In this document: positions 1-64,000 of the stretch, in pieces
Numbering within the stretch: position 1 is the first letter of the stretch
How the letters are laid out: each line of letters starts with the position of its first letter
From: a virus
Strand: one strand, 5' to 3'
Virus record (IMG/VR): IMGVR_UViG_3300027631_000002
Location: 115,627-179,626 of that record
DNA length: 64,000 nt
The notes under the pieces: generated by a model
Told to the model about the DNA's origin: nothing
Databases searched by the model: none
What the model saw: the letters and a program-made list of their open reading frames with translations, nothing else
Translations under genes and position numbers: made by a program

Positions 1-2
1 AT

Positions 3-1217
3 CTTGTAGATAATCATTGGAATGGAACCGCTTATAATGTTGAAACACAAATTGTTGCTTATGTTTATAAAGAAGTAAGATATGGTAATGAGATTAAAGT
101 ATTTGCTATTCAAAATAGAAGAGGTAGATATCCTAGACCTTGGAATAGTGACTGGAGAAGTATTGGTAATGAGTCTTGGACTCTTACAACTTCTAAATGT
201 AATAATATAAACCTATTAAAAGCTAAAGCTAATGCAGGTGGTCAGGATCCTTATGGATATAATACATTATTTGATATGTCTAACTTCCGTGTTAGACCAG
301 TTCAAGTTACTTCTACATTGAAAGATGCAAACTTTGCAATTATATTAGATTTTTCTAAATTAGATAAGTTGGGGGTTGTAAAGAAAACAGAAGTAAAATC
401 TGGTAGAACAGAATCAAGAGAAGGTGCGACTGCATTTATATCTAACGATGATATAAAGAAAGCAAATATTAAAAGATACTTTGATAAAATTGCGACTAGT
501 TTTAAACTAACTGGAGAATTACAAGATGTTAGTAAGTTTACTAGTATGGCTACTAGAGTTCTTGGTGGTAGATCTTGTGTGTACTTCTTAAATAATTCTG
601 CAAGTACTAATGAAATGGATACTCTATCAACTATAGCAGGATATATCTTTAAGATGATTAAAAAAATAAAAACTGCAGAAAAGGCAGATAATCAATCTAC
701 AGAAGATGGATTCGTAGGAACTGCAGTTGAAGATTTAAAACAGGATAGAGATTTTATAGATATTATTACTATTATTAACGATAAATATAAAAGTTTATTA
801 GATAATTCAATTAAAAAAGTAGATAGTACAACTAGATTCCTTAAACAACTTAAAGATAAAATTAAAGCAGATGCTAGTGAAGATTGGATGGATAAAGATC
901 TTAGAATACTATCCAATATAGATAACTTATCTGCAGAAATAAACAAATATATTTCATCAATCAAAGTAGATACTTTAGAAGATGTTGAATTTTTAATACA
1001 AGAAATTTACTCTATAAAAAGTTTATTAAGATCTGATAGAATGTCTATGACAAACTTAAATGGTTTATTTGATAGAATGCGTCCAGGTAGTTATTATAAC
1101 GAAGTTCGTTATTTATATCCAGCACTTACAGATAGAAGAACTTATTATGGTAATATAAACAACGGTATTCAATCTATAATTACAATTATAAGAAAAAAAC
1201 TAGCAATGTTAGACTAA
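3..1217 (+). CDS. Hypothetical protein, 5'-truncated by the window edge
   Basis: Frame 3 is open from position 3 into the tracked ORF 276..1217, so the true start lies upstream of the window. Confidence 0.75.
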   Translation, partial: LVDNHWNGTAYNVETQIVAYVYKEVRYGNEIKVFAIQNRRGRYPRPWNSDWRSIGNESWTLTTSKCNNINLLKAKANAGGQDPYGYNTLFDMSNFRVRPVQVTSTLKDANFAIILDFSKLDKLGVVKKTEVKSGRTESREGATAFISNDDIKKANIKRYFDKIATSFKLTGELQDVSKFTSMATRVLGGRSCVYFLNNSASTNEMDTLSTIAGYIFKMIKKIKTAEKADNQSTEDGFVGTAVEDLKQDRDFIDIITIINDKYKSLLDNSIKKVDSTTRFLKQLKDKIKADASEDWMDKDLRILSNIDNLSAEINKYISSIKVDTLEDVEFLIQEIYSIKSLLRSDRMSMTNLNGLFDRMRPGSYYNEVRYLYPALTDRRTYYGNINNGIQSIITIIRKKLAMLD

Positions 1218-1835
1218 ATGAAACACTTGAAAATATTTGATAATTTTCAAGATAAACAAACATTGATAATTGTCGATGTTCAAAAGTCTTTTAGAAAGTT
1301 TTTTACTGAAATGTATTTACACGAATTAAAAAACTATTGTAAGAAGTTTGAATCTGTTTACCAAATTTGGGATAACCACGTCGATGGTAAGAATGTAGAT
1401 AAAGATTATCTATATGATGAGGATCCAGACATCCCAGTTCATAAAGATTTATATCGTTTTCCTAATCAAAAAGATCTAATAGAGAAAAGATATAACTATG
1501 ATGTAGATGTAGATTTCTATAAAAATATTTTATCTAAAGACGTTTATAAAGATCTAAAAGAAAAGGAATCTAATAAGGAATTAAAAAGAGGTGATACTTT
1601 CAATACTAAAGAAGGTACATTTATAATTTATATTGGAAATCATCATAAATGGTATCACCTACCGAAAAAACTACAGGAACTATTCACTGAATTAAAAGGA
1701 CAAGAAGTTGTTATGGTTGGTGGTTCTGATTCAGAATGTTATTTAGACGTTGAAACTGCCGCTAAATCATTTGGAGTTAAAGTAAAAAGAGATTTTAAAT
1801 ATATCTACAGTGCCAATCATTGTCCTATAAAGTAA
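1218..1835 (+). CDS. Isochorismatase/cysteine-hydrolase (nicotinamidase-like) protein with N-terminal MKHLKIFDNF tag
   Basis: LIIVDVQKSF and VMVGGSDSEC motifs resemble the isochorismatase catalytic Asp and Cys regions. Confidence 0.55.
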   Translation: MKHLKIFDNFQDKQTLIIVDVQKSFRKFFTEMYLHELKNYCKKFESVYQIWDNHVDGKNVDKDYLYDEDPDIPVHKDLYRFPNQKDLIEKRYNYDVDVDFYKNILSKDVYKDLKEKESNKELKRGDTFNTKEGTFIIYIGNHHKWYHLPKKLQELFTELKGQEVVMVGGSDSECYLDVETAAKSFGVKVKRDFKYIYSANHCPIK

Positions 1836-1838
1836 TAC

Positions 1839-2216
1839 TTAGTTTACTGTTGCATAAACTTGATAATCAGAAACCGTAAAACTTATAACCATATATTCTT
1901 GGTATCTTTCAGGATCTTCAAAAAACTCTACATATAATTCGTAAGGAACAGAATCTACCTCTGGTATATAATCCGCAATCTGTGCCATTAGTTCTCCTTC
2001 AATTGATTCTGATGATAATCTAGTTTCATGTAATAGTTCTGTTAGATTTGCACCAAAGTTAGGTTCACCTAAAACTTCACCTTTATTAGTAAAAATAATC
2101 ATCTCATACTTTTGTATGATAACTCTGATTACGTCATCTTCGATAAGTTCTGCCAATTTAAACATTGGATGTCCTGGGTAACAGATATAAAAATCTATAA
2201 AGTTAAAGTTCGCCAT
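1839..2216 (-). CDS. gp25: Baseplate wedge protein, gp25-like
   Basis: 125 aa; FTNKGEVLGEPNFGANL matches the gp25/GPW signature (TxxGExxxxPxFG). Confidence 0.75.
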   Translation of the reverse strand: MANFNFIDFYICYPGHPMFKLAELIEDDVIRVIIQKYEMIIFTNKGEVLGEPNFGANLTELLHETRLSSESIEGELMAQIADYIPEVDSVPYELYVEFFEDPERYQEYMVISFTVSDYQVYATVN

Positions 2217-2247
2217 AAATTATATATTAAAAATTTATATATACTTA

Positions 2248-2619
2248 ATGAGATATTTAAAGAAATTTAATGAAGGTCAGTCACCATCTGATATAATAGA
2301 TAGTATAGAGGGCATTTTAGTCGATTTAATGGATAATAATATGGTAGAAATAACTGATAAGTCTTGGGCTTTAGAGGTTTCTATTAAATTACCGGTCGAT
2401 ATTGTAGATACTGATAATAGGAGAGACTTTATATATAATGAGATTGATTTTGAATCAATTAAAGATAAAGTTTTAATGCTATTGGATTATATGAAGAATA
2501 AAGGATATAAATATAGAATGTCTTGTAAGATTAAGGGAAGTAGTACTTTCTTTTCTGTTAAAAGAGATACTATTATTGATTTACCAGTAACAGAAGTAAA
2601 AATCATTTTTGATAAATAA
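2248..2619 (+). CDS. Hypothetical protein with N-terminal tag (MRYLKKFNE)
   Basis: ORF with a TATATA motif just upstream and the shared N-terminal motif. Confidence 0.7.
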   Translation: MRYLKKFNEGQSPSDIIDSIEGILVDLMDNNMVEITDKSWALEVSIKLPVDIVDTDNRRDFIYNEIDFESIKDKVLMLLDYMKNKGYKYRMSCKIKGSSTFFSVKRDTIIDLPVTEVKIIFDK

Positions 2620-2649
2620 TATATAAAATAATAAAAATAAAAATTTAAA

Positions 2650-3009
2650 ATGAAATATTTAAAAAGATTTAATGAAAGTATTTTAGATGATGTTAGATCT
2701 GAAGTAGATAAAACTCGTTCTAGTATTAGTTCTAAGTTTGGACGTTTTTCTAATGTAGAAGATGAATTCAATGATGATAGTTTTGAAGTAACTGGTAAAT
2801 TAGAAATACAAGGTGGTTCATCAAAAACACCAGTTATTAAAATTAGAAGTATGAATAAAACTATAGATGGTACTTCGGTATTATCTGGTGATATAATGGC
2901 TTGGGATTTAACTAAATTTGACGGACAAGAAGTTACTATAAAAGGAACTACTAAAAATGGTGAAAAGCCTTCTTTTATGAATCCAATTATGGTAAATGAA
3001 ATACAATAA
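2650..3009 (+). CDS. Hypothetical protein with N-terminal tag (MKYLKRFNES), possibly OB-fold-like
   Basis: ORF plus shared N-terminal motif; the C-terminal half looks beta-rich. Confidence 0.65.
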   Translation: MKYLKRFNESILDDVRSEVDKTRSSISSKFGRFSNVEDEFNDDSFEVTGKLEIQGGSSKTPVIKIRSMNKTIDGTSVLSGDIMAWDLTKFDGQEVTIKGTTKNGEKPSFMNPIMVNEIQ

Positions 3010-3038
3010 AAAAAACCCAGTTTTAAACTGGGTTTTTT
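3008..3038. terminator. Bidirectional intrinsic terminator
   Basis: A-tract, ACCCAGTTT/AAACTGGGT hairpin and T-tract between convergent genes. Confidence 0.75.
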
Positions 3039-3994
3039 AATATATCTCTAAATTTTCCTATAATTGTTATACCAAGTATTAAAGGATCTGTTGCTCCTTC
3101 TAATTTAGATGAATAATCCGCAATTATATAAGCAGTTTCAAATAATTTATTTACACTTTCTCTTTTATCTGTTATACACCAATCAATAAAAGGTTTTCCT
3201 AATAGTTTAATCATTACATCAATTTTCTCCGCTCCAAAGTTTGACACTAAAAAGTGATAAGTTTTTTCAAAGTCTAAATCTTCATATAAAGTATTATAAA
3301 GTTCTAACTTCACTTTTGCAGAAACATTACCTGTTCCATCACTTATTGCTCCAGTATCTAAATAACTCTGTACTTCAACTAATACAGAACGAAAGTCTGG
3401 AAACTTTTTAGTAATAATATTTACTAAATCTTCTTTTGGTATCTCGGATTCCTCTTTAGGAAGAATTTCATTGATAATCTTTTTATAAATCTCTTGTTTA
3501 AGGAACTTTTCTTCTTCTACTCCTTGACAGTCAAATCCAATTTGTTTAATTCTTGATTTTAATCCATCTGATATTTTATTGATGTGGTTCGTTGTAATGA
3601 TAAAACGAACATTTTTGTTGTATCTTTCTATAAAAGCTTTAAATGCGTCTTGGAAGTTTGTAGAAACTCTCTCAAACTCATCTAAGAATACATATTTAAT
3701 ATCTGAATTAGTATCCATCATTGGAGTAAACTTACAGAAGTTATCGATTTCAGTTCTAAGAACATCAATTGATGTATCCATTGAACAGTTCAATTCTAAG
3801 TAAGGAGTTTCTTTTGAGTATCTACCGATTAGTATTCTAGCTAAACTTGTTTTACCGGTTCCGTAGTGACCGTGGAATATATAGTGTTGGTTTACACCAT
3901 TTTCTAATTCTTTTCTAATTCTTGGAAGTAATATAATGTCGTCGATAGTTTTTGGACGCCATTTTTCCCATAATAATAATTTATTTACTGACAT
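3023..3994 (-). CDS. gp44: Clamp loader AAA+ subunit (gp44/RFC-small-like)
   Basis: LLWEKWRP, Walker A GHYGTGKT, Walker B FLDEFE, SRIKQI (SRC-like), FPDFR. Confidence 0.9.
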   Translation of the reverse strand: MSVNKLLLWEKWRPKTIDDIILLPRIRKELENGVNQHYIFHGHYGTGKTSLARILIGRYSKETPYLELNCSMDTSIDVLRTEIDNFCKFTPMMDTNSDIKYVFLDEFERVSTNFQDAFKAFIERYNKNVRFIITTNHINKISDGLKSRIKQIGFDCQGVEEEKFLKQEIYKKIINEILPKEESEIPKEDLVNIITKKFPDFRSVLVEVQSYLDTGAISDGTGNVSAKVKLELYNTLYEDLDFEKTYHFLVSNFGAEKIDVMIKLLGKPFIDWCITDKRESVNKLFETAYIIADYSSKLEGATDPLILGITIIGKFRDILKNPV

Positions 3995-4041
3995 ATTTTA
4001 TCTCATTTTCTCATGAGTATATCAAAAATTATCAAGAAAGT

Positions 4042-4596
4042 TTATACTTTTGGACGCCCAATTAGATATTCTTCTTCTGTTATAGTATGGTCTGGAAGAG
4101 TTCTTGTATAAACACCTTGTCTTATCCAGTTTATCTCTGAATGAGGAAAAATTTTACTAACAGTTTGTTTATCACAGTATTTACAACCTGCACCTATAAG
4201 TATCTCAGCAGGTCTTCCTGAAACTTCAATCCAAAATCCTTCTTTATGCAATAGGACAATCAATTGTTTCATTAGTTCTTTCCTAGCTTCTTTTGTTCCA
4301 TCATGACCCCAACCAGAAATCTTGTGTCCATTAGACTCTCTAGAAAATATAACAACATCGGCTTGTGGATCTTTATCTATATCAACTGCTGTCCAGAAAG
4401 TTAAGTCTGGATCATTTACAACTGCATCAGGACTTGATATTCTAACATGTCCACCAAGTGGTTTATATGCCAAATCAACAATCTCCCATATTTCTTTTTT
4501 AAGCTTTTTTCTATCTTCCATAGAAAGTTCAACCCATTTATTCTTATCATATAAATCGGAAAAAGTAAAGTCTTCAAATAATTTAATGTAATTCAT
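4042..4596 (-). CDS. Hypothetical protein with N-terminal tag (MNYIKLFEDF)
   Basis: ORF; the ATG at 4596 is preferred because it starts the shared motif. Confidence 0.7.
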   Translation of the reverse strand: MNYIKLFEDFTFSDLYDKNKWVELSMEDRKKLKKEIWEIVDLAYKPLGGHVRISSPDAVVNDPDLTFWTAVDIDKDPQADVVIFSRESNGHKISGWGHDGTKEARKELMKQLIVLLHKEGFWIEVSGRPAEILIGAGCKYCDKQTVSKIFPHSEINWIRQGVYTRTLPDHTITEEEYLIGRPKV

Positions 4597-5380
4597 TGTC
4601 ACTCCATTTTTTTAATAAGTCTAATGCTATTCTTCTTCTACGTCCAATTGGTATAGTAATATCAGTTCTATCTATTTCTTTTCCATGTTTTTTAAAAAAA
4701 TCACTTCTACCATTACTATCAATACCTAATTCAATAAAATCATCATCAGTTAGTATAGGTTCACTTTTATATGGTTTTGGTTCTTTAGGTTCTATAGATT
4801 TTATATGTTTTTTATGATGACAAGGTGACTCTGTCCATACTTGTAATGTTTCTCCTTCTTCCTTAGACATTTTAAGTAGTTCATCATATGTTAATGTTCC
4901 AACTACACCACCATCAATTAACATTTGTTGATATTCTGTGATTGCTTTCATAAATCCATCTTTATCTTCGTAATAATCTGGAAATTCTTCAACTTTTTTA
5001 CCTAAGAAATCTTTCACGGTTCTTTCTGGGGAGAACCAAGTACTTCCTAATCCACCGTTTCTTAATTCTTTATTAAAACCAAAGATAGCACCTTCTTTAG
5101 GGATAATATCAAATGCAGTTCCATACCAACCAATCGAACTATCTGGATTTGGTCTAAAATACATATGTACTGATTTTAAAGGATGTGGAATTCCCAAGTT
5201 AGCATAATTATTTATAAATTCAATGTAATCTTCATCAATTGAATTTCCAGAACTTACTGTACGTAATTTAGGATCATCAATATATTCATCTTTATCAATT
5301 TTAACTCCTCTTACTAATGTTCCATTAAATACATTGGGAAATTCATTATTAAAATCTTCAAATATTTTTAAGTACTTCAT
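4583..5380 (-). CDS. Hypothetical protein with N-terminal tag (MKYLKIFEDF)
   Basis: ORF; TAATATATA lies 5 nt upstream on the minus strand (5386-5394). Confidence 0.75.
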   Translation of the reverse strand: MKYLKIFEDFNNEFPNVFNGTLVRGVKIDKDEYIDDPKLRTVSSGNSIDEDYIEFINNYANLGIPHPLKSVHMYFRPNPDSSIGWYGTAFDIIPKEGAIFGFNKELRNGGLGSTWFSPERTVKDFLGKKVEEFPDYYEDKDGFMKAITEYQQMLIDGGVVGTLTYDELLKMSKEEGETLQVWTESPCHHKKHIKSIEPKEPKPYKSEPILTDDDFIELGIDSNGRSDFFKKHGKEIDRTDITIPIGRRRRIALDLLKKWSDNELH

Positions 5381-5416
5381 ATATCTATATATTAAGTTTA
5401 GAGACTTATATTTTTT

Positions 5417-5425
5417 TAATATATA
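5417..5425 (+). promoter_or_regulatory. Putative late promoter motif TAATATATA (representative copy)
   Basis: Recurs at 8691, 20869, 24631, 25062, 35312 (+) and 2221, 5386, 39481, 51643 (-), before structural and tagged genes. Confidence 0.7.
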
Positions 5426-5429
5426 CTTT

Positions 5430-6335
5430 ATGTCAAAAAATATAACAACAGAAGATTTTATAAAAATGTCAATTGAATTATTTACGGATAAGTATAATTA
5501 TTCAAAGACTAATTATGTTAAAATGAAAGATAAGGTTATTATAATATGTAATGTACATAAAATTGAATTTTTACAAACACCTGATAAACATTTATCTTCC
5601 AAAACAGGAGGTTGTCCTAAATGTAATACAATAGGGAAGGGTAGATTAACTAATAAACTTTTCATAGAAAAATCAAATTTAATACATTTAAACAAATATG
5701 ACTATTCTATAACAGAATATATTAAATCAAATGAAAAAGTTAAAATATCTTGTAAAAAACATGGACCTTTTGAGATTAATGCAAACTCACACCTAAATGG
5801 TAGAGGTTGTTCTAAGTGTGGTGGTAATTATAAATATAAAATTATTGAGTTATTGGATACATTTAATAATATGTATAGAGGATATACATATGATTTTAGC
5901 AATTATAAAAATATTAAAAGTAGAATATTAGTTAAATGTCCTAAACATTCTCAATTTGAAACAAGTACTGAATTATTACTAAATGGATATGGTTGTAGTT
6001 CTTGTGGTAAGAAAAGTACTGGTGAAGAAAAAGTATCAGAGGTATTGAATAAGAACAATATAATATATATAAAACAAAAGTCTTTTGATGGATGTGTTTT
6101 CAAAAATAAAATGCAATTTGATTTTTTTATTCCAGAATTTAATACTTGTATAGAGTATGATGGTATACAACATTTTGAACCAATTAAATATTTTGGTGGT
6201 ATTTATTCATTAGAGAAACAAAAAATTAAGGATAGTATTAAAGATAATTTTTGTAAAAAAAATAATATTAAATTGATAAGAATTCCATATTATGAATTTG
6301 ATAACATAGAAAAAATATTAAATTATTCATTATGA
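5430..6335 (+). CDS. Free-standing homing endonuclease: Cys/His zinc-ribbon repeats plus C-terminal Vsr/DUF559-like PD-(D/E)xK domain
   Basis: Repeated CxxH..GCPKC units; FDFFIPEFNTCIEYDGIQHF; IRIPY. Start reassigned to ATG 5430, 4 nt after TAATATATA. Confidence 0.8.
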   Translation: MSKNITTEDFIKMSIELFTDKYNYSKTNYVKMKDKVIIICNVHKIEFLQTPDKHLSSKTGGCPKCNTIGKGRLTNKLFIEKSNLIHLNKYDYSITEYIKSNEKVKISCKKHGPFEINANSHLNGRGCSKCGGNYKYKIIELLDTFNNMYRGYTYDFSNYKNIKSRILVKCPKHSQFETSTELLLNGYGCSSCGKKSTGEEKVSEVLNKNNIIYIKQKSFDGCVFKNKMQFDFFIPEFNTCIEYDGIQHFEPIKYFGGIYSLEKQKIKDSIKDNFCKKNNIKLIRIPYYEFDNIEKILNYSL

Positions 6336-7225
6336 TAGGAGATAGGTATAATATGGATGATGTCTTCTTTCGTGATCTAACCATCTGCGTTTTAGATACA
6401 CTAGAAGGACAAGTAAAGTGGATAAATAGATTTACCTCAGGTGATAAATTTGTAGAAGTTCCTTTCTACTATTCAATGACTGGTGATGAAAGATTTTTGT
6501 TAGATACATTTACTGATGATATAGTTTCTGGTGATTCTACTGGAAATGGTAGGTATCTTGAATTAAATACTGACATTATACCAAGAGGACATTTAACACT
6601 TAAATCATTTGCAATTCGTTCAGATGAATTTGCAAATCCAAATGTTTGGTTAAGAACAGTTGTTGAGAATGAAGTTGAAATAAAAAAGGTTTTAGGAAGA
6701 ATTAGAGCAGTTCCGGTAACTGTTAGTTATGATTTGGTAATCACTTTATCAAGTGAGATAGATACTTTTAAATGTAGTCAGGCTATTATGGATACATTAT
6801 GGATATATAAATTCATGTATTTTGAACATAATTTTATGAATATTGATGCAGTTATTTTAATGCCTGATTCAAATTCTATTGAAATGACAAGAGATAAGAA
6901 TTTAACATCTGATAATTCAATAAAAATGACAGTATCATTTGAAGTACAAACATACTACCCTGCTTTTAGAAGAGATAGAGCAGATTTCCCTGGTTATACA
7001 AAAGAAAATGGTGGAATGTCAGATCTAAATGGATATGAAATAGAGGGTGGATATTCTGACTTTTTTAATAATGTTCGTGGTGGGACTACTGCAGGAGAGC
7101 CAAATAAGGGATTTTTTGTTGCACCTAAAAGAACACGTTGGTTTAATAATATTCTACGAGCTAGAGAACAAAGTTCTAGAAGATATGATAATCCTAATGG
7201 AGATTTGGGAAATAAAAACAAATAA
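6332..7225 (+). CDS. gp15: Tail completion/terminator protein, T4 gp15-like
   Basis: VEVPFYYS, PRGHL and VPVTVSYDL resemble gp15-family motifs; structural gene context. Confidence 0.55.
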   Translation: MIGDRYNMDDVFFRDLTICVLDTLEGQVKWINRFTSGDKFVEVPFYYSMTGDERFLLDTFTDDIVSGDSTGNGRYLELNTDIIPRGHLTLKSFAIRSDEFANPNVWLRTVVENEVEIKKVLGRIRAVPVTVSYDLVITLSSEIDTFKCSQAIMDTLWIYKFMYFEHNFMNIDAVILMPDSNSIEMTRDKNLTSDNSIKMTVSFEVQTYYPAFRRDRADFPGYTKENGGMSDLNGYEIEGGYSDFFNNVRGGTTAGEPNKGFFVAPKRTRWFNNILRAREQSSRRYDNPNGDLGNKNK

Positions 7226-7297
7226 AACAAAAAAAGGAAAAAAATGACTTTTTTACCTTAATATATAGTAATATAAAAAAAATAATAAATTAGAAAT

Positions 7298-8581
7298 ATG
7301 AAGAATCTTAAACTTGAATTGTTTAACTTCAAAAAGGATCTTTCTCTTGATCAAGAAGAAATATCTACAATTGTAGAAGGACATATGAATGCTTGTAATC
7401 AACATTCAGAGAAAACTATAATTACTTCTCTTAATGAAAGATTAAAACCTTATACCTATGATAAAGGTGTTAAGGTATTATTAGAAGGTCTTAATGATGA
7501 TATGGCTGCATTTGAATTACTATACGAATTGAAAAATTTATATGGTGTTCTTAATACAAGAAATCAAGGAGAACTTTACAGACAACCTATAAACGTTTTA
7601 TTACAAACAATTAATCTTGAATCAGATCAAGATAGAATGTCAAAAATTCTTAATGAATTAGCTATTTATGACTGGGTTCCAGAAATTAAAGTATTTGTTC
7701 ATAACTTAACAAAATCTCCAGAAAAAAGATCTAATCTTTTAAGTGGTGGTAGTGGTGAATCAATCTTTACTGTTGTAGAACAAGTTGAAGAAGGACATGT
7801 TGCTTTGGTTAGAGATTCTTGGTTTTTATTGACTGAAAATTCAATTGAAAAAACATTATTAGAAAATCATATTAAAGATGAGACAGCATTAAGAAGTTTA
7901 AGAACTTTGGAAACTGCAATGAAATACTCAACTGTTACTGAAAGTAGAATTAATTTTAGAATTTCAGAATATCTAACAATTGGTTTATCAGTTGGTAAAA
8001 AAAGTGGATTATTCATCAATGATGACGAATTAAATGAAGAAACTACATTAGAAAGTTTGTTTAACTCTCCAATTATTCCTATCGTTAACAAAAACTTTTA
8101 TCCAGTTTTATTAGAAACTTCTAAAAACTTAGATAAATTTGTTGAATTAGATGTTGTAAAAAGAGTTAATAACTTAGTAAATCCTTATTTAGAAGTATTT
8201 GCTTTCAATTACAAAAATAATACATTTGTTTACAGATGTGATGAAAGATATGGTAATTCATTCTTTAAATATGAATCTGCTTTAGAATTAGTAAATGAGG
8301 TAAGAAATGAACTAAACTATGACTTAACTTACTTCTACGAAAACAAACTAAGTAAAGAATTAATTGTTAAAAGAAAACTTGAAGATAAAGAAAGAGAAAT
8401 CACTCTTAAATTAGAAGATGTTGAATTTAACATTGATAAAGTTAAAGGTTCTTTAAAAATGATTGGTGAATCAGAAGTTTTAACAACTGCTTTATCTAAC
8501 TTAGAAAAAAGACAAGCTAATCTTTCTACTGAATTAAGTGCAGTTAAAGAATTACAATATAAAGAAAGAATAAAAGGATAA
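7298..8581 (+). CDS. Hypothetical protein, probably head-associated; C-terminal coiled coil
   Basis: Long ORF after TAATATATA; several [IL]xE protease-like sites. Confidence 0.6.
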   Translation: MKNLKLELFNFKKDLSLDQEEISTIVEGHMNACNQHSEKTIITSLNERLKPYTYDKGVKVLLEGLNDDMAAFELLYELKNLYGVLNTRNQGELYRQPINVLLQTINLESDQDRMSKILNELAIYDWVPEIKVFVHNLTKSPEKRSNLLSGGSGESIFTVVEQVEEGHVALVRDSWFLLTENSIEKTLLENHIKDETALRSLRTLETAMKYSTVTESRINFRISEYLTIGLSVGKKSGLFINDDELNEETTLESLFNSPIIPIVNKNFYPVLLETSKNLDKFVELDVVKRVNNLVNPYLEVFAFNYKNNTFVYRCDERYGNSFFKYESALELVNEVRNELNYDLTYFYENKLSKELIVKRKLEDKEREITLKLEDVEFNIDKVKGSLKMIGESEVLTTALSNLEKRQANLSTELSAVKELQYKERIKG

Positions 8582-8653
8582 GATAACTAAACAAGTTATT
8601 ATTCATAGCATTGCTGATTTCTAATACCTTCGGGTCATGACAATCATATAAAT

Positions 8654-8691
8654 AAAAAAAATACTCAAACGAAAGTTTGAGTATTTTTTTT
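8654..8691 (+). terminator. Intrinsic terminator
   Basis: AATACTCAAAC-GAAA-GTTTGAGTATT hairpin followed by a T-run. Confidence 0.8.
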
Positions 8692-8704
8692 AATATATAC
8701 ATAT

Positions 8705-8755
8705 ATGTATTCACTTTATGTTTTAAAAGACCCAGATAGTCTTATTATTAAATAA
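8705..8755 (+). pseudogene. Possible remnant of a GIY-YIG endonuclease N-terminus (MYSLYVLKDPDSLIIK*)
   Basis: 16-codon ORF 5 nt after TAATATATA; YVLKDP resembles the GIY half of phage GIY-YIG nucleases, and it stops before the YIG half. Confidence 0.35.
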
Positions 8756-8857
8756 TCAAGAAAAGGTTATTTTTTATTAAACTTTTATAATCATAATTAT
8801 ATAACATGAAACCATTAAAAGGTAATTAAAGAGTTTACTCTTATAAAAAATGATTTA

Positions 8858-9229
8858 ACGGTTATTTACTTAAACAATAAAGAGCTCTATATAGAGATCA
8901 TAGTGTCAAAAGCACAAGGACGACTAACAAGAAATGCGGAGAAAATGCTAGAGTTACTAGCAAAAAAGACAATAAGAAAAATGAGATACTGGTCAAATGA
9001 TGACAAGTTAGATTGCTACCAAAGTGGTTTACTAGATATGTTTCAAAACTGGTTCAATTTTAATGAAGACAAATCAATCAATGCATTTGCTTATTTTACA
9101 GAAATCTTTAAAAGAGGATTGGCTAAAGGATGGAATGACCTTTATAAAAAGAAAGGAGATAATGAACATTTAATTAAACTTATCTCAATAAATGGTGCCA
9201 ACGATGGAAATGGATTACACTCAATTTAA
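8858..9229 (+). CDS. gp55: Late-transcription sigma factor, gp55-like; probable non-AUG start (ACG 8858 or ATT 8864)
   Basis: NAFAYFTEI resembles gp55 NPFAYFTQI. The frame is open upstream of the tracked GTG 8903 (YLNNKELYIEIIVSKAQG) with no in-frame ATG before the stop at 8816. Confidence 0.7.
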   Translation, partial: TVIYLNNKELYIEIIVSKAQGRLTRNAEKMLELLAKKTIRKMRYWSNDDKLDCYQSGLLDMFQNWFNFNEDKSINAFAYFTEIFKRGLAKGWNDLYKKKGDNEHLIKLISINGANDGNGLHSI

Positions 9230-9361
9230 TATACAAACATTTGATTTAGTCTCAGATCCGGGTTTTTCTACTGCAAATTTTTTTAATAAAAATTATATAA
9301 GAATGAAAAGAATAAGAAACTTATTTAATTTTTAGTATAGAATACTTTTAAACCAATTTTT

Positions 9362-9661
9362 ATGAATAAAGTTTATCTTCAAATCTGGGAAGAGTCAATT
9401 ATTAATCAAGGAACAAGACCTGATGGTTGTTCACTACATATCGACCTAGAATCAAATCAAAAATATTTAAAATCAATCTATGAATTTAGAGAAAATTTAA
9501 AAATACCAAATGATTATGATTCTGCAGTTGGTGAACCAGTTGAGGTCTTGGTAAACGATGATGTTTACAACCTAATAAAGATAGACAAAACAATTAGATT
9601 ATTACAAAACGAATTTAATAATTTAATACAACTAAAAGATATAATACCAAATGATTGTTAG
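9362..9661 (+). CDS. Hypothetical protein
   Basis: ORF with QIWEESI..RPDGCSLH. Confidence 0.7.
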   Translation: MNKVYLQIWEESIINQGTRPDGCSLHIDLESNQKYLKSIYEFRENLKIPNDYDSAVGEPVEVLVNDDVYNLIKIDKTIRLLQNEFNNLIQLKDIIPNDC

Positions 9662-9980
9662 TTTAATAATTTTATTATTTATAATAAATAATATTTATTT
9701 TCTTAAAAATAGAGATTATTTACAAAAGAATTTTTCGGAAAAAAATAATATTAGATTACTAGATGTTTTATATTATTATATAAATCTATTATACTATGTC
9801 TTTGTATTTATTGGTTTATTTACTGACTATAAGTTATATTTCTATATTTTAACTATAACATACCTATTAAAGTTTCCGCTATATCATATAAATAGAAAGA
9901 TATATCAAATATTTTCATATTTCTATTCACATATAACAATTATTATTTTACTTACTTTATTATATTCCAAACTTTTTTAA
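9651..9980 (+). CDS. Small multi-pass membrane protein
   Basis: Three to four hydrophobic segments. Confidence 0.6.
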   Translation: MIVSLIILLFIINNIYFLKNRDYLQKNFSEKNNIRLLDVLYYYINLLYYVFVFIGLFTDYKLYFYILTITYLLKFPLYHINRKIYQIFSYFYSHITIIILLTLLYSKLF

Positions 9981-10487
9981 ATGTAGTTCAGTTATGATTA
10001 TAAAATCATATCCTTTCTTATCACACCAAGAAATCATAGTTTCCCACTTAGTCTTATTCTTATAAGCCATTTTAAGATCATACTCGAAGTTTTTTAACTT
10101 CTTTAATCCATTTTGAGGTACATTCATTTTTCCTTCTTTTAAATCAATTACCATTTGATATTCTTTCATTGGCTTTACTTCAACCACGACTCTCTTTCTA
10201 GTTCCATCTGCAAGTTGCATCTCATAATAAAAGTCTGGATAATAACAGTGTTCTTTAACTCTCATATCACCATTGTCAAAATGAGTCATTTGATAAGGTA
10301 TTTTAAGACACTCTGCACCCCACATTAAAATACTTGAGTTATTATCTAACCAAGTCATTATTCTCTTCTCCCAAGAGCTTCTAAAGTAAACTCCACCGTT
10401 AGTATTTAGTTTCATTACTTTATCCTTATTTATAGGAATAAAATTTCCCTGGTTGTAGTTCTTATTATTTGGTTTTGAATTTATCAT
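9960..10487 (-). CDS. gp4: Head completion nuclease, T4 gp4-like (TnsA-like fold)
   Basis: YFRSSWEK, IPY, YYPDFY, VVEVKP. Confidence 0.85.
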   Translation of the reverse strand: MINSKPNNKNYNQGNFIPINKDKVMKLNTNGGVYFRSSWEKRIMTWLDNNSSILMWGAECLKIPYQMTHFDNGDMRVKEHCYYPDFYYEMQLADGTRKRVVVEVKPMKEYQMVIDLKEGKMNVPQNGLKKLKNFEYDLKMAYKNKTKWETMISWCDKKGYDFIIITELHLKKFGI

Positions 10488-10517
10488 ATTTTATATATAA
10501 ATAAAAATAATTCTCTT

Positions 10518-11222
10518 ATGGCAGTTGTTGATTCTTTGTTAGAACGTGTTAAACTAGCTTTACTTTATAACGGAAATGGAATAGTTGAAAATTTTAAAAA
10601 TAACTCCTTATTTTTCTATGATAAGTATAGTAAATCTAGTAAAGATGTTGAATCTATAAATATTAAAGATATTTATCCTGGTGGGTTTTACTTTTTTCAC
10701 TATAAAGACGATTCTAATTGGATGAAATATTCACCAGTATTTGTTGTCGATTTTAAAAAATTTGAAGATAAAGTAATTCTATTTGCAGTGAATTTTAATT
10801 TTATTCCGATGGAGATAAGAGCTCAGATATTTAATAAGTATATACAAACAAATGACTTTGAAAACAATACTTTCTTAAAGGTAAATTATGAAGGAATGTA
10901 TAAAGAATTGTTAAATTCTGGATTTGAATATGCTTTAATGGAGTTTAATGCAGTACAACTAGTTTTGGTTCATAGAATTCATTTAGAACTACTACCTAGA
11001 TTTCTTTATTCTCAACATCCTATCAATAAATATGATCCACAAAAACTAGTACAAATTTGGCAAGCAAAACTTTCTAGTAGAAATGAAAGACATAAAGAAG
11101 TAATCTCATCTATTCTAAGTGACTTCTATGATGTAAATAACGAAATATCAGACAAATATAATGTTATGAGAGATCATATAAAACGTCTTCAGACCAGTCT
11201 TACCAAGTACGGAAAAAGATAG
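10518..11222 (+). CDS. gp2: DNA end-protector protein, T4 gp2-like
   Basis: PGGFYFFHY..YSPVFV..AVNFNFIP pattern; lies next to gp4 and the portal. Confidence 0.6.
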   Translation: MAVVDSLLERVKLALLYNGNGIVENFKNNSLFFYDKYSKSSKDVESINIKDIYPGGFYFFHYKDDSNWMKYSPVFVVDFKKFEDKVILFAVNFNFIPMEIRAQIFNKYIQTNDFENNTFLKVNYEGMYKELLNSGFEYALMEFNAVQLVLVHRIHLELLPRFLYSQHPINKYDPQKLVQIWQAKLSSRNERHKEVISSILSDFYDVNNEISDKYNVMRDHIKRLQTSLTKYGKR

Positions 11223-11265
11223 TAAAATGTAGAAAGGAAGAAGTTTATTTTTTATATATAGTTAT

Positions 11266-11415
11266 ATGAAAGCAAAAGATATAATGGAAAAATATAATAT
11301 AACTCGAAGAACATTACATAATTGGGTTAAAAAAGGTGTTATCGAAGTAGAACTTACTCCAACAGGTAGATATATCTACATTGAAAAAAATAAAAAGTCT
11401 GATGAAAAGTTGTAG
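11266..11415 (+). CDS. Small MerR/excisionase-type HTH protein (49 aa; not in the ORF track)
   Basis: MKAKDIMEKYNITRRTLHNWVKKGVIEVELTPTGRYIY; start lies 5 nt after a TATATATA motif; overlaps the next gene. Confidence 0.65.
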   Translation: MKAKDIMEKYNITRRTLHNWVKKGVIEVELTPTGRYIYIEKNKKSDEKL

Positions 11416-12127
11416 TAAATGTAAGTTAGATAAAGAATTGACTTTATTCTATAAATGTTCATCTAGTAAAGATGGTCATAGGTCAAATTGTATTACTTGT
11501 TGTAAACAATGGAAAATTGATAATAAAGAAAAAATAAATGACTATTTAGTAAGTAATAAGGAAAGACTTTCTAAAAATAGAAGTGAGAGATACCAGCTCA
11601 ATAAAGATTTCTTTATCTTAAAATCATCCAACTATTATAAAAATAATAGAGAAGAAATTAAACTCAAATCAAATCTATATTATGAGAATAATAAAGAATC
11701 TAAGTTAGAGTATCAAAAAGAGTATCAAAAAAATAATAAAGATAAGAGAAATACTTATCTAAGTGAAAGAAGACTGAATGATCCCTTATTTAGACTAATA
11801 ACAAATGTTAGGAATTTAATATATAATTCATTCTATTATAATGGATATTCAAAAAATTCAAAGACCGAAGAACTATTAGGATGTTCTTTTGAAGAATTAA
11901 AAGAGTATTTAGAATCTAAGTTTGAACCTTGGATGAACTGGGATAATAGAGGATTGTATAGTGGTGAGTTTAACTATGGTTGGGATATAGATCATGTTAT
12001 ACCATTATCAAGTGTAAATAAAGAAGATGAAATAATAAAATTAAATCACTATACTAATTTACAACCACTCTGTAGTAAAATAAACAGAGATATAAAGAAA
12101 GATAATTTAGAATATGGCGTCATATAA
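11402..12127 (+). CDS. HNH homing-endonuclease-like protein
   Basis: N-terminal CxxC..CxxC; C-terminal WDIDHVIPL..NHYTNLQPLC..N. Overlaps the portal start. Confidence 0.8.
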   Translation: MKSCSKCKLDKELTLFYKCSSSKDGHRSNCITCCKQWKIDNKEKINDYLVSNKERLSKNRSERYQLNKDFFILKSSNYYKNNREEIKLKSNLYYENNKESKLEYQKEYQKNNKDKRNTYLSERRLNDPLFRLITNVRNLIYNSFYYNGYSKNSKTEELLGCSFEELKEYLESKFEPWMNWDNRGLYSGEFNYGWDIDHVIPLSSVNKEDEIIKLNHYTNLQPLCSKINRDIKKDNLEYGVI

Positions 12128-13877
12128 TAATTTCAGTCAAGAAAATCAAAATAACGTTGGATCAAACTTTGCGATGGTAAATTCATCTGGAGTTGAGAAT
12201 AAAGGCTTGTTTAGTAGGATTTTGAGAAACTTATCATCATATGGAATGAACTTTGATGACATGATTGTGAGGAATCAAGTAGGTATTGGTATCAATGAAG
12301 ATCCATACGCTGCTAAAGGAAATTCGATGTACGATTTTTTTTCAAGCCGGGCGGTTGCATCAGTATTGAATAGAAAATCTATTCCTTATTTAGATAAAGC
12401 TTACGCAGATAAAAGAAGAATTTTAAGAGAGTATTCAGTTAAAGATGAAATTAGAGACTTTATAAGCACTGTTGCAGACGAATGTATAGTGTATAATGAT
12501 GAGAGAGATTTCTGTTCTGTTACTGCACTTCCAACGTCTTATTCACAAGAAGTACAAGATAAGTACCAAGAGTATTTTGAAAGAATTTATAACAAGTTTG
12601 GATTTGCAGATAATATCACTGCGTGGAACATGATGAAGGATTTCTTAATTGATGGTTATTTAGCACTTGAGATTATTTATGATGATAAAAAGAAGAATAT
12701 TATTGGATTTAATAGAATTAGACCAGAGACAGTAGTTCCTGCATATGAACCAAGTATAGGACACTTATGGATTCAGTTCCCTGAAGATCCACAATTAAGA
12801 AGAATATTTTTAGATTCACAATTAGTTTATATTTCATATTCAACTCAAAATGAATTTTCCGAAACATCATATATAGAGGGTTTAATTAAGCCTTATAATC
12901 AATTAAAGATTTTACAACAAACAAGAATTATGTTTAACATTATCAATGCTACTGTTTATCAAAAGTTCACTATTCCAATTAAAGGAATGTCTAGACAAAG
13001 AGCAGAAGAACAAATAGGTCAATTGATTCATGATTATTCAGAAGAAGTAGAATGGGATGAATCATTGGGTACAATGACGATCAATGGTTCTAAACATTTA
13101 CCTTACAACAAACAAGTTTGGTTTCCTGATGGGGATGGTGGTACTCCTAATATGGAATTAGTTTCTCCACAAGGACATAACTTAAATGATGATTCAATGT
13201 TAGATTGGTTCTTCAAAGCTTTAAAAAGATCTTCTAAGATTCCAATGTCAAGATTTGAAAGTGATAATGGTGGGGGTAATCTAGTTACCGATGCTGCTGA
13301 GATGACAAGAGATGAGATTAAGTTTCATAACTTTATTAGTAGATTACGAGCAAATTTTAAAGAATTGATTGTTAAACCACTAAGACTACAAATGTTGATA
13401 GAGTTTCCTGAGTTTATAGAGGATGAATTCTTTACAAATGGAGTCGATGTTACTTTTTTCTCAAATCAAGTATTTGAAGAATGGAAGAAATTAAATAATT
13501 TAGAAAAGAAATCAGGTATTGTTGGAACATTACTTGGTGTAATGAATGGTGAGAAACCATACTTTCATATTGACTGGATCATGGATAACATATTTAAACT
13601 TACTCCTGAAGAAAAAGCAGAAAACCAAAAATGTTGGGATAAAGATGCTATGAATGCTGCTGCTAATGCAACTGGTGAACCTGGTATGCCATCTGAAGGT
13701 GGTGGAGGTGGTGGAATGCCATCAGAAGGTGGTGCTCCTCCAGAAGGAGGTAGTCAAATCGCTCCAGAAGGTGGTGGTGCTCAAGCCGCTCCAGAAGGTG
13801 GTGGTGCTCAAGCCGCACCTCAAGCCGCACCTGAAGCTCCTCCTGCACCTGAATCCGGTGGGGAATTTGAATTCTAA
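12114..13877 (+). CDS. gp20: Portal protein
   Basis: gp20-like motifs (IDGYLALE, DEIKFHNFISRLRANF); low-complexity G/P/A/E tail. Confidence 0.9.
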   Translation: MASYNNFSQENQNNVGSNFAMVNSSGVENKGLFSRILRNLSSYGMNFDDMIVRNQVGIGINEDPYAAKGNSMYDFFSSRAVASVLNRKSIPYLDKAYADKRRILREYSVKDEIRDFISTVADECIVYNDERDFCSVTALPTSYSQEVQDKYQEYFERIYNKFGFADNITAWNMMKDFLIDGYLALEIIYDDKKKNIIGFNRIRPETVVPAYEPSIGHLWIQFPEDPQLRRIFLDSQLVYISYSTQNEFSETSYIEGLIKPYNQLKILQQTRIMFNIINATVYQKFTIPIKGMSRQRAEEQIGQLIHDYSEEVEWDESLGTMTINGSKHLPYNKQVWFPDGDGGTPNMELVSPQGHNLNDDSMLDWFFKALKRSSKIPMSRFESDNGGGNLVTDAAEMTRDEIKFHNFISRLRANFKELIVKPLRLQMLIEFPEFIEDEFFTNGVDVTFFSNQVFEEWKKLNNLEKKSGIVGTLLGVMNGEKPYFHIDWIMDNIFKLTPEEKAENQKCWDKDAMNAAANATGEPGMPSEGGGGGGMPSEGGAPPEGGSQIAPEGGGAQAAPEGGGAQAAPQAAPEAPPAPESGGEFEF

Positions 13878-13883
13878 TATAAA

Positions 13884-13917
13884 TAAAAAATCCTTTCAAT
13901 TGAAAGGATTTTTTTTA
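13884..13917. terminator. Bidirectional intrinsic terminator
   Basis: AAAAAATCCTTTCAATTGAAAGGATTTTTTT palindrome between convergent genes. Confidence 0.8.
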
Positions 13918-14334
13918 TGCAGCATTTTTTGGTGCTTCTATTATAAAGTTTAAAGTCTTTTCATATAGAAATTGACTTACTTCAACTTCCATACCTACCT
14001 GCATCATTGTTTTAACTATTCTACCACATTCTGTATCAAGTACTTTAGATTTTAAAGTAAGTTTCTCAATCTTATTATTATTTAAGACAAATGTCATTCC
14101 TGTTATAGAACAACACACCTTTTTTAAGTATACCTGATGACTATGTTGATCATCGAGTGTAATATATTTCTGAATATCATCAATATCAAACTGTATTTTT
14201 TTACTACCTTCTAAAAGATAATTTAATTTTATCTCACGATAAACAGATTTCCAAGTTGGATAACTAGAAAGTGCTAAATTATAATCATCAAATTCTAAAT
14301 CATCTGCTAATATAACATCAAATAAATAGTCCAT
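13915..14334 (-). CDS. Hypothetical protein
   Basis: ORF coupled to the rnr stop; contains YREIKLNYLL. Confidence 0.65.
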   Translation of the reverse strand: MDYLFDVILADDLEFDDYNLALSSYPTWKSVYREIKLNYLLEGSKKIQFDIDDIQKYITLDDQHSHQVYLKKVCCSITGMTFVLNNNKIEKLTLKSKVLDTECGRIVKTMMQVGMEVEVSQFLYEKTLNFIIEAPKNAA

Positions 14335-16217
14335 TAGAACAATTCAAAATCGATTTGTTTTCTGTCTAGATCAACTGATTTAACAATTACTTTTACTTCA
14401 TCACCTAATCTTACTGATCCACCTGATTTTAAATTAACTGTATAGTTTTCTGCATCTACTTTATGATTTCCATTATATCTAACCATACCTTCACATTTAC
14501 TTTCAATAAGTTCAACATACATACCCCAATCGGTTACTCCTGATATAATTCCATCAAATACTTGTCCGATTTTATCTTCTAAGAATTCAATCTGTTTATA
14601 TTTAATAGAATCTCTTTGAGCTTTTGCTGCTAAGATTTCTCTTTCAGAACACCATTTTGCCATACCTTCAATCTTTTGAGGACTTCCATTAGATTTCTTA
14701 TTTAAAAAGTCTAATAGAACTCTATGAGTGATTAAGTCTGGATATCTTCTGATTGGTGATGTAAAGTGAGAATAATGAGTAAACCCTAATCCATAGTGTC
14801 CAGAGTTTACTATTGTATAACTTGCTTTAGACATACATCTTGTGATTAAAGTTTCAATCATATTTTCTTCTGGTTTACCTTTTATGTCAGCAACTAGTTC
14901 ATTTATAGATTTTTTCAAATCTTGTGTATTTTCAACAACATCTAAAGTATATCCAAAATTCTTACATATTAGAGAAAGTGCTTCTAACTTCTCAACATTA
15001 GGAGTACTATGTACTCTATAAACATTGTGATACTTCGCATCATAAAGAAGTTTTGCAACTAATTTATTGGCAAGTAACATATATTCTTCAATTAGTTTAT
15101 TTGCATCTTTCTGTTCTTTGAAGAAAACTCCAATAGGTTTCTTAGTAGTTGGCTCTAATTTGAATCTAACTTCTATACCACCCATTTCGATAGAACCATC
15201 ACTGATTCTTTGTTTTCTCATTTTCTTAGCAATAGTATCTAATAATAATATTTCGGTTTTGAAATCTCCTTCTTTACCTTCAATTATTTCTTGAGCTTCT
15301 TCATAAGAATATCTTCTATCTGAGTGTATTATAGTTTTTCCAAACCATTTATCTAATAGTTTTCCATCACTATCTAATTTAACTATAACTGAGAAACAAA
15401 GTTTATCTTCATTAGGTCTTAACGAACATACTCCATTACTTAATCTCTCTGGTAACATTGGTACACATCTATCAACTAAGTAAACTGATGTTGCTCTTTT
15501 AATAGCTTCTTCATCAATTATTCCACCTTCTTTAACATAGTGTGAAACATCTGCAATATGTATACCTACTTCTACTGTATTATCATCAAGTATATTAACC
15601 GAAAGAGCGTCGTCAAAATCTTTGGCGTCGACTGGGTCAATTGTAAATGTTGTGATATTTCTTAAATCTCGTCTGTTACTGATTTCTGATTCGTGAATTG
15701 TGAAGTCTATCAATTCCGCCTCGGCTTCTACCATTAAAGGAAAGTTGTTTGGTAAACCGTACTCATACATAATTGAGTTCATTTCTGCATTATTTTCACC
15801 TGAACTACCAAGTATCTCTACTATTTTTGCTTTTGGTGATTTTGTTCCTGGTTCCCAGTCGATTAGTTCGACAAGAACTTTTTGATCGTGTATTGCATCG
15901 TTTTCTCCTTTTATATAAAAGTCGACACCTATTTTTTGACTGTCTGGTACTACAAAGATTAGTCTTTTATTTTCTTTGTTTATTTGTACTTTACCAACAA
16001 ATTGTGTTCTGAATCTTTCGAGAACTTCAATAACTTCGGCTTCAATTTTATTGTTCTTAGTTATTGTTTTAACTTTAACTTTATCACCATTAAGTGAGTT
16101 AAGTGTATTTTTCTTAAATATGAAGAGATTTTTATCTCCTATATCTATTGAGGCATTTCCGCTGTTTGCGAAATCGATAGTGCCCTCAAAAACACTATCT
16201 TCTTTAATTTTATTCAT
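14334..16217 (-). CDS. rnr: Ribonuclease R (RNB family)
   Basis: Cold-shock-like N-terminus, catalytic TIDPVDAKDFDDA, HFTSPIRRYPDL, C-terminal S1 domain. Confidence 0.95.
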   Translation of the reverse strand: MNKIKEDSVFEGTIDFANSGNASIDIGDKNLFIFKKNTLNSLNGDKVKVKTITKNNKIEAEVIEVLERFRTQFVGKVQINKENKRLIFVVPDSQKIGVDFYIKGENDAIHDQKVLVELIDWEPGTKSPKAKIVEILGSSGENNAEMNSIMYEYGLPNNFPLMVEAEAELIDFTIHESEISNRRDLRNITTFTIDPVDAKDFDDALSVNILDDNTVEVGIHIADVSHYVKEGGIIDEEAIKRATSVYLVDRCVPMLPERLSNGVCSLRPNEDKLCFSVIVKLDSDGKLLDKWFGKTIIHSDRRYSYEEAQEIIEGKEGDFKTEILLLDTIAKKMRKQRISDGSIEMGGIEVRFKLEPTTKKPIGVFFKEQKDANKLIEEYMLLANKLVAKLLYDAKYHNVYRVHSTPNVEKLEALSLICKNFGYTLDVVENTQDLKKSINELVADIKGKPEENMIETLITRCMSKASYTIVNSGHYGLGFTHYSHFTSPIRRYPDLITHRVLLDFLNKKSNGSPQKIEGMAKWCSEREILAAKAQRDSIKYKQIEFLEDKIGQVFDGIISGVTDWGMYVELIESKCEGMVRYNGNHKVDAENYTVNLKSGGSVRLGDEVKVIVKSVDLDRKQIDFELF

Positions 16218-16605
16218 TATTTAATTTTTTTTTGTTTTTAGAAATGTTATCTACTCCATACTTCTGTACTAATGTTTTCTTCATCTTTTCTAAAACTTTT
16301 TTATTCTGTATCGGATAATCAACTCCGAAATTTTTTCTTAATGTTTCTTTTCTTTTAACTTCAGAACACTTTCTACAATAATAATCTCCCCAATCATTAT
16401 CATATTTTAAGTAGTTCTTATAGATTACTTCTTTTTCAATTCCACAAGTGTCACATTTACATTTGATTTTGTAATGTGATCCTTTCGGTAATAATTCAAC
16501 TGGAATTATAATTTCTTCACTTATATACACATCATATCCTAAATCATCATAATAGTTGTAATTTGACTCAGTGATTTTCACATTTATCTCTCTTGATAGG
16601 ATCAT
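16210..16605 (-). CDS. Zinc-finger protein resembling the N-terminal part of phage homing endonucleases; no nuclease domain visible
   Basis: CKCDTC..YCRKC followed by NFGVDY/KYGVDN repeats. Confidence 0.55.
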   Translation of the reverse strand: MILSREINVKITESNYNYYDDLGYDVYISEEIIIPVELLPKGSHYKIKCKCDTCGIEKEVIYKNYLKYDNDWGDYYCRKCSEVKRKETLRKNFGVDYPIQNKKVLEKMKKTLVQKYGVDNISKNKKKLNNE

Positions 16606-16803
16606 AAAAAACCGCATTTTTTTAAGTATTTATTAAATATAGCGTTTCTCCTCTAAAATTTTCACAAAGATAAAAAATCCAGTAGATATACCTAATAAAA
16701 ATCAAAAAAATTTTTTTACTATAAAGAATCCACCTTTAAAATTTTATTGTTTTCCAGGTTAAATATATACCATCGTAATAACTACAAAAAATAATTATTT
16801 TAA

Positions 16804-19014
16804 ATGAAACCGGTTTTAATAGTAGAAAATTCAACAAGTTCGCTTATTAGAGAGTCAAACTCTACTAATAAGGAGTATGTATTGGGTGGTACTTTTACTG
16901 AGTTTGGTGTAAAGAATCGTAATGAGAGGATATATCAAGCTGAGAAATTTTTACCAGCACTACAAGAAATGAATGAAAGAATGAGCAGCCTAGGTGTTGT
17001 TTATGGTGAATTCGATCACCCGGATGTTTTTGATACTTCGTTATCAAGAGCATCACACATTATTACAAAGGCAGAATTTGTTGCTGAAAAGAACATTGTT
17101 GCTGGAGAAATAAAATTACTAAGTACTTACTGGGGTAAGGAAGCTAAATCATTAGTTGATGACGGATGTCCAGTTTTTGTATCATCAAGAGCAGCTGGTA
17201 TAACAGAATCAGATGGTTCAGTATCATTAAAAAAACTTTTTACTTATGACATTGTTGCAGATCCTGGATTTGCATCAGCAAAAATGAGTGTAAGAGTATT
17301 AAATGAATCGTTAGGTTTTTGCCCAGAAGGACAAATCGAAAAAAATAACTTTAGGATATATGAATTATCTGACGAGTCAAAAATAAATGAACTATTCAAT
17401 ATGAACAAAGATGAATTTGTAACCAAGAAACAGTTAAGTGATTATTCACAGTATTTGGTTAAAGAGATTGCTTCAACAAAGAGTGAAGTGAAAAGTGCAA
17501 TTTCAAAAGGTAATATGAGCCCACAGAAATTGGAACAATTGTTAGAGTATTATGAAGAATTAAATAATACTAATTCACAAGTTGCTAAATATTTAGATTA
17601 TTTAGCTGACAAAATTCAAGTTGTAGTTAATGAAAATAAATCATTAAAAGACACAACTGAAAAATTGGCTAAACACAACGACTATTTAGCAGAAAATTTA
17701 GAAAAAGCTATTGCTTATTCTGAATATGTTGCTGAAAACTTAGACAAAAACATTGAGTATTCAGAATACTTAGCTGAAAACTTAGACAAAAACATTAATT
17801 ATTCAGAATATATTGCAGAGAACTTAGATAAAAATATCTCTTATTCAGAATACTTAGCTGAAAACTTAGACAAAAACATTGAATATTCTGAATATTTAGC
17901 AGAAAACTTAGACAAGAATATTGCTTACTCAGAATATATTGCAGAAAATTTAGACAAAAACATCGCTTACTCAGAATATATTGCTGAGAATGTTGATAAC
18001 TCAATTGCTTACTCAGAATACTTAGCAGAACACGTAGAAGGTAACATCGCTTACTCAGAATACATTGCTGAACATTTAGATGATAACATTGCATACTCTG
18101 AATATGTTGCTGAAAGTTTAGATAAATCTATCTCTTATCAAGGAATGATCGTTGAAAGATTAAATGGTGGTTTTAAATTAAATGAATCTACTGAAGAAGG
18201 TGATGAAGCTCAATTCCCTACATTACAAGACGCTGGTTTTGAAGAAAATGAAGATGAATTAGAAGGATCAGAAGAAGATGAATTCACAGGACACGAAGAT
18301 CACGAAGGTCACGAAGGTCATGAAGGATTTGCAGAAGAGGCTAAAGAATTTGCTGAAGAGGCTAAAGAGTTTGCTGAAGATGCTGCAGAGTTTGCTGGAG
18401 AACACGAAGGTGAAGGTCACGAAGGTGAAGAACATGAAGAAGAATTAGAAGGTGAAGAAGGTCAAGGTCTTGAATCTCAATTTATGGGAGAAGAAGACTC
18501 AGAACTTTCTGAATCAATAAATAAATTAATTGAAGAAGCTAAAAAACGTAAAGTTTCTGAAAGCAGTGATTTGAACTTTTTAAAGTTCTTAAACAAATCA
18601 CAAGTTGATAGCTTTTATGCATTATCAAACGAAGAACAAGAAAATGTGAAACTACACATAAACGAAAGTAGTTATTTTACACAGAAAGAAGTTCTTACAT
18701 TGATTGCAGAGTCATTATCAACAAAGAATGAATCTCTTGAAGAAAGAGTAATCAGATTGATGCCGGAAAACATTAAGCCAATCTGGGGACAGTTAAACGA
18801 ATCTGCTAAAAAGTCTATCTTGTCACAAGCTAGATTATATCCAGAAGACGTATTAAAAACTGAAAATCAAATTGAGCATTTCTGGGGAACTAGAAATATC
18901 AAAAAAAATGAATCTTCAACTAAGAAATTAGTAGCACATGAAGCTTTAATCCAAGAAGACAAATTGTCTGATAATGAGATGACTGCAATAATGGAAAGAT
19001 TCAAAAGTATATAA
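16804..19014 (+). CDS. gp21: Prohead protease fused to a repeat-rich scaffold region
   Basis: KNRNERIY, GEFDHP and VSSRAAG protease motifs, then 14-aa repeats and an acidic tract; lies directly before the capsid gene. Confidence 0.9.
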   Translation: MKPVLIVENSTSSLIRESNSTNKEYVLGGTFTEFGVKNRNERIYQAEKFLPALQEMNERMSSLGVVYGEFDHPDVFDTSLSRASHIITKAEFVAEKNIVAGEIKLLSTYWGKEAKSLVDDGCPVFVSSRAAGITESDGSVSLKKLFTYDIVADPGFASAKMSVRVLNESLGFCPEGQIEKNNFRIYELSDESKINELFNMNKDEFVTKKQLSDYSQYLVKEIASTKSEVKSAISKGNMSPQKLEQLLEYYEELNNTNSQVAKYLDYLADKIQVVVNENKSLKDTTEKLAKHNDYLAENLEKAIAYSEYVAENLDKNIEYSEYLAENLDKNINYSEYIAENLDKNISYSEYLAENLDKNIEYSEYLAENLDKNIAYSEYIAENLDKNIAYSEYIAENVDNSIAYSEYLAEHVEGNIAYSEYIAEHLDDNIAYSEYVAESLDKSISYQGMIVERLNGGFKLNESTEEGDEAQFPTLQDAGFEENEDELEGSEEDEFTGHEDHEGHEGHEGFAEEAKEFAEEAKEFAEDAAEFAGEHEGEGHEGEEHEEELEGEEGQGLESQFMGEEDSELSESINKLIEEAKKRKVSESSDLNFLKFLNKSQVDSFYALSNEEQENVKLHINESSYFTQKEVLTLIAESLSTKNESLEERVIRLMPENIKPIWGQLNESAKKSILSQARLYPEDVLKTENQIEHFWGTRNIKKNESSTKKLVAHEALIQEDKLSDNEMTAIMERFKSI
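17689..18141 (+). repeat. Coding tandem repeat of 42 nt (AENLDKNIxYSEYx), about 11 copies
   Basis: Read directly in DNA and protein. Confidence 0.9.
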
Positions 19015-19102
19015 TCTATAAAAAATCCATACTTGTCAAAAACGAGTAAAAACAAGGATATATATAGTATTATAAAAAAACTAAAAAAAAAATAAAAATT
19101 TT

Positions 19103-20809
19103 ATGTCACACATTAGAATAGATAATCAAAAAGCCATGAAAAAATGGTCTCCAGTGTTGGAAAACATGGGAATTACAGGTGATAGAGTAGAATGGATGTC
19201 AGAATATGCTGAATTTCACTCAATCAATGAGAATGCGTATGTAAACGCATCAAACGTAGCAGGTATGGGTAATGTCCTTTCTGCACAACCACAAGCTTAT
19301 GCAGGACAAACAATCGGTGGTTCTTTGGCTGCAGGAACAATTGGTTCAGGTGATGTTGGTCAAAACTTGTTACCAGTTGCAATGAAAATTGCAGGTCAAA
19401 CAATCGGTCTTGACTTAGTTGCTGTTAAACCAACTCCAGGTCCGAAAATCGACTTACTTTATATTGACTTTCAATATGATGATACTCGTTTAGGTGCTGC
19501 TGATGAGAAACCACAAGTTTTCAAAGCTACAGCAGACCAATTATCTGCAGTACAAATTGCTCTAAGAGCTCAAATGACAACTTCTGGTATCGTTGAAACA
19601 CAAGGTGGTTTACAAGGTCCTAGATTATATGTTGTTGGTATCAATGCTAACTCAACTTTAACTACAAATGAACCAGCTGGAAAAGCTAATCTTGTTGAAT
19701 TCTTAGGATTCTCTCGTATCGATGGTTTCCCAATATTCAAAGCTTACAGACAAGCTAATAGTGCAAATGGTTATGCTGCTGGTGGTTCTGCTGCTGCAAC
19801 TTGGGATTTTGATACTACAAGAAATACATTTGGACCAACTCAAGCAATGACTACTGCAATTGGATCATTAGCAGGTGTTACTGTATCTAACGTTTCAATC
19901 TCATTAGTATCTGCATTAGAAGATCACATTCCTGGTTTCTCTGCTAACTGGTACGGACCTTCAACTCAAACTGCTGGTGCTTACCCAATGGACAGACAGA
20001 CAGATGATGATTCTTACTCAGGAGTTATTGGACCAAAAATCTCTTCTAAAACAGTTGCTGTTGGTACTATTGAAGTATCTTCTGCACTTAGAAGAACTGA
20101 GATTGAAGACATCAAAGCTAACACAGGTATGGATATCGTTCAAAAAATGGAATCAATCCTTGTTAATGAATTGTCTCAAACAATCTCTAAACAAATTGTT
20201 AATAAAATCTTCGAAATGGGAGATTTGAATAGAACTAATGCACCTTTAGCAGGAAGTACTTACTCTAATGCTATCACTAATCAAACTTTGTTTGACTTAG
20301 ATACTAAATATGCAGGAGCTTCAAATGGTCCTGGTGGTGAAACTACTCACGCTGTACAAAGAAAATTGATCACGAAAATTGCTCATGCTTCTAACTACAT
20401 CGCAACAGAAGGACGTGTTGGGCCAGCTCAATACTTAATCACAAATGGAGGTTTAGCAGCAGCTTTACAAGATATCGCTGGATACACAATCAATCCATTG
20501 AAATCTAAAATGAACTCTCAAGGTCAATTGTACCCAGTAGGTTCAATCGGAGACATCTCTATCTATGTTGATCCATACATGAGATATAACGATAACAGAA
20601 TCGTTTTAGGAAGAAAAAATAATCCTGATCAACCAGGTATTATTTTCGTACCTTACTTAATGGCTCAGTCAATTAGCATCATCTCTGAGGCTACATTCGC
20701 ACCAAGAATGTTACTTAGATCAAGATATGCAGTAACTGAAGTTGGATGGTACCCACAAAAACAGTTCATGACTATCAAAGTTTCTGATACTCTAGGATTA
20801 CTTAACTAA
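19103..20809 (+). CDS. gp23: Major capsid protein
   Basis: KKWSPVLE, IAGQTIGLDLVAVKP, VYVDPY-like IYVDPY, FVPY, LRSRY. Confidence 0.95.
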   Translation: MSHIRIDNQKAMKKWSPVLENMGITGDRVEWMSEYAEFHSINENAYVNASNVAGMGNVLSAQPQAYAGQTIGGSLAAGTIGSGDVGQNLLPVAMKIAGQTIGLDLVAVKPTPGPKIDLLYIDFQYDDTRLGAADEKPQVFKATADQLSAVQIALRAQMTTSGIVETQGGLQGPRLYVVGINANSTLTTNEPAGKANLVEFLGFSRIDGFPIFKAYRQANSANGYAAGGSAAATWDFDTTRNTFGPTQAMTTAIGSLAGVTVSNVSISLVSALEDHIPGFSANWYGPSTQTAGAYPMDRQTDDDSYSGVIGPKISSKTVAVGTIEVSSALRRTEIEDIKANTGMDIVQKMESILVNELSQTISKQIVNKIFEMGDLNRTNAPLAGSTYSNAITNQTLFDLDTKYAGASNGPGGETTHAVQRKLITKIAHASNYIATEGRVGPAQYLITNGGLAAALQDIAGYTINPLKSKMNSQGQLYPVGSIGDISIYVDPYMRYNDNRIVLGRKNNPDQPGIIFVPYLMAQSISIISEATFAPRMLLRSRYAVTEVGWYPQKQFMTIKVSDTLGLLN

Positions 20810-20828
20810 TTATTAGTTATAATATTTC

Positions 20829-20856
20829 AAAAAAAGACCCAATTGGGTCTTTTTTT
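20829..20856 (+). terminator. Intrinsic terminator after the capsid gene
   Basis: AAAAAGACCCAATTGGGTCTTTTTTT. Confidence 0.8.
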
Positions 20857-20881
20857 GTTTTATATAAATAATATATACAAT

Positions 20882-21274
20882 ATGAAATTAAAGAAATATT
20901 CACAGTTTAATGAATCTAAAAAAGATAAATTTCCTAATATTAAAAAAATGGAAGTTGATGGATTTATTATTCATTTAGGTAAAGATGCCAGATCTAATGA
21001 TCATTTAACATTTAATGTTGCTAATAATGATGACTTATGGATGCACGTAAAAGGTGTTCCAGGAAGTCATGTAGTTATTGTTGTTAAAGATAATATACCT
21101 ACTCCAGAAGTTATTAAAAAAGTTGCTGAAATTGCAAAAGATAATAGTAAGGCAAAAGGTACTGATAAAGCTACAGTGGTTTATTGTAAACGTCGTTTCG
21201 TTTCAAAAAAATCAGGTATGAATGACGGACAAGTTATGGTTGATTATAAAAATGCACATGAAGTCACTATATAA
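20882..21274 (+). CDS. Stand-alone NFACT-R (DUF814) RNA-binding domain protein with N-terminal tag
   Basis: GKDARSNDHLT, DLWMHVKGVPGSHVV, VVYCKRRFVSK. Start reassigned to ATG 20882, 4 nt after TAATATATA. Confidence 0.85.
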   Translation: MKLKKYSQFNESKKDKFPNIKKMEVDGFIIHLGKDARSNDHLTFNVANNDDLWMHVKGVPGSHVVIVVKDNIPTPEVIKKVAEIAKDNSKAKGTDKATVVYCKRRFVSKKSGMNDGQVMVDYKNAHEVTI

Positions 21275-21307
21275 TTTTAATATATAATAAAAATAAAAAC
21301 ATTCTAA

Positions 21308-22684
21308 ATGGCAAATGATTATAAAATGAAATATGAAGATGAAATAAAGATCGCATTTTCTGCTAGGTTAGTAAAACTTCTAACTACAATGGAAGATGAT
21401 CATGATGATTATATTGCATATGAACTTAACTGGATGGCAGATCCTAGGTCTAAATATGCCAATGATATGAATATATCAAGATTGGATATCTCTGATTCAG
21501 ATTATTTCTTTGATGCTATAATAGGTGGAAGAAGACAATATATCAAAATTGGAACATTTTTAAGAAGTTATTTCCCTGGCGTTTATGACGAAGAAAGTAT
21601 TAGAAAATTCTCTACTACTATTGTAAATCTTAAAAAGGGAGTAAAAGTTGCAGTACAACCAGTTGGTACACCAATTGAACATAAGCCATTTGTTTATAAT
21701 CCTAAAGATGTTCGTTCAACATTCTTATCATTAGTAACAAAAACTTATCCAATGGGTCATGAAACTGAGGTTTTAGAGTTTTTACCAGACTTAGAATTAG
21801 ATAAATTTGGGAATTATTATAAAGTAATTGCCGGAGATGATACTACAATGTTTACATCTCACTTAGATACTGCAGATAGAGCTCAATTACCTACTAAACT
21901 TCTATCAAAAATAGAAGATGGTGATGAGTATATTTATACTGATGGTACATCCATATTAGGTGCTGATGATAAAGCAGGAGTTGCAGTAATGTTATATATG
22001 ATGGAAAATAAAATACCAGGTATTTATTACTTCTTTATCGGAGAAGAAAGAGGTGGTATTGGTTCAAGAGATTTGGCAAGTGAATATAATTCATTTGAGT
22101 TTCTAAAAAATGTTAAGAAGTGTGTTTCTTTTGATAGAAGAAAAACTGGTTCAGTTATTACTTCTCAATATGGTAGAGTTTGTTGTTCAAACGAATTTGC
22201 TACAGCACTTTGTAAAGAATATAACAAAAGTGGATTAAACTTATCTACTGATCCAACAGGAGTATTTACCGATTCTGCATCATTTATAGATGATATATCA
22301 GAATGTACTAACGTATCTGTTGGATATAATAACGAGCATACATTTAGAGAGATTCAAAATATGACTTATTTAGAGAAATTAGCAAAAGCTTCTTTAAAAG
22401 TAAATTGGTCACAATTACCTTCAGTAAGAAAAGTAGGTATAAATGAAGAATTATTAAGAAGACATAAAACTTTGATTGATACTGTTAAAAAATCTATATT
22501 TGGGTTAGATGTTAAAGTAGTTGGTGTACAAGATAAAATATTTATTAAAATAGATTTAGATCTTGCTGATGTTAAAACTATTTTTGATACATTATCACAA
22601 GTACAAGGTTTATTATATAAACATAGAACCGCAGATCCTTATGTTGTTTTTGACGAAACAACCATCAAAATAGAATTAAAATAA
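21308..22684 (+). CDS. M28/M20-clan zinc peptidase with an extra N-terminal domain
   Basis: SHLDT, LGADDKAG, GEERG, SFDRR, FTDS, GYNNEH. Confidence 0.8.
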   Translation: MANDYKMKYEDEIKIAFSARLVKLLTTMEDDHDDYIAYELNWMADPRSKYANDMNISRLDISDSDYFFDAIIGGRRQYIKIGTFLRSYFPGVYDEESIRKFSTTIVNLKKGVKVAVQPVGTPIEHKPFVYNPKDVRSTFLSLVTKTYPMGHETEVLEFLPDLELDKFGNYYKVIAGDDTTMFTSHLDTADRAQLPTKLLSKIEDGDEYIYTDGTSILGADDKAGVAVMLYMMENKIPGIYYFFIGEERGGIGSRDLASEYNSFEFLKNVKKCVSFDRRKTGSVITSQYGRVCCSNEFATALCKEYNKSGLNLSTDPTGVFTDSASFIDDISECTNVSVGYNNEHTFREIQNMTYLEKLAKASLKVNWSQLPSVRKVGINEELLRRHKTLIDTVKKSIFGLDVKVVGVQDKIFIKIDLDLADVKTIFDTLSQVQGLLYKHRTADPYVVFDETTIKIELK

Positions 22685-22685
22685 T

Positions 22686-23276
22686 ATGATACAAAAGTAT
22701 AAAAGATTTACAGAAAGAGTTGATGATGATGCCTGGGAAGGTACAGATCAAGATTGGAATGATGATTGGGCGGGTGGTTCTAGAAAGAGCAATTCTTTAG
22801 GATCTCGTTTTGATATGTCTGGTGAAATACCGGATGATGATGAAGATTTCTATGATAGTGAATACTATGGTGGTGCAGCTCATAACTTTGATCATTATGA
22901 TAATAAAGATGGTGATAAAGATAGAGATCCAGATTTATCTGATGAGGATATAGAAGATGATGATATGGAACACTTAAAGTACTTATTAAGAGGTATGTTT
23001 AAAAACAAAGGTATTGAAAATGTTTCTATTACTAATGATAATTTAGACTTATCTATTAGATGTTCTATGGGTCATAGAGAAAGATTAAGTGATGTAATAA
23101 ATGTTTTTGATCTTTTAAATAAATTAAAAATGGATATTCTACCTCAATATGATTCAGAATTTGATATGTGGGAAAATCAAAGAGGTCAAACTTTAGAATT
23201 TGGATTCTATTATGATGAAGGATTAAATGATGATACTGATGAAGATTTTGGAGAAGATGATGAAAGTCCATTTTAA
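22686..23276 (+). CDS. Acidic hypothetical protein with N-terminal tag (MIQKYKRFTE)
   Basis: Asp-rich ORF. Confidence 0.7.
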   Translation: MIQKYKRFTERVDDDAWEGTDQDWNDDWAGGSRKSNSLGSRFDMSGEIPDDDEDFYDSEYYGGAAHNFDHYDNKDGDKDRDPDLSDEDIEDDDMEHLKYLLRGMFKNKGIENVSITNDNLDLSIRCSMGHRERLSDVINVFDLLNKLKMDILPQYDSEFDMWENQRGQTLEFGFYYDEGLNDDTDEDFGEDDESPF

Positions 23277-23306
23277 TTTTGTATATTTGTAAAAAATTAA
23301 ACAATT

Positions 23307-24584
23307 ATGGCAAAAAATGAAAGTATAAATCCTTTAGATATAAAGGATACTTTTTTGAAACTAACTGAATATACAATTCCTTATGGTGATGAAACTAAAT
23401 TGGAAAAATATCTACCAAAAGGATATAAAAAAGATTCTATTGGTAACTATTATATTCAAGTAGGTAATTCAGAAACATTGTTCACAACACACTTAGATAC
23501 TTATTGTACTAAATATGAAAAGGTAAATCACGTTATTGAAGGTGATATTATTAAAACCGATGAAACAACCATATTAGGTGGTGATAATAAATTAGGAATG
23601 TGTATTCTATTATACATGATTTCTAAAGGAATACCTGGAACTTATTACTTCTTCTTGGGAGAAGAACCAATTTTAAGTGGTGGTTTATGGGGATCACAAA
23701 ATGCTTTAAAAGCAAATCCAGAATTCTTCAAAAAATTTAAAAGAGCAGTTGCATTTGATAGAAAACAAACAGGTTCTGTTGTTCTAAGACAGAAAGGTAG
23801 ATTTTGTTGTTCTATTGATTTTGCAGATGCTTTATCAGATGAACTAACTAATCTAGGAGTTGAGTCTAAACCAGATCCAAACGCTTATTATACAGATACT
23901 GCTACTTTCTTAGACATTATTCCAGAATGTACTAACATTAGTGCTGGCGGATGGAATGAACACTATAAAACAGAGTATGTAGATTTATCCTACACTAAAA
24001 AAGTTGCAGAAGCTGCTTGTAAAATTGATTGGGAAAACTTACCAACTGAAAGAAAAGTAACTTATTTTGAACCAAAATATAAAATTGAACCAAGACATCG
24101 TTTCTCTAATAAGAGTGTCGTAAAAGAAGTTAAATTTATTTTAAATAAATATGACTTATTACACACAAATACATTAGAGTATGATACTTATAACACTGAT
24201 ACTCTTGTATTTAATACTTGGTTTGAAGATATTGGTATTAAAGTAACCATTTTAGATGATATTTTAGTTCAAATCGAAGGTCAAAAAGATGTTAAATTTG
24301 ATTTCAAAGATGTTAAAAAATTAAATACATATTTAGGAAATCTATTTGGTATTGATATTAGTCCAGATGATTATAAGATGATGATCTTTAATGACGACTC
24401 GGTGAGCGTATTAGGGATGCGTTTTAAGAGCTTTGAAGAGTATGTTAAATACTTTGATAGTATAAACACGGATGATACGTCATATGTCATTAAAAAAGGT
24501 GGTGAACAATATAAAGAGTATTATGGTGATGTGATACCAAAAGAACTAGTTATTAAGTGGTTTACTGATAATGTTCTTGAATAA
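23307..24584 (+). CDS. Second M28/M20-clan peptidase (paralog of 21308..22684)
   Basis: THLDT, LGGDNKLG, GEEP, AFDRK, YTDT, GGWNEH. Confidence 0.8.
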   Translation: MAKNESINPLDIKDTFLKLTEYTIPYGDETKLEKYLPKGYKKDSIGNYYIQVGNSETLFTTHLDTYCTKYEKVNHVIEGDIIKTDETTILGGDNKLGMCILLYMISKGIPGTYYFFLGEEPILSGGLWGSQNALKANPEFFKKFKRAVAFDRKQTGSVVLRQKGRFCCSIDFADALSDELTNLGVESKPDPNAYYTDTATFLDIIPECTNISAGGWNEHYKTEYVDLSYTKKVAEAACKIDWENLPTERKVTYFEPKYKIEPRHRFSNKSVVKEVKFILNKYDLLHTNTLEYDTYNTDTLVFNTWFEDIGIKVTILDDILVQIEGQKDVKFDFKDVKKLNTYLGNLFGIDISPDDYKMMIFNDDSVSVLGMRFKSFEEYVKYFDSINTDDTSYVIKKGGEQYKEYYGDVIPKELVIKWFTDNVLE

Positions 24585-24650
24585 TAAAAAAAAATAAAGC
24601 CAAAAACTAAACTTTTTGGCTTTTTTAATCTAATATATAAACAAACAATT

Positions 24651-25026
24651 GGGGATGTAATAGCATTGATTCTTGGTTGATTAATAATTATGCAAGTATC
24701 GGGTGGCCTACAATGACCGATTAATAAATTAGATGGTACAATTTTAAACGGCAACGTTAATCAAGTAGGAACAAGTGAAGATTTAGTAGCTTGCTTACAA
24801 AACAATTTGATCTCTAACAGAGATTTAGTAGTAGCTTAATCAAATAAGACTAATACACCAAAAATTCTACAGCTGTGGTCACCAGTTTAAAAGTGAAACT
24901 TTTTTATTAGTACTTTGAGATTCAAAAACTGATTATTTTGTAAGACTTAGAAAAACTTACTAAACTTGTAAACGAATAATTTGCGATGACTAAAAAGACA
25001 CGTGAGGCAGTATCACGTCATCTCCA
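24651..25026 (+). ncRNA. ssrA: tmRNA
   Basis: 5' GGGGATG pairs with 3' CATCTCC-A, including the G3.U alanyl determinant. T-arm CGTGA-GGCAGTA-TCACG. Length about 376 nt. Internal tag frame 24750..24839 reads GNVNQVGTSEDLVACLQNNLISNRDLVVA*. CCA is not encoded (CAA follows). Confidence 0.88.
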
Positions 25027-25030
25027 CAAC

Positions 25031-25060
25031 AAAAAAACCCACTCATGAGTGGGTTTTTTT
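25031..25060 (+). terminator. Terminator after tmRNA
   Basis: AAAAAAACCCACTCATGAGTGGGTTTTTTT. Confidence 0.8.
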
Positions 25061-25075
25061 ATAATATATAAAATT

Positions 25076-25585
25076 ATGATAACAAAATTTGATGGTAGAT
25101 ATGGGTTCTTATCCAATTTCTACCCGTGTAAAATAGAATACCAAGGTATTACATACAATAGTGTTGAAACATACTATGTTGCTATGAAGTGTAATAATGA
25201 CCAAATGATTGATGGTAAATACTATACTGCTGCTGATTTTAGAGAACTGGTTGCTAATATGGCACCTGGTAAAGCTAAACAATTGGGCAAGGTTATAAAA
25301 GTACGTTCTGAGTGGGATTCAAAGAAGTTGGGTTTTATGGAATGGGCAGTTAAAGAGAAGTTCAAAGATGAAACATTAAAAGAAATGTTACTAATGACTG
25401 AAGATAAAGATATTATTGAAGGTAATTATTGGCACGATGTCTATTGGGGTCAATGTACTTGTGAAAAGTGTGTTGGTAAAGGTAAAAATAAATTAGGTAA
25501 ACTTCTAATGGATATAAGAAGTGAATTAAATGGTACTAAAAAACCAAATCTTTTTGATGTTTTATTTAAAGACAAAAAAGCTTAG
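25076..25585 (+). CDS. NADAR (YbiA-like) family protein
   Basis: FLSNFY, IEGNYWHDVYWG, GKNKLGKLLM. Start reassigned to ATG 25076. Confidence 0.85.
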   Translation: MITKFDGRYGFLSNFYPCKIEYQGITYNSVETYYVAMKCNNDQMIDGKYYTAADFRELVANMAPGKAKQLGKVIKVRSEWDSKKLGFMEWAVKEKFKDETLKEMLLMTEDKDIIEGNYWHDVYWGQCTCEKCVGKGKNKLGKLLMDIRSELNGTKKPNLFDVLFKDKKA

Positions 25586-25602
25586 ATTTCTCTAAGCTTT
25601 TT

Positions 25603-26742
25603 TTAATTTCTGTTATCTTCATATCTACCATTAGTTGCTCTAAGTCTCATAGAATAACCTTTAGGTGGGTAAGATTGTAATATACCTTTAGAATAATCAT
25701 CTTCTAACACCTCTGTTTTACGATTAAATAGATTTAATGTAAGAACTTCTACTGGTTGTTCAACAATAACTTTCTTTTGATAAAAAGTTAAGTACATAAA
25801 TGTATCTAAATAAGGCCACTCATCAATATCAGTAGTATCCAAATCAATGAATAGTTTCATTGATGTGTTTAAAACATCATTAAATGATAAATATCCTTCT
25901 TTTTCTCTAACCTCGTCAAATTTAGATAAAACCCATTCATCACAAATATAAGGTTTGTCCATTATCTTTTGTCCACAATTAGTCGTCCATACTAAACATC
26001 TACCAACAAACTTATCAAACATTTTAATTGCAACCATACTGATCTTATCCGGATTCTTTGTATAAAGATCTAAAAAACTTAATTTATCTGTCATACAAGA
26101 ACCACCTAATGATGATTTAGATGCTTGATAGTTTTCTCTTTTATATCCTTCTAAGATTTGTTTACCTGTTAAATACTCAACTCTAATATGATCACCTGTC
26201 TGATATGAAACATAATCATTATGACTTTTCTCTATTTTTTTATTATCAAATAAAGACTCTATTTTAAATATATCTGTATATTGTTTGAAGAATGAAGTTA
26301 AAAATCTACCAAATTTTAAATCAGTACTTCTATTTTTTTCAGAATTTACTAATCTAATCATTCCTTTAGTTTCAGATATATCAAACTTATTATAATCTGG
26401 AAACATCCTTTTATCTTCTATCGAAAGAATATCAATTCTTTTACTTTGAAAAAAAGTAATTAGTTTTTTGGATATTTCAAATTTATCTTTTAAGTTTTCA
26501 ACACCATTTAGACCTAGTATAACTACACCATCAGTAAGTGATCCATCATATTCTTGTTTAAATGCCCAAGAGTAAATATAACCTAGTCTATCGGCGGCTT
26601 GATTTCCTGATTTTTCTGGTTCATTATGACAAATATAGTAGTATGGATCCTCTTGTTGAATTTTACCTTCAATTTGCACACCATCTACAATTGCAATTAC
26701 TCTACTACCTGGTTTGTACTCAATCCCTTTATATATAAGCAT
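25603..26742 (-). CDS. Hypothetical phage protein, paralog of 37936..39027
   Basis: Shared GxSCM, GRxLVW, MDxxY and PYxDT motifs. Confidence 0.7.
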   Translation of the reverse strand: MLIYKGIEYKPGSRVIAIVDGVQIEGKIQQEDPYYYICHNEPEKSGNQAADRLGYIYSWAFKQEYDGSLTDGVVILGLNGVENLKDKFEISKKLITFFQSKRIDILSIEDKRMFPDYNKFDISETKGMIRLVNSEKNRSTDLKFGRFLTSFFKQYTDIFKIESLFDNKKIEKSHNDYVSYQTGDHIRVEYLTGKQILEGYKRENYQASKSSLGGSCMTDKLSFLDLYTKNPDKISMVAIKMFDKFVGRCLVWTTNCGQKIMDKPYICDEWVLSKFDEVREKEGYLSFNDVLNTSMKLFIDLDTTDIDEWPYLDTFMYLTFYQKKVIVEQPVEVLTLNLFNRKTEVLEDDYSKGILQSYPPKGYSMRLRATNGRYEDNRN

Positions 26743-26836
26743 ACTTTTCTATTTTTTATCTTGACAAAAGTAATAAAAAAAAATTATATACCAAACATTT
26801 TCCAATAAAATTATATAATAATAAAAACTATATAAA

Positions 26837-27802
26837 ATGAGCGTCATAAGCTATTTCGGAGGCAAGGCAAACTTTCAATCCTTTATCACACCTAACATTC
26901 CAACGGATTGTAAAACATACATCGAACCATTTTCTGGTTCATTCGCAATATATTTAGATTCTAATTTAGAGTTTACTAATGTTGTATTTAATGATAGAAA
27001 CAGACATCAAGCAAATCTAATGAAATGTTGTTCTCAACCACAAGATTTCTTAGTAGAACTTAAATCCTTATTAGCACCAGGTGGTTTACTTCACACAACT
27101 GAAACAGAATTAGATAAAAAATGGGATTTCTATAAAGCAATTTATAGAACTTATGTTACTAATGATTTCTTAGATGATATGAACTTTGAGATTGGTGATT
27201 TTAAAGTAGGTGCGATTTATGCTTTCTTAATTACATCAAGTTTCAGTTCTGTTTATCCTAGAGGTGGTGGATTTACTGGATTTAAGAAAAAAACAAACAA
27301 ATTAAATCTTTTAATTCTAATCAATAAATTAGAAAAAAACAAATACACTGAAAGGTTACAAAAAATTACTAACTTTCATAATTTAGACTTTGAAGATGTT
27401 ATCACAATGTATGATGCAGAAGATACTTATATGTATTTAGACCCACCTTACGCTCGTTTTAATGACTTAAAAAACGATGATGATGGTAGAAGATTATTTT
27501 GGTATGGTTGTGACACAGAGAACACCTTTGGGATTTCTTCACATAGACGTTTATTAGAATTATTAAAGAGTTCTAAAAGTAGATGGTCATTATCATATTA
27601 CTATTTTCCTTTATTGGAAGAGTTATTACCAAGAGATGAGTATTTTTGGACTTCAAAAGAATTTCATAGACCATCTGCAGTAATTAAGAATAAAGTAGAG
27701 GGAGTTGAGAAAGAAAAGGGTATTGAATTATTGATTATGAACTATGATCCAGAAACTGGAAAAATGTTAAATATAAAAGAAGAAATAAAAGAGGATTTAT
27801 AA
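26837..27802 (+). CDS. dam: DNA adenine methyltransferase (Dam/D12 class)
   Basis: SYFGGK, YIEPFSGS, YLDPPY, ELLIMNY. Confidence 0.85.
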   Translation: MSVISYFGGKANFQSFITPNIPTDCKTYIEPFSGSFAIYLDSNLEFTNVVFNDRNRHQANLMKCCSQPQDFLVELKSLLAPGGLLHTTETELDKKWDFYKAIYRTYVTNDFLDDMNFEIGDFKVGAIYAFLITSSFSSVYPRGGGFTGFKKKTNKLNLLILINKLEKNKYTERLQKITNFHNLDFEDVITMYDAEDTYMYLDPPYARFNDLKNDDDGRRLFWYGCDTENTFGISSHRRLLELLKSSKSRWSLSYYYFPLLEELLPRDEYFWTSKEFHRPSAVIKNKVEGVEKEKGIELLIMNYDPETGKMLNIKEEIKEDL

Positions 27803-27815
27803 TCCTCTTTTTTAT

Positions 27816-28517
27816 TTATTTACTTAACTTCTCTAAATCATCTTTTTCTTTCTCAGTTAAAGAACTCATACCGAATTTACTTATCTTATCAAGTATATCA
27901 TCTAATTCTTTTGGTTCTTGCATATCATCTAGTTTACTACCAACCTTACCAAATGCTTCTAAACTATCTTCTTTGTCTCTTAGATTTGAAGTTCTTGGAT
28001 CTAATCCTTTAAATAATTCTCCTAAATCTTTAAGATCTTTCATAAATTGTCTATCATCCTCAATTTCATCATCAATCTTTTTAATAAATGAAATCATTTT
28101 CTTAGTTGTATCTATTGCGTTTTGTAATACTTTATTTGCTTCTTCTTCTTTACCTTCTGCAACTTTAATATTCTCTATTTTTAATAGATCTAGAATAGAG
28201 TCTGATAATTGATAAACATCAACACCAGTTCTTGATTTTATTAAATCAGAAAGTGATGTTTTATTTGCCATTTCTTTTTGATTTTTAGTAAAATGATATT
28301 TAATAGTATCAAATACTGAATAATCAAATAGTTCAAACATTTTATTCTCAAAATCGTTTTCCACTTTTTTATCTTTAAAAGTAAATGGTATATAAGTACC
28401 TTTTATTCTTTTAATAATAGATTGTATAAATCCACTTGTATTAAGTAATGCTTTTAATACAAATTGTGTAATTTTACCTTCATTTAGAAAGTCGTCATAT
28501 TTCTTAATTCTACTCAT
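27816..28517 (-). CDS. Tagged hypothetical protein with a C-terminal DUF6576-like helix
   Basis: Starts MSRIKKYDDFLNE; ends LDDILDKISKFGMSSLTEKEK. Confidence 0.65.
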   Translation of the reverse strand: MSRIKKYDDFLNEGKITQFVLKALLNTSGFIQSIIKRIKGTYIPFTFKDKKVENDFENKMFELFDYSVFDTIKYHFTKNQKEMANKTSLSDLIKSRTGVDVYQLSDSILDLLKIENIKVAEGKEEEANKVLQNAIDTTKKMISFIKKIDDEIEDDRQFMKDLKDLGELFKGLDPRTSNLRDKEDSLEAFGKVGSKLDDMQEPKELDDILDKISKFGMSSLTEKEKDDLEKLSK

Positions 28518-28522
28518 ATTTT

Positions 28523-29227
28523 TTATTGATTTTTTAGTTTTCTGTCTAATAATTTGGCAATATTTGAACCAATTAAGTAGTGTATATTTTTAATTCCATC
28601 TACTTCAATTGTTTCTATTTCATCCATAAATCTAAATTGGAATTTATATTTATCTTGATCTTCTGGATTTTCGGTTAAATCTTTATCGATTTTGTGTATT
28701 GATAATTCGATATCATAACTATTGTTAATATTCATTTTAAAGTCAAATGTGGTTTTATCACAAGAAACCATTTTAAACTTTGGTTCATACTCTACTTCAA
28801 ATACTGAATACTCTGTAATTTTTGCTCTTTTCATATAATAATTTAAGAACATCGCAGGAGCTTCAATAAAGTCGGACAGTATTTGTATATCTTCTCCAAA
28901 GTTATTTGACTCAATAATATCATCAATTTTCTTTTTCATATCAATAATACTAGTAAATTCTATCCTATGATAAACACAGTTTATATCATAAAGATATAAA
29001 AATGAATTATCAATAATATTTCTTTTATTTAGATCAGTTTTAAAGATAAATTTAGTGTGTATAATAGATATGTCTTCAGTTGATAAACCATGTAAGCAAA
29101 TTACAAGTTTTAAGAACTGTTCATCATCTGATTTTTCATACACTGTATCGATTGATGTAACAACACCATCTTCTTCACTGAAAATCTCTTTAAATGCTTC
29201 TTCTATTTCTGATATTCTAATGTTCAT
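28523..29227 (-). CDS. Hypothetical protein
   Basis: 234-aa ORF within the minus-strand operon. Confidence 0.7.
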   Translation of the reverse strand: MNIRISEIEEAFKEIFSEEDGVVTSIDTVYEKSDDEQFLKLVICLHGLSTEDISIIHTKFIFKTDLNKRNIIDNSFLYLYDINCVYHRIEFTSIIDMKKKIDDIIESNNFGEDIQILSDFIEAPAMFLNYYMKRAKITEYSVFEVEYEPKFKMVSCDKTTFDFKMNINNSYDIELSIHKIDKDLTENPEDQDKYKFQFRFMDEIETIEVDGIKNIHYLIGSNIAKLLDRKLKNQ

Positions 29228-29229
29228 AA

Positions 29230-29970
29230 TTATTCAAATTGTTTATCATAAGCATATCTTTTAAGTTTCATTACTTTTTCAATATACCCATTGCGCCTTA
29301 ATAACTTAAAGACTAAGTTTCCTAATGAAAGTTCACCACCTTCACTTTCTAATCCACTTTTTCTATAGTTTTTTATCTTCTCCCAAACCGTTTTAATCTT
29401 TTCACTAAATTGTTCGTATTTATCTTGATCTACTTCATCTTCTAAATCATCAACCATCATCATTACAGACTTACCTTTCTCTCTAATTTCTTTATCATCT
29501 GGTTCAAAATCAATTTTCTCTGGTTTTACAATCCATTTATTATTGAGTAATGAAAACATACCAGATGCTTTATGATCTTCTGAAACCTCTTGTATATAAA
29601 CTTCTACTTCATAACCTTTTATTTTTATGTCATGATCTTTATTGAAATTATTCTTTGCCGCATCTACATATTTTTTAACTAATTCAATATCTTCACTTAC
29701 ATCATTAAAGTTTATTAAGATATGTAAATCATAGTCAGAGTATTTTTCTGACCAATTATAGTTTGATAATGAACCTGTTAGAATAACATCTTTAACGTCT
29801 ACTTTTAAATCAGTAGAATTATAAAAGTCTTGTGCAATTCTTAGTAAATCTTCTCTAACTTCTTGATCAAGTTCAAAATCTGTCCATAGTTTAGGATTCA
29901 ACTCATCTTTTAAGTTAAATGATTTTACTGGTTCAAAATCAGCTTGTACAAATTCAAAATATTTCTTCAT
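29230..29970 (-). CDS. Pol-beta-superfamily nucleotidyltransferase
   Basis: ILTGSLSNYNWSEKYSDYDLHI (GS..DxD) and a later EVYIQ strand. Confidence 0.75.
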   Translation of the reverse strand: MKKYFEFVQADFEPVKSFNLKDELNPKLWTDFELDQEVREDLLRIAQDFYNSTDLKVDVKDVILTGSLSNYNWSEKYSDYDLHILINFNDVSEDIELVKKYVDAAKNNFNKDHDIKIKGYEVEVYIQEVSEDHKASGMFSLLNNKWIVKPEKIDFEPDDKEIREKGKSVMMMVDDLEDEVDQDKYEQFSEKIKTVWEKIKNYRKSGLESEGGELSLGNLVFKLLRRNGYIEKVMKLKRYAYDKQFE

Positions 29971-30010
29971 CTATTGTTTATAATTTTTGTATTTGATTTT
30001 TTTTATTTAG

Positions 30011-33000
30011 TTAAGTTGTTATGTTTACATTTCTTAATATTGCAGTGTCAGTTATATTTGTTAACTGAACAGATATAAATAAATAATTAATTACTGTGGT
30101 ATTAAAAGATATTGATAAAGCAGCATTAGTATTTGAACCTTCACCTGTAGCGTTTGAAATGGTCCCTGGAAAACCAAACAATTGTCCAGATTGTATTGAA
30201 AACTTTCTTGACATTTGAGCAAATAGATCAGCACCTCCTGCTCCAAAAGCAAAATTTGCTATTCTTGTAGCTGTATTAAAATCATTGGCACTATTATGCC
30301 AAACTCTTATTTGAAAACCAGCTAAAGCAGGTCCAGACTGTTGAACCATTATACTTCTAAGATTCAAATAATCACTTAATGAGTTTGCTGGTATTGTTAT
30401 TGTTAGTAAGCTAGTAGTTGTTAAAGTTCCTGTGTGAGTTAAACTTCCACCAAAATTATATTTATACGCAGTAGTAACTGATCCATCCGCCATCAAATAT
30501 TCAGATGAAGTTCCACCACTTTTTACAAAAGAAGATCCGGTCACTTTACCAGCTGATGTTACAGAAAAAGTAGTCACATCACTAGTATTTCTACCATCAA
30601 TCAGTGTAGTTGAAGATAAACCTAATAATTTCAGTACAGGATTTGTAGTTGAATTATTATTAAAATATCCACTAATACCATTAGCAGCACCACCACTAAT
30701 AGCTGTTGCATTAGTTGTTCCATTATACGCAGATAATGTATCTAAAGATGATGATTGTGAAAAAGATGCTCTAGTTCCACTTAATGGACCTGTTAATGCT
30801 CCTCCTGAAAGAGGCAATCCTGAAAAACTTGGTCCTAATGATACACTACCATCAGCCATCAAATATTGAGATGATGATCCACCATTTTTTACAAAAGAAT
30901 TTCCATTTATTGTACCTTTAAGATATGTTTTTGTAATACTATCATTACCTAAAGTAACTGAGTTTGAACCATTGCCTATTGCTGTTGCACCGATAACTAT
31001 TTCATTAAAACTATTATTATACAATGGTCTTGAATCATATCCAATAAATATAGAATAAGTTGCTGCAGTTAAAAATGAAGTATCAAATATTGAAAATGTT
31101 GTACCAAAATATTTACCTGAATTACCACCAATCGCTATATTAAATGAACATAAGTTATATTGTAGAGAAAATACTCCAAATGCAGAATTACCTGAACCTG
31201 ATGAATTCTGAGATAGTGATGAGACACCAATTGCTGTATTATTTCCACCAATTGTATTGCTAGATAATACACTATAACCAAGTCCAGAGTTCTGATCACC
31301 ACTACTATTTGATGATAATGTATTAAATCCAAATGCAGAATTGGCATTAGCGTAATTTTGTCTTAATGTATTATATCCAAATGCTGAATTCCAACCATTC
31401 GTTATATTTGCCTCTAAGGAATAATTTCCAAATGCGGTATTATACTCACCGGTTGTATTAGACTTCAATGCGTTATATCCAAATTTTAAATTAAGAAGAT
31501 TTCCGTTATATATCGAATTATAGTTATCAACAACTAATGATACAGTACCACCAGAAGATGAAATAACAAATCTACCATTATCCGCAGTGCCCGAACCTAT
31601 ATTTATTGATCCAGTTCTGTAAATATCAGATGTTGTATCATATGAAGATGTTGTTCCACCTTGTATATAAAATGATGATGTTACACCTGCTCCTGTTGCT
31701 CCTGTTGCTCCTGGTGAACCTGTTGCTCCTGGTGAACCTGTTGCTCCTGGTGAACCTGTTGCTCCTGTTGCTCCTTGACTCACTGTACCGCTAACCGATG
31801 TTGGTAAAACCCACTCAAATGAACTTCCATTTGTAGAAAGTAAATAACTTGCTGTTGCTGTATTTATCGAATTTATATGTGACGGTGTTAAACTATTATT
31901 TAAAACTATTGCGGAAACAGAAGGACCATTTATAGTCATCACTGATGATAACTGAATAGTATCTGTTGTATTAAAAATAGGAGTGTTAAACAAGTCAACT
32001 AAAATCAACTCACCTGATCCATTATTATTAAAAGCACCACCATTTACAAGATTTACTGAACCATTTGCCACAACTACATGACCATAGTTTTGCATTACAC
32101 CTCCGTCTATTGTTAAATCACCATAAACCCAATATTGTTCATATTCTTGAACAGTAACAATCTCACCTGGTCCAATATAATACTCGATGTTATAACTATC
32201 TGATGGAAATGGCTTAGTCATTTGAAAGTAAGTTCCATTATATGTTAAACTATAAATACCATTTGTTATAATATCACTTATTATAAGATCTCTTACTCCA
32301 TTTTTAGTTGCAATTTTAATATTTCTATATCCTAATCCATTTATATTGATTGATGCAGTACCAGTATTAGCAGTATTAAATTTAGTTAAAAATATTAAGT
32401 CTCTACTATATGCGTTAAATATTGGATCTGTACTTACTGAGTAAGTTAAACCACCTATTGACGTTGGTTCAATATAAAAAACTTGTGTTGTCTTCTCTTG
32501 TTTCCAGATTCCAGTAGGATAAATACCTTCATATTTATAAATTGAATTATCATCATTATCAACTCTAACAGTCATTCCATTAGTTGGAATAGTAGGCTTC
32601 CATGTACCTATGTTACTATACTCTACAATTATTGTTCCGTATGAATAATTTTGCCAATTTGTACCTGATGGTAGTAAATTTGGTATAGTTCCTAGTAAGT
32701 ATCGATCTCCTGTATTAGGTACTAATGTTGGTTCAGTGCTTGAAATAGAAATTACTGAATCAACCCACTCAGTTGATGCATTATCGCCTAAATTGAGTTT
32801 TATCCAATTTGAGTCATCTGATATATCAAACACATTATTATTAGTATTACCATATTTAAGTTGATATGTGCCGTTAAGACCAGGAACAGGATCATTGTAA
32901 ACAGTTACTAACATTCCCCACTCTCTTCTTGCTTCTATTATGTCAATCATCTCATCATATGTTTCATAACCGTGAGAGCCACCTTTTATTTCATTAGCAA

Positions 33001-33073
33001 ATGCTGAAGCAAATTGATCTAATGAATCATTTGGACGAATTGCGGATGATACTAAAGTTCCTGAATTTTGCAT
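30011..33073 (-). CDS. Fibre/receptor-binding protein with collagen-like and Gly/Asn/Ser beta-helical repeats
   Basis: GATGSP repeats; NTAFGxxSL repeats; duplicated FVKxGGxSSxYLMADGSV. Confidence 0.7.
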   Translation of the reverse strand: MQNSGTLVSSAIRPNDSLDQFASAFANEIKGGSHGYETYDEMIDIIEARREWGMLVTVYNDPVPGLNGTYQLKYGNTNNNVFDISDDSNWIKLNLGDNASTEWVDSVISISSTEPTLVPNTGDRYLLGTIPNLLPSGTNWQNYSYGTIIVEYSNIGTWKPTIPTNGMTVRVDNDDNSIYKYEGIYPTGIWKQEKTTQVFYIEPTSIGGLTYSVSTDPIFNAYSRDLIFLTKFNTANTGTASININGLGYRNIKIATKNGVRDLIISDIITNGIYSLTYNGTYFQMTKPFPSDSYNIEYYIGPGEIVTVQEYEQYWVYGDLTIDGGVMQNYGHVVVANGSVNLVNGGAFNNNGSGELILVDLFNTPIFNTTDTIQLSSVMTINGPSVSAIVLNNSLTPSHINSINTATASYLLSTNGSSFEWVLPTSVSGTVSQGATGATGSPGATGSPGATGSPGATGATGAGVTSSFYIQGGTTSSYDTTSDIYRTGSINIGSGTADNGRFVISSSGGTVSLVVDNYNSIYNGNLLNLKFGYNALKSNTTGEYNTAFGNYSLEANITNGWNSAFGYNTLRQNYANANSAFGFNTLSSNSSGDQNSGLGYSVLSSNTIGGNNTAIGVSSLSQNSSGSGNSAFGVFSLQYNLCSFNIAIGGNSGKYFGTTFSIFDTSFLTAATYSIFIGYDSRPLYNNSFNEIVIGATAIGNGSNSVTLGNDSITKTYLKGTINGNSFVKNGGSSSQYLMADGSVSLGPSFSGLPLSGGALTGPLSGTRASFSQSSSLDTLSAYNGTTNATAISGGAANGISGYFNNNSTTNPVLKLLGLSSTTLIDGRNTSDVTTFSVTSAGKVTGSSFVKSGGTSSEYLMADGSVTTAYKYNFGGSLTHTGTLTTTSLLTITIPANSLSDYLNLRSIMVQQSGPALAGFQIRVWHNSANDFNTATRIANFAFGAGGADLFAQMSRKFSIQSGQLFGFPGTISNATGEGSNTNAALSISFNTTVINYLFISVQLTNITDTAILRNVNITT
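31686..31775 (-). repeat. Collagen-like Gly-X-Y coding repeat (GAT/GSP)
   Basis: 9-nt and 18-nt units (cctgttgct, cctggtgaa on the + strand). Confidence 0.9.
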
Positions 33074-33090
33074 TTATATTATATATTTTT

Positions 33091-34110
33091 TTAACTTATT
33101 ATTACTGGATTCAATGGTGAATTCTGTGCAGTATTTGATATCCAAACTTCATAGTTTGTTGTAATATTATATGTGTTTATAAAACTAAAACCAGTTAGAA
33201 GTCTACTAAAACCCGTACTTGTAAGTCCATTTACTGAAAATGCAGGTGTTATTGCATTTGGAACAGAACTTGGCCAAGCAAATAATAGATATCCACCCGC
33301 ACCATTTATATTAGGATAACTTTTATTCTTTACCTTAGCTAACAAATTACCTGGAGAAACACCTGCTCCGGTCAATCCTCGAATTAGTAAACTTCCACTA
33401 CTAGAATTAGGGAAAAAATTTGATACTATTGTTGCTATACGTGCACTACGTGTATTAGGATCTGATAAGTCTGGATTTAATATTGATGTAAGATTTAATC
33501 TTCCCCAATATATTTTATTCATCCACTCGTATGATGTCGTTGTTGTCATTGTTGATCCATCACTAACTGTCATTGTAAAAGTATTTAGAGTAGAAACTGC
33601 AGGTGTACTCCATGTTCCTGTTACTATTTGCGTTCCACTTTGATCACCACCATTTACTGGAAATATTATTTGACCATCAACATTAATTGATGTAATTGTA
33701 TTAGATTTTTTAATAACACTCCAATTTATTACTGAATTTAGAGGTGCTCCATATTCTTTATTACCTATACTAGATAAACTTAATATTGGTGCAGCATATG
33801 GATATAAAAGAGCATCAAACATTTGTTGTATCGTTTGTGGGGTAGAGAATGTTGTTCCTTCTGCAATACCACCAACTCCAATAGTTGTGGGATTTGGATT
33901 TTGAAAATATGGCGAAGCTAATGACGCAGATGCTACAGTTATTTCAATATCACTCATTCTCTCCCATAGAGTAAAGACAGCGTCTCTTACATCCTTTGCA
34001 AAAATAAGATTCGCATTATTATCCTTTATTTGATCTAATAAATTCTGTACGGTTGACCAACGGTTAGATTCGTAATTACTCGCAGTACCATATTTGTATA
34101 AAAATGACAT
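33091..34110 (-). CDS. Probable virion structural protein
   Basis: S/T/G-rich beta-type sequence, co-oriented with the fibre gene. Confidence 0.55.
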   Translation of the reverse strand: MSFLYKYGTASNYESNRWSTVQNLLDQIKDNNANLIFAKDVRDAVFTLWERMSDIEITVASASLASPYFQNPNPTTIGVGGIAEGTTFSTPQTIQQMFDALLYPYAAPILSLSSIGNKEYGAPLNSVINWSVIKKSNTITSINVDGQIIFPVNGGDQSGTQIVTGTWSTPAVSTLNTFTMTVSDGSTMTTTTSYEWMNKIYWGRLNLTSILNPDLSDPNTRSARIATIVSNFFPNSSSGSLLIRGLTGAGVSPGNLLAKVKNKSYPNINGAGGYLLFAWPSSVPNAITPAFSVNGLTSTGFSRLLTGFSFINTYNITTNYEVWISNTAQNSPLNPVIIS

Positions 34111-34189
34111 ATATAATTAATGTTTTTATGTATATATTAAAATATTATTTTCATAATAATAAAAAAAGAGAGTTTAACTCTCTTTTTAT

Positions 34190-34912
34190 TTATTGTTTCT
34201 TAATCCAAAGATAATAATCATCCGTTTTCTCAAAATCAAACTTTGTATAGTTCATCTCAAGAGAATCATTTATTAAATCAGTTATCAGATTATCAGTCAA
34301 CTTAGATTCAATATCTGTATTAAATTTATCTTTATCTATAATTGTATTTAGTTTTAAAGATACTTCCCCAATTAAATCAATTTGTTGTTTAAGAAGCTCT
34401 TCATATAGATACTCCTTTATATTTTCCTTAATAATATCAAACTCATCTTTATTATAAACAATTACTAATAGATCTTCATTTTCCCAATTACTAATTTTAA
34501 ACATATGTTTATCTGTATCAACTATATCTATTTGACTTAAATTTGCATCAAAATGATCTGCTAAAAACTTCTCTGCTTTAATATCAGTCTTACCAATACC
34601 TTTATAAAGACATTGAATAATTGAAGTAATTTTAAATTCATCGGATTCAAATACTTTAAATCTTTCAAATGTTAAAACTCCATCTGACTCCATGTGAACT
34701 CTATCTTCAATAACATCATTTATAACCTGTTTAATACCATTTATATCTTTTAAACCATTTCTATCTATAAACTTTTCAAATTTATCAGAACCATTCTTTA
34801 AATATCTTTTTAAATTAGTAGGTTTAATCTTCCACTTATCAATATACTCATCAACTAGTTTATTTACTACTTGATAATATTTATTTGCATCCTCTCTACT
34901 GTTTATTGACAT
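34190..34912 (-). CDS. Hypothetical protein
   Basis: 240-aa ORF downstream of a minus-strand TAATATATA. Confidence 0.7.
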   Translation of the reverse strand: MSINSREDANKYYQVVNKLVDEYIDKWKIKPTNLKRYLKNGSDKFEKFIDRNGLKDINGIKQVINDVIEDRVHMESDGVLTFERFKVFESDEFKITSIIQCLYKGIGKTDIKAEKFLADHFDANLSQIDIVDTDKHMFKISNWENEDLLVIVYNKDEFDIIKENIKEYLYEELLKQQIDLIGEVSLKLNTIIDKDKFNTDIESKLTDNLITDLINDSLEMNYTKFDFEKTDDYYLWIKKQ

Positions 34913-35029
34913 TATTTAATTGTGTTTTTTATTAGAACTATATATTAAAAAAATATTTTCACTTTTTATTAAACAAAAGATAAGTTTCATGATATATAAT
35001 CATGTAAAAAAATTAAAAAACAAAAAACC

Positions 35030-35215
35030 ATGAAAAAAGTATTATTCGCTGTAATGGCAATCGCTGCAATTTCTTTAACATCTTGCAAAAAAACTGAAAC
35101 TGTAGATGCTACAACAACTGTTGATTCAACTGCTGTTGATACTACTAAAGTTGATACAACTGCTGTAGATTCAACAACTGTTGACACTACTAAAACTACT
35201 GAGGTAGCTAAGTAA
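35030..35215 (+). CDS. Small lipoprotein with Thr/Asp-rich repeats
   Basis: Signal peptide MKKVLFAVMAIAAISLTS-C (lipobox LTSC), then VD(S/T)T repeats; a terminator follows. Confidence 0.8.
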   Translation: MKKVLFAVMAIAAISLTSCKKTETVDATTTVDSTAVDTTKVDTTAVDSTTVDTTKTTEVAK

Positions 35216-35324
35216 TCAAAAAAAACACTGACAATTTTTCAATCATTTTGTTTGATGTGAAAAAAGAGAAACAGAAATGTTTCTCTTTTTTGTTTTTAGG
35301 AATTATGTATTTAATATATAGTTT

Positions 35325-36230
35325 ATGAATTTAAAACAACTTAGAGACTTTTATAATAATAAACCTGTAGAATTTGTAGTTAAAGAACACTACAACTTAA
35401 TAGAAGATAATGAATACATACCTAGATTTTCTTTAAAAAATGTTAAGGATATTGCAAATATTCCAATTAACCAACCAATCAAGTATTCCGATCAAGTAAT
35501 GACTAAAGCCATTAAGTATGGTATGATGTTTTTATTAAACTACAAAGGAGAAAAAGATAAACACTTTGCTGGTCACGAGAGAGTTATATACCCTATGGTA
35601 CTTGGACGTTCATCTCAAGGTAAGATGTTATTGAGAGGTTGGCACTTAAATGGATGGTCAGTATCTCAAAGAAGACACATAAATAAGATCTGGAGACTCT
35701 TTAGAACAGATAGGATACTTTCTATGACTTTTACTGGATCGTTCTATAGATTGCCTCCTGCCGGTTATAATATGAATGATAAAGGTATGAGAGGTGGTAT
35801 TGTTGTTAGAGCAGATTTCAATGAAATTAGAAGAAATCAACAAGCACTTGTAAATCAAAACAAAATTCAAAACAGAGAAGAAGTTACTATTGGTGAAAAA
35901 GATAAAACTTTTGCATCTATACAAGTTAAGGAAACAGAAGAATCTAAATTAGACTTAATGAAACCATTTGAAAATGTTTATGTAAATAACAATAAAGATA
36001 TGGCGGGTTTAAGAATATCATTCTTAAAAAGTATTTATGGTAATAAGTATATTGCAGTATTGGGTGCGTTAGGACAACCAGGTAACACTGTTAGAGTTTT
36101 AACCGATAAACAAGTAAATTTAGGAGTTTTTAAAGTACTTGATTCTATTACAGGAGATGTTTTAAAGAGTATTAAGAATGTGAAAGGTAATGCTTTATAC
36201 GATTTATATTTATTTGATAAAAAACTTTAA
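35325..36230 (+). CDS. WYL-domain-like protein
   Basis: ERVIYPMVLG..LLRGW..IWRLFRTDRI. Confidence 0.6.
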   Translation: MNLKQLRDFYNNKPVEFVVKEHYNLIEDNEYIPRFSLKNVKDIANIPINQPIKYSDQVMTKAIKYGMMFLLNYKGEKDKHFAGHERVIYPMVLGRSSQGKMLLRGWHLNGWSVSQRRHINKIWRLFRTDRILSMTFTGSFYRLPPAGYNMNDKGMRGGIVVRADFNEIRRNQQALVNQNKIQNREEVTIGEKDKTFASIQVKETEESKLDLMKPFENVYVNNNKDMAGLRISFLKSIYGNKYIAVLGALGQPGNTVRVLTDKQVNLGVFKVLDSITGDVLKSIKNVKGNALYDLYLFDKKL

Positions 36231-36260
36231 TATATAGTATATAAAAAATAGTTAAAGATC

Positions 36261-36911
36261 ATGATTAAGAAATTTGAAAATTTTGATAGTGAAGAATGTT
36301 GTGCATCTTGTCAAGAACCAGTTGAACACTGTATGTGTTATGGTGAAAAGGATGAGCAAACGGATGAACTAACTGATGAGAAATCAGAAGAATTTAATGA
36401 GAAGAAAAATTGGATCAAAGATGCAATCAAACATCCAGGTGCATTAAGAAAATCATTAGGAAAAAAAGATGATGAAAAAATTTCTAAAAAAGAGATCTCA
36501 TCAGAACTTTCTAAATTAAAGGCTAAGGATAAAGATAAGAATAAACCAGGTACTCAATTAGATAAAAAAGATGCTACTAAAAAAAGAAGATTAGAGTTAG
36601 CAAAAACTTTAAGTAAACTTAAAGCAATTAAAGAAAATCACGAAGAAGAAAATTATATGTTTTTTAGTAATTTAGAAACTATCAAAAGATTAGTGGATGA
36701 GTTATTACAGATGGATAGAGCAGAAATTGATACAATGTTAAAAGAGCATGACTGGGCGTCAGATCACATTACATCTTCTAAAGATGATATTGAAGAAGTA
36801 TTTGACTTTATAGCGGGTAATGAAAATCCTGATGACGCAAAATCTCTTGATAATCTATTTGGTGATCCATTATCACATATTGATAGTTTTATATCACATA
36901 CAAAAAAATAA
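36261..36911 (+). CDS. Tagged hypothetical protein (MIKKFENF) with basic middle and acidic ends
   Basis: ORF after TAATATATA; contains KNWIKDAIKHPGALRKSLG. Confidence 0.7.
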   Translation: MIKKFENFDSEECCASCQEPVEHCMCYGEKDEQTDELTDEKSEEFNEKKNWIKDAIKHPGALRKSLGKKDDEKISKKEISSELSKLKAKDKDKNKPGTQLDKKDATKKRRLELAKTLSKLKAIKENHEEENYMFFSNLETIKRLVDELLQMDRAEIDTMLKEHDWASDHITSSKDDIEEVFDFIAGNENPDDAKSLDNLFGDPLSHIDSFISHTKK

Positions 36912-37017
36912 AAAAACCCTCACTTAGTGAGGGTTTTTCTTTTAAACTAACATGTTAGTATTTCATATAAGTTAAGTTTAACTCCTTAATTAGGAATTAA
37001 AAAATAATAGCCTATGA

Positions 37018-37428
37018 ATGAACGAATTAGATCTTTTTTTAACACATCTTTTTAGTAATATTGAAAATGAAGATATTATCTTATCAAAAAAGATGAAGTA
37101 TGGTTATAGACATTACTACTTAAATGTCAATGTAGAAAAAGAAGATAAAGAAGATAAAAATTCAATCAATAACTCTGGTATTTATTTATCTGGTGGTGGA
37201 GACTTTTGTATCACAATTGATAATCGAAACAAATGTATTGATATATTTTCTAATTTTGATAATATTGTTGTTGAGGATAAAGATTTAGTAGATAAATGGA
37301 CTGAAATATTTGAAGAGTATATTCAAACAAGTCTTGAAAAGGAAGTTGGAAATTTAATAAATAATGTATTCTCAAACTCAACACAAAGGAATTTATTGAG
37401 AGATTATAAATTAAAAAAAATTATTTAA
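37018..37428 (+). CDS. Hypothetical protein
   Basis: ORF downstream of an AAAC-N18-TATAAG motif; ends LRDYKLKKII. Confidence 0.7.
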   Translation: MNELDLFLTHLFSNIENEDIILSKKMKYGYRHYYLNVNVEKEDKEDKNSINNSGIYLSGGGDFCITIDNRNKCIDIFSNFDNIVVEDKDLVDKWTEIFEEYIQTSLEKEVGNLINNVFSNSTQRNLLRDYKLKKII

Positions 37429-37429
37429 T

Positions 37430-37924
37430 ATGAACTTATTTACTCAAGACGAAATAGATAGAATTACAAAAGCTAAGGAAACTAATGATAAACTAGAAGA
37501 ATACTTTAATGATAAAAGAGTAGACTGGACTAAAAATGTTGATCCTTTATTCAAATCATTGTCATTAGACTTAACAAATCCAGCCAATTCTAAGACTATA
37601 TTAGATACACAAGCTATCGCACTATCATATAGACAAATGTTAAATGAACAAATCAACTTCTTTTTAAATAAACGAAGTAGGGAAATGACCAAGATTAAAA
37701 AATTAAAACAAGATAAATTTGTGTTTTATGCTACTGGATTCGGTATAAAAACAAATATGGGAGAAAAAGGTATTTTGATTGATGGTCATTTAGCAGAAAA
37801 TGATAGGGCAATGGAAATCATCGAAGCTTATATCTCTTATATGAGAGATACTGTTAAAAATCTTGAATCATTAGGATTTGCAGTTAAGAATATGATTGAG
37901 TTGATGAACTATCTAGGAAAATAA
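37430..37924 (+). CDS. Helical hypothetical protein (possibly UvsY-like)
   Basis: Predicted all-helical; resemblance to a recombination mediator is weak. Confidence 0.4.
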   Translation: MNLFTQDEIDRITKAKETNDKLEEYFNDKRVDWTKNVDPLFKSLSLDLTNPANSKTILDTQAIALSYRQMLNEQINFFLNKRSREMTKIKKLKQDKFVFYATGFGIKTNMGEKGILIDGHLAENDRAMEIIEAYISYMRDTVKNLESLGFAVKNMIELMNYLGK

Positions 37925-37935
37925 AAAAAGAGACA

Positions 37936-39027
37936 TTAAGTCTCTTTTTTGTCTTTATCACGTTCTCTTCCCTTTTCAACGTCTATTTCGATACCTGCTT
38001 GTTTTAAGACCATCACACCTTCAGAACATCCATAGCATAGATTTTTATTTTTTGACTTACCTTCACAGTCATCACATCTATCACGATCACCATCGGTGTC
38101 CCATAATCTATAACATTTCCAAGAAGGGATATTAGAAAGCTCATCTTTATCTTTATTTAAACAAAATAAAGTATCCATATAAGGATATTTAGGATGTTTA
38201 CCATCTATCTTAACAGATATTTCACCTAGTACTTCTTTACCATTATATTTAAACTTTACTGCATTAGAATCACCACAACTCATAGATTGTTTATATAACC
38301 AACCATTTTTTTCAGCATATCGTGTGAATTTATTTACTTCATAATCACGATTTGTATAAACTCTATCCATAAAGTATTCTGCGTCACAAGGAGATTTATC
38401 TAATTTCCAAACTAAAGCTCTACCACATATATTACCATCTTCGAGAAGAACTAGTAATCTAACTTTCTTTTCATTTTTAGTGTATATTTTAAGAAATGAT
38501 TGGTGTCCAGTCATACAAGAACTACCAAGTGTTCCTAAGTTTCTATCAAAATAGTTGCTATCGTTATAACCATTTTTTATTTGTTCTCCAACATAAAACT
38601 GAAAATCATCTTCTCCTTCATCAGCAATTGATTTATAAACATTTACAAAATCTTCTATTTGTTTATCAGTAATCTTAATATTATATAAATCTTTTGCTAT
38701 GTATTTTATAGCTCTACCAACTTTAACGTCAGTTCTTCCAGACATAATATAAGGATCTTTAATATCATCCTTTATTCTATTTGTTTGAATAAAAGATACC
38801 TTGTCTTTATCATCAGTTGTTTTAAAGAAATCTTGTTTTAAATCTATCTCAGAAATCCAGTCTTTATCATTAATTCTTGATAAAAGCATATCTGCAATTG
38901 TAGAGGAATTATTCGACTGTCTTGCGATTTTATATAATTTAGATAAGAAACTTGTATCTGCACTTAAAAATGCTTCTAGTATAAGTTTAGATTCATTTAT
39001 TAAAAATTGGTTGTACTTGCTAATCAT
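37936..39027 (-). CDS. Tagged hypothetical protein, paralog of 25603..26742
   Basis: MISKYNQFLINES; LGSSCM, GRALVW, MDRVY, PYMDT. Confidence 0.7.
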   Translation of the reverse strand: MISKYNQFLINESKLILEAFLSADTSFLSKLYKIARQSNNSSTIADMLLSRINDKDWISEIDLKQDFFKTTDDKDKVSFIQTNRIKDDIKDPYIMSGRTDVKVGRAIKYIAKDLYNIKITDKQIEDFVNVYKSIADEGEDDFQFYVGEQIKNGYNDSNYFDRNLGTLGSSCMTGHQSFLKIYTKNEKKVRLLVLLEDGNICGRALVWKLDKSPCDAEYFMDRVYTNRDYEVNKFTRYAEKNGWLYKQSMSCGDSNAVKFKYNGKEVLGEISVKIDGKHPKYPYMDTLFCLNKDKDELSNIPSWKCYRLWDTDGDRDRCDDCEGKSKNKNLCYGCSEGVMVLKQAGIEIDVEKGRERDKDKKET

Positions 39028-39476
39028 TATATTATTATAAATTTACCCTCGTCTTTATATTCGTGAAAATGTCTTAGTGAAAAAATAAATTTAGTTCCTA
39101 TTCTATTTGGTTTAGAAGACTCCAAGCATTCAAATTCCATTGCTATAGTTTCATCATAATCCCAACCAGAATCTCTTGCAAAATCACTCCAATAATTAAC
39201 AAATTCATAAACTTCATTTTTTAAGAAATATTCTTCACCGTGTCCCGCTACTTTGTGAGTAAATTTTGGTACTAATCTTCTGAATAAGGACGTTGATTTT
39301 ATAAATTTGATTTTATCACCAATTTTTAAATCTGCAACAGCAACTCTTTTTTTGGCTTCTTGTTCAGAGTTATATAACATACCATCATATTTTGATATTG
39401 GTACTTTCGTACCCTTCTCGGCACCATATAACCCACCTTTTGGTATAAAACCTTCATAATGTTTAATATATTTCAT
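39027..39476 (-). CDS. Tagged hypothetical protein (MKYIKHYEGF)
   Basis: TAATATATA lies 4 nt upstream on the minus strand. Confidence 0.7.
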   Translation of the reverse strand: MKYIKHYEGFIPKGGLYGAEKGTKVPISKYDGMLYNSEQEAKKRVAVADLKIGDKIKFIKSTSLFRRLVPKFTHKVAGHGEEYFLKNEVYEFVNYWSDFARDSGWDYDETIAMEFECLESSKPNRIGTKFIFSLRHFHEYKDEGKFIII

Positions 39477-39524
39477 AAACTATATATTAAATAAAAAACC
39501 CATCTTTTTGAGATGGGTTGTTTT

Positions 39525-40595
39525 TTAAGAGTTGTATTTAAAATTATGATTCTCTTCAATATTTAGAAGAGTTTCGTAAATCAACTCTATAACATTTTTA
39601 ATATCTTCCTTATGAACAGTTTCACAAGTTGTGTGCATGTACTTGAGTGCTAAAGAAATAAGTGCAGAAGGAGTACCACCATTCGCATAAGCAAACGCAT
39701 CGGTATCTGTTCCAGTTGATCTTGAAGATGCTGCTAACTGGTGAGGGATTTTTTTAGCCGTTGCAGTATCCAAAATCAATTTTCTCAATTTATTATGAAC
39801 TGCAGGACCTCTTGTAATAACACCTCCATCACCAGCAATGTGATCACCTTGTTTACTTGCGGTATAGCAAGGTGATGATGTTTCATGACAAACATCAGTA
39901 ATAATAGCAACATTTGGTTTAATTGTGTGTGCAATCATTTCAGCACCACGTAATCCAATTTCTTCTTGAACTGAATTAACAATGTAAAGTTTAAATGGTA
40001 GTTTTTTACCTTTCTCTTTTAATTTTCTTGCAACCTCGGCAATCATAAAACCACCAATTCTATTGTCAAGAGCTCTACCAGAGTAGTAATCTTTACCAAG
40101 TTTCATCAACTCATCTTTAAAAGTAACTACAGTACCAACTTGAATACCCATCTTGGCAACATCCTCTTTTGAAGAAGCACCAATATCGATAAAAATTGAA
40201 CTTAAATCAACCTCTTTCTTTCTATCAGCAATATGTATCGCTGGATGTCCAAAGACGCCTGTAACGACTCCTTTTTCTCCCCATAGATTTACTCTCATAG
40301 AAGGAGCAATTTGTACGTCAGAGCCACCATTTCTGATAACTCTAATATATCCTTTTGAGTCAATGTAGTTTACAAACCAACTGATTTCATCAGAGTGTGC
40401 TTCGATAACAACTTTAAAGTCAGACTCTAAATTACCGGTAACACCATAAGCAGTACCATAATTATCAAGTTCTACAGAATCGACATACTTTTCAATATTG
40501 TCCATCCAAACTTTTTGTCCACCTAATTCATACTCAAAACCTGTTGGAGAAGTACTGTTCAAGTACTCTTTTAAAAACTTTTTGTTTAATTTCAT
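39525..40595 (-). CDS. M42 family aminopeptidase (TET/FrvX-like)
   Basis: AHSDEI, ALDNRIG, QEEIGLRGA, DVCH, YMHT metal-ligand motifs. Confidence 0.9.
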   Translation of the reverse strand: MKLNKKFLKEYLNSTSPTGFEYELGGQKVWMDNIEKYVDSVELDNYGTAYGVTGNLESDFKVVIEAHSDEISWFVNYIDSKGYIRVIRNGGSDVQIAPSMRVNLWGEKGVVTGVFGHPAIHIADRKKEVDLSSIFIDIGASSKEDVAKMGIQVGTVVTFKDELMKLGKDYYSGRALDNRIGGFMIAEVARKLKEKGKKLPFKLYIVNSVQEEIGLRGAEMIAHTIKPNVAIITDVCHETSSPCYTASKQGDHIAGDGGVITRGPAVHNKLRKLILDTATAKKIPHQLAASSRSTGTDTDAFAYANGGTPSALISLALKYMHTTCETVHKEDIKNVIELIYETLLNIEENHNFKYNS

Positions 40596-40676
40596 TTTAG
40601 ATATTTTAATGTTCTTATGTTATACATGAAAATGTAATTTAGTTTAAACAAAGTTATCAACTTTGATATAATCATT

Positions 40677-41003
40677 ATGAAATTTAGACTAATAAATGAC
40701 TTTATATTAAATACTGGATTTGGTGAAGAAATAATTCTCCAAAAAGGAGATATTACTGAACCTAATGAAAATGGTGATTATTCATTTCCTAAAATAAGTA
40801 GAACATTTACTAAAGAAGATTTACTTTCAAAACCTGAGTTATTTGAAGAGTTACTTGAATTAAAATTGGATGTAAGAGAAATTACTGAAGATGATGATAA
40901 TAAAATAGGTAATTGGAGAATACAACTTGATGTAAAAACATCAAGAAAGAAATTAAAGGAAATAGAAAAGTTTATAAGAGAGAATGTAAATGAAATGCTT
41001 TAA
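40677..41003 (+). CDS. Hypothetical protein
   Basis: ORF 4 nt after AAAC-N17-TATAAT. Confidence 0.7.
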   Translation: MKFRLINDFILNTGFGEEIILQKGDITEPNENGDYSFPKISRTFTKEDLLSKPELFEELLELKLDVREITEDDDNKIGNWRIQLDVKTSRKKLKEIEKFIRENVNEML

Positions 41004-41270
41004 TTATTTAAAAAAACCAAATCTTTTCATTCTAGTTTTACTTAACATTTTACTATACTCATCAATTATATAAGATCTTAATTCATCATCCAGTTCAATA
41101 CCCATTTCAAATGCTCTTTCAAAGTCATCTTCACTTGAGAAACTAACTTCTCCATTTATTACTTTAAATGAGAATTCTTGGTCATCAATGAAAACTTCAA
41201 GGTTATTACCATGAACATCAAATGGTTCAATATCAAAATTGAATTCTTCAAATAATTTTAAGTGTTTCAT
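41004..41270 (-). CDS. Tagged acidic hypothetical protein (MKHLKLFEEF)
   Basis: ORF plus shared motif. Confidence 0.7.
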   Translation of the reverse strand: MKHLKLFEEFNFDIEPFDVHGNNLEVFIDDQEFSFKVINGEVSFSSEDDFERAFEMGIELDDELRSYIIDEYSKMLSKTRMKRFGFFK

Positions 41271-42241
41271 TACTCTTCTGTTTTCAATAAGTCTTCTAAA
41301 TATAAGTATATATATTTGTGGTATCTTTTTAAGATAAATGGATCAACATTTCTTTTAATATCACCATATAATCTAAATCTACCGGAATTTTGTGTAAGTT
41401 TATCTATTCCTTCTTTAGGAGTTGTGATTGTTGGAAACATAGTAACTATTTCTTTAGCAACTGAAAAAGCAAACGCCATAACCTCATCTTTATTAGAGAA
41501 ATATTTTTTCTGATCTTTTGGTTCTGGTAAAGGCATATCTATATTTGGTCTTCTAGAATGTTGTCCTACGTGAATTTGTTCATGTTTAAGTATGTCACCA
41601 AGTGGAACTTGATCAAAGAAGTCTTTTGGTATAAAAGGCATTGGTAAATTTAAAACAACTCTAGGTCTTTTCGTAACTGGATTTACTAACGCAAAAAACT
41701 GAGCAGATCTTGGTGGTGCAGTTGCTTTATCTCTTTCTGGTAAATCATTTAAGAAAGTATTATAATCTACAATCTCTATATCATACTCTGCTCCGAGTGT
41801 AGTCAATTCTGGTATTTGAAATCTATGATGTCTCGGATATGTATTGATTTCCCCCATTAAACCATCTACTGCCTCATTTTTGTAATCAACGATTGCCTCA
41901 TTTACTTTACTTTCAGATATACCTAATATAGAGTGAATATCTTGTTCAATCATTTCAACTCCTGCTTCCATTGATTCTACTTCCTCTTCAAAGTCAAGTA
42001 CGTCATTTGCAATTTTAGTAACTTTCATATCATCAATGTCAAATTCATATCTAACATTCATACCATTTGCTGAGAAATTTATAAACAACTCATGGTCATC
42101 TTTATTCTCCCACTCATATATAAGTGTATCACTATTTTCAGTGTTGTCAAGTAAATCTTTGATTTCTTGCATTCTCATGTCTAAATAACTATCTGGGTTA
42201 GTGACATTCTCGTTGATAAATTGGTTCCAGTTTTTAATCAT
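41270..42241 (-). CDS. Tagged putative zincin metallopeptidase
   Basis: MIKNWNQFINE; KHEQIH (HExxH) followed by DEVMAFA. Confidence 0.55.
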   Translation of the reverse strand: MIKNWNQFINENVTNPDSYLDMRMQEIKDLLDNTENSDTLIYEWENKDDHELFINFSANGMNVRYEFDIDDMKVTKIANDVLDFEEEVESMEAGVEMIEQDIHSILGISESKVNEAIVDYKNEAVDGLMGEINTYPRHHRFQIPELTTLGAEYDIEIVDYNTFLNDLPERDKATAPPRSAQFFALVNPVTKRPRVVLNLPMPFIPKDFFDQVPLGDILKHEQIHVGQHSRRPNIDMPLPEPKDQKKYFSNKDEVMAFAFSVAKEIVTMFPTITTPKEGIDKLTQNSGRFRLYGDIKRNVDPFILKRYHKYIYLYLEDLLKTEE

Positions 42242-42311
42242 AAATTATATATTAAAAACTATTAAACAAAAAATGTACTTTTTTATATAATCTCTAATAA
42301 TTAAATTAAAT

Positions 42312-43094
42312 ATGGCAGGAAAAGTAAAGTTAAAAGTAGTACCAAGTATGTTTAGTGACTTCATCGAGAAGTTAAATACCGTAGCATCCATTGATGACAC
42401 CGTTAAATTAAAGATAGATAATGAAAATATTCTAATGTATGCAATGTTAGGTGGTGGTAATGTTATTTTGGCATTTAAAAACTTCTTACTACCTACAAAA
42501 GAATACTTTGATAATGATATGGAAGATTTTTCATTAGACATTATCATACCATCTGCTAAAAAGTTCGTAAAAAACTTAGCATTCATAAAAGATATGGACA
42601 AAATAGGATTTGATGTTTCTTATAAAGAGTCACCAGATGATGATTCATTATATATTGCAAGAGGACTTCAAATATCTTCTGGTAAATTTAAAGTAAATTG
42701 GTTAGGTGGTGAAGGTGGAACAATAAGAGATATTGGTAAAGCAGCATTAGCTCAACGATTAGATGTTAGAAATAAAAAATGGACTTTTAATATTCCTAAT
42801 AGTGATTTCTTAGACATTAAAAAGTTATCTGGTATAAATGGTGAAAGAATTATAAATATGGATGTTGTTAAAGGAATTGTTACTTTATCAGAGAAATCTT
42901 CTTGGGAATTAGAAGTTGATAATCTAAACGATGATAGAGTTGCCAGTTTAATTTTAAATAAAAGATTTTTAAGTTGTATAAATGATAAGATGGAATCAAT
43001 AGAATTTATTATCTTTGATAACTTTATGTTGATAAAAGATGAAAACTCAAATTTAATGTTGAGCTTTGAACAAGACTTTAGTGACGATGAGTAG
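42312..43094 (+). CDS. gp45: Sliding clamp, gp45/PCNA-like (tentative)
   Basis: About 260 aa with a two-domain alpha/beta pattern; lies near the polymerase; the clamp loader is in the window. Confidence 0.5.
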   Translation: MAGKVKLKVVPSMFSDFIEKLNTVASIDDTVKLKIDNENILMYAMLGGGNVILAFKNFLLPTKEYFDNDMEDFSLDIIIPSAKKFVKNLAFIKDMDKIGFDVSYKESPDDDSLYIARGLQISSGKFKVNWLGGEGGTIRDIGKAALAQRLDVRNKKWTFNIPNSDFLDIKKLSGINGERIINMDVVKGIVTLSEKSSWELEVDNLNDDRVASLILNKRFLSCINDKMESIEFIIFDNFMLIKDENSNLMLSFEQDFSDDE

Positions 43095-43275
43095 TAAAAT
43101 GACCTGGAATTGGAATATAATTGGTAATGATCAAAGATTAGTATTCAAAATACCACTAGAATCATTGAAGTCAAAAAATAGATGGTGGGAAATCTGGAAA
43201 AAGAATTCTTACAATTTTAAAAACAAATATATAAACAGACAAATAAAAATAATAAAAATATTCAACATTGAATAA
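43087..43275 (+). CDS. Small Trp-rich hypothetical protein
   Basis: Overlaps the clamp stop and the IF3 start. Confidence 0.45.
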   Translation: MSSKMTWNWNIIGNDQRLVFKIPLESLKSKNRWWEIWKKNSYNFKNKYINRQIKIIKIFNIE

Positions 43276-43801
43276 AAAACAACTAAATTCTAAAAGAAAA
43301 CACAAAATAAATGATGATATTAAGTCATTTGAAGTTAGACTAATCGTTACAGGTGCCGCACCAGAAGTGATGAAGACTAAAGATGCACTTCGTTTAGCAG
43401 ATTCAGAAGGAAAAGATCTTATTTTAATCAATGAGAATCAAGATCCACCTATTGCTAAAATCGAAGATTACGGTAAATTTCTTTATAACATCGAAAAGAT
43501 GTTAAAAGAACAAAAGAAAAATGCCATAAAATCAGAATTAAAAGAAATAAAACTCTCTTGTGAGATTTCAGACCATGACTTAGAAATTAAAGCTAAGAAA
43601 GGTAAAGAGTTTTTATTAGATAATGATAAGGTAAAATGTGTTATTCAATTAAAAGGAAGACAAAAAGGTAATCCAGATAGAGGACAACTAGTAATGCTAA
43701 AATTTGCCACAATGTTGGACGAGTTTGGATCTGCCGAAAATATACCAAAACTTGAGTCTAGTAAATGGCTTATGATATTAAAACCAAAAAAGAAGAACTA
43801 A
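43268..43801 (+). CDS. infC: Translation initiation factor IF-3 (TTG start)
   Basis: INDDI..EVRLI, DLILI..PPIAKIEDYGKFLY, KEIKL..DHDLEIK, DKVK..KGRQ. Confidence 0.9.
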   Translation: MNKKQLNSKRKHKINDDIKSFEVRLIVTGAAPEVMKTKDALRLADSEGKDLILINENQDPPIAKIEDYGKFLYNIEKMLKEQKKNAIKSELKEIKLSCEISDHDLEIKAKKGKEFLLDNDKVKCVIQLKGRQKGNPDRGQLVMLKFATMLDEFGSAENIPKLESSKWLMILKPKKKN

Positions 43802-43821
43802 TGTTCTTCTTTTTTATTTAA

Positions 43822-43848
43822 AAACTTTTCTATCATGAATCATATAAT
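43822..43848 (+). promoter_or_regulatory. Putative early/middle promoter AAAC-N17/18-TATAAT (representative copy)
   Basis: Recurs before the gp55 region (8779), dam, the lipoprotein, 37018, 40677 and the clamp on the + strand, and before the clamp loader, M42 and primase on the - strand. Confidence 0.65.
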
Positions 43849-43852
43849 ATTT

Positions 43853-45313
43853 ATGACAAAGGATGAAAAAAGACAAAGAATAGAACAGCTGAAAATACAA
43901 GCAGTTCAGTTAAAGAAAGATGTTGAGTATTACAATGCAATGCAGACAGCTCTAAAATTGGTATTAAATGGTAGCTATGTCTAACCCCCACTACGTTATG
44001 TGGTGGGGGTTAGACATAAAAAAAACGGAGCATTTGCAACTGCCTACTTCATATTATATAATAATCACGTAGCAGGTACAATAACGGCACAAGGTCGTGA
44101 TTTAACAAAAACAATGGATAGAGTAAATGAAGATTATTGGTATAACCAATGGCATCTTGATTTTGATGTACATGATAAAGTAGGAATTAAAAATGTTACT
44201 CAAATTGATAAAAGTGAGCATGTGAGTATTTATGCAGATACTGACTCATTATTTGTATCATTTAAACCGGCAATCGATCATTGTGATTGGAATAATCTAG
44301 TTTTAAGTGAGATTGATTCTATAGATAAAAAGTTTATTGTTCTTTCAAAAGCAAAAGTAAAACATAATAATCCGAATTGTGTTGCAGTTGTTCATTCAGT
44401 AGATGAGTTAAAAGATACTATCTGTAATGGTTATGACTTATTAGTATTTGATGGACATTTCATTAAAGATAGAAATCTTAATGGTATGATAAATGATGGT
44501 GTATTTACATCAGAAATAAAATGGAATTGGACTAGTGAATTAGAACTAATTCAAGGTTTAGATCATTTCAGATATGGTGGATATTTCAAACAATGTTTAG
44601 AAGATTATGCTGCTTCATTTGGAGTAGAGAATAAAGAAGACTTTGAGTTAGAGAAAATCTCTGAATCTATTATCAATATAGCCAAAAAGAAATATATTCA
44701 ACATATTGTACATGAGGATGGTATCAACTTTGATCCTATGACTTATATATTCCCTAAAGGAGTTGAACTTGTACGTTCATCCACACCTTTATTTGCAAGA
44801 GATAAGATTGTAGATATTGTAAGATACTTATTTTCTAATCCAGATACATTCAACATTAAAGAATTATTGAAATTAGTTAAGAATTTAAGAAAAGAATTTG
44901 AATTAGCAGATATTGATGATATTGCAATGCAGTCTTCTTGTTCTAACTATGATGCTAAGATTATTGATGATAAGAGTTTGCCTTTAAGATATGTAAATGG
45001 TTCACATTTTGCAGTCAAAGCGGCGGCTTATCATAATTACTTATTAAATTTGGATAGAGTAGCACAACAGAAATATGAATTTATTAAATCGGGTACAAAG
45101 ATTAAGTATTATGTTTGTAAGGATAAAACTGTGAATGATCAGTTTGCTTATATGAGAGGTTCATACCCTCATGAGTTCGCTCCACAGATAGATTATGACG
45201 AACAGTTCGCGAAAGCTATACTTTCCCCGATCAATTCAATTATCGAACCATTAGGTTTACCTGAAATAACTAAACGATTGTCGGTAATAATGGACATATT
45301 CAATGGCTTCTAA
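43853..45313 (+). CDS. gp43: Family B DNA polymerase C-terminal half, interrupted by a 48-nt in-frame insert containing a stop (ORF1 43853..43984, ORF2 to 45313)
   Basis: ORF1 ends QTALKLVLNGSY-V*; the frame resumes at GAFATAYF..TITAQGR; IYADTDSLF, AKKKY and KGVELVRSSTP follow. Confidence 0.88.
43976..44026 (+). other. 19-bp GC-rich hairpin plus A7C spacer inside polymerase motif B
   Basis: TATGTCTAACCCCCACTAC-GTTAT-GTGGTGGGGGTTAGACATA, with one G.U pair. Confidence 0.9.
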
Positions 45314-45343
45314 TAAAAAATCCTCTCAATTCGAGAGGATTTT

Positions 45344-45655
45344 TTATTCTAAATCTTTCTTTAACTTTGTAGACCAGGTTGGTATATAATTGATTGGCAT
45401 ACCAAATGGAGCACCACCAGTGTCACCATTTAATAATGATTGTATTTGTTCTTCGATACCAGTTATGAATTTAATTTTTTCTTCAAAAGGCATGCTATCA
45501 TGATAATATATCCATTCAAGTAGTTCTTCCATAAATTTTATAGTAGTAGTTCCTTCTTTTGGTTGTTCAGTAGGTTGAAACTCTCCATTAGGACCTACAA
45601 ATCTTTTATTGTCTTCACTTTCATTAAATTTATTAAATGTATCAATTCTTTTCAT
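45344..45655 (-). CDS. Tagged hypothetical protein (MKRIDTFNKFNES)
   Basis: ORF plus shared motif. Confidence 0.65.
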   Translation of the reverse strand: MKRIDTFNKFNESEDNKRFVGPNGEFQPTEQPKEGTTTIKFMEELLEWIYYHDSMPFEEKIKFITGIEEQIQSLLNGDTGGAPFGMPINYIPTWSTKLKKDLE

Positions 45656-45660
45656 ATACT

Positions 45661-46389
45661 TTATGTTTTTGCTACTACCTTATCTTCTTGAAATGTGAAG
45701 AAATTTCCTTCTATTACAACATCTTTACCTCTTACAATAATAAATGATTGTCCTTTATAAACGATTAGGTAGTCTGTATTCAACGATAATGATCCTTGTG
45801 AGTGAACTTTCACTTTTCTTGTTGATTCGCTAATAACTGCTTTATCATAAGGTTTAACTTGAATAGTTACTTCTTTACCTAAGTAAATAAATTTCCCATC
45901 GATTCCAGAAATATCTTCTTCAACTGTTGGCGGAATAAAGTTTACTGATATTCCTTTCTTTTCTTGTAATGATTGTTTAAAAAATCTTAAAGAATCTTGT
46001 TCTCCTACATTTCCTCTTCTAGAAGTATTTATTAAAACTGGTAAAGTAATACGTTTAAAGTATCTACCTTTCCAGTGATATATCTCTTTCATATTATTAG
46101 TCATATAGTGATAGAATGCGGCTTCTGTTCTAATAGAGTTTTCTCTAATTATTGATTTGAATACCGTATAGTTATTTACCATTTTACTGATATATTCGCT
46201 ACTTATAATCTGACCTTCTATGTTTAAATCTTGATTCACTCCATATTTAAAACCAAATGGCTCATATACCTCTTGGATATATTCCTTGATTTTACCATTT
46301 AACCAATCTATTGAGTTAAATTCACCATATTTCTTGGTCATTACGTTTCCTAATTTTAAGGAACTTTCATTTAATTTGATCCATTTCAT
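45661..46389 (-). CDS. Tagged putative PD-(D/E)xK nuclease
   Basis: MKWIKLNES; GNVGE..EEDISGIDG..TIQVKP. Confidence 0.5.
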   Translation of the reverse strand: MKWIKLNESSLKLGNVMTKKYGEFNSIDWLNGKIKEYIQEVYEPFGFKYGVNQDLNIEGQIISSEYISKMVNNYTVFKSIIRENSIRTEAAFYHYMTNNMKEIYHWKGRYFKRITLPVLINTSRRGNVGEQDSLRFFKQSLQEKKGISVNFIPPTVEEDISGIDGKFIYLGKEVTIQVKPYDKAVISESTRKVKVHSQGSLSLNTDYLIVYKGQSFIIVRGKDVVIEGNFFTFQEDKVVAKT

Positions 46390-46420
46390 AATGTATATAT
46401 AAAAAAATAATATATAAATT

Positions 46421-46627
46421 ATGAAAGAAGATGAAATATATCCATATTATCTAAAACATTTAGATAACAGACTTACGGAAGGTAAATTAAGTAGAGGTTC
46501 TTTTTCTCTTTTACGAATTAGCGAAAGTGCTTTTAATGATTTTAAATATAGATTTGAAAATGATAAAGAATTTTCCCTTCAATTTAAGCGAGATAAGAGG
46601 ATTGATGATCTTTTTAATGATATATAA
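46421..46627 (+). CDS. Small hypothetical protein
   Basis: Ends KRDKRIDDLF. Confidence 0.65.
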   Translation: MKEDEIYPYYLKHLDNRLTEGKLSRGSFSLLRISESAFNDFKYRFENDKEFSLQFKRDKRIDDLFNDI

Positions 46628-46642
46628 AAAATATATAGTTGT

Positions 46643-47116
46643 ATGAAAAGTATAGTAGCAGAAGAATTTTCCGGTCAAGAAAAGACTGATGAATTACTAG
46701 ATAAAATATCTAAGTATGGTATAATATCTTTGACTATACATGAAAAAGACTTTTTAGACGCAGTTTCTTTAGGTGATGAAGAAGCAGTTAAAACTAAGAT
46801 GAGGATTTTAAGTACTGATACTATTTTTGAGGATGATTACTTTAAATTTGAATTAGATGATATAAAGTATGAAGAAGATGGTATTGAATATATTGGTACT
46901 TTATATGTACCAGATTTAGAGAAATCGCATAAAACAATAGAGGGAAACTTAAAAGGTAAAATAATACTTTATAATACCGGTGCTTATTCACTTGATTTTT
47001 TAAAAGTTGTAAATGATAAGGGTAAAGTAGTGGAATATGATGTTTTTGAGTTTTGTGGTGGATTAGAATATGAATTAGATAGCTTTATAGACTATGTGGT
47101 TCAAGAATTAGAGTAA
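46643..47116 (+). CDS. Hypothetical protein with an N-terminal DUF6576-like helix
   Basis: DELLDKISKYGIISLTIHEKDFL. Confidence 0.65.
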   Translation: MKSIVAEEFSGQEKTDELLDKISKYGIISLTIHEKDFLDAVSLGDEEAVKTKMRILSTDTIFEDDYFKFELDDIKYEEDGIEYIGTLYVPDLEKSHKTIEGNLKGKIILYNTGAYSLDFLKVVNDKGKVVEYDVFEFCGGLEYELDSFIDYVVQELE

Positions 47117-47164
47117 AAACAGGTATTTTAAATTTAATATATAATAAAAAAATAATTATTTGAT

Positions 47165-47707
47165 ATGATTAAAAAGTATAATCAATTCGTAGATGACAAA
47201 ATAAATGAAGAGTTTACTGCTGGACCTGAACAAGCTCCTGCACCTACAAGAAGAGAAACGGAAACTCCATCTAGACCAGATACAGATAGACCTACTGCTC
47301 CTAGACCAACTAGACCAGGTGTTATCCCAGATGATGTTCCAAGTGAACAAGATAATCCATTGGCTAAAAATAATCCATTTGAACAAGAGTTTGAAGGTGG
47401 TGAAGAAGAAGAACAAGAAGATGTTTATTCTAGTAGATTAAAAGAATTGGCACAAGCATTAGGATTAGAATCGGATGCAGTTCAAAACAACAAATTAGAA
47501 TTTGATGGAAAAGAAATTATTTTTCCTTCTGAAACTGAAAAGTTCCACGTTGATAGAAAGAAATTTGATACAGTTGATCAAGTTGTTTCTTATTTACAAG
47601 GTGGTTCTGAAAGAGTTGCTCCTAGATTAGAAGAAGAAGACAGAATTGATCCTGAATTTGAAGCTAAAAGTTATAAATTCTCAAGAAGAGAAAGAAGATT
47701 AAAATAA
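47165..47707 (+). CDS. Tagged acidic, Pro-rich hypothetical protein
   Basis: MIKKYNQFVDDKINEE. Confidence 0.7.
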   Translation: MIKKYNQFVDDKINEEFTAGPEQAPAPTRRETETPSRPDTDRPTAPRPTRPGVIPDDVPSEQDNPLAKNNPFEQEFEGGEEEEQEDVYSSRLKELAQALGLESDAVQNNKLEFDGKEIIFPSETEKFHVDRKKFDTVDQVVSYLQGGSERVAPRLEEEDRIDPEFEAKSYKFSRRERRLK

Positions 47708-47753
47708 TATTTTAATAGATATAAAAAAACCACTCATTTGAGTGGTTTTTGTT

Positions 47754-48077
47754 TTACTGTTGATTTTCCTCAACCGTTGCATCTGCTGAATTACTAACGT
47801 CTGATGCTTTCTTTTCGCTTTGTATTTGGCTAACCATATAACCTGCAACAAGAAACTGAATAGAAGCCCATCCACCAAACTCAATCATAGTCATTGTATC
47901 AAACTTGCTTAATAGAAAAAATATCATTCCCCACTCTGCAATTACAAATCCAATCCCTGACTCAACCCTCTTTTTAGAAAAGTATGAGTCTTCTGTAGAA
48001 TAGATTTTCATAATCTCTGTGAAGAACCATTTGATACTTCCAAAGAATCCTAACTTCTTTTTAACTTGTTCTGCCAT
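47754..48077 (-). CDS. Two-TM membrane protein (holin-like candidate)
   Basis: FSKKRVESG followed by two hydrophobic helices and a polar tail. Confidence 0.45.
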   Translation of the reverse strand: MAEQVKKKLGFFGSIKWFFTEIMKIYSTEDSYFSKKRVESGIGFVIAEWGMIFFLLSKFDTMTMIEFGGWASIQFLVAGYMVSQIQSEKKASDVSNSADATVEENQQ

Positions 48078-48137
48078 AATAAGTCTTTTTTATTTTATAT
48101 ATTAAAACAAAAAACACAAAAAAATAAATAAAATATC

Positions 48138-49334
48138 TTATAATTTTTTAAATTCTTCAAATTTTTTATTATAATCAACTTCTTCTTTATTATTTCTTCT
48201 ACGTTTGAATTTAGGAATCCATTTTACATCCAATGCATCTTTACTGAAAAATAAAGGTAGTTTCAACTTTTTAAAAGCATCCGGTGTTAGTTGACATAAT
48301 TTATTTATATCTTTTACCTTACTTATTCTATGTAATAAACTAAATGGATCATTAGAGTTCTTTTGGTCAACAATACTTTCAAACAGTTTATTCCATAAAA
48401 ATACTGTATATCCTTCTTTTAACTTTTCTTCTGATTTCTTAAATCCAGCCTCATCATTATCAAAAAAATATTGTAAATCAAATCCACTATTTTCTAAAAA
48501 TCTAAAGTCTGTATTTACACCAACTAACCCAATTGAGTTAGGATAGAATAGTGAATCTAAATAACCTTCAAATACTGTAATCATTCTATCAAAATCAACA
48601 TTAAGTATATTAAAGTAATAAGATAACTTGTTATAAATAACCAACTCATTTATATCAATATGTTTAGGTTCTTCTTTTGCCAAATTTACCCATTCTAATA
48701 TATTCTCAAAGTTATAGATTTTAAACATTCTTTTTCTACCTTCTTTAAGATTACGAACTTGCATTCCTAATAACTTAGTATCTCTACGATTAAGCATTAT
48801 TATAATCCATTCCGATTCATCTTCATTTTTCCAATACTTTGCTTGGTAAATATTTTTATGTTTATCTGGTTCTATACCACGACCTATTAGGTACTTGTAT
48901 ATACCGCCATTGACTTGAATAGGTTTAAAGTCAGAAAATGGAGTAAGATTTAGTTCGATAGATTTTTCTAAGTCACTTAAATCAATTAAGTTATCAAATT
49001 TTGCATCAGTAAATTCACTTTGGTAATCATTATAAGTCATAATTGAATCTAAGTGTTCAATCATCTCTAATTTCTTATCTGGATCAATTTGTTCATTGAA
49101 ATGTTTACACATTCTATCGAATGTAGTTTTCTTATCACAATTGAAACAAATAAAAACTAAACGATTAAAGTAAAGATTACCACGTTTGGCATGATTGTTT
49201 CGATGACTATCTCCGCAAAATGGACATGCAAAGTTCAAACGGTCTGAGTAATCGTTTACTCTACGCTTTTGAACATTTGCAAACTCTTTATCGAGAATTT
49301 TTTGAAGAATATTTTTAATATAGACTTTATCCAT
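48138..49334 (-). CDS. gp61: DNA primase, gp61-like
   Basis: CPFCGDS..FICFNC zinc finger; TOPRIM motifs VFEGYLD, FDND and KDIN. Confidence 0.85.
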   Translation of the reverse strand: MDKVYIKNILQKILDKEFANVQKRRVNDYSDRLNFACPFCGDSHRNNHAKRGNLYFNRLVFICFNCDKKTTFDRMCKHFNEQIDPDKKLEMIEHLDSIMTYNDYQSEFTDAKFDNLIDLSDLEKSIELNLTPFSDFKPIQVNGGIYKYLIGRGIEPDKHKNIYQAKYWKNEDESEWIIIMLNRRDTKLLGMQVRNLKEGRKRMFKIYNFENILEWVNLAKEEPKHIDINELVIYNKLSYYFNILNVDFDRMITVFEGYLDSLFYPNSIGLVGVNTDFRFLENSGFDLQYFFDNDEAGFKKSEEKLKEGYTVFLWNKLFESIVDQKNSNDPFSLLHRISKVKDINKLCQLTPDAFKKLKLPLFFSKDALDVKWIPKFKRRRNNKEEVDYNKKFEEFKKL

Positions 49335-49400
49335 ACTGAATATATTGTAAAAGGCTTACTAAGTTTAAATAAAAAATCCTCTTAAAAAAGAGGATTTAAT

Positions 49401-50558
49401 TTATTCTTTACATTTACAATCACAACTATCATCACAGTCACACTCTTCTTTTGAGTTGTCACAACAAGGACACCATTCTTGGTTACCTAGTCGTCTCGAT
49501 TGAGCTTTTAGTCTATTACCATAAGGATCTTGACGAGTTTCATCACCATTTGCACTGAAACCATCAGTTTTACCAGCCATAATCATAAGATTAGTTTCTG
49601 GTTGCATAGAGATAGTAGAACTTTGTAGTCCAGTAATTTGAGTTTGACTCTCATTAAAATCACCAAATGATTTAACTCTTCTTGTAGGTATATTAGTCTT
49701 AACTACGTTTTCTGGTTTATTAGTATCTTTAATAATAAACTCTTTAATGAATGGCCATAATTCTTCATGATCTAAATCTTGGCTTGAAAGAGCATCTTTC
49801 ATATGTTTAACATTTCCTGGATCATCATCAGAGAAACCAACTTTTGCAACAAATCCAATTTTTTGTGCATATCCATTTACATCAGTAATAAATTCTCTTA
49901 AAGCATCCTCTTTAGCTACTTCTGGATTGGCAGGTGAGCCACCTCTTGAAGGAGCAGAAACACCAACAAAGTGACATAAATCCAAGTAGTTTTTAACTAA
50001 TTCACTTTGAGAGAAGTTTGTAATACTTTCATAACTTTCTTCTTCTCTTGATTTACCAAAAAGTTGAAGAAACATAAGTAAACTATCATGCATTTTCTCT
50101 TTATCTTGTTGATCTAAACTGTCAATAATATATTCAACACCTTTTCTCATACCTTCTGATTCGTGTCCTCTTGCAGTAATAATAGCAAATACAGAACCAT
50201 TAGTTAAACATTCAATAAAATCTTCCCAAGCTGGGGCAAATGCTTCCATCTGTAATGCCTTAGCAACATCTTTTTTAAATATTTCTGGATCTTCTGTGTC
50301 TCTAAAGTTTCTAAATGCTGTATTATAGTCTAAACCAACAATAGTTTTCCCATCATATTCAAAATCTTCTTTTCCTATTTTAGAACGATAAACTGCAAAG
50401 TCTGCGGTACTCATACCAACTTCTTCACCATCTTCGGTTTGTACCATGATCTCAGTTGGCATATCCAAAATATTATTATCCCAGTCTAGTGCATAAAAAA
50501 GTAAAGTTCCTTTACCGGTAAAACTTTCTTTGATGAAATTATTAAATTTTAATAACAT
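49401..50558 (-). CDS. Tagged HAD-superfamily hydrolase-like protein with a Cys-rich tail
   Basis: ALDWDNNI, IITARGH, GFSDDD. Confidence 0.6.
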   Translation of the reverse strand: MLLKFNNFIKESFTGKGTLLFYALDWDNNILDMPTEIMVQTEDGEEVGMSTADFAVYRSKIGKEDFEYDGKTIVGLDYNTAFRNFRDTEDPEIFKKDVAKALQMEAFAPAWEDFIECLTNGSVFAIITARGHESEGMRKGVEYIIDSLDQQDKEKMHDSLLMFLQLFGKSREEESYESITNFSQSELVKNYLDLCHFVGVSAPSRGGSPANPEVAKEDALREFITDVNGYAQKIGFVAKVGFSDDDPGNVKHMKDALSSQDLDHEELWPFIKEFIIKDTNKPENVVKTNIPTRRVKSFGDFNESQTQITGLQSSTISMQPETNLMIMAGKTDGFSANGDETRQDPYGNRLKAQSRRLGNQEWCPCCDNSKEECDCDDSCDCKCKE

Positions 50559-50630
50559 AGTATTATAATATTTTTTATTATATATTAAATTTCATTTATA
50601 AAAAAAAGAGGACTAAATCCTCTTTCTTAT

Positions 50631-50939
50631 TTATCTTTTATTGAAAAAAGATTGAAAAGATTCTAGTGCCTGACCTTCTTCTTCGTCTTCATCTTCTTCT
50701 GATTCTTGACCTTCTGATTCTTCGTCTCCGAAATCTTCTTCTTCGTCTTGACCATCAAAATCTTTAAATCCTTTAACGTCATCATCGTCTTCTTGACCTT
50801 CTTGACTTTGTCCTTCTTCAGGAGTTTCAAGAGTAAATTCTTCAACTGTTTCACCATCTAATTCAGCTTTAACAGTTACGACACCGTCAACTTCTTCGAT
50901 TTCGATTTCATATCCAAGTACTTCAACTTTAGTTTTCAT
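50631..50939 (-). CDS. Highly acidic hypothetical protein
   Basis: E/D-rich ORF after a minus-strand AATATAT motif. Confidence 0.65.
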   Translation of the reverse strand: MKTKVEVLGYEIEIEEVDGVVTVKAELDGETVEEFTLETPEEGQSQEGQEDDDDVKGFKDFDGQDEEEDFGDEESEGQESEEDEDEEEGQALESFQSFFNKR

Positions 50940-50986
50940 ATATGTTATTATTTTTTTATTATATATTAAATTATTAAACGTCTTTT

Positions 50987-51637
50987 TTACACTTTTACAT
51001 ACTTATAATCAAGATTCGGTAGTTTACTCTTAATAACTTTAGTAGCACCTTTTAAATACTTTATATTATCATCGTAAAATATAACCTTATTAAATCCAGT
51101 TTTCTCAACCAGTTCAACAATCTTTTCACCTTTCCAACCACCCGCATTATAGTGATTTTCATAAGGATACATATGAAGTCCATATTTAGGATATTCTAAT
51201 CCTAACTCTTTCATAATTTTTTCAATTTTATCTCTAATCTTTTCTGAACGAGCGGTTACTATACATTTATTCTCTACTGAATTATAAAAATCTACCAGTT
51301 CCAATGTTTCTGTTGGTAAACTTAAATCAGTTGTTCCAAATATATCTGGTGCGGTAAGATAAACTCTTTTGCCTTTTCTAACCCAGTTTCCTTTTACTTC
51401 AATATTCTCACTTGGATCTTCTACATAAATTCTACCATCTTGCCATTTTAAATCTGACTTATTTACACCAATACTTTTAGTTGATTTATCTACTATTTCT
51501 TTTATAGAAACATCTTCTGTTAAGTATTCAATAACAAATCCTTCAAATTCTGGCGTGTTTACAAGAGTATCATCAAAATCGAACACGTATAATGTGTCAT
51601 TTCTATCAAATGTCTCGAAAATCTTTAAATACTTCAT
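50987..51637 (-). CDS. Tagged HAD-family phosphatase-like protein
   Basis: MKYLKIFETF; VFDFDDTL, IVTARS, FYDDN. Confidence 0.7.
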   Translation of the reverse strand: MKYLKIFETFDRNDTLYVFDFDDTLVNTPEFEGFVIEYLTEDVSIKEIVDKSTKSIGVNKSDLKWQDGRIYVEDPSENIEVKGNWVRKGKRVYLTAPDIFGTTDLSLPTETLELVDFYNSVENKCIVTARSEKIRDKIEKIMKELGLEYPKYGLHMYPYENHYNAGGWKGEKIVELVEKTGFNKVIFYDDNIKYLKGATKVIKSKLPNLDYKYVKV

Positions 51638-51697
51638 ATCATTATATATTAAACTTTTACTCTATTTTATAATAAAAACAAAAAATAAAATTCTTAA

Positions 51698-52357
51698 ATG
51701 AAAAACGACTTACAAAAATTTCTACGAAGTCAATCTATTTCAAGCACCTTTCAAGACAATTACTTTAAACACTTACAACGAAAAAATAGTACTCCTATGT
51801 TATTAGAGAGTAACGGTATGTCAGTTGATGTTTTTTCAAAGTTACTGGATGATCGAATTATCTTTCTATCTACTGAAGTTGATGAATATGTCACGAACAT
51901 AATCAAAGCACAACTTCTTTATCTAGAATCTGAAAGTGATGAAGACATATCAATCTATATTGATAGCCCAGGTGGTTCGGTTTATACTGGATTAGGCTTA
52001 CTTGATGTAATGGACTTTGTTAAACCAGACATTGTTACAATCAATACGGGGCTCGCTGCATCGATGGCTGCCGTAATTCTATGTTCTGGTACAAAAGGTA
52101 AGAGAATGGCTCTTAAAAGAAGTAGAACGATGATACACCAACCATTATCCTATGCTGGATATCAACAAGCATCTGATTTAGAGATTGAAGTAAAAGAGAT
52201 AAACTCTTTGAAAAAAGAACTTTATGAAATAATTTCTGATAAATCTGGACAAGCTTTTGATAAAGTTGCTAAAGACGGTGATAGAGATTATTGGATGACC
52301 GCACCAGATGCAAAAAAGTATGGAATTATCGATGAGATAATATTAAAAAGAAAATAA
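51698..52357 (+). CDS. clpP: ATP-dependent Clp protease proteolytic subunit
   Basis: YIDSPGGSV, GLAASMAA (Ser), MIHQP (His), RDYWM (Asp). Confidence 0.95.
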   Translation: MKNDLQKFLRSQSISSTFQDNYFKHLQRKNSTPMLLESNGMSVDVFSKLLDDRIIFLSTEVDEYVTNIIKAQLLYLESESDEDISIYIDSPGGSVYTGLGLLDVMDFVKPDIVTINTGLAASMAAVILCSGTKGKRMALKRSRTMIHQPLSYAGYQQASDLEIEVKEINSLKKELYEIISDKSGQAFDKVAKDGDRDYWMTAPDAKKYGIIDEIILKRK

Positions 52358-52362
52358 TATGA

Positions 52363-52827
52363 ATGGAAGATATAACATTTCTATCGGATGATGAAAAAGT
52401 TCAAAAGTTAGTAGCTGACGTAAAACATAAGTTTAGTGTATTTAGTGTAAGTAATACTTTGTTTCCAAAAAATGAAATTAGTGATACTGATTTAAAAATT
52501 TTCTTTGAGAAAATTTCAGATAGAACAACTAAAATTTTAAATGCACCAAATGGTATTCTTACTAAAGTTGTAGGAAGTCAAGTTTTACAAAATACCTATA
52601 GTGTGGTGACATCACAGAACTCTACATTAGATGAACTAGCACAGAGTGTTATTGGTTATTTAAAAGATGTTGAAGTTATTGGATTTTATGACTTGACGTA
52701 TGATCCTAATACTAGTCGATACAATATAAGATTATATAAGTTTGAAGATGAATTGCGTTTAAAGGCAATTACACGAGAAAATAAAATAGATGATATATTA
52801 AAAGACAATAATATAGGATTCTTTTAA
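52363..52827 (+). CDS. Hypothetical protein
   Basis: Ends TRENKIDDIL. Confidence 0.65.
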   Translation: MEDITFLSDDEKVQKLVADVKHKFSVFSVSNTLFPKNEISDTDLKIFFEKISDRTTKILNAPNGILTKVVGSQVLQNTYSVVTSQNSTLDELAQSVIGYLKDVEVIGFYDLTYDPNTSRYNIRLYKFEDELRLKAITRENKIDDILKDNNIGFF

Positions 52828-52860
52828 ACAAAAAAACCACTCAATTGAGTGGTTTTTTAA

Positions 52861-53172
52861 TTATGCTTGATCTCCGTTTTCTGGTTTAGCTTTTGGCTTT
52901 CTTCTTCTACGTGGTTTAGCTTTTTTCTCAGCAACAACTTCTGTTGAAACCTCTTCTACTTTAACTTCTTCAGTTTTCTTAATAGCAGGTGTTCTTTTTG
53001 CTTTAATCTCTTTAGCAGTTACTTTAGTTTCCACAGCTTGTGCTGGTACTTCTTTTACTACTTCTTTTTTAATTTCCACAGCTTTTACTGCTGGTACTTT
53101 TACTTCTGGAGTTGGACAAGTTTCTGTCTCTTTTGCTCCAAAAATTCCTTTTAAGAATTTGAATAATCCCAT
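52861..53172 (-). CDS. Lys/Ala/Glu-rich low-complexity protein with an amphipathic N-terminus and basic tail
   Basis: Starts MGLFKFLKGIFG; contains KPRRRRKPK. Confidence 0.65.
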   Translation of the reverse strand: MGLFKFLKGIFGAKETETCPTPEVKVPAVKAVEIKKEVVKEVPAQAVETKVTAKEIKAKRTPAIKKTEEVKVEEVSTEVVAEKKAKPRRRRKPKAKPENGDQA

Positions 53173-53295
53173 AATATTTAATTTATTTTTTTATTATATA
53201 TTCAATTTACTCTTTCCCCTTTGTAAAAAACCCCAAAAAAACGACAAAAACTTCGTAAACTAAACAAACACAAGGTTTTTATATATAATAATGAG

Positions 53296-54396
53296 ATGAA
53301 ACTTAGATATGATAAAGATAAAGAAGAGTTAGTAGTCACAGAAGCAAGTAGAGTTGAATATCATCAGTTATCACTGTGGTTGACTCGTCATGTCAAAGGT
53401 TGGAAATATCAACCTGCGGTGAAAATGGGAGTTTGGGATGGTAAAAAATCATTCTTTAGAGATGGTAAAATAAATCTAGGTTTATGGAAAGAAGCTATGC
53501 GAGGATGTAAAGAAATTGATGCTCCTTTTATACTTGAAAATAAAGAGGATTTCCCAATCAATAGAGATGTTACTCTAGAAAAAGTTCAAGACTTCTGTAA
53601 AGACTTCTTTAAAACTCATAAAATGAAAAAAGATGGTGAAATAGTTCCTTTTATGCCATACGACCATCAAATTGAAGCTGCTTATAAAATACTAAAGAAT
53701 AGATTTTGTATGGCAGAGGTGGCAACTTCAGGTGGTAAATCTTTAATCATATCAATAGTTATGTTTTACACTTTAAAACACACTGACCCTAATGCAAAAT
53801 TCTTAATAATAGTTCCGTCAATCACTTTAGTTACACAGTTTTATGATAATATAGTTGAGTATAACTATGGTTTGAATAACCTTCTACAAATGAGAGAAAG
53901 TAAAATTGAAAAATTTGAAGATCTAAATAATGGACATATACCTTGTACGGTTAGAGTAGAAGAAGTAATGTCTGATAGACCAAGAAAGTTTTCTGGTACA
54001 GAAAATCCTAATGTTTATATTGGTACTTATCAATCTTTAGAAAAGTGGCCAAAAAAATTCTTTCAACAATTTCATACAGTTATTACAGATGAGTGTTTAC
54101 ATCCTGATAGTTTAATTAATATGTCTGATGGTTTTCTAAAAAAAATATCAGATATTAAAATAGGTGAATATGTTAAAACAATTAATGAAGTTACTAAAGA
54201 AATTGAAGATAAAAAAGTTGAATATATTTATGAAAATTTATCCATATTAAATGATATGTATGAAATTGAGATGGAAGATGGTAAAATATTAAAAATTACC
54301 GGAAATCATAAAGTTTATACAAAAGAATATATTTGGAAAAAAGTAGAAGATTTATCTGAAAATGATGAAATTATAGATTTTAACTTTAATATATAA
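53296..54396 (+). CDS. uvsW: UvsW-like SF2 helicase N-extein fused to the N-half of a split intein (IntN 54094..54393)
   Basis: ATSGGKS (Walker A), TYQSL, ITDE|CLHPDS (intein Cys1), TGNH (block B). Confidence 0.9.
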   Translation: MKLRYDKDKEELVVTEASRVEYHQLSLWLTRHVKGWKYQPAVKMGVWDGKKSFFRDGKINLGLWKEAMRGCKEIDAPFILENKEDFPINRDVTLEKVQDFCKDFFKTHKMKKDGEIVPFMPYDHQIEAAYKILKNRFCMAEVATSGGKSLIISIVMFYTLKHTDPNAKFLIIVPSITLVTQFYDNIVEYNYGLNNLLQMRESKIEKFEDLNNGHIPCTVRVEEVMSDRPRKFSGTENPNVYIGTYQSLEKWPKKFFQQFHTVITDECLHPDSLINMSDGFLKKISDIKIGEYVKTINEVTKEIEDKKVEYIYENLSILNDMYEIEMEDGKILKITGNHKVYTKEYIWKKVEDLSENDEIIDFNFNI

Positions 54397-54413
54397 TTAA
54401 AAAACAGAAACAC

Positions 54414-55253
54414 ATGGATCAAAGTCAAAAAGATAAAATATATGAACTTATCAACAAAAATAAATTTAGTATATTTAATAATAAGAAAAATAAAGAAGAA
54501 AGATTTTTATCCTTTTTTAAAGATAATAATATAATACTACCTATTGAAATTGATATTAATATTTATAATGTAATTTCCTATTTGAAAAATATTGACACTA
54601 AATGTAAAATAGATGAATGTAATAATAATAGAATTTTTATAGGTATTAGGAATGATAATAGAACAGAATATGGATTTAAAAAATTTTGCACCAAGGAATG
54701 TGAATATAAAGGAATTTCATTAAGACAAATTGGTAGTGGTAATACATGTCATAGGATGACTGAGGAGAGTTTTAAATCTATGTGTGAGAAAAATTCAATT
54801 ATTATGAAAGAAAAAATTAAAAATGGAGAATTTACACCAAATATAACAAATAGTTGGAATTATGGTACATCATATCTTATAATTAATAGTAAAAAGATTA
54901 AATATAGATCTTCTTGGGAAGCATTCTTTCATTTATGTAATAATGAACTGGAATATGAAAAGTTGAGAATTGAATATAAATATAACAATGAATCACATAA
55001 TTACATTGTTGATTTTATTGATATAAAAAATAAAAAGTTATATGAAATAAAACCAATATCACAATTAGATAAACCAGTTGTTAAAATTAAAGAAGAATAT
55101 TGTTTAAAATGGTGTGAAGAAAATGATTATGAGTTAGTATTTATAACGGAAGATTGGTATATTAAAAATTTAAACAAATTTAAAATACTTTTAGAAGATC
55201 AGCCTGATGGTATAAATATTTATAAAAAATTAAAAAAATTTGATGAGAATTAA
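54414..55253 (+). CDS. Free-standing TnsA/gp4-like PD-(D/E)xK endonuclease between the split-intein halves
   Basis: YRSSWE, YIVDF, LYEIKP; N-terminal CxxxxC..FCTKEC. Confidence 0.75.
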   Translation: MDQSQKDKIYELINKNKFSIFNNKKNKEERFLSFFKDNNIILPIEIDINIYNVISYLKNIDTKCKIDECNNNRIFIGIRNDNRTEYGFKKFCTKECEYKGISLRQIGSGNTCHRMTEESFKSMCEKNSIIMKEKIKNGEFTPNITNSWNYGTSYLIINSKKIKYRSSWEAFFHLCNNELEYEKLRIEYKYNNESHNYIVDFIDIKNKKLYEIKPISQLDKPVVKIKEEYCLKWCEENDYELVFITEDWYIKNLNKFKILLEDQPDGINIYKKLKKFDEN

Positions 55254-56163
55254 AAAAATTAAAAAAATAGAACATAATGATAATGTTTATAATTTAAGAA
55301 TAGAAGACAATCATAATTATTTTGTAGATGGATTATGTGTTAGTAATTGTCATCAAGCAAAAGCCAAGTCATACACTAATATACTTGAGTCAACATTCAC
55401 TCATGCATATTCTAGATTTGGTGTCTCCGGAACCACACCAACAGATGAAACTTGTGAAATATTGACCATTCAATCTGTCTTAGGACCTAAAATAACAGAG
55501 GTTTCTGCTGATGAATTAAAGAAGAAGGGTATTATTACTCCAATGGAAATAAAGGCTGTTATAATGAATCATAATGACCTAGAGTTTCATGAAAGATTAA
55601 AACTGATAAGAAAAAGTGGTGATGGTAAGGCGGCATTTGATTTAGAGAAAGCTTATGCACATCAATCTGAAAAAAGATTAGTTTTTATTAGAAAGATTGT
55701 TGAAAAGTGTACTAATAATACTTTATTATTATTTCATACAATTGATAATGGTCAAAGAATATTTCAGAAATTAAAAGATGAACTACCAGATAAAGAATTC
55801 TATTATATTGATGGTGAGATAAGTGGTAAGAAAAGAGAAGAGATTAAAAAATTGATGGAGGTAACTTCTGATAAAGTTAAAGTACTTGTAGCTTCTTTTG
55901 GAACACTTTCTACCGGTGTGAGTATAAATGCTATTTTCAATGTTATATTTACTGACTCATTCAAATCAGAGCAGATTATTATTCAAAGTATTGGTCGTGG
56001 ACTTCGTTTACATACTGATAAAGATAAGGTAAACATTTTTGATTTAGTTGATATATTCAATCCAAATGATATGTCTAATATACTTTATAGACATTTTAAA
56101 GAAAGAGAGGGATTTTATAATAAAAGAAAATACCCATACAAGATAATAAAAATCAATTTGTAA
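55243..56163 (+). CDS. uvsW: C-half of the split intein (to 55347) fused to the UvsW-like helicase C-extein
   Basis: MRIKKIKK..VYNLRIEDNHNYFVDGLCVSN|CHQAK; then GVSGT, STGVSI, QSIGRGLR. Confidence 0.9.
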   Translation: MRIKKIKKIEHNDNVYNLRIEDNHNYFVDGLCVSNCHQAKAKSYTNILESTFTHAYSRFGVSGTTPTDETCEILTIQSVLGPKITEVSADELKKKGIITPMEIKAVIMNHNDLEFHERLKLIRKSGDGKAAFDLEKAYAHQSEKRLVFIRKIVEKCTNNTLLLFHTIDNGQRIFQKLKDELPDKEFYYIDGEISGKKREEIKKLMEVTSDKVKVLVASFGTLSTGVSINAIFNVIFTDSFKSEQIIIQSIGRGLRLHTDKDKVNIFDLVDIFNPNDMSNILYRHFKEREGFYNKRKYPYKIIKINL

Positions 56164-56206
56164 CGACACTATCTTTATATATAATAGATAAAATTTATTA
56201 TATTTA

Positions 56207-59206
56207 ATGTCAAAAATACAAATTTTCATTGATAATTTTGAGACAATCACTCTAACAGAACTTAACCTTCAAAATGAAAGAATAAGTAAATATAAAACTG
56301 CAAGAGCTTCTGCAATTGCAATAACTTATCCTAAAATCGCCTCTTGGCCTTTTAAGAAAAAATCTGATAACACCTATGGAACAGATCCAGATGTAAGAAC
56401 CGTAGGTGATTTATTTAAGTATGTTTATCCTCTGGAAGAAGGAGGAAAACAAATCACACCTGAATATCCATATCTCGATTTTCTTGGAGACGTGTTAAAC
56501 GAACTTAAAGACCCAGATACGGGTGCATTTCCATTATATGAAATTTTACGTAAAAATTATGGTGCTAAAAGGGCCGCAGATTTTACAAAAAATCTTAGAG
56601 CATTTGGTGCACAAAAGTGGTTTGACGCATTTATGTCATCGGCACTTGACTATTTAAAATCACAAAAAAGTTTAACCACTAATTATAAGAATTCCGATGA
56701 ATTTGAGGATGATCTTTCTGATTTAAGAAAAAAGTTTAGAGATAGTTATGGTTATAACAGTATTGCAGATTTTTCTATAAATGATGTCTCTACACTTACA
56801 ATCTTCTATGAAGCTTTTATGGAAGCAGGTGATGACTATAAACTACCACCACCAGTATCGGCTACACAATCAGGAACTCAATCAGGAACTCAATCAGGAA
56901 CTCAATCCGCGACACCTGTTGAGACACAATCTGCCACACAATCAGTTCTTGAGATAGGTGACTATAAAATCACCGTAAAAGATCCTAAAAGTGATAATGA
57001 CCGAAAGATCGAAGGTTCAATTTCATTCACAACTTTAGGTCCACAAGTTAGTGCCAATTCTAGATTGATTGGCTTACCACATCCATTTACTAATCCAAAA
57101 ACTGGTACAGTAGTAACATCACAAGAAACTGCGGAAGCTAATGGAGAATTAAACTGGAAAACTAGAAATTTAAGTATATCATCTTATCCGGATACTTATG
57201 AAACAGTATTGGCAGACGAGGCAATAGTAAACCTACAAAGTATGATAGATTATTACTACGGAGTTGAAATAAAGTTACAATATACAAAAAATCCCGACGC
57301 TCCTACTCTTGTTTCTGCATCTGCTTCCGGTACTCAATCTGCAACTCAATCTTCTGCACCTTTAACTGCAACTCAATCTGGTATGACTCAAAGTACTTTT
57401 GATGCAACTGGAATAAAGATTAAACTACAAAAGAAAAGTGGTCCTGGTGAACTAATAGGTGAAGTAGAACAAACAGTTAAAGATGGTTTTGTGAATTTTG
57501 CAGGTATTCAATTCAATGCACCTGGAGATTACGTTATTTCAGTAATACCAGATTCAAATCTTATAGAACCTTCTGAAGCAATTATAAAGGTCTTACCAGA
57601 AGATGATGTTATTGCTCAAGATAAGTCAAGAGGTGGTGAACAAGAACCAAAAGATGTGCAAGGTACACGTCCAATAATCGCACAAATAGATAAACCCACG
57701 ATTAAACTAAAACCTATTGAGTTTGAAGCATTACAGAATAATGGAGATAACGCAGAGGTTGCTGGTGCATTAGGATTTACTCCGTTCTTTTGGTATTCTG
57801 GTGTTCAAATAGATCAACGATATATAAACTCACTGAATTTATATTATGATGGTCTTGTACCGATGGTATCTATTGTTTTTGAGGACTCGATGGGTGTTAT
57901 GAAAAAAGATGGATTTCCACTTGATGATAGTAAATTCGAAATATTTTTAAATTCAGGTTCAAAAAATCTAAAATCAATACACCTAAAGTTTAAACTAGTG
58001 AATTTCCAAGAAAATAAAAGTAAAACTTATACAATAGTAGGTACACTAGACCTTCAAGATTTTTATAAAATAAGATTTCAGAGTTATAAAGGAACTTCAT
58101 TTGAAACATTGCAAAAAATGTGTAAAGAGTTAGAAATAGGTTTTAATTCTAATATTACAAATACTTCTGATAGTATGACCTGGATAAATAATGGTAAATT
58201 ATTTAGAACATTTATTACTGATATTATTTCACACTCATATATTTCAGATAAAACATTTCTTATAGGTTATGTAGACTTTTATTACTGCTTCAATTATGTA
58301 GATATTGAAAAGGAATGGATTAGAGATATATCTAAAGATGTTGGTATAAATTCAAGAGGTTTGAATCACTTAAATACAAAAGAAGAAAGTGAAAAGGTTG
58401 TACAATTACAATTAAGTAATGATTTAAGTCAAAATAGTAGTTCATTTTTCTTTAATAAGTATAGAGTAAATAATAACTCAACACAAACTTCTCTGAATAA
58501 TGGACACTTTACAGTATCAAATACTTATGATAGTATAAAAAAAGAATTTTTAGTATTTGATGTAGACTCACAGACATCAGATGGATCAAAAAGTATTATA
58601 TTAAAAGGTCCACCTTCTGATGCACAAAAAGATAACTATCGTACAACATACTCCGGTAAAATGGATACGGAGAATGTACATAAACAATACTATTATTCAG
58701 AAACACAGAATAAAGTAAATTTTGATAATATGGCTAGAATTTCTGTTGATTTAGAACTTCCTAACGCAAATTTCAATTTATATAAATTTATGAAGATACA
58801 GTTAAACTTTATAAATACGAAAACTTCTGTTAATAATGATGAGATCTCACAAAAACGTTTAACAGGCGAATGGGTTATTATTGATATATCATATACTTGG
58901 ACACAAGGCAATTTAACTCAAAAAGTTACCGCTGTTAGAAAAGAGCTTAGTAAAACAGATGATGAGTTGAAAAAAGATGCAAACTCTACACCTACAAATG
59001 CTGAAACAAATACACAGAACAATGAAAATCCTGTAGTACCAGGTCAAACACAACCTATATTATCAACTGCAGTACCACCGAATAGTGTATATAAAGTTGG
59101 TCAAATATTCTTTGTTCAGAATAATTCTGGTAAAACGTTTAAATTGACAATTACTGAAGTTTCTACAAATGGTAAAGAAGTAAAAGCAACTATAAAAAAT
59201 ATTTAA
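56207..59206 (+). CDS. Large virion protein, baseplate-hub-like candidate
   Basis: TQSG repeats; the C-terminal region has a hub-like beta pattern; lies directly before the lysin. Confidence 0.45.
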   Translation: MSKIQIFIDNFETITLTELNLQNERISKYKTARASAIAITYPKIASWPFKKKSDNTYGTDPDVRTVGDLFKYVYPLEEGGKQITPEYPYLDFLGDVLNELKDPDTGAFPLYEILRKNYGAKRAADFTKNLRAFGAQKWFDAFMSSALDYLKSQKSLTTNYKNSDEFEDDLSDLRKKFRDSYGYNSIADFSINDVSTLTIFYEAFMEAGDDYKLPPPVSATQSGTQSGTQSGTQSATPVETQSATQSVLEIGDYKITVKDPKSDNDRKIEGSISFTTLGPQVSANSRLIGLPHPFTNPKTGTVVTSQETAEANGELNWKTRNLSISSYPDTYETVLADEAIVNLQSMIDYYYGVEIKLQYTKNPDAPTLVSASASGTQSATQSSAPLTATQSGMTQSTFDATGIKIKLQKKSGPGELIGEVEQTVKDGFVNFAGIQFNAPGDYVISVIPDSNLIEPSEAIIKVLPEDDVIAQDKSRGGEQEPKDVQGTRPIIAQIDKPTIKLKPIEFEALQNNGDNAEVAGALGFTPFFWYSGVQIDQRYINSLNLYYDGLVPMVSIVFEDSMGVMKKDGFPLDDSKFEIFLNSGSKNLKSIHLKFKLVNFQENKSKTYTIVGTLDLQDFYKIRFQSYKGTSFETLQKMCKELEIGFNSNITNTSDSMTWINNGKLFRTFITDIISHSYISDKTFLIGYVDFYYCFNYVDIEKEWIRDISKDVGINSRGLNHLNTKEESEKVVQLQLSNDLSQNSSSFFFNKYRVNNNSTQTSLNNGHFTVSNTYDSIKKEFLVFDVDSQTSDGSKSIILKGPPSDAQKDNYRTTYSGKMDTENVHKQYYYSETQNKVNFDNMARISVDLELPNANFNLYKFMKIQLNFINTKTSVNNDEISQKRLTGEWVIIDISYTWTQGNLTQKVTAVRKELSKTDDELKKDANSTPTNAETNTQNNENPVVPGQTQPILSTAVPPNSVYKVGQIFFVQNNSGKTFKLTITEVSTNGKEVKATIKNI

Positions 59207-59212
59207 TGAATA

Positions 59213-61888
59213 ATGTCAAAGATACAAGAGCTTATTGATGCGTGGAATACCGCAGTAGATGTAGAGATAGCGGCTGCACAAAGTGAGGTAGATGCTTATT
59301 TAGCAGCTAGACAAACTGCCATAGCACTTACGGATCCTTTTATATTGAAAATGCCTACACTAGAGGTTTTTAATATTGACCCTGAAGGAGTAACAACACC
59401 TGGATTTGATGTAACAACGATTGGTCAATTGTTTGAATGGTCTTTCCCGGCAGAAGGTATGAAAGCTTATGATAAATATGGTAATTTTAGATCAAAACCT
59501 GATGTTGTAGAAGACTATGTCGATAAAAAATATGCCAAAGATTCGGGTGAGTCAACTAATCCAATAACCCCAACTACTTTATACATCCAAGGATATACTT
59601 TTGCAACTATGTCATACTTAGCTAAACAATATGAGACTGGTCTTAGAACACACCAGGATTTATACAATATATTAAAAGTTAAAGATTCTGGCTTTGTCAA
59701 ATTGGCAGCAGAAAAAAAACTAAAAAACTTAGGAGGTAAAGCTTGGTTCGACTCTTGGATGCATTCTTTATATAGAGTTATATATAATACAAAAATATCT
59801 GTATCAACTTTAAAATATAAAGACTACTCTGATATTTTTATGAGAATTGAAGATGAGTTAGACGAGAACTACTTAAAAGGTTTTTACAGTTCGGGTACTC
59901 GTTTTCCTCTAGGTATTGGTGAACAATCTAAATATTTTCAAGCCGTTTTAGAAGCAGGTGATAATTTCTTTACATCTCAAACTTCTGGAACACAATCTGG
60001 AACACAATCTGGAACACAATCTGGAACACAATCTGGTGTAAACACTGATTATACACTGAGTGTAATAAATCCATTAAGTGATATAGAAAAGAAAATTTTG
60101 GGTAAAATAACTTTTATCGAAGCGGGTAAGTATATAATTCCTAATAGTACATTAAATGGATTACCAAATCCTTGGACAAATCCAAAAACTAAAGTAGTAG
60201 TACCGAATAATACTGGAATTATTAAATTTAGTGGAGGTAAAAGTACTTCATCTAAAAACAGCCTTGCAACTGATGCAATTCTTGAGTTACAAAACATAAT
60301 TGATGGTACTTATGGTTTAACAATTTATCTTAAATATACAGAACCAGATGGACCTCCAGTAGTACCACCCAGTGATTCGTCAACGGGACCTTCTGCAAGT
60401 GCAATAACTGGTGCGTCAGAAAGTTCTGTACCTGGTCCAACTTCGAGTACAGTAGGGACACAAGAATTTACTTTTAATGTAGAACAATTAGATATATTTT
60501 CAAATGCAGACTTTGGAAACTTATTTATTATTGGTCAAGAAGATGAGACTTTATTATATGATGACGGAACAGATATTGATGATGAGTATAAAGAGTCTGC
60601 GTTTGAAGGTGATCCAGAGGCATCTGTATCAGAAGAACAAGAATATACCGACCCAGTTACAGGCGAAGTTTCAGAGGAAATTAGACAAGAAACTGAAAAA
60701 CAGTCAGAGACAATAAATAGTGCTCCTTATGTACCAGGTAAATATACTTTAGATATGATACCTGGTACTTTTTATGGTAATAATAAAATGGCTATTACTT
60801 GTTGTCAGATAGATGGAAAACCAGTTAGTGTTAAAATAGCTGATGCAGTATTAGATCTTAAAGCTGCAGCCAAAAATGATGGTATTAAAGTAAATGTGAA
60901 TTCTGGGTTTAGACCAGATTATTATCCAAATGTGAGTACTAAATCAAAAGCAGGTGTGTCGGTAAGTGCACAATCTCAAGAGGAATTATATGCACAGAAT
61001 TGTAAAGGTGGTAAGTGTAGTCCAGCAACTGCAAGACCAGGAAATTCTAAACATGGTTCTGGTATAGCGATTGACTTTAATACTGGATCTAGAGGTGGTA
61101 AAATTAAATCTCCGTTAGATCCTAAACTATATAGTTGGATGGTTAAAAATAGTTTCAGATTTGGATTTGTTAGAACTGTTGCCTCAGAAGAGTGGCATTT
61201 TGAATACTGGGGAACATCAATAACAACAACACCTTATGCCAAATTACCTAAATCTAATACATTATTTTATACAGATTTAGGATTAAATAATCTAGTCGTT
61301 GGAAAAGCGTCAACACCAGACACCAAATCGACTCCAACAAATACAAATGGTTCCAAAGAAACGCCCACGACTAAGAAATTAGATACATTACCTTCAGCTA
61401 TTAAAAAGGCAATTGCACAACTAGAAAAGAAATATAATGTAAAAATTGACGATTCACATATTAATGCGGAACTAAGTCAAGAAGGAGGGTACTATGCTGA
61501 TAATGGAGGAGAAAATGCTGAAGCAAGAAAGGCGATAGATAAATTAGTAGCTAAAATACATGAATTATTTCCAAAGACAAAGAAGGTTGGAGGGGTAATT
61601 TCAGCACATAGAACATATGAGAAACAAGTAGATTTGTTTGGTAAAAAAATTGCGTCCGATGGTGGTGTTGCAAATCGACAAAAAATGAGTGCTATACCTG
61701 GATTTAGTCAACACCATACTGGTAAAGCGTTTGATATTTTTAGTGTTGAAGGATCTTGGTGGGATAATAACCCTGATGTAAAAAAATGGGTTTATGATAA
61801 TGCTGGGTCATATGGATTCAAAGGATCTTACTTTAAAAAGGGTCCTTTAAGAAGTATAGAACCATGGCATTTATATTATATAAAATAA
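59213..61888 (+). CDS. Virion-associated peptidoglycan hydrolase with two M15 (VanY-like) peptidase domains
   Basis: Domain 1: SGFR..SKHGSGIAID..EEWHFEY. Domain 2: SAHRT..SQHHTGKAFD..EPWHLYY. Confidence 0.8.
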   Translation: MSKIQELIDAWNTAVDVEIAAAQSEVDAYLAARQTAIALTDPFILKMPTLEVFNIDPEGVTTPGFDVTTIGQLFEWSFPAEGMKAYDKYGNFRSKPDVVEDYVDKKYAKDSGESTNPITPTTLYIQGYTFATMSYLAKQYETGLRTHQDLYNILKVKDSGFVKLAAEKKLKNLGGKAWFDSWMHSLYRVIYNTKISVSTLKYKDYSDIFMRIEDELDENYLKGFYSSGTRFPLGIGEQSKYFQAVLEAGDNFFTSQTSGTQSGTQSGTQSGTQSGVNTDYTLSVINPLSDIEKKILGKITFIEAGKYIIPNSTLNGLPNPWTNPKTKVVVPNNTGIIKFSGGKSTSSKNSLATDAILELQNIIDGTYGLTIYLKYTEPDGPPVVPPSDSSTGPSASAITGASESSVPGPTSSTVGTQEFTFNVEQLDIFSNADFGNLFIIGQEDETLLYDDGTDIDDEYKESAFEGDPEASVSEEQEYTDPVTGEVSEEIRQETEKQSETINSAPYVPGKYTLDMIPGTFYGNNKMAITCCQIDGKPVSVKIADAVLDLKAAAKNDGIKVNVNSGFRPDYYPNVSTKSKAGVSVSAQSQEELYAQNCKGGKCSPATARPGNSKHGSGIAIDFNTGSRGGKIKSPLDPKLYSWMVKNSFRFGFVRTVASEEWHFEYWGTSITTTPYAKLPKSNTLFYTDLGLNNLVVGKASTPDTKSTPTNTNGSKETPTTKKLDTLPSAIKKAIAQLEKKYNVKIDDSHINAELSQEGGYYADNGGENAEARKAIDKLVAKIHELFPKTKKVGGVISAHRTYEKQVDLFGKKIASDGGVANRQKMSAIPGFSQHHTGKAFDIFSVEGSWWDNNPDVKKWVYDNAGSYGFKGSYFKKGPLRSIEPWHLYYIK
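59987..60034 (+). repeat. 12-nt coding repeat GGAACACAATCT x4 (GTQS); a related array lies at about 56864..56911
   Basis: Read directly from the sequence. Confidence 0.9.
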
Positions 61889-62056
61889 TACGAAAGTCTT
61901 AAATGTGAACTTACTACAATAAGATTATCCGATTTGTTGGTTTGTAATAACAAGAAAATTATTACACAGTATGGTAAAAAAATTACTAAATTAACTGGAT
62001 AAGGATTACATAGAAAAGTGAAATATTTATATATACTCTAAATATAATTTAACTTA

Positions 62057-64000
62057 ATGGATCTAAGTAAAATCTCTACTTCTTCTAATGCTGAATCAAT
62101 TGTTGGTACTCCTCCTAAATACTCGTATAAAGCAGGAACTTACACTATATTTAATAAAGAAACTGGACAAATTGAAACAATTGAACTTAATAAACTTAAA
62201 GGTGATTTAAGATCAAACATTGATAATATTATCAAAAATGGAACACCTTGGCCACAAGCAAGTATAGATAAGGGATTTTTATCACCACTTTTTATAAGTC
62301 CTAGTAAAGACTTTAGATTCGGTAGTACACCAAAATCAACTGAACAATATGCGAGTGGTGATACTAATGTCACTAGTCCTGAAAGCAAATTAGAAGCAAC
62401 TCCCGATACAGTAAATCAAATCAAAGTAGGTGAGTATGAGTATGTTGATTGGAGAGGCCAACTAATAAAATCAGGTGCAAATTCTACTATTTTAGATACC
62501 GATGAGAGGTTCAGTGAGAGTAAAAATCTGCCAAAAAATTCGAAAGATCTGAGTACATCTCCTTATAGTACACGTGATTTTTACTTACTATTCAATGATA
62601 CAAGAACTGATTATTTTAAACATGGTTTGCAAATAATTGATAATTTAACTCCTATTGAAAATCCAGAAAATGGTAAATCAGAGTTACGTTTATCACAATT
62701 TCAACAAACACCTTTTGAGAATAATGATCCTGTAATGTTTGGATTTGAGATTATAATCGATGATATATCTTCTCCATTGTTAAATGGATCGGTGCTTGAT
62801 TTTTTAAAGATTTATAGTGGAGTTGATGAGATAAGATCGAAAATTCCTGTTTATGAGGACTTCAAACAACAATTTGTAAAATTATTTAGAACTAGATCTA
62901 CCGTAAATATTAATGATGAGCAAGTATCAATCAGTAAAACTAAACCTGGTTATGCAAATACTGATAGTGCTAAGAATCTTTTTAGAGGTGGAAAAACATC
63001 ATATATGAGTTACTATCTTAAAAAAATTGGTGGACTAGCAAATCTAATAGAAGCAAATACTTCAGATAAGAAAAAATTTCTTGTTGATTATAGAACAGAT
63101 CTTATTACACTTGATTTTACAGAAGACGTTTCGCTAACGATGGGTACTTTAGCACATTTATATAAGTTATTATATTGGTCTAAACCAAATGGTAAAAGTA
63201 TAGTTCCTGAAAATCTACTAAGATTTAACTGTGATATTATAGTTTCTGAGTGTAGAAATTTTAATAGAGTTAGAAAAGGTATTGATAGCGGAGACTTAGA
63301 AGTTATCAAAGATAACCTATCTAGATATGTTTACTCTTTAAAAGAATGCCAGTTCTTTTTTAATACAATGCCACACAATCCGGATATCGATATGTCTGCT
63401 ATTGCAGTTTATGAAACTTATGGTATTCAGTTTGATTATAAATACTCTACAGTTAAGTTTGAAAGATTTATGCCATCTGCAAATTTTGGTAAATATATTG
63501 GATACGATAGTGGTGCTATTTGGAAAATCGGTAACCCGGGTGCAAGAGTTGCAAGAGGTGGAACACAATCAACTACTAGTGATACTTCAATACCTAGATT
63601 CTTCACATCTGGTACTAATACTAGTAATAATAATGGAGTTAAATCACCTGCAATATTAAATAGATTCGGAGTCAATTTACCGGAAAATCCTTTAGGATTT
63701 ACGACTGATGAAAAAATAGATGATTTACAAGCTAAGGAATTAGAAGATAAGTTTGATTTAGATAAATTCAAAAGATATGCTAAAGATCAAACTGCAATCG
63801 GTGCAGATCTAAGTAAATTAGTTAGTGAACAGAACAAGAAATTAGAGCTACTAAATAATCCGAAGACATTATTAAAAAATAGTGCAGAGTCTGTTATAAA
63901 AAACTTTACTGAGAAAAATAAAACAATTGGAATACCAACATCTTTAAAAGATTTAACTGCCAAAAAGGCAGATACTAATATTGGTAACTTTATTGAAAGA
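62057..64000 (+). CDS. Large structural protein, 3'-truncated by the window edge (tail-tube/baseplate-junction-like candidate)
   Basis: Open frame from ATG 62057 to the window end; absent from the track, presumably because no stop is reached. LDFTEDVSL..LYKLLYW..FNCDIIVSE..YSLKECQFFF resembles the tube-protein pattern. Confidence 0.55.
   Translation, partial: MDLSKISTSSNAESIVGTPPKYSYKAGTYTIFNKETGQIETIELNKLKGDLRSNIDNIIKNGTPWPQASIDKGFLSPLFISPSKDFRFGSTPKSTEQYASGDTNVTSPESKLEATPDTVNQIKVGEYEYVDWRGQLIKSGANSTILDTDERFSESKNLPKNSKDLSTSPYSTRDFYLLFNDTRTDYFKHGLQIIDNLTPIENPENGKSELRLSQFQQTPFENNDPVMFGFEIIIDDISSPLLNGSVLDFLKIYSGVDEIRSKIPVYEDFKQQFVKLFRTRSTVNINDEQVSISKTKPGYANTDSAKNLFRGGKTSYMSYYLKKIGGLANLIEANTSDKKKFLVDYRTDLITLDFTEDVSLTMGTLAHLYKLLYWSKPNGKSIVPENLLRFNCDIIVSECRNFNRVRKGIDSGDLEVIKDNLSRYVYSLKECQFFFNTMPHNPDIDMSAIAVYETYGIQFDYKYSTVKFERFMPSANFGKYIGYDSGAIWKIGNPGARVARGGTQSTTSDTSIPRFFTSGTNTSNNNGVKSPAILNRFGVNLPENPLGFTTDEKIDDLQAKELEDKFDLDKFKRYAKDQTAIGADLSKLVSEQNKKLELLNNPKTLLKNSAESVIKNFTEKNKTIGIPTSLKDLTAKKADTNIGNFIER

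Follow-up and report, generated by a model that had tools for sequence, protein, structure and literature searches.

Gene content of the window

The window analysed here comprises the terminal 64 kb of a genome fragment that is 180 kb long and comes from a T4-like megaphage. Among named relatives, the nearest are records of 634–642 kb, genome sizes that are also reported for huge phages by Al-Shayeb 2020 (PMC7162821). The phage origin is marked by a T4-type portal, a gp21-like prohead protease and a gp23-like capsid protein, the last of which was used to retrieve 80 related loci. The features considered are as follows.

14334–16217, minus strand: RNase R homologue, 627 aa (Pfam RNB+CSD2+S1, TIGR02063, phrog_13933)
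16804–19014, plus strand: T4 gp21-like prohead (head maturation) protease (phrog_207, E 3e-27)
19103–20809, plus strand: gp23-like major capsid protein, anchor of the conserved module (PF07068, E 2.5e-29)
20882–21274, plus strand: stand-alone NFACT-R protein, 130 aa from ATG 20882 (PF05670; ORF open from TTG 20843)
21308–22684, plus strand: peptidase A, a clan MH, PepT/M20-like metallopeptidase (phrog_4191, E 3e-63)
22686–23276, plus strand: 196-aa protein, function not assigned, same operon-like block (found in 54 of 80 related loci)
23307–24584, plus strand: peptidase B, paralogue of peptidase A (phrog_4191, E 2.5e-52)
24651–25026, plus strand: one-piece tmRNA (homologues, structure and covariation, tag frame, alpha_tmRNA T-loop match)
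25031–25061, plus strand: intrinsic terminator of the tmRNA gene (hairpin plus U-run)
39525–40595, minus strand: M42 aminopeptidase (PF05343, E 7e-73)
43268–43801, plus strand: translation initiation factor IF3 (IF3_N, IF3_C; TIGR00168)
51698–52357, plus strand: cellular-type ClpP (PF00574, E 4e-66; Ser/His/Asp triad intact)

A first-pass annotation had listed eight of these genes (tmRNA, RNase R, ClpP, NFACT-R, IF3, an M42 peptidase and two further peptidases) and read them as one ribosome-rescue toolkit. Checked individually, all of them are present. They lie on both strands, interspersed with structural and replication genes, and only 20882–25026 forms a tight co-directional block; their clustering inside 38 kb is in itself unremarkable. 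RNase R, NFACT-R, an M20-like peptidase and the tmRNA belong to a conserved head-gene module with the order portal, RNase R, prohead protease, capsid, NFACT-R, peptidase, tmRNA. The prohead protease is present in all 80 related loci.

A one-piece tmRNA variant

The tmRNA is genuine, conserved and covarying. Its acceptor stem pairs 24651–24657 with 25019–25025 and includes an Ala-type G3:U70, followed by the discriminator A at 25026; the gene itself lacks the CCA. The elements follow in the order acceptor, helix 2, PK1, tag frame, internal hairpin, PK2, further hairpin and T-arm, with helix 2 enclosing PK1. The T-arm (25000–25018), which has a stem of 6 pairs and the loop GGCAGUA, immediately precedes the 3′ acceptor strand. 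The tag frame occupies 24750–24836 with its stop codon at 24837–24839, and the tag sequence is (A)GNVNQVGTSEDLVACLQNNLISNRDLVVA. The gene has its own promoter-like box, and a hairpin equivalent to its terminator lies 3′ of nearly all homologues.

Full-length homologues were found in 62 of the 80 related loci and also in LR756502 and LR745206, neither of which contains a canonical tmRNA above cut-off. Covariation and tag frames were analysed in 48 distinct homologues, which have in common an Ala-type acceptor stem, a covarying T-arm, helix 2, two pseudoknots and a tag frame. The pairing comprises 68 pairs in 13 helices, with 95.5% of cells paired compared with 35–50% in slid controls. Two-sided changes occur at 46 of these pairs, and none of 500 shuffles reached the observed values. 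Within the acceptor stem, pair 5 is variously AU, GC, GU or CG, while G3:U70 is retained in 46/48. The tag frame is 27–30 codons long and ends on V or A in every homologue (termini VVA, ATV or ELV, not LAA), whereas the two alternative frames stop after 2–20 codons. It starts after UAAAC or UAAAU with no conserved start codon, and no in-frame ATG, GTG or TTG was found upstream of the resume codon in 38 of the 48. CCA is encoded in just a few homologues. The PK1 signature was found in 92 IMG/VR contigs and, among 185,579 species genomes, in only 2 small metagenome-assembled (MAG) contigs.

Neither ARAGORN nor Rfam searches called a tmRNA in the window, the contig or the homologues: the element scores under every RF00023 threshold, and ARAGORN detected 0 of 50 copies of the variant. 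Together with a T-loop lacking UUCGA and hairpins that fall within the proposed tag frame, this would suit a different kind of structured RNA, or a structured leader that contains a small protein gene. We consider that reading extremely improbable, because the acceptor stem with G3:U70, the discriminator A, the position of the T-arm and helix 2 around PK1 all fit a tmRNA, as does the start-codon-free frame after UAAAC/UAAAU. The T-loop, moreover, is that of the alpha_tmRNA consensus, and relatives with no other tmRNA still carry SmpB.

Compared with the bacterial one-piece tmRNA (RF00023), the order of elements is identical, G3:U70 and the discriminator A are shared, and relatives of the phage encode a cognate SmpB whose C-terminal tail is complete. 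The differences are the T-loop (GGCAGUA, not UUCGAAU), the 6-pair T-stem and the tag, which at 27–30 aa is three times the usual length of about 10 and terminates in V/A rather than LAA. The loop instead matches the alphaproteobacterial (RF01849) consensus GGCgGUA, as does its GAC...CUCCAC context; however, RF01849 is two-piece and permuted, whereas the phage gene is one piece, in standard order and not circularly permuted. Host predictions point to Bacteroidota rather than Alphaproteobacteria (PMC7162821). Phage tmRNAs have been described before in the mycobacteriophage Bxz1 group and Bacillus phage G (PMC4131195), and huge phages with tmRNA, SmpB and IF3 were already reported by Al-Shayeb 2020, who called tmRNAs with ARAGORN (PMC7162821). 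As ARAGORN is blind to this variant, the variant itself, its tag and its head-module position have probably been unannotated so far.

SmpB, ClpC and ClpP

SmpB and a Clp ATPase had been noted as missing from the window, and they were not found on the whole 180-kb contig either; nor was a CCA-adding enzyme. We therefore surveyed six tmRNA-carrying relatives of at least 385 kb, where the suggested search for smpB and clpX/clpC was positive: all six encode one SmpB and one ClpC-like ATPase. The SmpB proteins pass the TIGR00086 and NF003843 equivalog cut-offs and have the full C-terminal tail. The ATPases all have a GVGFS (VGF) loop but, unlike those of the ClpCP/ClpXP systems that degrade ssrA-tagged proteins, no N-domain; ClpX was not found. 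Because SmpB, ClpC and a CCA-adding enzyme are not on the contig, their presence in the phage of the window is extrapolated from relatives.

The ClpP scores 263 bits with NF011091 and 76 bits with the head-maturation ClpP model, and it lies in a replication setting, beside primase-like, kinase-like and helicase genes. As the phage has its own gp21-like prohead protease, ClpP is not required in that role. It occurs in five of the six large relatives, at differing positions and without synteny. One relative of 385 kb (G001) has tmRNA, SmpB and ClpC, and lacks both ClpP and RNase R. Given a tag of triple the normal length that does not end in LAA, recognition by any Clp unfoldase is a guess.

RNase R

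The RNase R call is borne out by TIGR02063 (629.6 bits against a cut-off of 597.85) and by the catalytic motifs DxxxxxDxDD and SPIRRY. The domain order is CSD–RNB–S1, without the N-terminal HTH region and without the basic, Lys-rich C-terminal tail. In E. coli, this tail connects RNase R to tmRNA–SmpB. RNase R is found in 28 of 36 non-redundant related head modules, and RNB in 5/6 relatives of at least 385 kb. The window resembles ClpCP/ClpXP and RNase R systems in that its ClpP retains the catalytic triad and its RNase R scores above the equivalog cut-off; it differs from them in that the genes are non-adjacent and the tag terminus is not LAA.

The NFACT-R and peptidase block

The stand-alone NFACT-R protein matches PF05670 at 54.3 bits (cut-off 29.8). 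Its true start is probably ATG 20882, because a terminator at 20828–20857 overlaps the TTG start and because homologues, of which there are 608, are mostly 129–130 aa long. The protein aligns with the C terminus of RqcH/EfbA models; among 50%-identity clusters, short proteins lie closest to it and RqcH C termini farther away. It is encoded by all six large relatives. Compared with RqcH/NEMF, it comprises the full NFACT-R domain, including the D-x-W-x-H motif that RqcH requires for 50S binding, and lacks the NFACT-N, HhH and coiled-coil-M domains; its gene also shares an operon-like block with M20-like peptidases. NFACT-N is required for Ala-tailing, so neither tRNA-Ala recruitment nor tailing is expected of the phage protein. 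In RqcH, the NFACT-R domain uses its DWH motif to contact the A-site finger (bioRxiv 10.1101/2020.09.03.281279). The phage protein keeps that motif, and its binding to the 50S A-site finger is probable.

Peptidases A and B had been taken for M28-type enzymes. The M28 match is below cut-off and both have PepT/M20-like HxD, DDK and GEE motifs, which places them in clan MH, nearer M20 than M28. An alignment of peptidase A with the tripeptidase 3rza from the PDB spans all three motifs. The two are 44% identical over 250 aa, and relatives usually have a single copy. The 196-aa protein between them has no match in Pfam, NCBIfam or PHROG searches, and its only Atlas match is a viral hypothetical cluster. 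The NFACT-R and peptidase operon adjoins the tmRNA and is conserved, yet separable from it; on present evidence, it lies outside the trans-translation pathway.

Accessory genes and linkage

IF3 (TIGR00168, 143 bits against a cut-off of 60) occurs in 3 of 11 relatives, and a strong homologue of the M42 peptidase in 3 of 5, at unrelated positions. Both are patchy and unlinked to the other listed genes, and on present evidence they are accessory genes of a phage rich in translation genes. NFACT-R and RNase R have been lost independently of one another: in 36 non-redundant head-module loci, both are missing in 2, and chance alone predicts 2.0.

These distributions bear on the proposal that all eight genes form one coordinated rescue and recycling kit, used to recover ribosomes once host defences have cleaved mRNA or tRNA. 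Every gene is real, the tmRNA, RNase R, NFACT-R and one peptidase are syntenic, and the absent SmpB and ClpC occur in relatives. Against it, NFACT-R and RNase R losses are statistically independent, IF3 is infrequent, and M42 and ClpP are scattered. We know of no established trans-translation step for IF3 or aminopeptidases, a lone NFACT-R would be unable to add Ala tails, and nothing ties the gene set to host defences. We therefore judge a single kit quite improbable.

At the other extreme, the genes may be independent accessories. In that case, tmRNA–SmpB would manipulate or titrate host trans-translation or sense host state rather than serve phage rescue, RNase R would turn host RNA into nucleotides, IF3 would bias initiation, ClpCP and the aminopeptidases would break down host protein to supply amino acids for a very large burst, and NFACT-R would act at the 50S A-site finger to block host RqcH. 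The spread of the genes across hundreds of kb in complete relatives, the location of ClpP among replication genes, three clan-MH aminopeptidases suited to bulk peptide recycling and the A-site-finger motif kept in NFACT-R are consistent with this, and SmpB titration has been proposed for a TLD-only phage tmRNA (PMC4131195). The conserved tag frame and the phage SmpB, however, favour real tagging over titration, and an anti-RqcH role would often lack its target, as RqcH is present in only about one-fifth of FCB-group genomes (table in PMC11633108; columns as interpreted here). Taken jointly, these roles seem unlikely.

A probable phage trans-translation core

The best explanation, which we hold with moderate confidence from sequence comparison, is that the lineage has its own trans-translation core, with RNase R and ClpP as plausible downstream partners. 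A caveat is that clade-wide genes occur together with or without interaction. The tmRNA would be 5′-processed, receive CCA and then be charged by AlaRS. Bound by phage SmpB, encoded outside the fragment, it would enter stalled ribosomes and append the phage-specific tag. Tagged products may then be degraded by the phage ClpP with a ClpC-like ATPase such as that of the relatives, and RNase R may clear the faulty mRNA. Of the idea that the phage rebuilds trans-translation, the core (tmRNA, with SmpB and ClpC in relatives) stands, whereas the union of eight genes into one kit is not supported. Since the tmRNA is joined by SmpB and a ClpC-like ATPase in complete relatives, the conclusion that this phage group encodes its own ribosome-rescue core is well supported.

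The head module and its setting

The stretch forms the final 64 kb of an IMG/VR contig of 179,626 bp with an estimated completeness of about 30%, and has a G+C content of 23–35%. At the DNA level, its sole named relatives are three records of 634–642 kb entitled ‘uncultured phage’, which align at about 77% identity over parts. Huge phages of this size were assigned by Al-Shayeb et al. (2020) to the ‘Mahaphage’ clade, with Bacteroidetes as predicted hosts (PMC7162821). The first-pass annotation had read eight genes (a tmRNA, RNase R, ClpP, NFACT-R, IF3, an M42 peptidase and two M28-type peptidases) as one ribosome-rescue toolkit. All of the protein genes that it named are present, as judged from Pfam, equivalog models and motifs. 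Together with the T4-type head genes, the features are:

12114–13877, portal protein of the T4-type head module
14334–16217, minus strand, RNase R
16804–19014, gp21-like prohead protease of the head module
19103–20809, gp23-like capsid protein of the head module
20843–21274, plus strand, protein with a lone NFACT-R domain
21308–22684, plus strand, peptidase A
22686–23276, plus strand, orf196, a 196-residue protein
23307–24584, plus strand, peptidase B
24651–25026, plus strand, tmRNA
39525–40595, minus strand, M42 peptidase
43268–43801, plus strand, IF3
51698–52357, plus strand, ClpP

We collected 80 related loci using the capsid protein as query. Their conserved order is portal, orf139, RNase R (minus strand), DUF7487 (minus strand), prohead protease and capsid, followed by NFACT-R, peptidase, (orf196), tmRNA, NADAR and Dam. 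The stretch from NFACT-R to peptidase B has terminators at its bounds. The NADAR-domain protein (25076–25585) lies directly 3′ of the tmRNA terminator and keeps this position in 56 of the 80 loci. All 80 also have the DUF7487 or homing-endonuclease-like ORF (16210–16617) that separates RNase R from the prohead protease, a constancy not usual for homing endonucleases. PHROGs, Pfam and Atlas searches returned nothing useful for orf196, the ORF after ClpP and the ORFs around M42 and IF3.

Two further features were seen elsewhere in the window. A short DUF6576 motif occurs in two otherwise unrelated ORFs (27816–28517 and 46643–47116), C-terminal in one and N-terminal in the other. The supposedly intergenic segment 34913–35324 contains a small ORF whose signal peptide resembles those of lipoproteins (a Cys after a hydrophobic stretch), followed by Thr/Val/Asp-rich repeats and then a terminator.

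Structure of the tmRNA

Read by eye, the 464-nt gap 3′ of peptidase B shows tmRNA-like features. The 7-bp acceptor stem is formed by GGGGAUG at 24651 and CAUCUCC at 25019–25025, with a G3:U70 pair, and is followed by the discriminator A, a combination that constitutes alanine identity. The third acceptor pair is G:U in 46 of 48 homologues, and covariation is seen at pairs 5 and 6. The T-arm hairpin (25000–25018) immediately precedes the 3′ acceptor strand, and five of its six stem pairs have changed on both sides within the 48-sequence alignment. Its loop, GGCAGUA, is non-standard, yet corresponds to the GGCgGUA consensus of the alpha_tmRNA family (RF01849). The two-piece tmRNA of alphaproteobacteria shares this T-loop type, whereas the phage RNA has the standard one-piece layout.

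RNAalifold, run on the 48 aligned homologues, recovers the acceptor stem, the long helix 2, the hairpin of the first pseudoknot (PK1) and the T-arm. To these helices we added the second stems of the two pseudoknots and two hairpins. Helices 2–4 and both PK1 stems (53–57/72–76 and 61–64/89–92) are 91–100% paired and covarying. Across the alignment, the 68 pairs of the full model are 95.5% paired, compared with 35–50% when the partners are slid, and 46 of them show changes on both sides. None of 500 shuffles equalled the observed pairing values.

The tag frame is open from GGC at 24750 to TAA at 24837. A frame of 27–30 codons is kept in all 48 homologues, with a resume codon GGN (GAC in one copy) preceded by UAAAC or UAAAU, while the other two frames of the region close within 2–20 codons. 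The tag has a conserved core and three times the normal length; its last residue is V or A, and its terminus is unlike LAA. We considered whether the frame might be an ordinary small gene and rejected this: an in-frame upstream start codon is absent in 38 of the 48 homologues, none is conserved, and the reading frame meets a stop codon only a few codons further upstream. Nearly all copies have an upstream Bacteroidota-style TAnnTTTG or ATATATA box and a downstream terminator, and a terminator follows the tmRNA here. In the genome, the 3′ end reads A-CAA, and CCA is encoded in only three unique homologues. As no CCA-adding enzyme was found on the 180-kb contig, itself only about 30% complete, the CCA would need a host enzyme. 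The RNA is predicted to be alanylated and to tag nascent chains.

Distribution of the tmRNA and failure of standard finders

Sensitive BLASTN finds full-length copies of about 70% identity in the named megaphages LR756502 and LR745206, and an nhmmer profile finds full-length copies in 62 of the 80 related loci, 2.4–6 kb downstream of the capsid gene. This gave 50 distinct sequences, 48 of which are in the alignment. ARAGORN calls no tmRNA in the window, the whole contig or two relatives, and none of the 50 homologues. Rfam, at gathering and E-value thresholds, likewise reports no tmRNA: RF00023 does not match the phage RNA, its matches elsewhere in the contig are tRNA-sized, and the sole signal on the RNA is from RF01849, with 16.3–16.8 bits where the gathering score is 50. 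No canonical tmRNA scores above cut-off in LR756502 or LR745206. The finders miss the phage RNA because the standard model expects a UUCGAAU T-loop and the alpha model is permuted; the missing call is a limit of the detection models and not a structural trait of the RNA. Despite this silence, covariation, the tag frame and the homologues bear out the tmRNA that the first reading had proposed.

The PK1 signature is present on 92 IMG/VR contigs; in 185,579 species genomes, the only occurrences are on two small metagenome-assembled contigs (CAZKEK010000113.1 and JALOAD010000047.1), which binning had assigned to Candidatus Peribacteria and Candidatus Muiribacterium. One of the two has a length of 25,694 bp, the same as that of a phage contig in IMG/VR, and both are therefore likely to be phage DNA that was mis-binned.

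SmpB and a ClpC-like ATPase in relatives

SmpB and a Clp ATPase had been noted as not visible in the window, and neither was found on the 180-kb contig; with only about 30% of the genome estimated to be on the contig, the absence of these proteins or of a CCA-adding enzyme says little. Relatives were searched for SmpB and for ClpX or ClpC. Six tmRNA-bearing relatives are at least 385 kb long (LR756502, LR745206 and contigs of 385, 436, 476 and 483 kb), and each of the six encodes exactly one SmpB and one Hsp100 ATPase of about 701–714 residues. The SmpB of LR745206 (332958–333383) passes both SmpB equivalog models and has a complete C-terminal tail. In the Hsp100 ATPase of LR745206 there is no N-domain, the linker is UVR-like, and GVGFS follows the second sensor-1, the position at which ClpC has its ClpP-binding VGF loop. 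Two shorter relatives (249 and 242 kb) contain neither SmpB nor the ClpC-like ATPase and are probably fragments despite CheckV completeness values of 89–90%; these estimates look too high for the clade, given that both proteins are found in all relatives of at least 385 kb.

RNase R and ClpP

RNase R has a CSD2–RNB–S1 architecture, scores 629.6 bits against a cut-off of 597.85 for the equivalog model TIGR02063, and keeps the RNB catalytic motifs. The protein ends two residues past its S1 domain and so has no basic C-terminal tail. In Escherichia coli RNase R, a Lys-rich basic C-terminal region mediates tmRNA–SmpB-dependent recruitment.

ClpP has a full-length S14 fold with an intact Ser/His/Asp triad, and falls below the NF011091 and TIGR00493 equivalog cut-offs. 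Assignment as the prohead protease was rejected, since a separate gp21-like protease is present at 16804–19014 and the cellular ClpP model scores far higher than the head-maturation model (263 versus 76 bits). Its neighbours in the window are primase-, kinase- and helicase-like genes, and in relatives its copy number (0–3) and position vary. The 385-kb genome has tmRNA, SmpB and ClpC and lacks both ClpP and RNase R.

A divergent, short ClpP-like paralogue (about 190–196 residues, 92–94 bits) lies 2–3 kb from SmpB in two relatives (LR756502, 364599–368013; the 436-kb contig, 79293–81875), the sole close pairing of Clp and trans-translation genes that we saw. Downstream of ClpP in the window, a UvsW-like DEAD-box helicase (53296–56163) is apparently split by an intein: 53296–54396 encodes the DEAD and Hint N-terminal parts, 54414–55253 a TnsA/REase-like endonuclease ORF, and 55240–56163 the C-terminal splicing motif and Helicase_C.

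NFACT-R, peptidases, M42 and IF3

The terminator 3′ of the capsid gene overlaps the TTG start of the NFACT-R gene, and the homologues are 129–130 residues long, making ATG 20882 the likely start. The resulting 130-residue protein keeps the D-x-W-x-H motif and consists of NFACT-R only, without the NFACT-N, HhH and coiled-coil parts of the RqcH/NEMF architecture. Its sequence places it in the NFACT-R domain family and not with RqcH, and it cannot on its own add Ala tails. In Bacillus subtilis RqcH, D-x-W-x-H is the motif by which the NFACT-R domain grips the A-site finger of the 50S subunit (bioRxiv 10.1101/2020.09.03.281279). The phage protein may bind the 50S subunit; such binding might be helpful, might exclude the RqcH of the host, or might recruit the adjacent peptidases to the ribosome. 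In a curated phage collection, close matches were found only in the two megaphages; the remaining matches resemble pieces of RqcH and come from ‘phage’ records of low quality.

Peptidases A and B are paralogues (44% identity) of the phage family phrog_4191, with PepT/M20-like metal-site motifs and best matches to PepT/M20-like proteins and phrog_4191. For one ORF, the M28 model PF04389 scores 20.9 bits, short of its gathering score of 21.3; it does not match the other. The two ‘M28-type’ peptidases therefore exist and, from their sequences, are assigned to the same clan as M28 (MH), but to a different family.

The M42 peptidase matches PF05343 over its full length (profile positions 6–292 of 292, 245.6 bits) and is strong in three of five relatives. 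IF3 has IF3_N and IF3_C, scores above its equivalog cut-off and is present in 3 of 11 relatives. Both are unexceptional among the many translation and metabolism genes that huge phages carry. Adjacent to IF3, a family B DNA polymerase (43802–45313) is visible only in part, as a fragment starting from position 44000; the gap at 43802–43999 holds a short ORF ending shortly upstream of the fragment.

Linkage of the genes

Among 36 non-redundant related loci with enough flank, tmRNA is present in 35, a peptidase in 34, RNase R in 28 and NFACT-R in 27. NFACT-R alone is lost in seven, RNase R alone in six and both in two, which matches exactly the expectation for independent losses. In complete relatives, the listed genes are scattered over hundreds of kilobases. 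The genes are thus linked locally, in the head module, and unlinked globally. Of the proposed co-occurrence across related phages, the local head-module order holds; the independent losses of NFACT-R and RNase R and the scattering of ClpP, M42 and IF3 speak against the remainder.

Discussion

Huge phages have already been reported to encode tmRNA, SmpB and IF3, with the tmRNAs called by ARAGORN (Al-Shayeb et al., PMC7162821), and phage tmRNAs are known in mycobacteriophages and phage G (PMC4131195). The new elements are a one-piece tmRNA variant that standard finders overlook, with an alpha-type T-loop and a long conserved tag; the constant position of this gene within the head module; the operon of a stand-alone NFACT-R and peptidases; and SmpB with a ClpC-like ATPase in all near-complete relatives.

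At the level of the clade, we regard the phage-owned tmRNA–SmpB pair as solid. Plausible downstream partners, conserved throughout the clade, are RNase R and ClpP with the ClpC-like ATPase; their coupling to the tmRNA we infer. Against such coupling stand the tag terminus, which does not resemble LAA, and the absence from RNase R of the tail that couples its E. coli counterpart to trans-translation.

A more far-reaching reading, which we consider improbable, is that the trans-translation of the clade is orthogonal to that of the host. The one-piece tmRNA with its alpha-type T-loop would have co-evolved with the phage SmpB, and the long, phage-specific tag of 27–30 residues would be read by the phage’s own N-domain-less ClpC–ClpP, thereby holding phage and host quality control apart. 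The adjacent NFACT-R and M20-peptidase operon would then be a new ribosome-bound module acting on 50S-trapped or tagged chains.

A whole megaphage clade carries a tmRNA invisible to ARAGORN and Rfam, and surveys of phage translation genes therefore undercount tmRNAs; its PK1 signature marks phage contigs and essentially no cellular genomes. The stand-alone NFACT-R beside peptidases offers a lead on the domain’s own role, and the combination of alpha T-loop, one-piece layout and long tag is a natural test case for SmpB, EF-Tu and protease requirements. If the tag is read by the phage’s own ClpC–ClpP, the virus would possess a protein quality-control pathway of its own.

Follow-up and report, generated by a model that had tools for sequence, protein, structure and literature searches.

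Hairpin inserts within motif B of huge-phage DNA polymerase genes: a putative translational bypass cassette linked to a homing endonuclease

In the 64,000-nt stretch of viral DNA analysed here (the window), the gene predicted to encode the C-terminal module of a family B DNA polymerase (PolB) is interrupted inside its catalytic motif B by a stop-containing hairpin, and similar inserts were detected in the homologous genes of related huge phages. With moderate confidence we interpret these inserts as a homing-endonuclease-linked translational bypass cassette which is analogous, but not detectably homologous, to the MobA/gene 60 element of phage T4. The bypass itself, i.e. the synthesis of a single polypeptide spanning the insert, is inferred in the absence of any read, RNA or protein evidence. 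No prior description of the element was found. The features of the window element and its surroundings are:

43268..43801, plus strand: IF3-like gene abutting ORF1.
43853..43978, plus strand: ORF1, codons 1-42 of the PolB C-terminal module, starting with MTKDEK and ending with the motif-B Tyr; relatives start at the equivalent MTK(D/E)EK.
43890..44072, plus strand: patch of about 180 nt resembling locus L036 (90-96% identity); the remainder of the PolB C-module gene and the upstream IF3 gene resemble L023/L024.
43976..43978, plus strand: TAT, the Tyr codon of KxxxNGSYG and candidate take-off site, with which the hairpin 5' arm begins.
43976..44018, plus strand: 19-bp hairpin with a C5/G5 core (arms 43976-43994 and 44000-44018, 5-nt loop 43995-43999, one G.U pair).
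43979..44026, plus strand: 48-nt coding gap between the Tyr and Gly codons of motif B (NGSY/GAF), missing from the closest insert-free relatives.
43982..43984, plus strand: in-frame TAA, the second codon past the take-off, within the hairpin 5' arm.
44019..44026, plus strand: A7C spacer 3' of the stem; landing is presumed to occur at its final three bases, AAC (44024-44026), which are non-cognate for tRNA-Tyr.
44027..45313, plus strand: ORF2, the remaining PolB C-module (GAFAT..., motif C IYADTDS, thumb), 428 codons plus stop.

Starting from the ATG at 43853, ORF1 reads through 42 codons to the Tyr codon TAT, which is followed by GTC and TAA, resulting in an ORF of 43 aa. An alternative in-frame ATG at 43835 would give a 49-aa ORF, but the conserved start of the relatives corresponds to 43853. 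The triplets GGA GCA TTT from 44027 onwards lie in the same frame as ORF1, exactly 48 nt past the Tyr codon. The 43-aa ORF, the gap, the point of resumption, the hairpin and the A7C spacer had all been placed correctly in the initial annotation. Excision of 43979-44026 gives NGSYGAF exactly as in L024, L025, LR745206 and LR756502, and the uninterrupted sequence ...LKLVLNGSYGAFAT... is present in L024 (96% amino acid identity), in L025 (93%) and in the huge phages LR745206 and LR756502. Since these insert-free relatives read straight through the site, the insert boundaries are independently confirmed. A single uninterrupted ORF was found at the PolB C-module of four complete huge phages. An assembly artefact can be excluded because homologous inserts occur in more than 25 independent metagenome assemblies.

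The assignment of the interrupted gene is based on a Pfam match of the C-module to PF00136 (E 3.5e-13) and on profile alignments to PDB entries, which place motif B against residues 541-609 of 1s5j, HSV UL30 and residues 553-608 of RB69, and IYADTDS against motif C. The profile search was needed, as a single-sequence PDB search with an intact homologue gave no match. A nascent-peptide signal in ORF1 would be expected of an element of the gene 60 type; the conserved ORF1 does contain many Lys and Glu residues, but it equally encodes a portion of the fingers domain and is shared by alleles without an insert. The insert is located in the fingers helix bearing the catalytic Lys, Asn, Tyr and Gly of motif B, and a translated insertion at this position would not be tolerated. 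PolB is split in this clade at another place too, the exonuclease module being encoded by a separate gene about 95-130 kb away. PD-(D/E)xK-like motifs suspected in the genes downstream of the PolB C-module (window 45661-46389) were dropped for lack of Pfam or PHROG support.

The predicted free energy of the window hairpin is -36 kcal/mol compared to -16.3 +/- 2.6 for 200 shuffled sequences (z -7.7), none of which folded as well. It had been described as striking for an AT-rich genome, and it is indeed the only C-run/G-run hairpin of at least 8 bp in the whole 179.6-kb contig with its GC content of 29%. A search of Rfam revealed no known RNA family for the element, the best matches remaining far below the gathering scores. 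A dispersed repeat or a MITE/REP-like element was also considered and rejected, because the hairpin has no second copy in the window or elsewhere on the contig and is confined to polB in the near-complete relatives.

Among 74 related PolB C-module alleles from a clade of huge, AT-rich, T4-like phages, about 47 contain a hairpin insert of 36-48 nt, namely those of 40 among 66 mapped loci and of seven intein-type loci. The inserts occupy six codon positions (Ala, Leu, Val, Gly, Ser and Tyr) within a ten-codon stretch of QLALKLVLNGSYG, 33-42 codons from the start of the gene. The usual geometry consists of a 5' spacer of 5-6 nt, a stem of 10-12 bp, a loop of 3-6 nt and a 3' spacer of 4-8 nt; exceptions are the window element and L036, in which a 19-bp stem reaches the take-off codon, and also L071/L072. 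The distance from the end of the G5 arm to the landing triplet is mostly 4-8 nt, compared to 13 nt in the window element and 12 nt in L036, counted from the G-run. The stems covary: 23 distinct 5' arms are all 100% paired with their own partners, as opposed to 60% with shuffled ones. Furthermore, in 26 of 28 unique elements the sense RNA hairpin folds more stably than its antisense counterpart, with 32 G.U pairs (p 8e-6). There is one element per genome, as judged from the 179-kb contig and from relatives of 483 kb and 242 kb, each with a sole hairpin of this kind; a 465-kb relative (G002) has one extra, terminator-like hairpin between convergent genes. Fifteen other viral contigs with a TAACCCCCAC...GTGGGGGTTA core have a higher GC content and mostly intergenic hairpins and are unrelated to the element (L018 and L021 were left out).

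The gap lengths of the 28 unique elements fall into all three classes modulo 3 (8:10:10), and the gaps of L071 and L072 differ by one G, so that no reading-frame constraint on the gap is apparent. This bears on the possibility that the insert is translated by stop readthrough, an alternative code or paired frameshifts, adding about 13-16 residues to motif B. The window insert might be read in this way, as it is in frame (48 nt) and contains a single TAA and a slippery A8 run. However, the length of 20 of the 28 unique inserts is not divisible by three, the inserts show no conservation at the protein level, TAA terminates ordinary genes in the window, and the extra residues would come to lie in the helix with the catalytic Lys, Asn, Tyr and Gly. 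We therefore attach next to no weight to a translated insert.

Purifying selection acts on the coding sequence on either side of the insert, as seen across diverged insert-bearing alleles, with a pN/pS of 0.19-0.25 over the last 30 codons of ORF1. In two near-complete (98%-complete) insert-bearing genomes the interrupted gene is the only PolB C-module. These observations have to be weighed against a state in which the insert kills or splits the gene, the separate chains either assembling or being useless, with replication left to another polymerase. As two genes far apart already contribute to PolB in this clade, one more split is conceivable. Group 2.2 jumbo phages have been described to possess, beside their family B polymerase, a minimal split Pol III alpha (Iyer et al. 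2021, PMC7824862), and this was counted in favour of another polymerase. On the other hand, such a state is hard to reconcile with the selection on both flanks and with about 47 alleles in which both halves are intact. No spare C-module exists in the 98%-complete genomes, contrary to the scenario of a dead allele with an intact polB elsewhere, which the initial annotation had named as a refutation of its own idea. The two-chain model, which it had also listed, is rejected because no in-frame start is conserved past the inserts and the break shifts over six codons of the motif-B helix: in the Leu-site and the 40-nt Tyr-site elements ATG or GTG codons are missing or lie in another frame, and L040 offers no start before the motif-B Lys has been passed. 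A non-functional or two-chain state is thus considered highly doubtful.

The codons at the two edges of the gap are related to each other. Of 28 unique elements, 21 have the same bases at the first two positions of the take-off codon and of the last triplet of the gap (expected 6.9%; p 3e-19), the pairs observed being CTT/CTA, GCT/GCA, GTT/GTA, TCT/TCA, GGT/GGT and TAT/TAA, and a rule of NNT followed by NNA holds in 17 of these 21 pairs. At the Leu site the take-off codon is always CTT or CTC and the landing triplet always CTA; the same Leu codon is TTA or TTG in 9 of 21 insert-free cases. A stop codon is present not more than two codons past the take-off in 23 of 28 unique elements (expected 14.5%; p 2e-15). 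It is located at +1 in four of them (L046, L053, L059 and one inferred from the total of 23/28), the usual position being one codon beyond the A-site codon, and no stop within two codons was detected in the remaining 5 of 28. Selection for tRNA re-pairing need not account for all of the matches, some of which could stem from flanks carried by the cassette or from 2-nt repeats at the junctions.

Matching was seen at all six sites, but at the Tyr site it is restricted to two of nine unique elements (TAT/TAA). The other seven have a non-cognate landing triplet, and the window element with TAT and then AAC is among them; the earlier observation that no matched landing codon precedes its GGA was correct. 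Other cognate landings at the Tyr site, namely a TAT in the loop, GTN in the 3' arm, a four-base pairing of the TA-N-C type and a TAA in the A-run, were inspected by eye and found to be inconsistent across the elements. The non-cognate triplet of the window element counts against bypassing and remains unexplained, as matched re-pairing is a hallmark of gene 60 and its homologues (Manning & Atkins 2022, bioRxiv 10.1101/2022.08.31.505936). Further points against bypassing are the usual +2 position of the stop and its absence within two codons in 5 of 28 elements, the missing endonuclease gene at the window locus, the merely inferred capability of the host ribosome and the lack of Shine-Dalgarno usage: Shine-Dalgarno motifs are found upstream of 2.3% of the genes compared to a background of 5.9%. 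Because of this lack, a landing aid like the "mini-SD" of gene 60 is probably inapplicable. The G-run of the window hairpin, the candidate for an SD-like motif, is paired within the hairpin. The tRNA genes on the 30%-complete contig, only tRNA-Cys and two tRNA-Met, were uninformative with regard to the take-off.

The Tyr-site elements raise the question of whether the hairpin might be removed at the RNA level, a phage or host endonuclease cutting it from the mRNA and an RNA ligase resealing the ends to a continuous ORF before translation. Excision would need no cognate landing triplet. The covarying structure selected on the sense RNA, the frame-free gap length and the short, fairly constant spacers on either side of the stem would also be compatible with this process. 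It would leave unexplained, however, both the in-phase match of the first two bases and the stop within two codons of the 5' junction, and the 3' spacer of 4-8 nt appears loose for a ruler-type enzyme. There is no match to an Rfam family, and the splicing of a 40-nt hairpin is, as far as we know, without precedent in bacteria and phages. RNA-level removal is accordingly regarded as unlikely, though it deserves to be kept in mind. The same limited credence applies to its corollary that the 36-48 nt hairpins represent a new class of minimal intron, recognised by a protein endonuclease and a ligase via the C5/G5 hairpin and its flanks; if true, this would explain the Tyr-site elements without a cognate landing triplet.

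Ribosomal bypassing of the gene 60 type, the leading idea of the initial annotation, is best supported by the comparative data, namely the approximately 47 inserts, the codon matching, the stops and the frame-free gaps; the covariation on the sense strand, the single copy in an essential gene and the linkage to a homing endonuclease as in T4 lend it further support. In the proposed mechanism the ribosome would translate the 42 codons of ORF1 until the peptidyl-tRNA is placed on the last sense codon (UAU in the window), a stop codon lying at the next position or the one after it. A hairpin of high stability, clamped by C5/G5, would be met 5-6 nt downstream of the take-off. The peptidyl-tRNA would uncouple from the mRNA, which would slide by 36-48 nt, possibly driven by re-folding of the hairpin behind the ribosome, and decoding would restart 4-8 nt (plus the landing triplet) past the stem. 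At most sites the same tRNA could re-pair with the landing triplet. Since this is not possible in the Tyr-site subfamily of the window, landing may be set there mainly by geometry. A weaker variant of bypassing, in which landing depends on hairpin geometry alone without tRNA re-pairing or Shine-Dalgarno contact, is not excluded and, if true, would be a mechanism distinct from gene 60. The single polypeptide that would result from bypassing is predicted to read ...LVLNGSY-GAFAT... with the junction peptide ...NGSYGAFATAYF..., for which no peptide data exist.

A gene putatively encoding an HNH homing endonuclease was detected just upstream of the interrupted gene in 21 of 38 insert-bearing loci and in none of the 25 insert-free loci (Fisher p 1.2e-6). 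In these relatives it is transcribed divergently from ORF1. Its product matches PHROG 12131 and PHROG 3339, both annotated as "homing endonuclease", as well as DUF7487, and contains the invariant block DHK...NLCxTK...NSxK (DH..N..N). In a VIA-align comparison the modelled residues 175-280 matched the HNH nucleases 4h9d (Z 7.2, rmsd 5.3, 87 aligned residues) and 5h0o (Z 6.4, rmsd 3.9, 86 aligned residues), the next matches being the HNH domains of Cap5, McrA and Cas9. A Pfam search with the C-terminus alone matched no HNH model, and a Foldseek search with the whole model gave nothing at E <= 0.001. Based on motif, PHROG assignment and predicted fold the gene product meets the criteria of an HNH (His-Me finger) homing endonuclease; its cleavage activity and its target are inferred. 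The locus in the window lacks an adjacent endonuclease gene, since the IF3-like gene fills the position which the endonuclease gene takes in the 21 related loci. The only endonuclease-related sequence in the window is a 135-aa remnant (16210-16617) without the nuclease domain.

The distribution of the inserts indicates mobility. In a quick IQ-TREE tree of PolB the insert state is scattered (18 changes compared to 19.8 after shuffling), and identical proteins are encoded by alleles with different inserts. The boundaries of the mosaic segments are sharp at the landing site. Judged from such sequence patterns, the cassette moves by gene conversion, and the L036-like patch around the window element is the conversion tract that brought the insert. 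At the DNA level the cassette would represent a selfish or immunity element that spreads through such conversion events and travels with the HNH gene upstream of ORF1. Its insertion disrupts a target sequence of high conservation and may thereby protect the carrier from cleavage, as proposed for T4 MobA/gene 60; this immunity role is likewise an inference. The window copy arrived on its tract of about 180 nt, with no endonuclease gene adjoining.

That very close relatives differ in the presence of the insert could also point to a switch at the DNA level, in which the palindrome is precisely deleted from some genomes by slippage during replication, only those express PolB, and the packaged or assembled form retains the insert. 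Perfect palindromes are prone to deletion, and repeats of 1-3 nt flank the inserts. Against this DNA-level deletion, raised in the initial annotation as well, stands the systematically more favourable folding of the hairpin as sense RNA compared to the antisense strand, where its 32 G.U pairs would become A.C; the flanking repeats are also too short for efficient deletion. Moreover, an essential early enzyme cannot rely on a rare deletion in every infection, the stops and the codon phase would be irrelevant, and gene conversion with mosaic flanks explains presence and absence. We consider a DNA-level switch very improbable.

The closest counterpart of the presumed bypass cassette is gene 60 of T4, for which Bonocora and colleagues are said to have described in 2011 a coding-gap bypass together with a MobA homing-endonuclease cassette. 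In either element about 40-50 nt of non-coding sequence interrupt a gene that is essential for replication and is, in addition, divided into separate genes. In both, ORF1 is short, the take-off lies in or next to a stem-loop and is followed by a stop, and the triplets are matched or wobble-matched in most elements. Both are single-copy in the genome with a free-standing HNH-type homing endonuclease gene just upstream, and they share repeated gain and loss, "hit-and-run" copies without the endonuclease and exchanged DNA that ends at the landing site. Take-off in gene 60 occurs after 46 codons, compared to 33-42 in the polB family, and its homologues, which show two take-off positions, are found only in topoisomerase genes (10.1101/2022.08.31.505936). 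The polB family, in contrast, resides in motif B of PolB instead of topoisomerase II and in a clade of huge AT-rich phages. Its hairpin, clamped by C5/G5, takes up nearly the entire gap, the stop is mostly found at +2, and there are six take-off positions. Further differences are the genome without Shine-Dalgarno usage, the subfamily with non-cognate landing and the divergent transcription of the endonuclease gene. A tblastn search with the polB-linked endonuclease retrieved no T4-like phage, and no similarity to gene 60/MobA was detectable.

Bypass elements ("byps") in the mitochondria of Magnusiomyces capitatus were reportedly described by Lang and colleagues in 2014 and by Nosek and colleagues in 2015. 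They resemble the polB inserts in being short (27-55 nt), GC-richer, hairpin-prone and mobile in an AT-rich genome, with matched or loosely matched triplets and an undecodable or stop codon after the take-off. Unlike the single-copy, polB-specific element, byps are mitochondrial, occur by the dozens per genome in many genes and lack a link to a homing endonuclease. Conserved motifs of phage and archaeal PolB genes are also occupied by inteins and by endonuclease-bearing group I introns, and relatives within the clade carry an intein at motif C (DTD/S) of the same polB gene. These elements are equally selfish, target the DNA of the most conserved motifs and are removed after transcription so that the enzyme remains functional. 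The polB element differs from them as a hairpin of 36-48 nt without catalytic RNA or a protein-splicing domain, the removal of which is inferred to be ribosomal. Finally, Petrov and colleagues reportedly described in 2006 split gp43 polymerases in some T4-like phages, such as genes 43A/43B of Aeromonas phage Aeh1. A family B replicative polymerase encoded by two separate genes is common to both cases, but the modules in the clade of the window lie about 95-130 kb apart and the hairpin is an additional interruption within the second gene.

If the inserts are bypassed, about two thirds of the PolB C-module genes in this huge-phage clade would be called broken or truncated by annotation. Trees based on PolB, which often serves as a phylogenetic marker, would be distorted by mosaic cassettes. 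The approximately 28 natural variants would allow the requirements of bypassing to be dissected, including stem strength, spacers, cognate and non-cognate landing and the absence of Shine-Dalgarno pairing. To our knowledge, efficient long-range bypassing by ribosomes was for decades represented in bacteria and phages by a single natural example, gene 60 of T4. The polB hairpins point to a second natural family of ribosome-hopping elements beside it, with a different gene, different phages, a different hairpin architecture and six take-off codons. If true, the combination of a homing endonuclease and a bypass cassette would be a recurrent evolutionary route into the catalytic motifs of essential genes.

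The interrupted polB locus in the window comprises the following features:

ORF1, the part before the insert: ATG 43853 to the Tyr codon TAT at 43976-43978, 42 codons, followed by GTC and TAA
Hairpin: arms 43976-43994 and 44000-44018, 19 bp, with TAT, GTC and TAA inside the 5' arm
A7C: directly 3' of the stem
ORF2, the part after the insert: GGA GCA TTT from 44027, in the frame of ORF1 and 48 nt past TAT, through to 45313

The short ORF, stop, 48-nt gap, frame resumption, hairpin and A7C described in the initial annotation are thus all present. The hairpin (-36 kcal/mol; z -7.7; 0 of 200 shuffles fold as well) lies in a window of 23-35% GC and is the only C-run/G-run hairpin of at least 8 bp in the whole 179.6-kb contig, which is ~30% complete according to CheckV and ends with the window as its final 64 kb. 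An IF-3 homologue with both Pfam IF3 domains (43268-43801, +) is located immediately 5' of the interrupted polB module, and an M42 glutamyl-aminopeptidase-family gene (Pfam E 7e-73) at 39525-40595 (-). Outside the window, at contig positions 21443-22279 (minus strand), there is a cluster of GC-rich tRNA-like segments with a repeated ...GTAGTCTGTACGGGATTCGAACCC... end, in which ARAGORN detected only one tRNA-Met; the segments may represent tRNA genes that are degenerate, split or interrupted by introns.

The read-through translation across the gap matched Pfam DNA_pol_B (E 3.5e-13). When a profile of the intact homologues was compared with solved family-B polymerases, the interrupted stretch corresponded to motif B (region III) of 1s5j, HSV UL30 and RB69 gp43 residues 553-608, and IYADTDS aligned to motif C. 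The closest annotated relatives are LR745206, LR756502, LR756504 and LR756501 ("uncultured phage", 634-735 kb), with phages of Flavobacteriia and Prevotella (Lak) next; together with the absence of Shine-Dalgarno motifs this merely suggests a Bacteroidota host. In all nearest annotated relatives the C-module (fingers, palm and thumb) is a free-standing ORF starting ~40 codons before motif B (~100 in LR756501), and the exonuclease/motif-A module (N-module) is an ORF of its own (~500-515 aa), ~95-130 kb distant. The clade thus has a split PolB, with the split point elsewhere than at the hairpin. Complete relatives also encode, besides the 515-aa N-module, extra ORFs of ~224-457 aa with weaker PolB exonuclease-domain matches (related genome G001 at 344373 and 295024; LR745206 at 448590 and 381136).

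The four complete relatives contain the uninterrupted ...LKLVLNGSYGAFAT.... A scan of IMG/VR provided 71 further loci (numbered with L). Codon-aware mapping revealed inserts of 36-48 nt in 40 of 66 usable loci (28 unique sequences); seven intein-type loci left out of this mapping have inserts too. L024 and L025 (96% and 93% identical to the window protein) lack the insert, and L023 (96%) carries it. The inserts directly follow one of six codons within Q-L-A-L-K-L-V-L-N-G-S-Y-G (Ala, Leu, Val, Gly, Ser, Tyr), the lengths of the unique elements cover every mod-3 class (8:10:10), and L071 and L072 differ solely by a single G inside the gap. Models in which the insert is translated are therefore ruled out by its variable presence among relatives, the six sites and the lengths in all mod-3 classes.

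In insert-bearing alleles pN/pS is 0.19-0.25 over the last 30 codons of ORF1 and ~0.5-0.6 over the downstream 150 codons, where synonymous sites are saturated. The initial annotation would have been refuted by a dead allele accompanied by an intact polB elsewhere; this does not apply, since two 98%-complete insert-bearing genomes each encode one N-module and one C-module, the latter interrupted. As far as can be judged from sequence, the insert-bearing gene is alive.

The elements consist of the last sense codon (take-off), 5-6 nt (typically NNT-TAR), a stem of 10-12 bp with a clamp of ~five C:G pairs, a loop of 3-6 nt, a 3' spacer of 4-8 nt and one triplet (landing), after which the ORF resumes; in the window and L036 the stem is lengthened to 19 bp and takes in the take-off codon. 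Across the 28 elements the 5' arm has 23 different sequences, and stem positions are paired in 100% of cases compared to 60% with the partners of other elements. The sense RNA hairpin is more stable than the antisense one in 26/28 elements (mean difference -3.5 kcal/mol, p 8e-6), and sense hairpins contain 32 G.U pairs, which are A.C on the opposite strand; both observations argue for a structure selected in the mRNA and not for a DNA palindrome. In 23/28 elements (14.5% expected) a stop is found no more than two codons past the last sense codon. The same TAACCCCCAC...GTGGGGGTTA hairpin core occurs in L018 (770-794) and L021 (311-335), unrelated viral contigs of 40% GC, 17 nt past an in-frame stop and in a frame that is open for 106 codons through the hairpin.

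Take-off and landing triplets by insertion site
Ala: GCT to GCA or GCT
Leu: CTT or CTC to CTA
Val: GTT to GTA
Ser: TCT to TCA
Gly: GGT to GGT
Tyr, two unique elements: TAT to TAA
Tyr, unmatched: TAT to AAC (window, L026, L027, L036); landing AGC (L023) or CAA (L054); TAC to GAC (L086)

Take-off and landing triplets share their first two bases in 21/28 unique elements (6.9% by chance), 17 of these 21 pairs following an NNT to NNA rule. The Leu codon is TTA or TTG in 9/21 insert-free alleles and always CTT/CTC, with CTA, in Leu-site insert alleles. Because the unique elements are not phylogenetically independent, binomial p-values overstate the significance; stated more conservatively, five of the six sites are fully matched and the sixth partly. 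The matching appears to be the signature of re-pairing by one peptidyl-tRNA, as in the bypass element of T4 gene 60 and its homologues. For the unmatched Tyr-site subfamily, including the window, no consistent alternative cognate landing was found, and its non-cognate landing remains unexplained.

In the absence of RNA or peptide data, the best-supported reading is that the insert is skipped by programmed translational bypassing: the peptidyl-tRNA would uncouple at the last sense codon, ahead of the stop and the highly stable hairpin, the mRNA would slide by 36-48 nt, and decoding would resume past the stem. Removal of the insert by RNA excision remains possible and would suit the Tyr-site elements better, but seems unlikely as it explains neither the codon-phase triplet matches nor the stops near take-off. 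Production of two separate chains, a dead allele, deletion at the DNA level and read-through are disfavoured, with specific results against each. Bypassing in polB would differ from gene 60 in that the hairpin occupies almost the entire gap, the stop mostly lies at +2, the window phage does not use Shine-Dalgarno motifs (2.3% of 133 ORFs versus 5.9% background) and one subfamily has non-cognate landing triplets.

On a C-module tree from a quick search, the insert state requires 18 changes, close to the 19.8 obtained with shuffled labels. L038 (Tyr site) and L039 (Ala site) encode identical C-module proteins with different inserts. The window is a mosaic: over 43890-44072 it shares 90-96% identity with L036, but the protein encoded downstream in L036 is just 80% identical; for the remaining polB-C and for the IF3 gene upstream, the match is to L023/L024. 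Between L038 and L037 the nucleotide identity is 95-100% from the landing site on and 57-80% over ORF1, and sequences farther upstream are unrelated. A divergently oriented ORF of 285-367 aa, whose start lies ~100 nt before that of ORF1, was detected in 21 of the 38 insert-bearing loci with sufficient upstream sequence and in 0/25 insert-free loci (Fisher p 1.2e-6). Its sequence matches DUF7487 and PHROG families annotated as "homing endonuclease", and a Cys4 ribbon is present along with a block, DHK...NLCxTK...NSxK, that is invariant. In structure, its C-terminal domain is most similar to HNH nucleases (4h9d, Z 7.2; 5h0o, Z 6.4), followed by the HNH domains of Cap5, McrA and Cas9. This linkage and the identity boundary at the landing site indicate that the exchanged unit presumably consists of the endonuclease, an ORF1 replacement and the hairpin, in this order, and stops at the landing triplet, an organisation shared with the T4 MobA element as given by Manning & Atkins (bioRxiv 10.1101/2022.08.31.505936). 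By analogy to T4, the cassette may break the endonuclease target and render its carrier immune.

Two types of linked endonuclease occur: a short one of ~285 aa, found chiefly beside inserts at the Tyr, Ser and Gly sites (L023/L036/L059/L086/L093), and a long one of ~365 aa, which has additional KYGV repeats and chiefly accompanies inserts at the Leu, Ala and Val sites (L040/L044/L053/L056/L084/L085/L037). They may point to two lineages of the cassette that differ in cut site. The window polB copy has no adjacent endonuclease. A 135-aa ORF at 16210-16617 (-) shares 34% identity over 117 aa with the polB-linked enzyme, resembling its N-terminal zinc ribbon and KYGV repeats and lacking the HNH domain, and is likely an endonuclease remnant. 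This remnant shares 8 nt with the start of a 627-aa ORF (14334-16217) that is RNase R/RNB-like by eye only.

A full-text literature search returned gene-60 papers, a Streptomyces-phage candidate and huge-phage surveys, and no description of PolB motif B interruptions or huge-phage bypass cassettes among its results. The 2022 survey of gene-60 homologues (bioRxiv 10.1101/2022.08.31.505936) never mentions a polymerase, and a jumbo-phage review (PMC7824862) mentions just a split Pol III alpha. No match to the polB-linked endonuclease was obtained in T4-like phages by tblastn. Relatives also contain a PolB motif C intein (DTD|S/C, ending ...THTFIANDxLVHN) ~70 codons past motif B (L061, L068, L074, L080, L081, L090-L092; possibly L071-L073). 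Seven intein-bearing alleles additionally carry the motif-B hairpin insert; thus, selfish elements of two kinds can reside in one polB gene. From the sequence comparisons we infer that the polB inserts form an independent family of coding-gap cassettes, linked to homing endonucleases and distinct in architecture.
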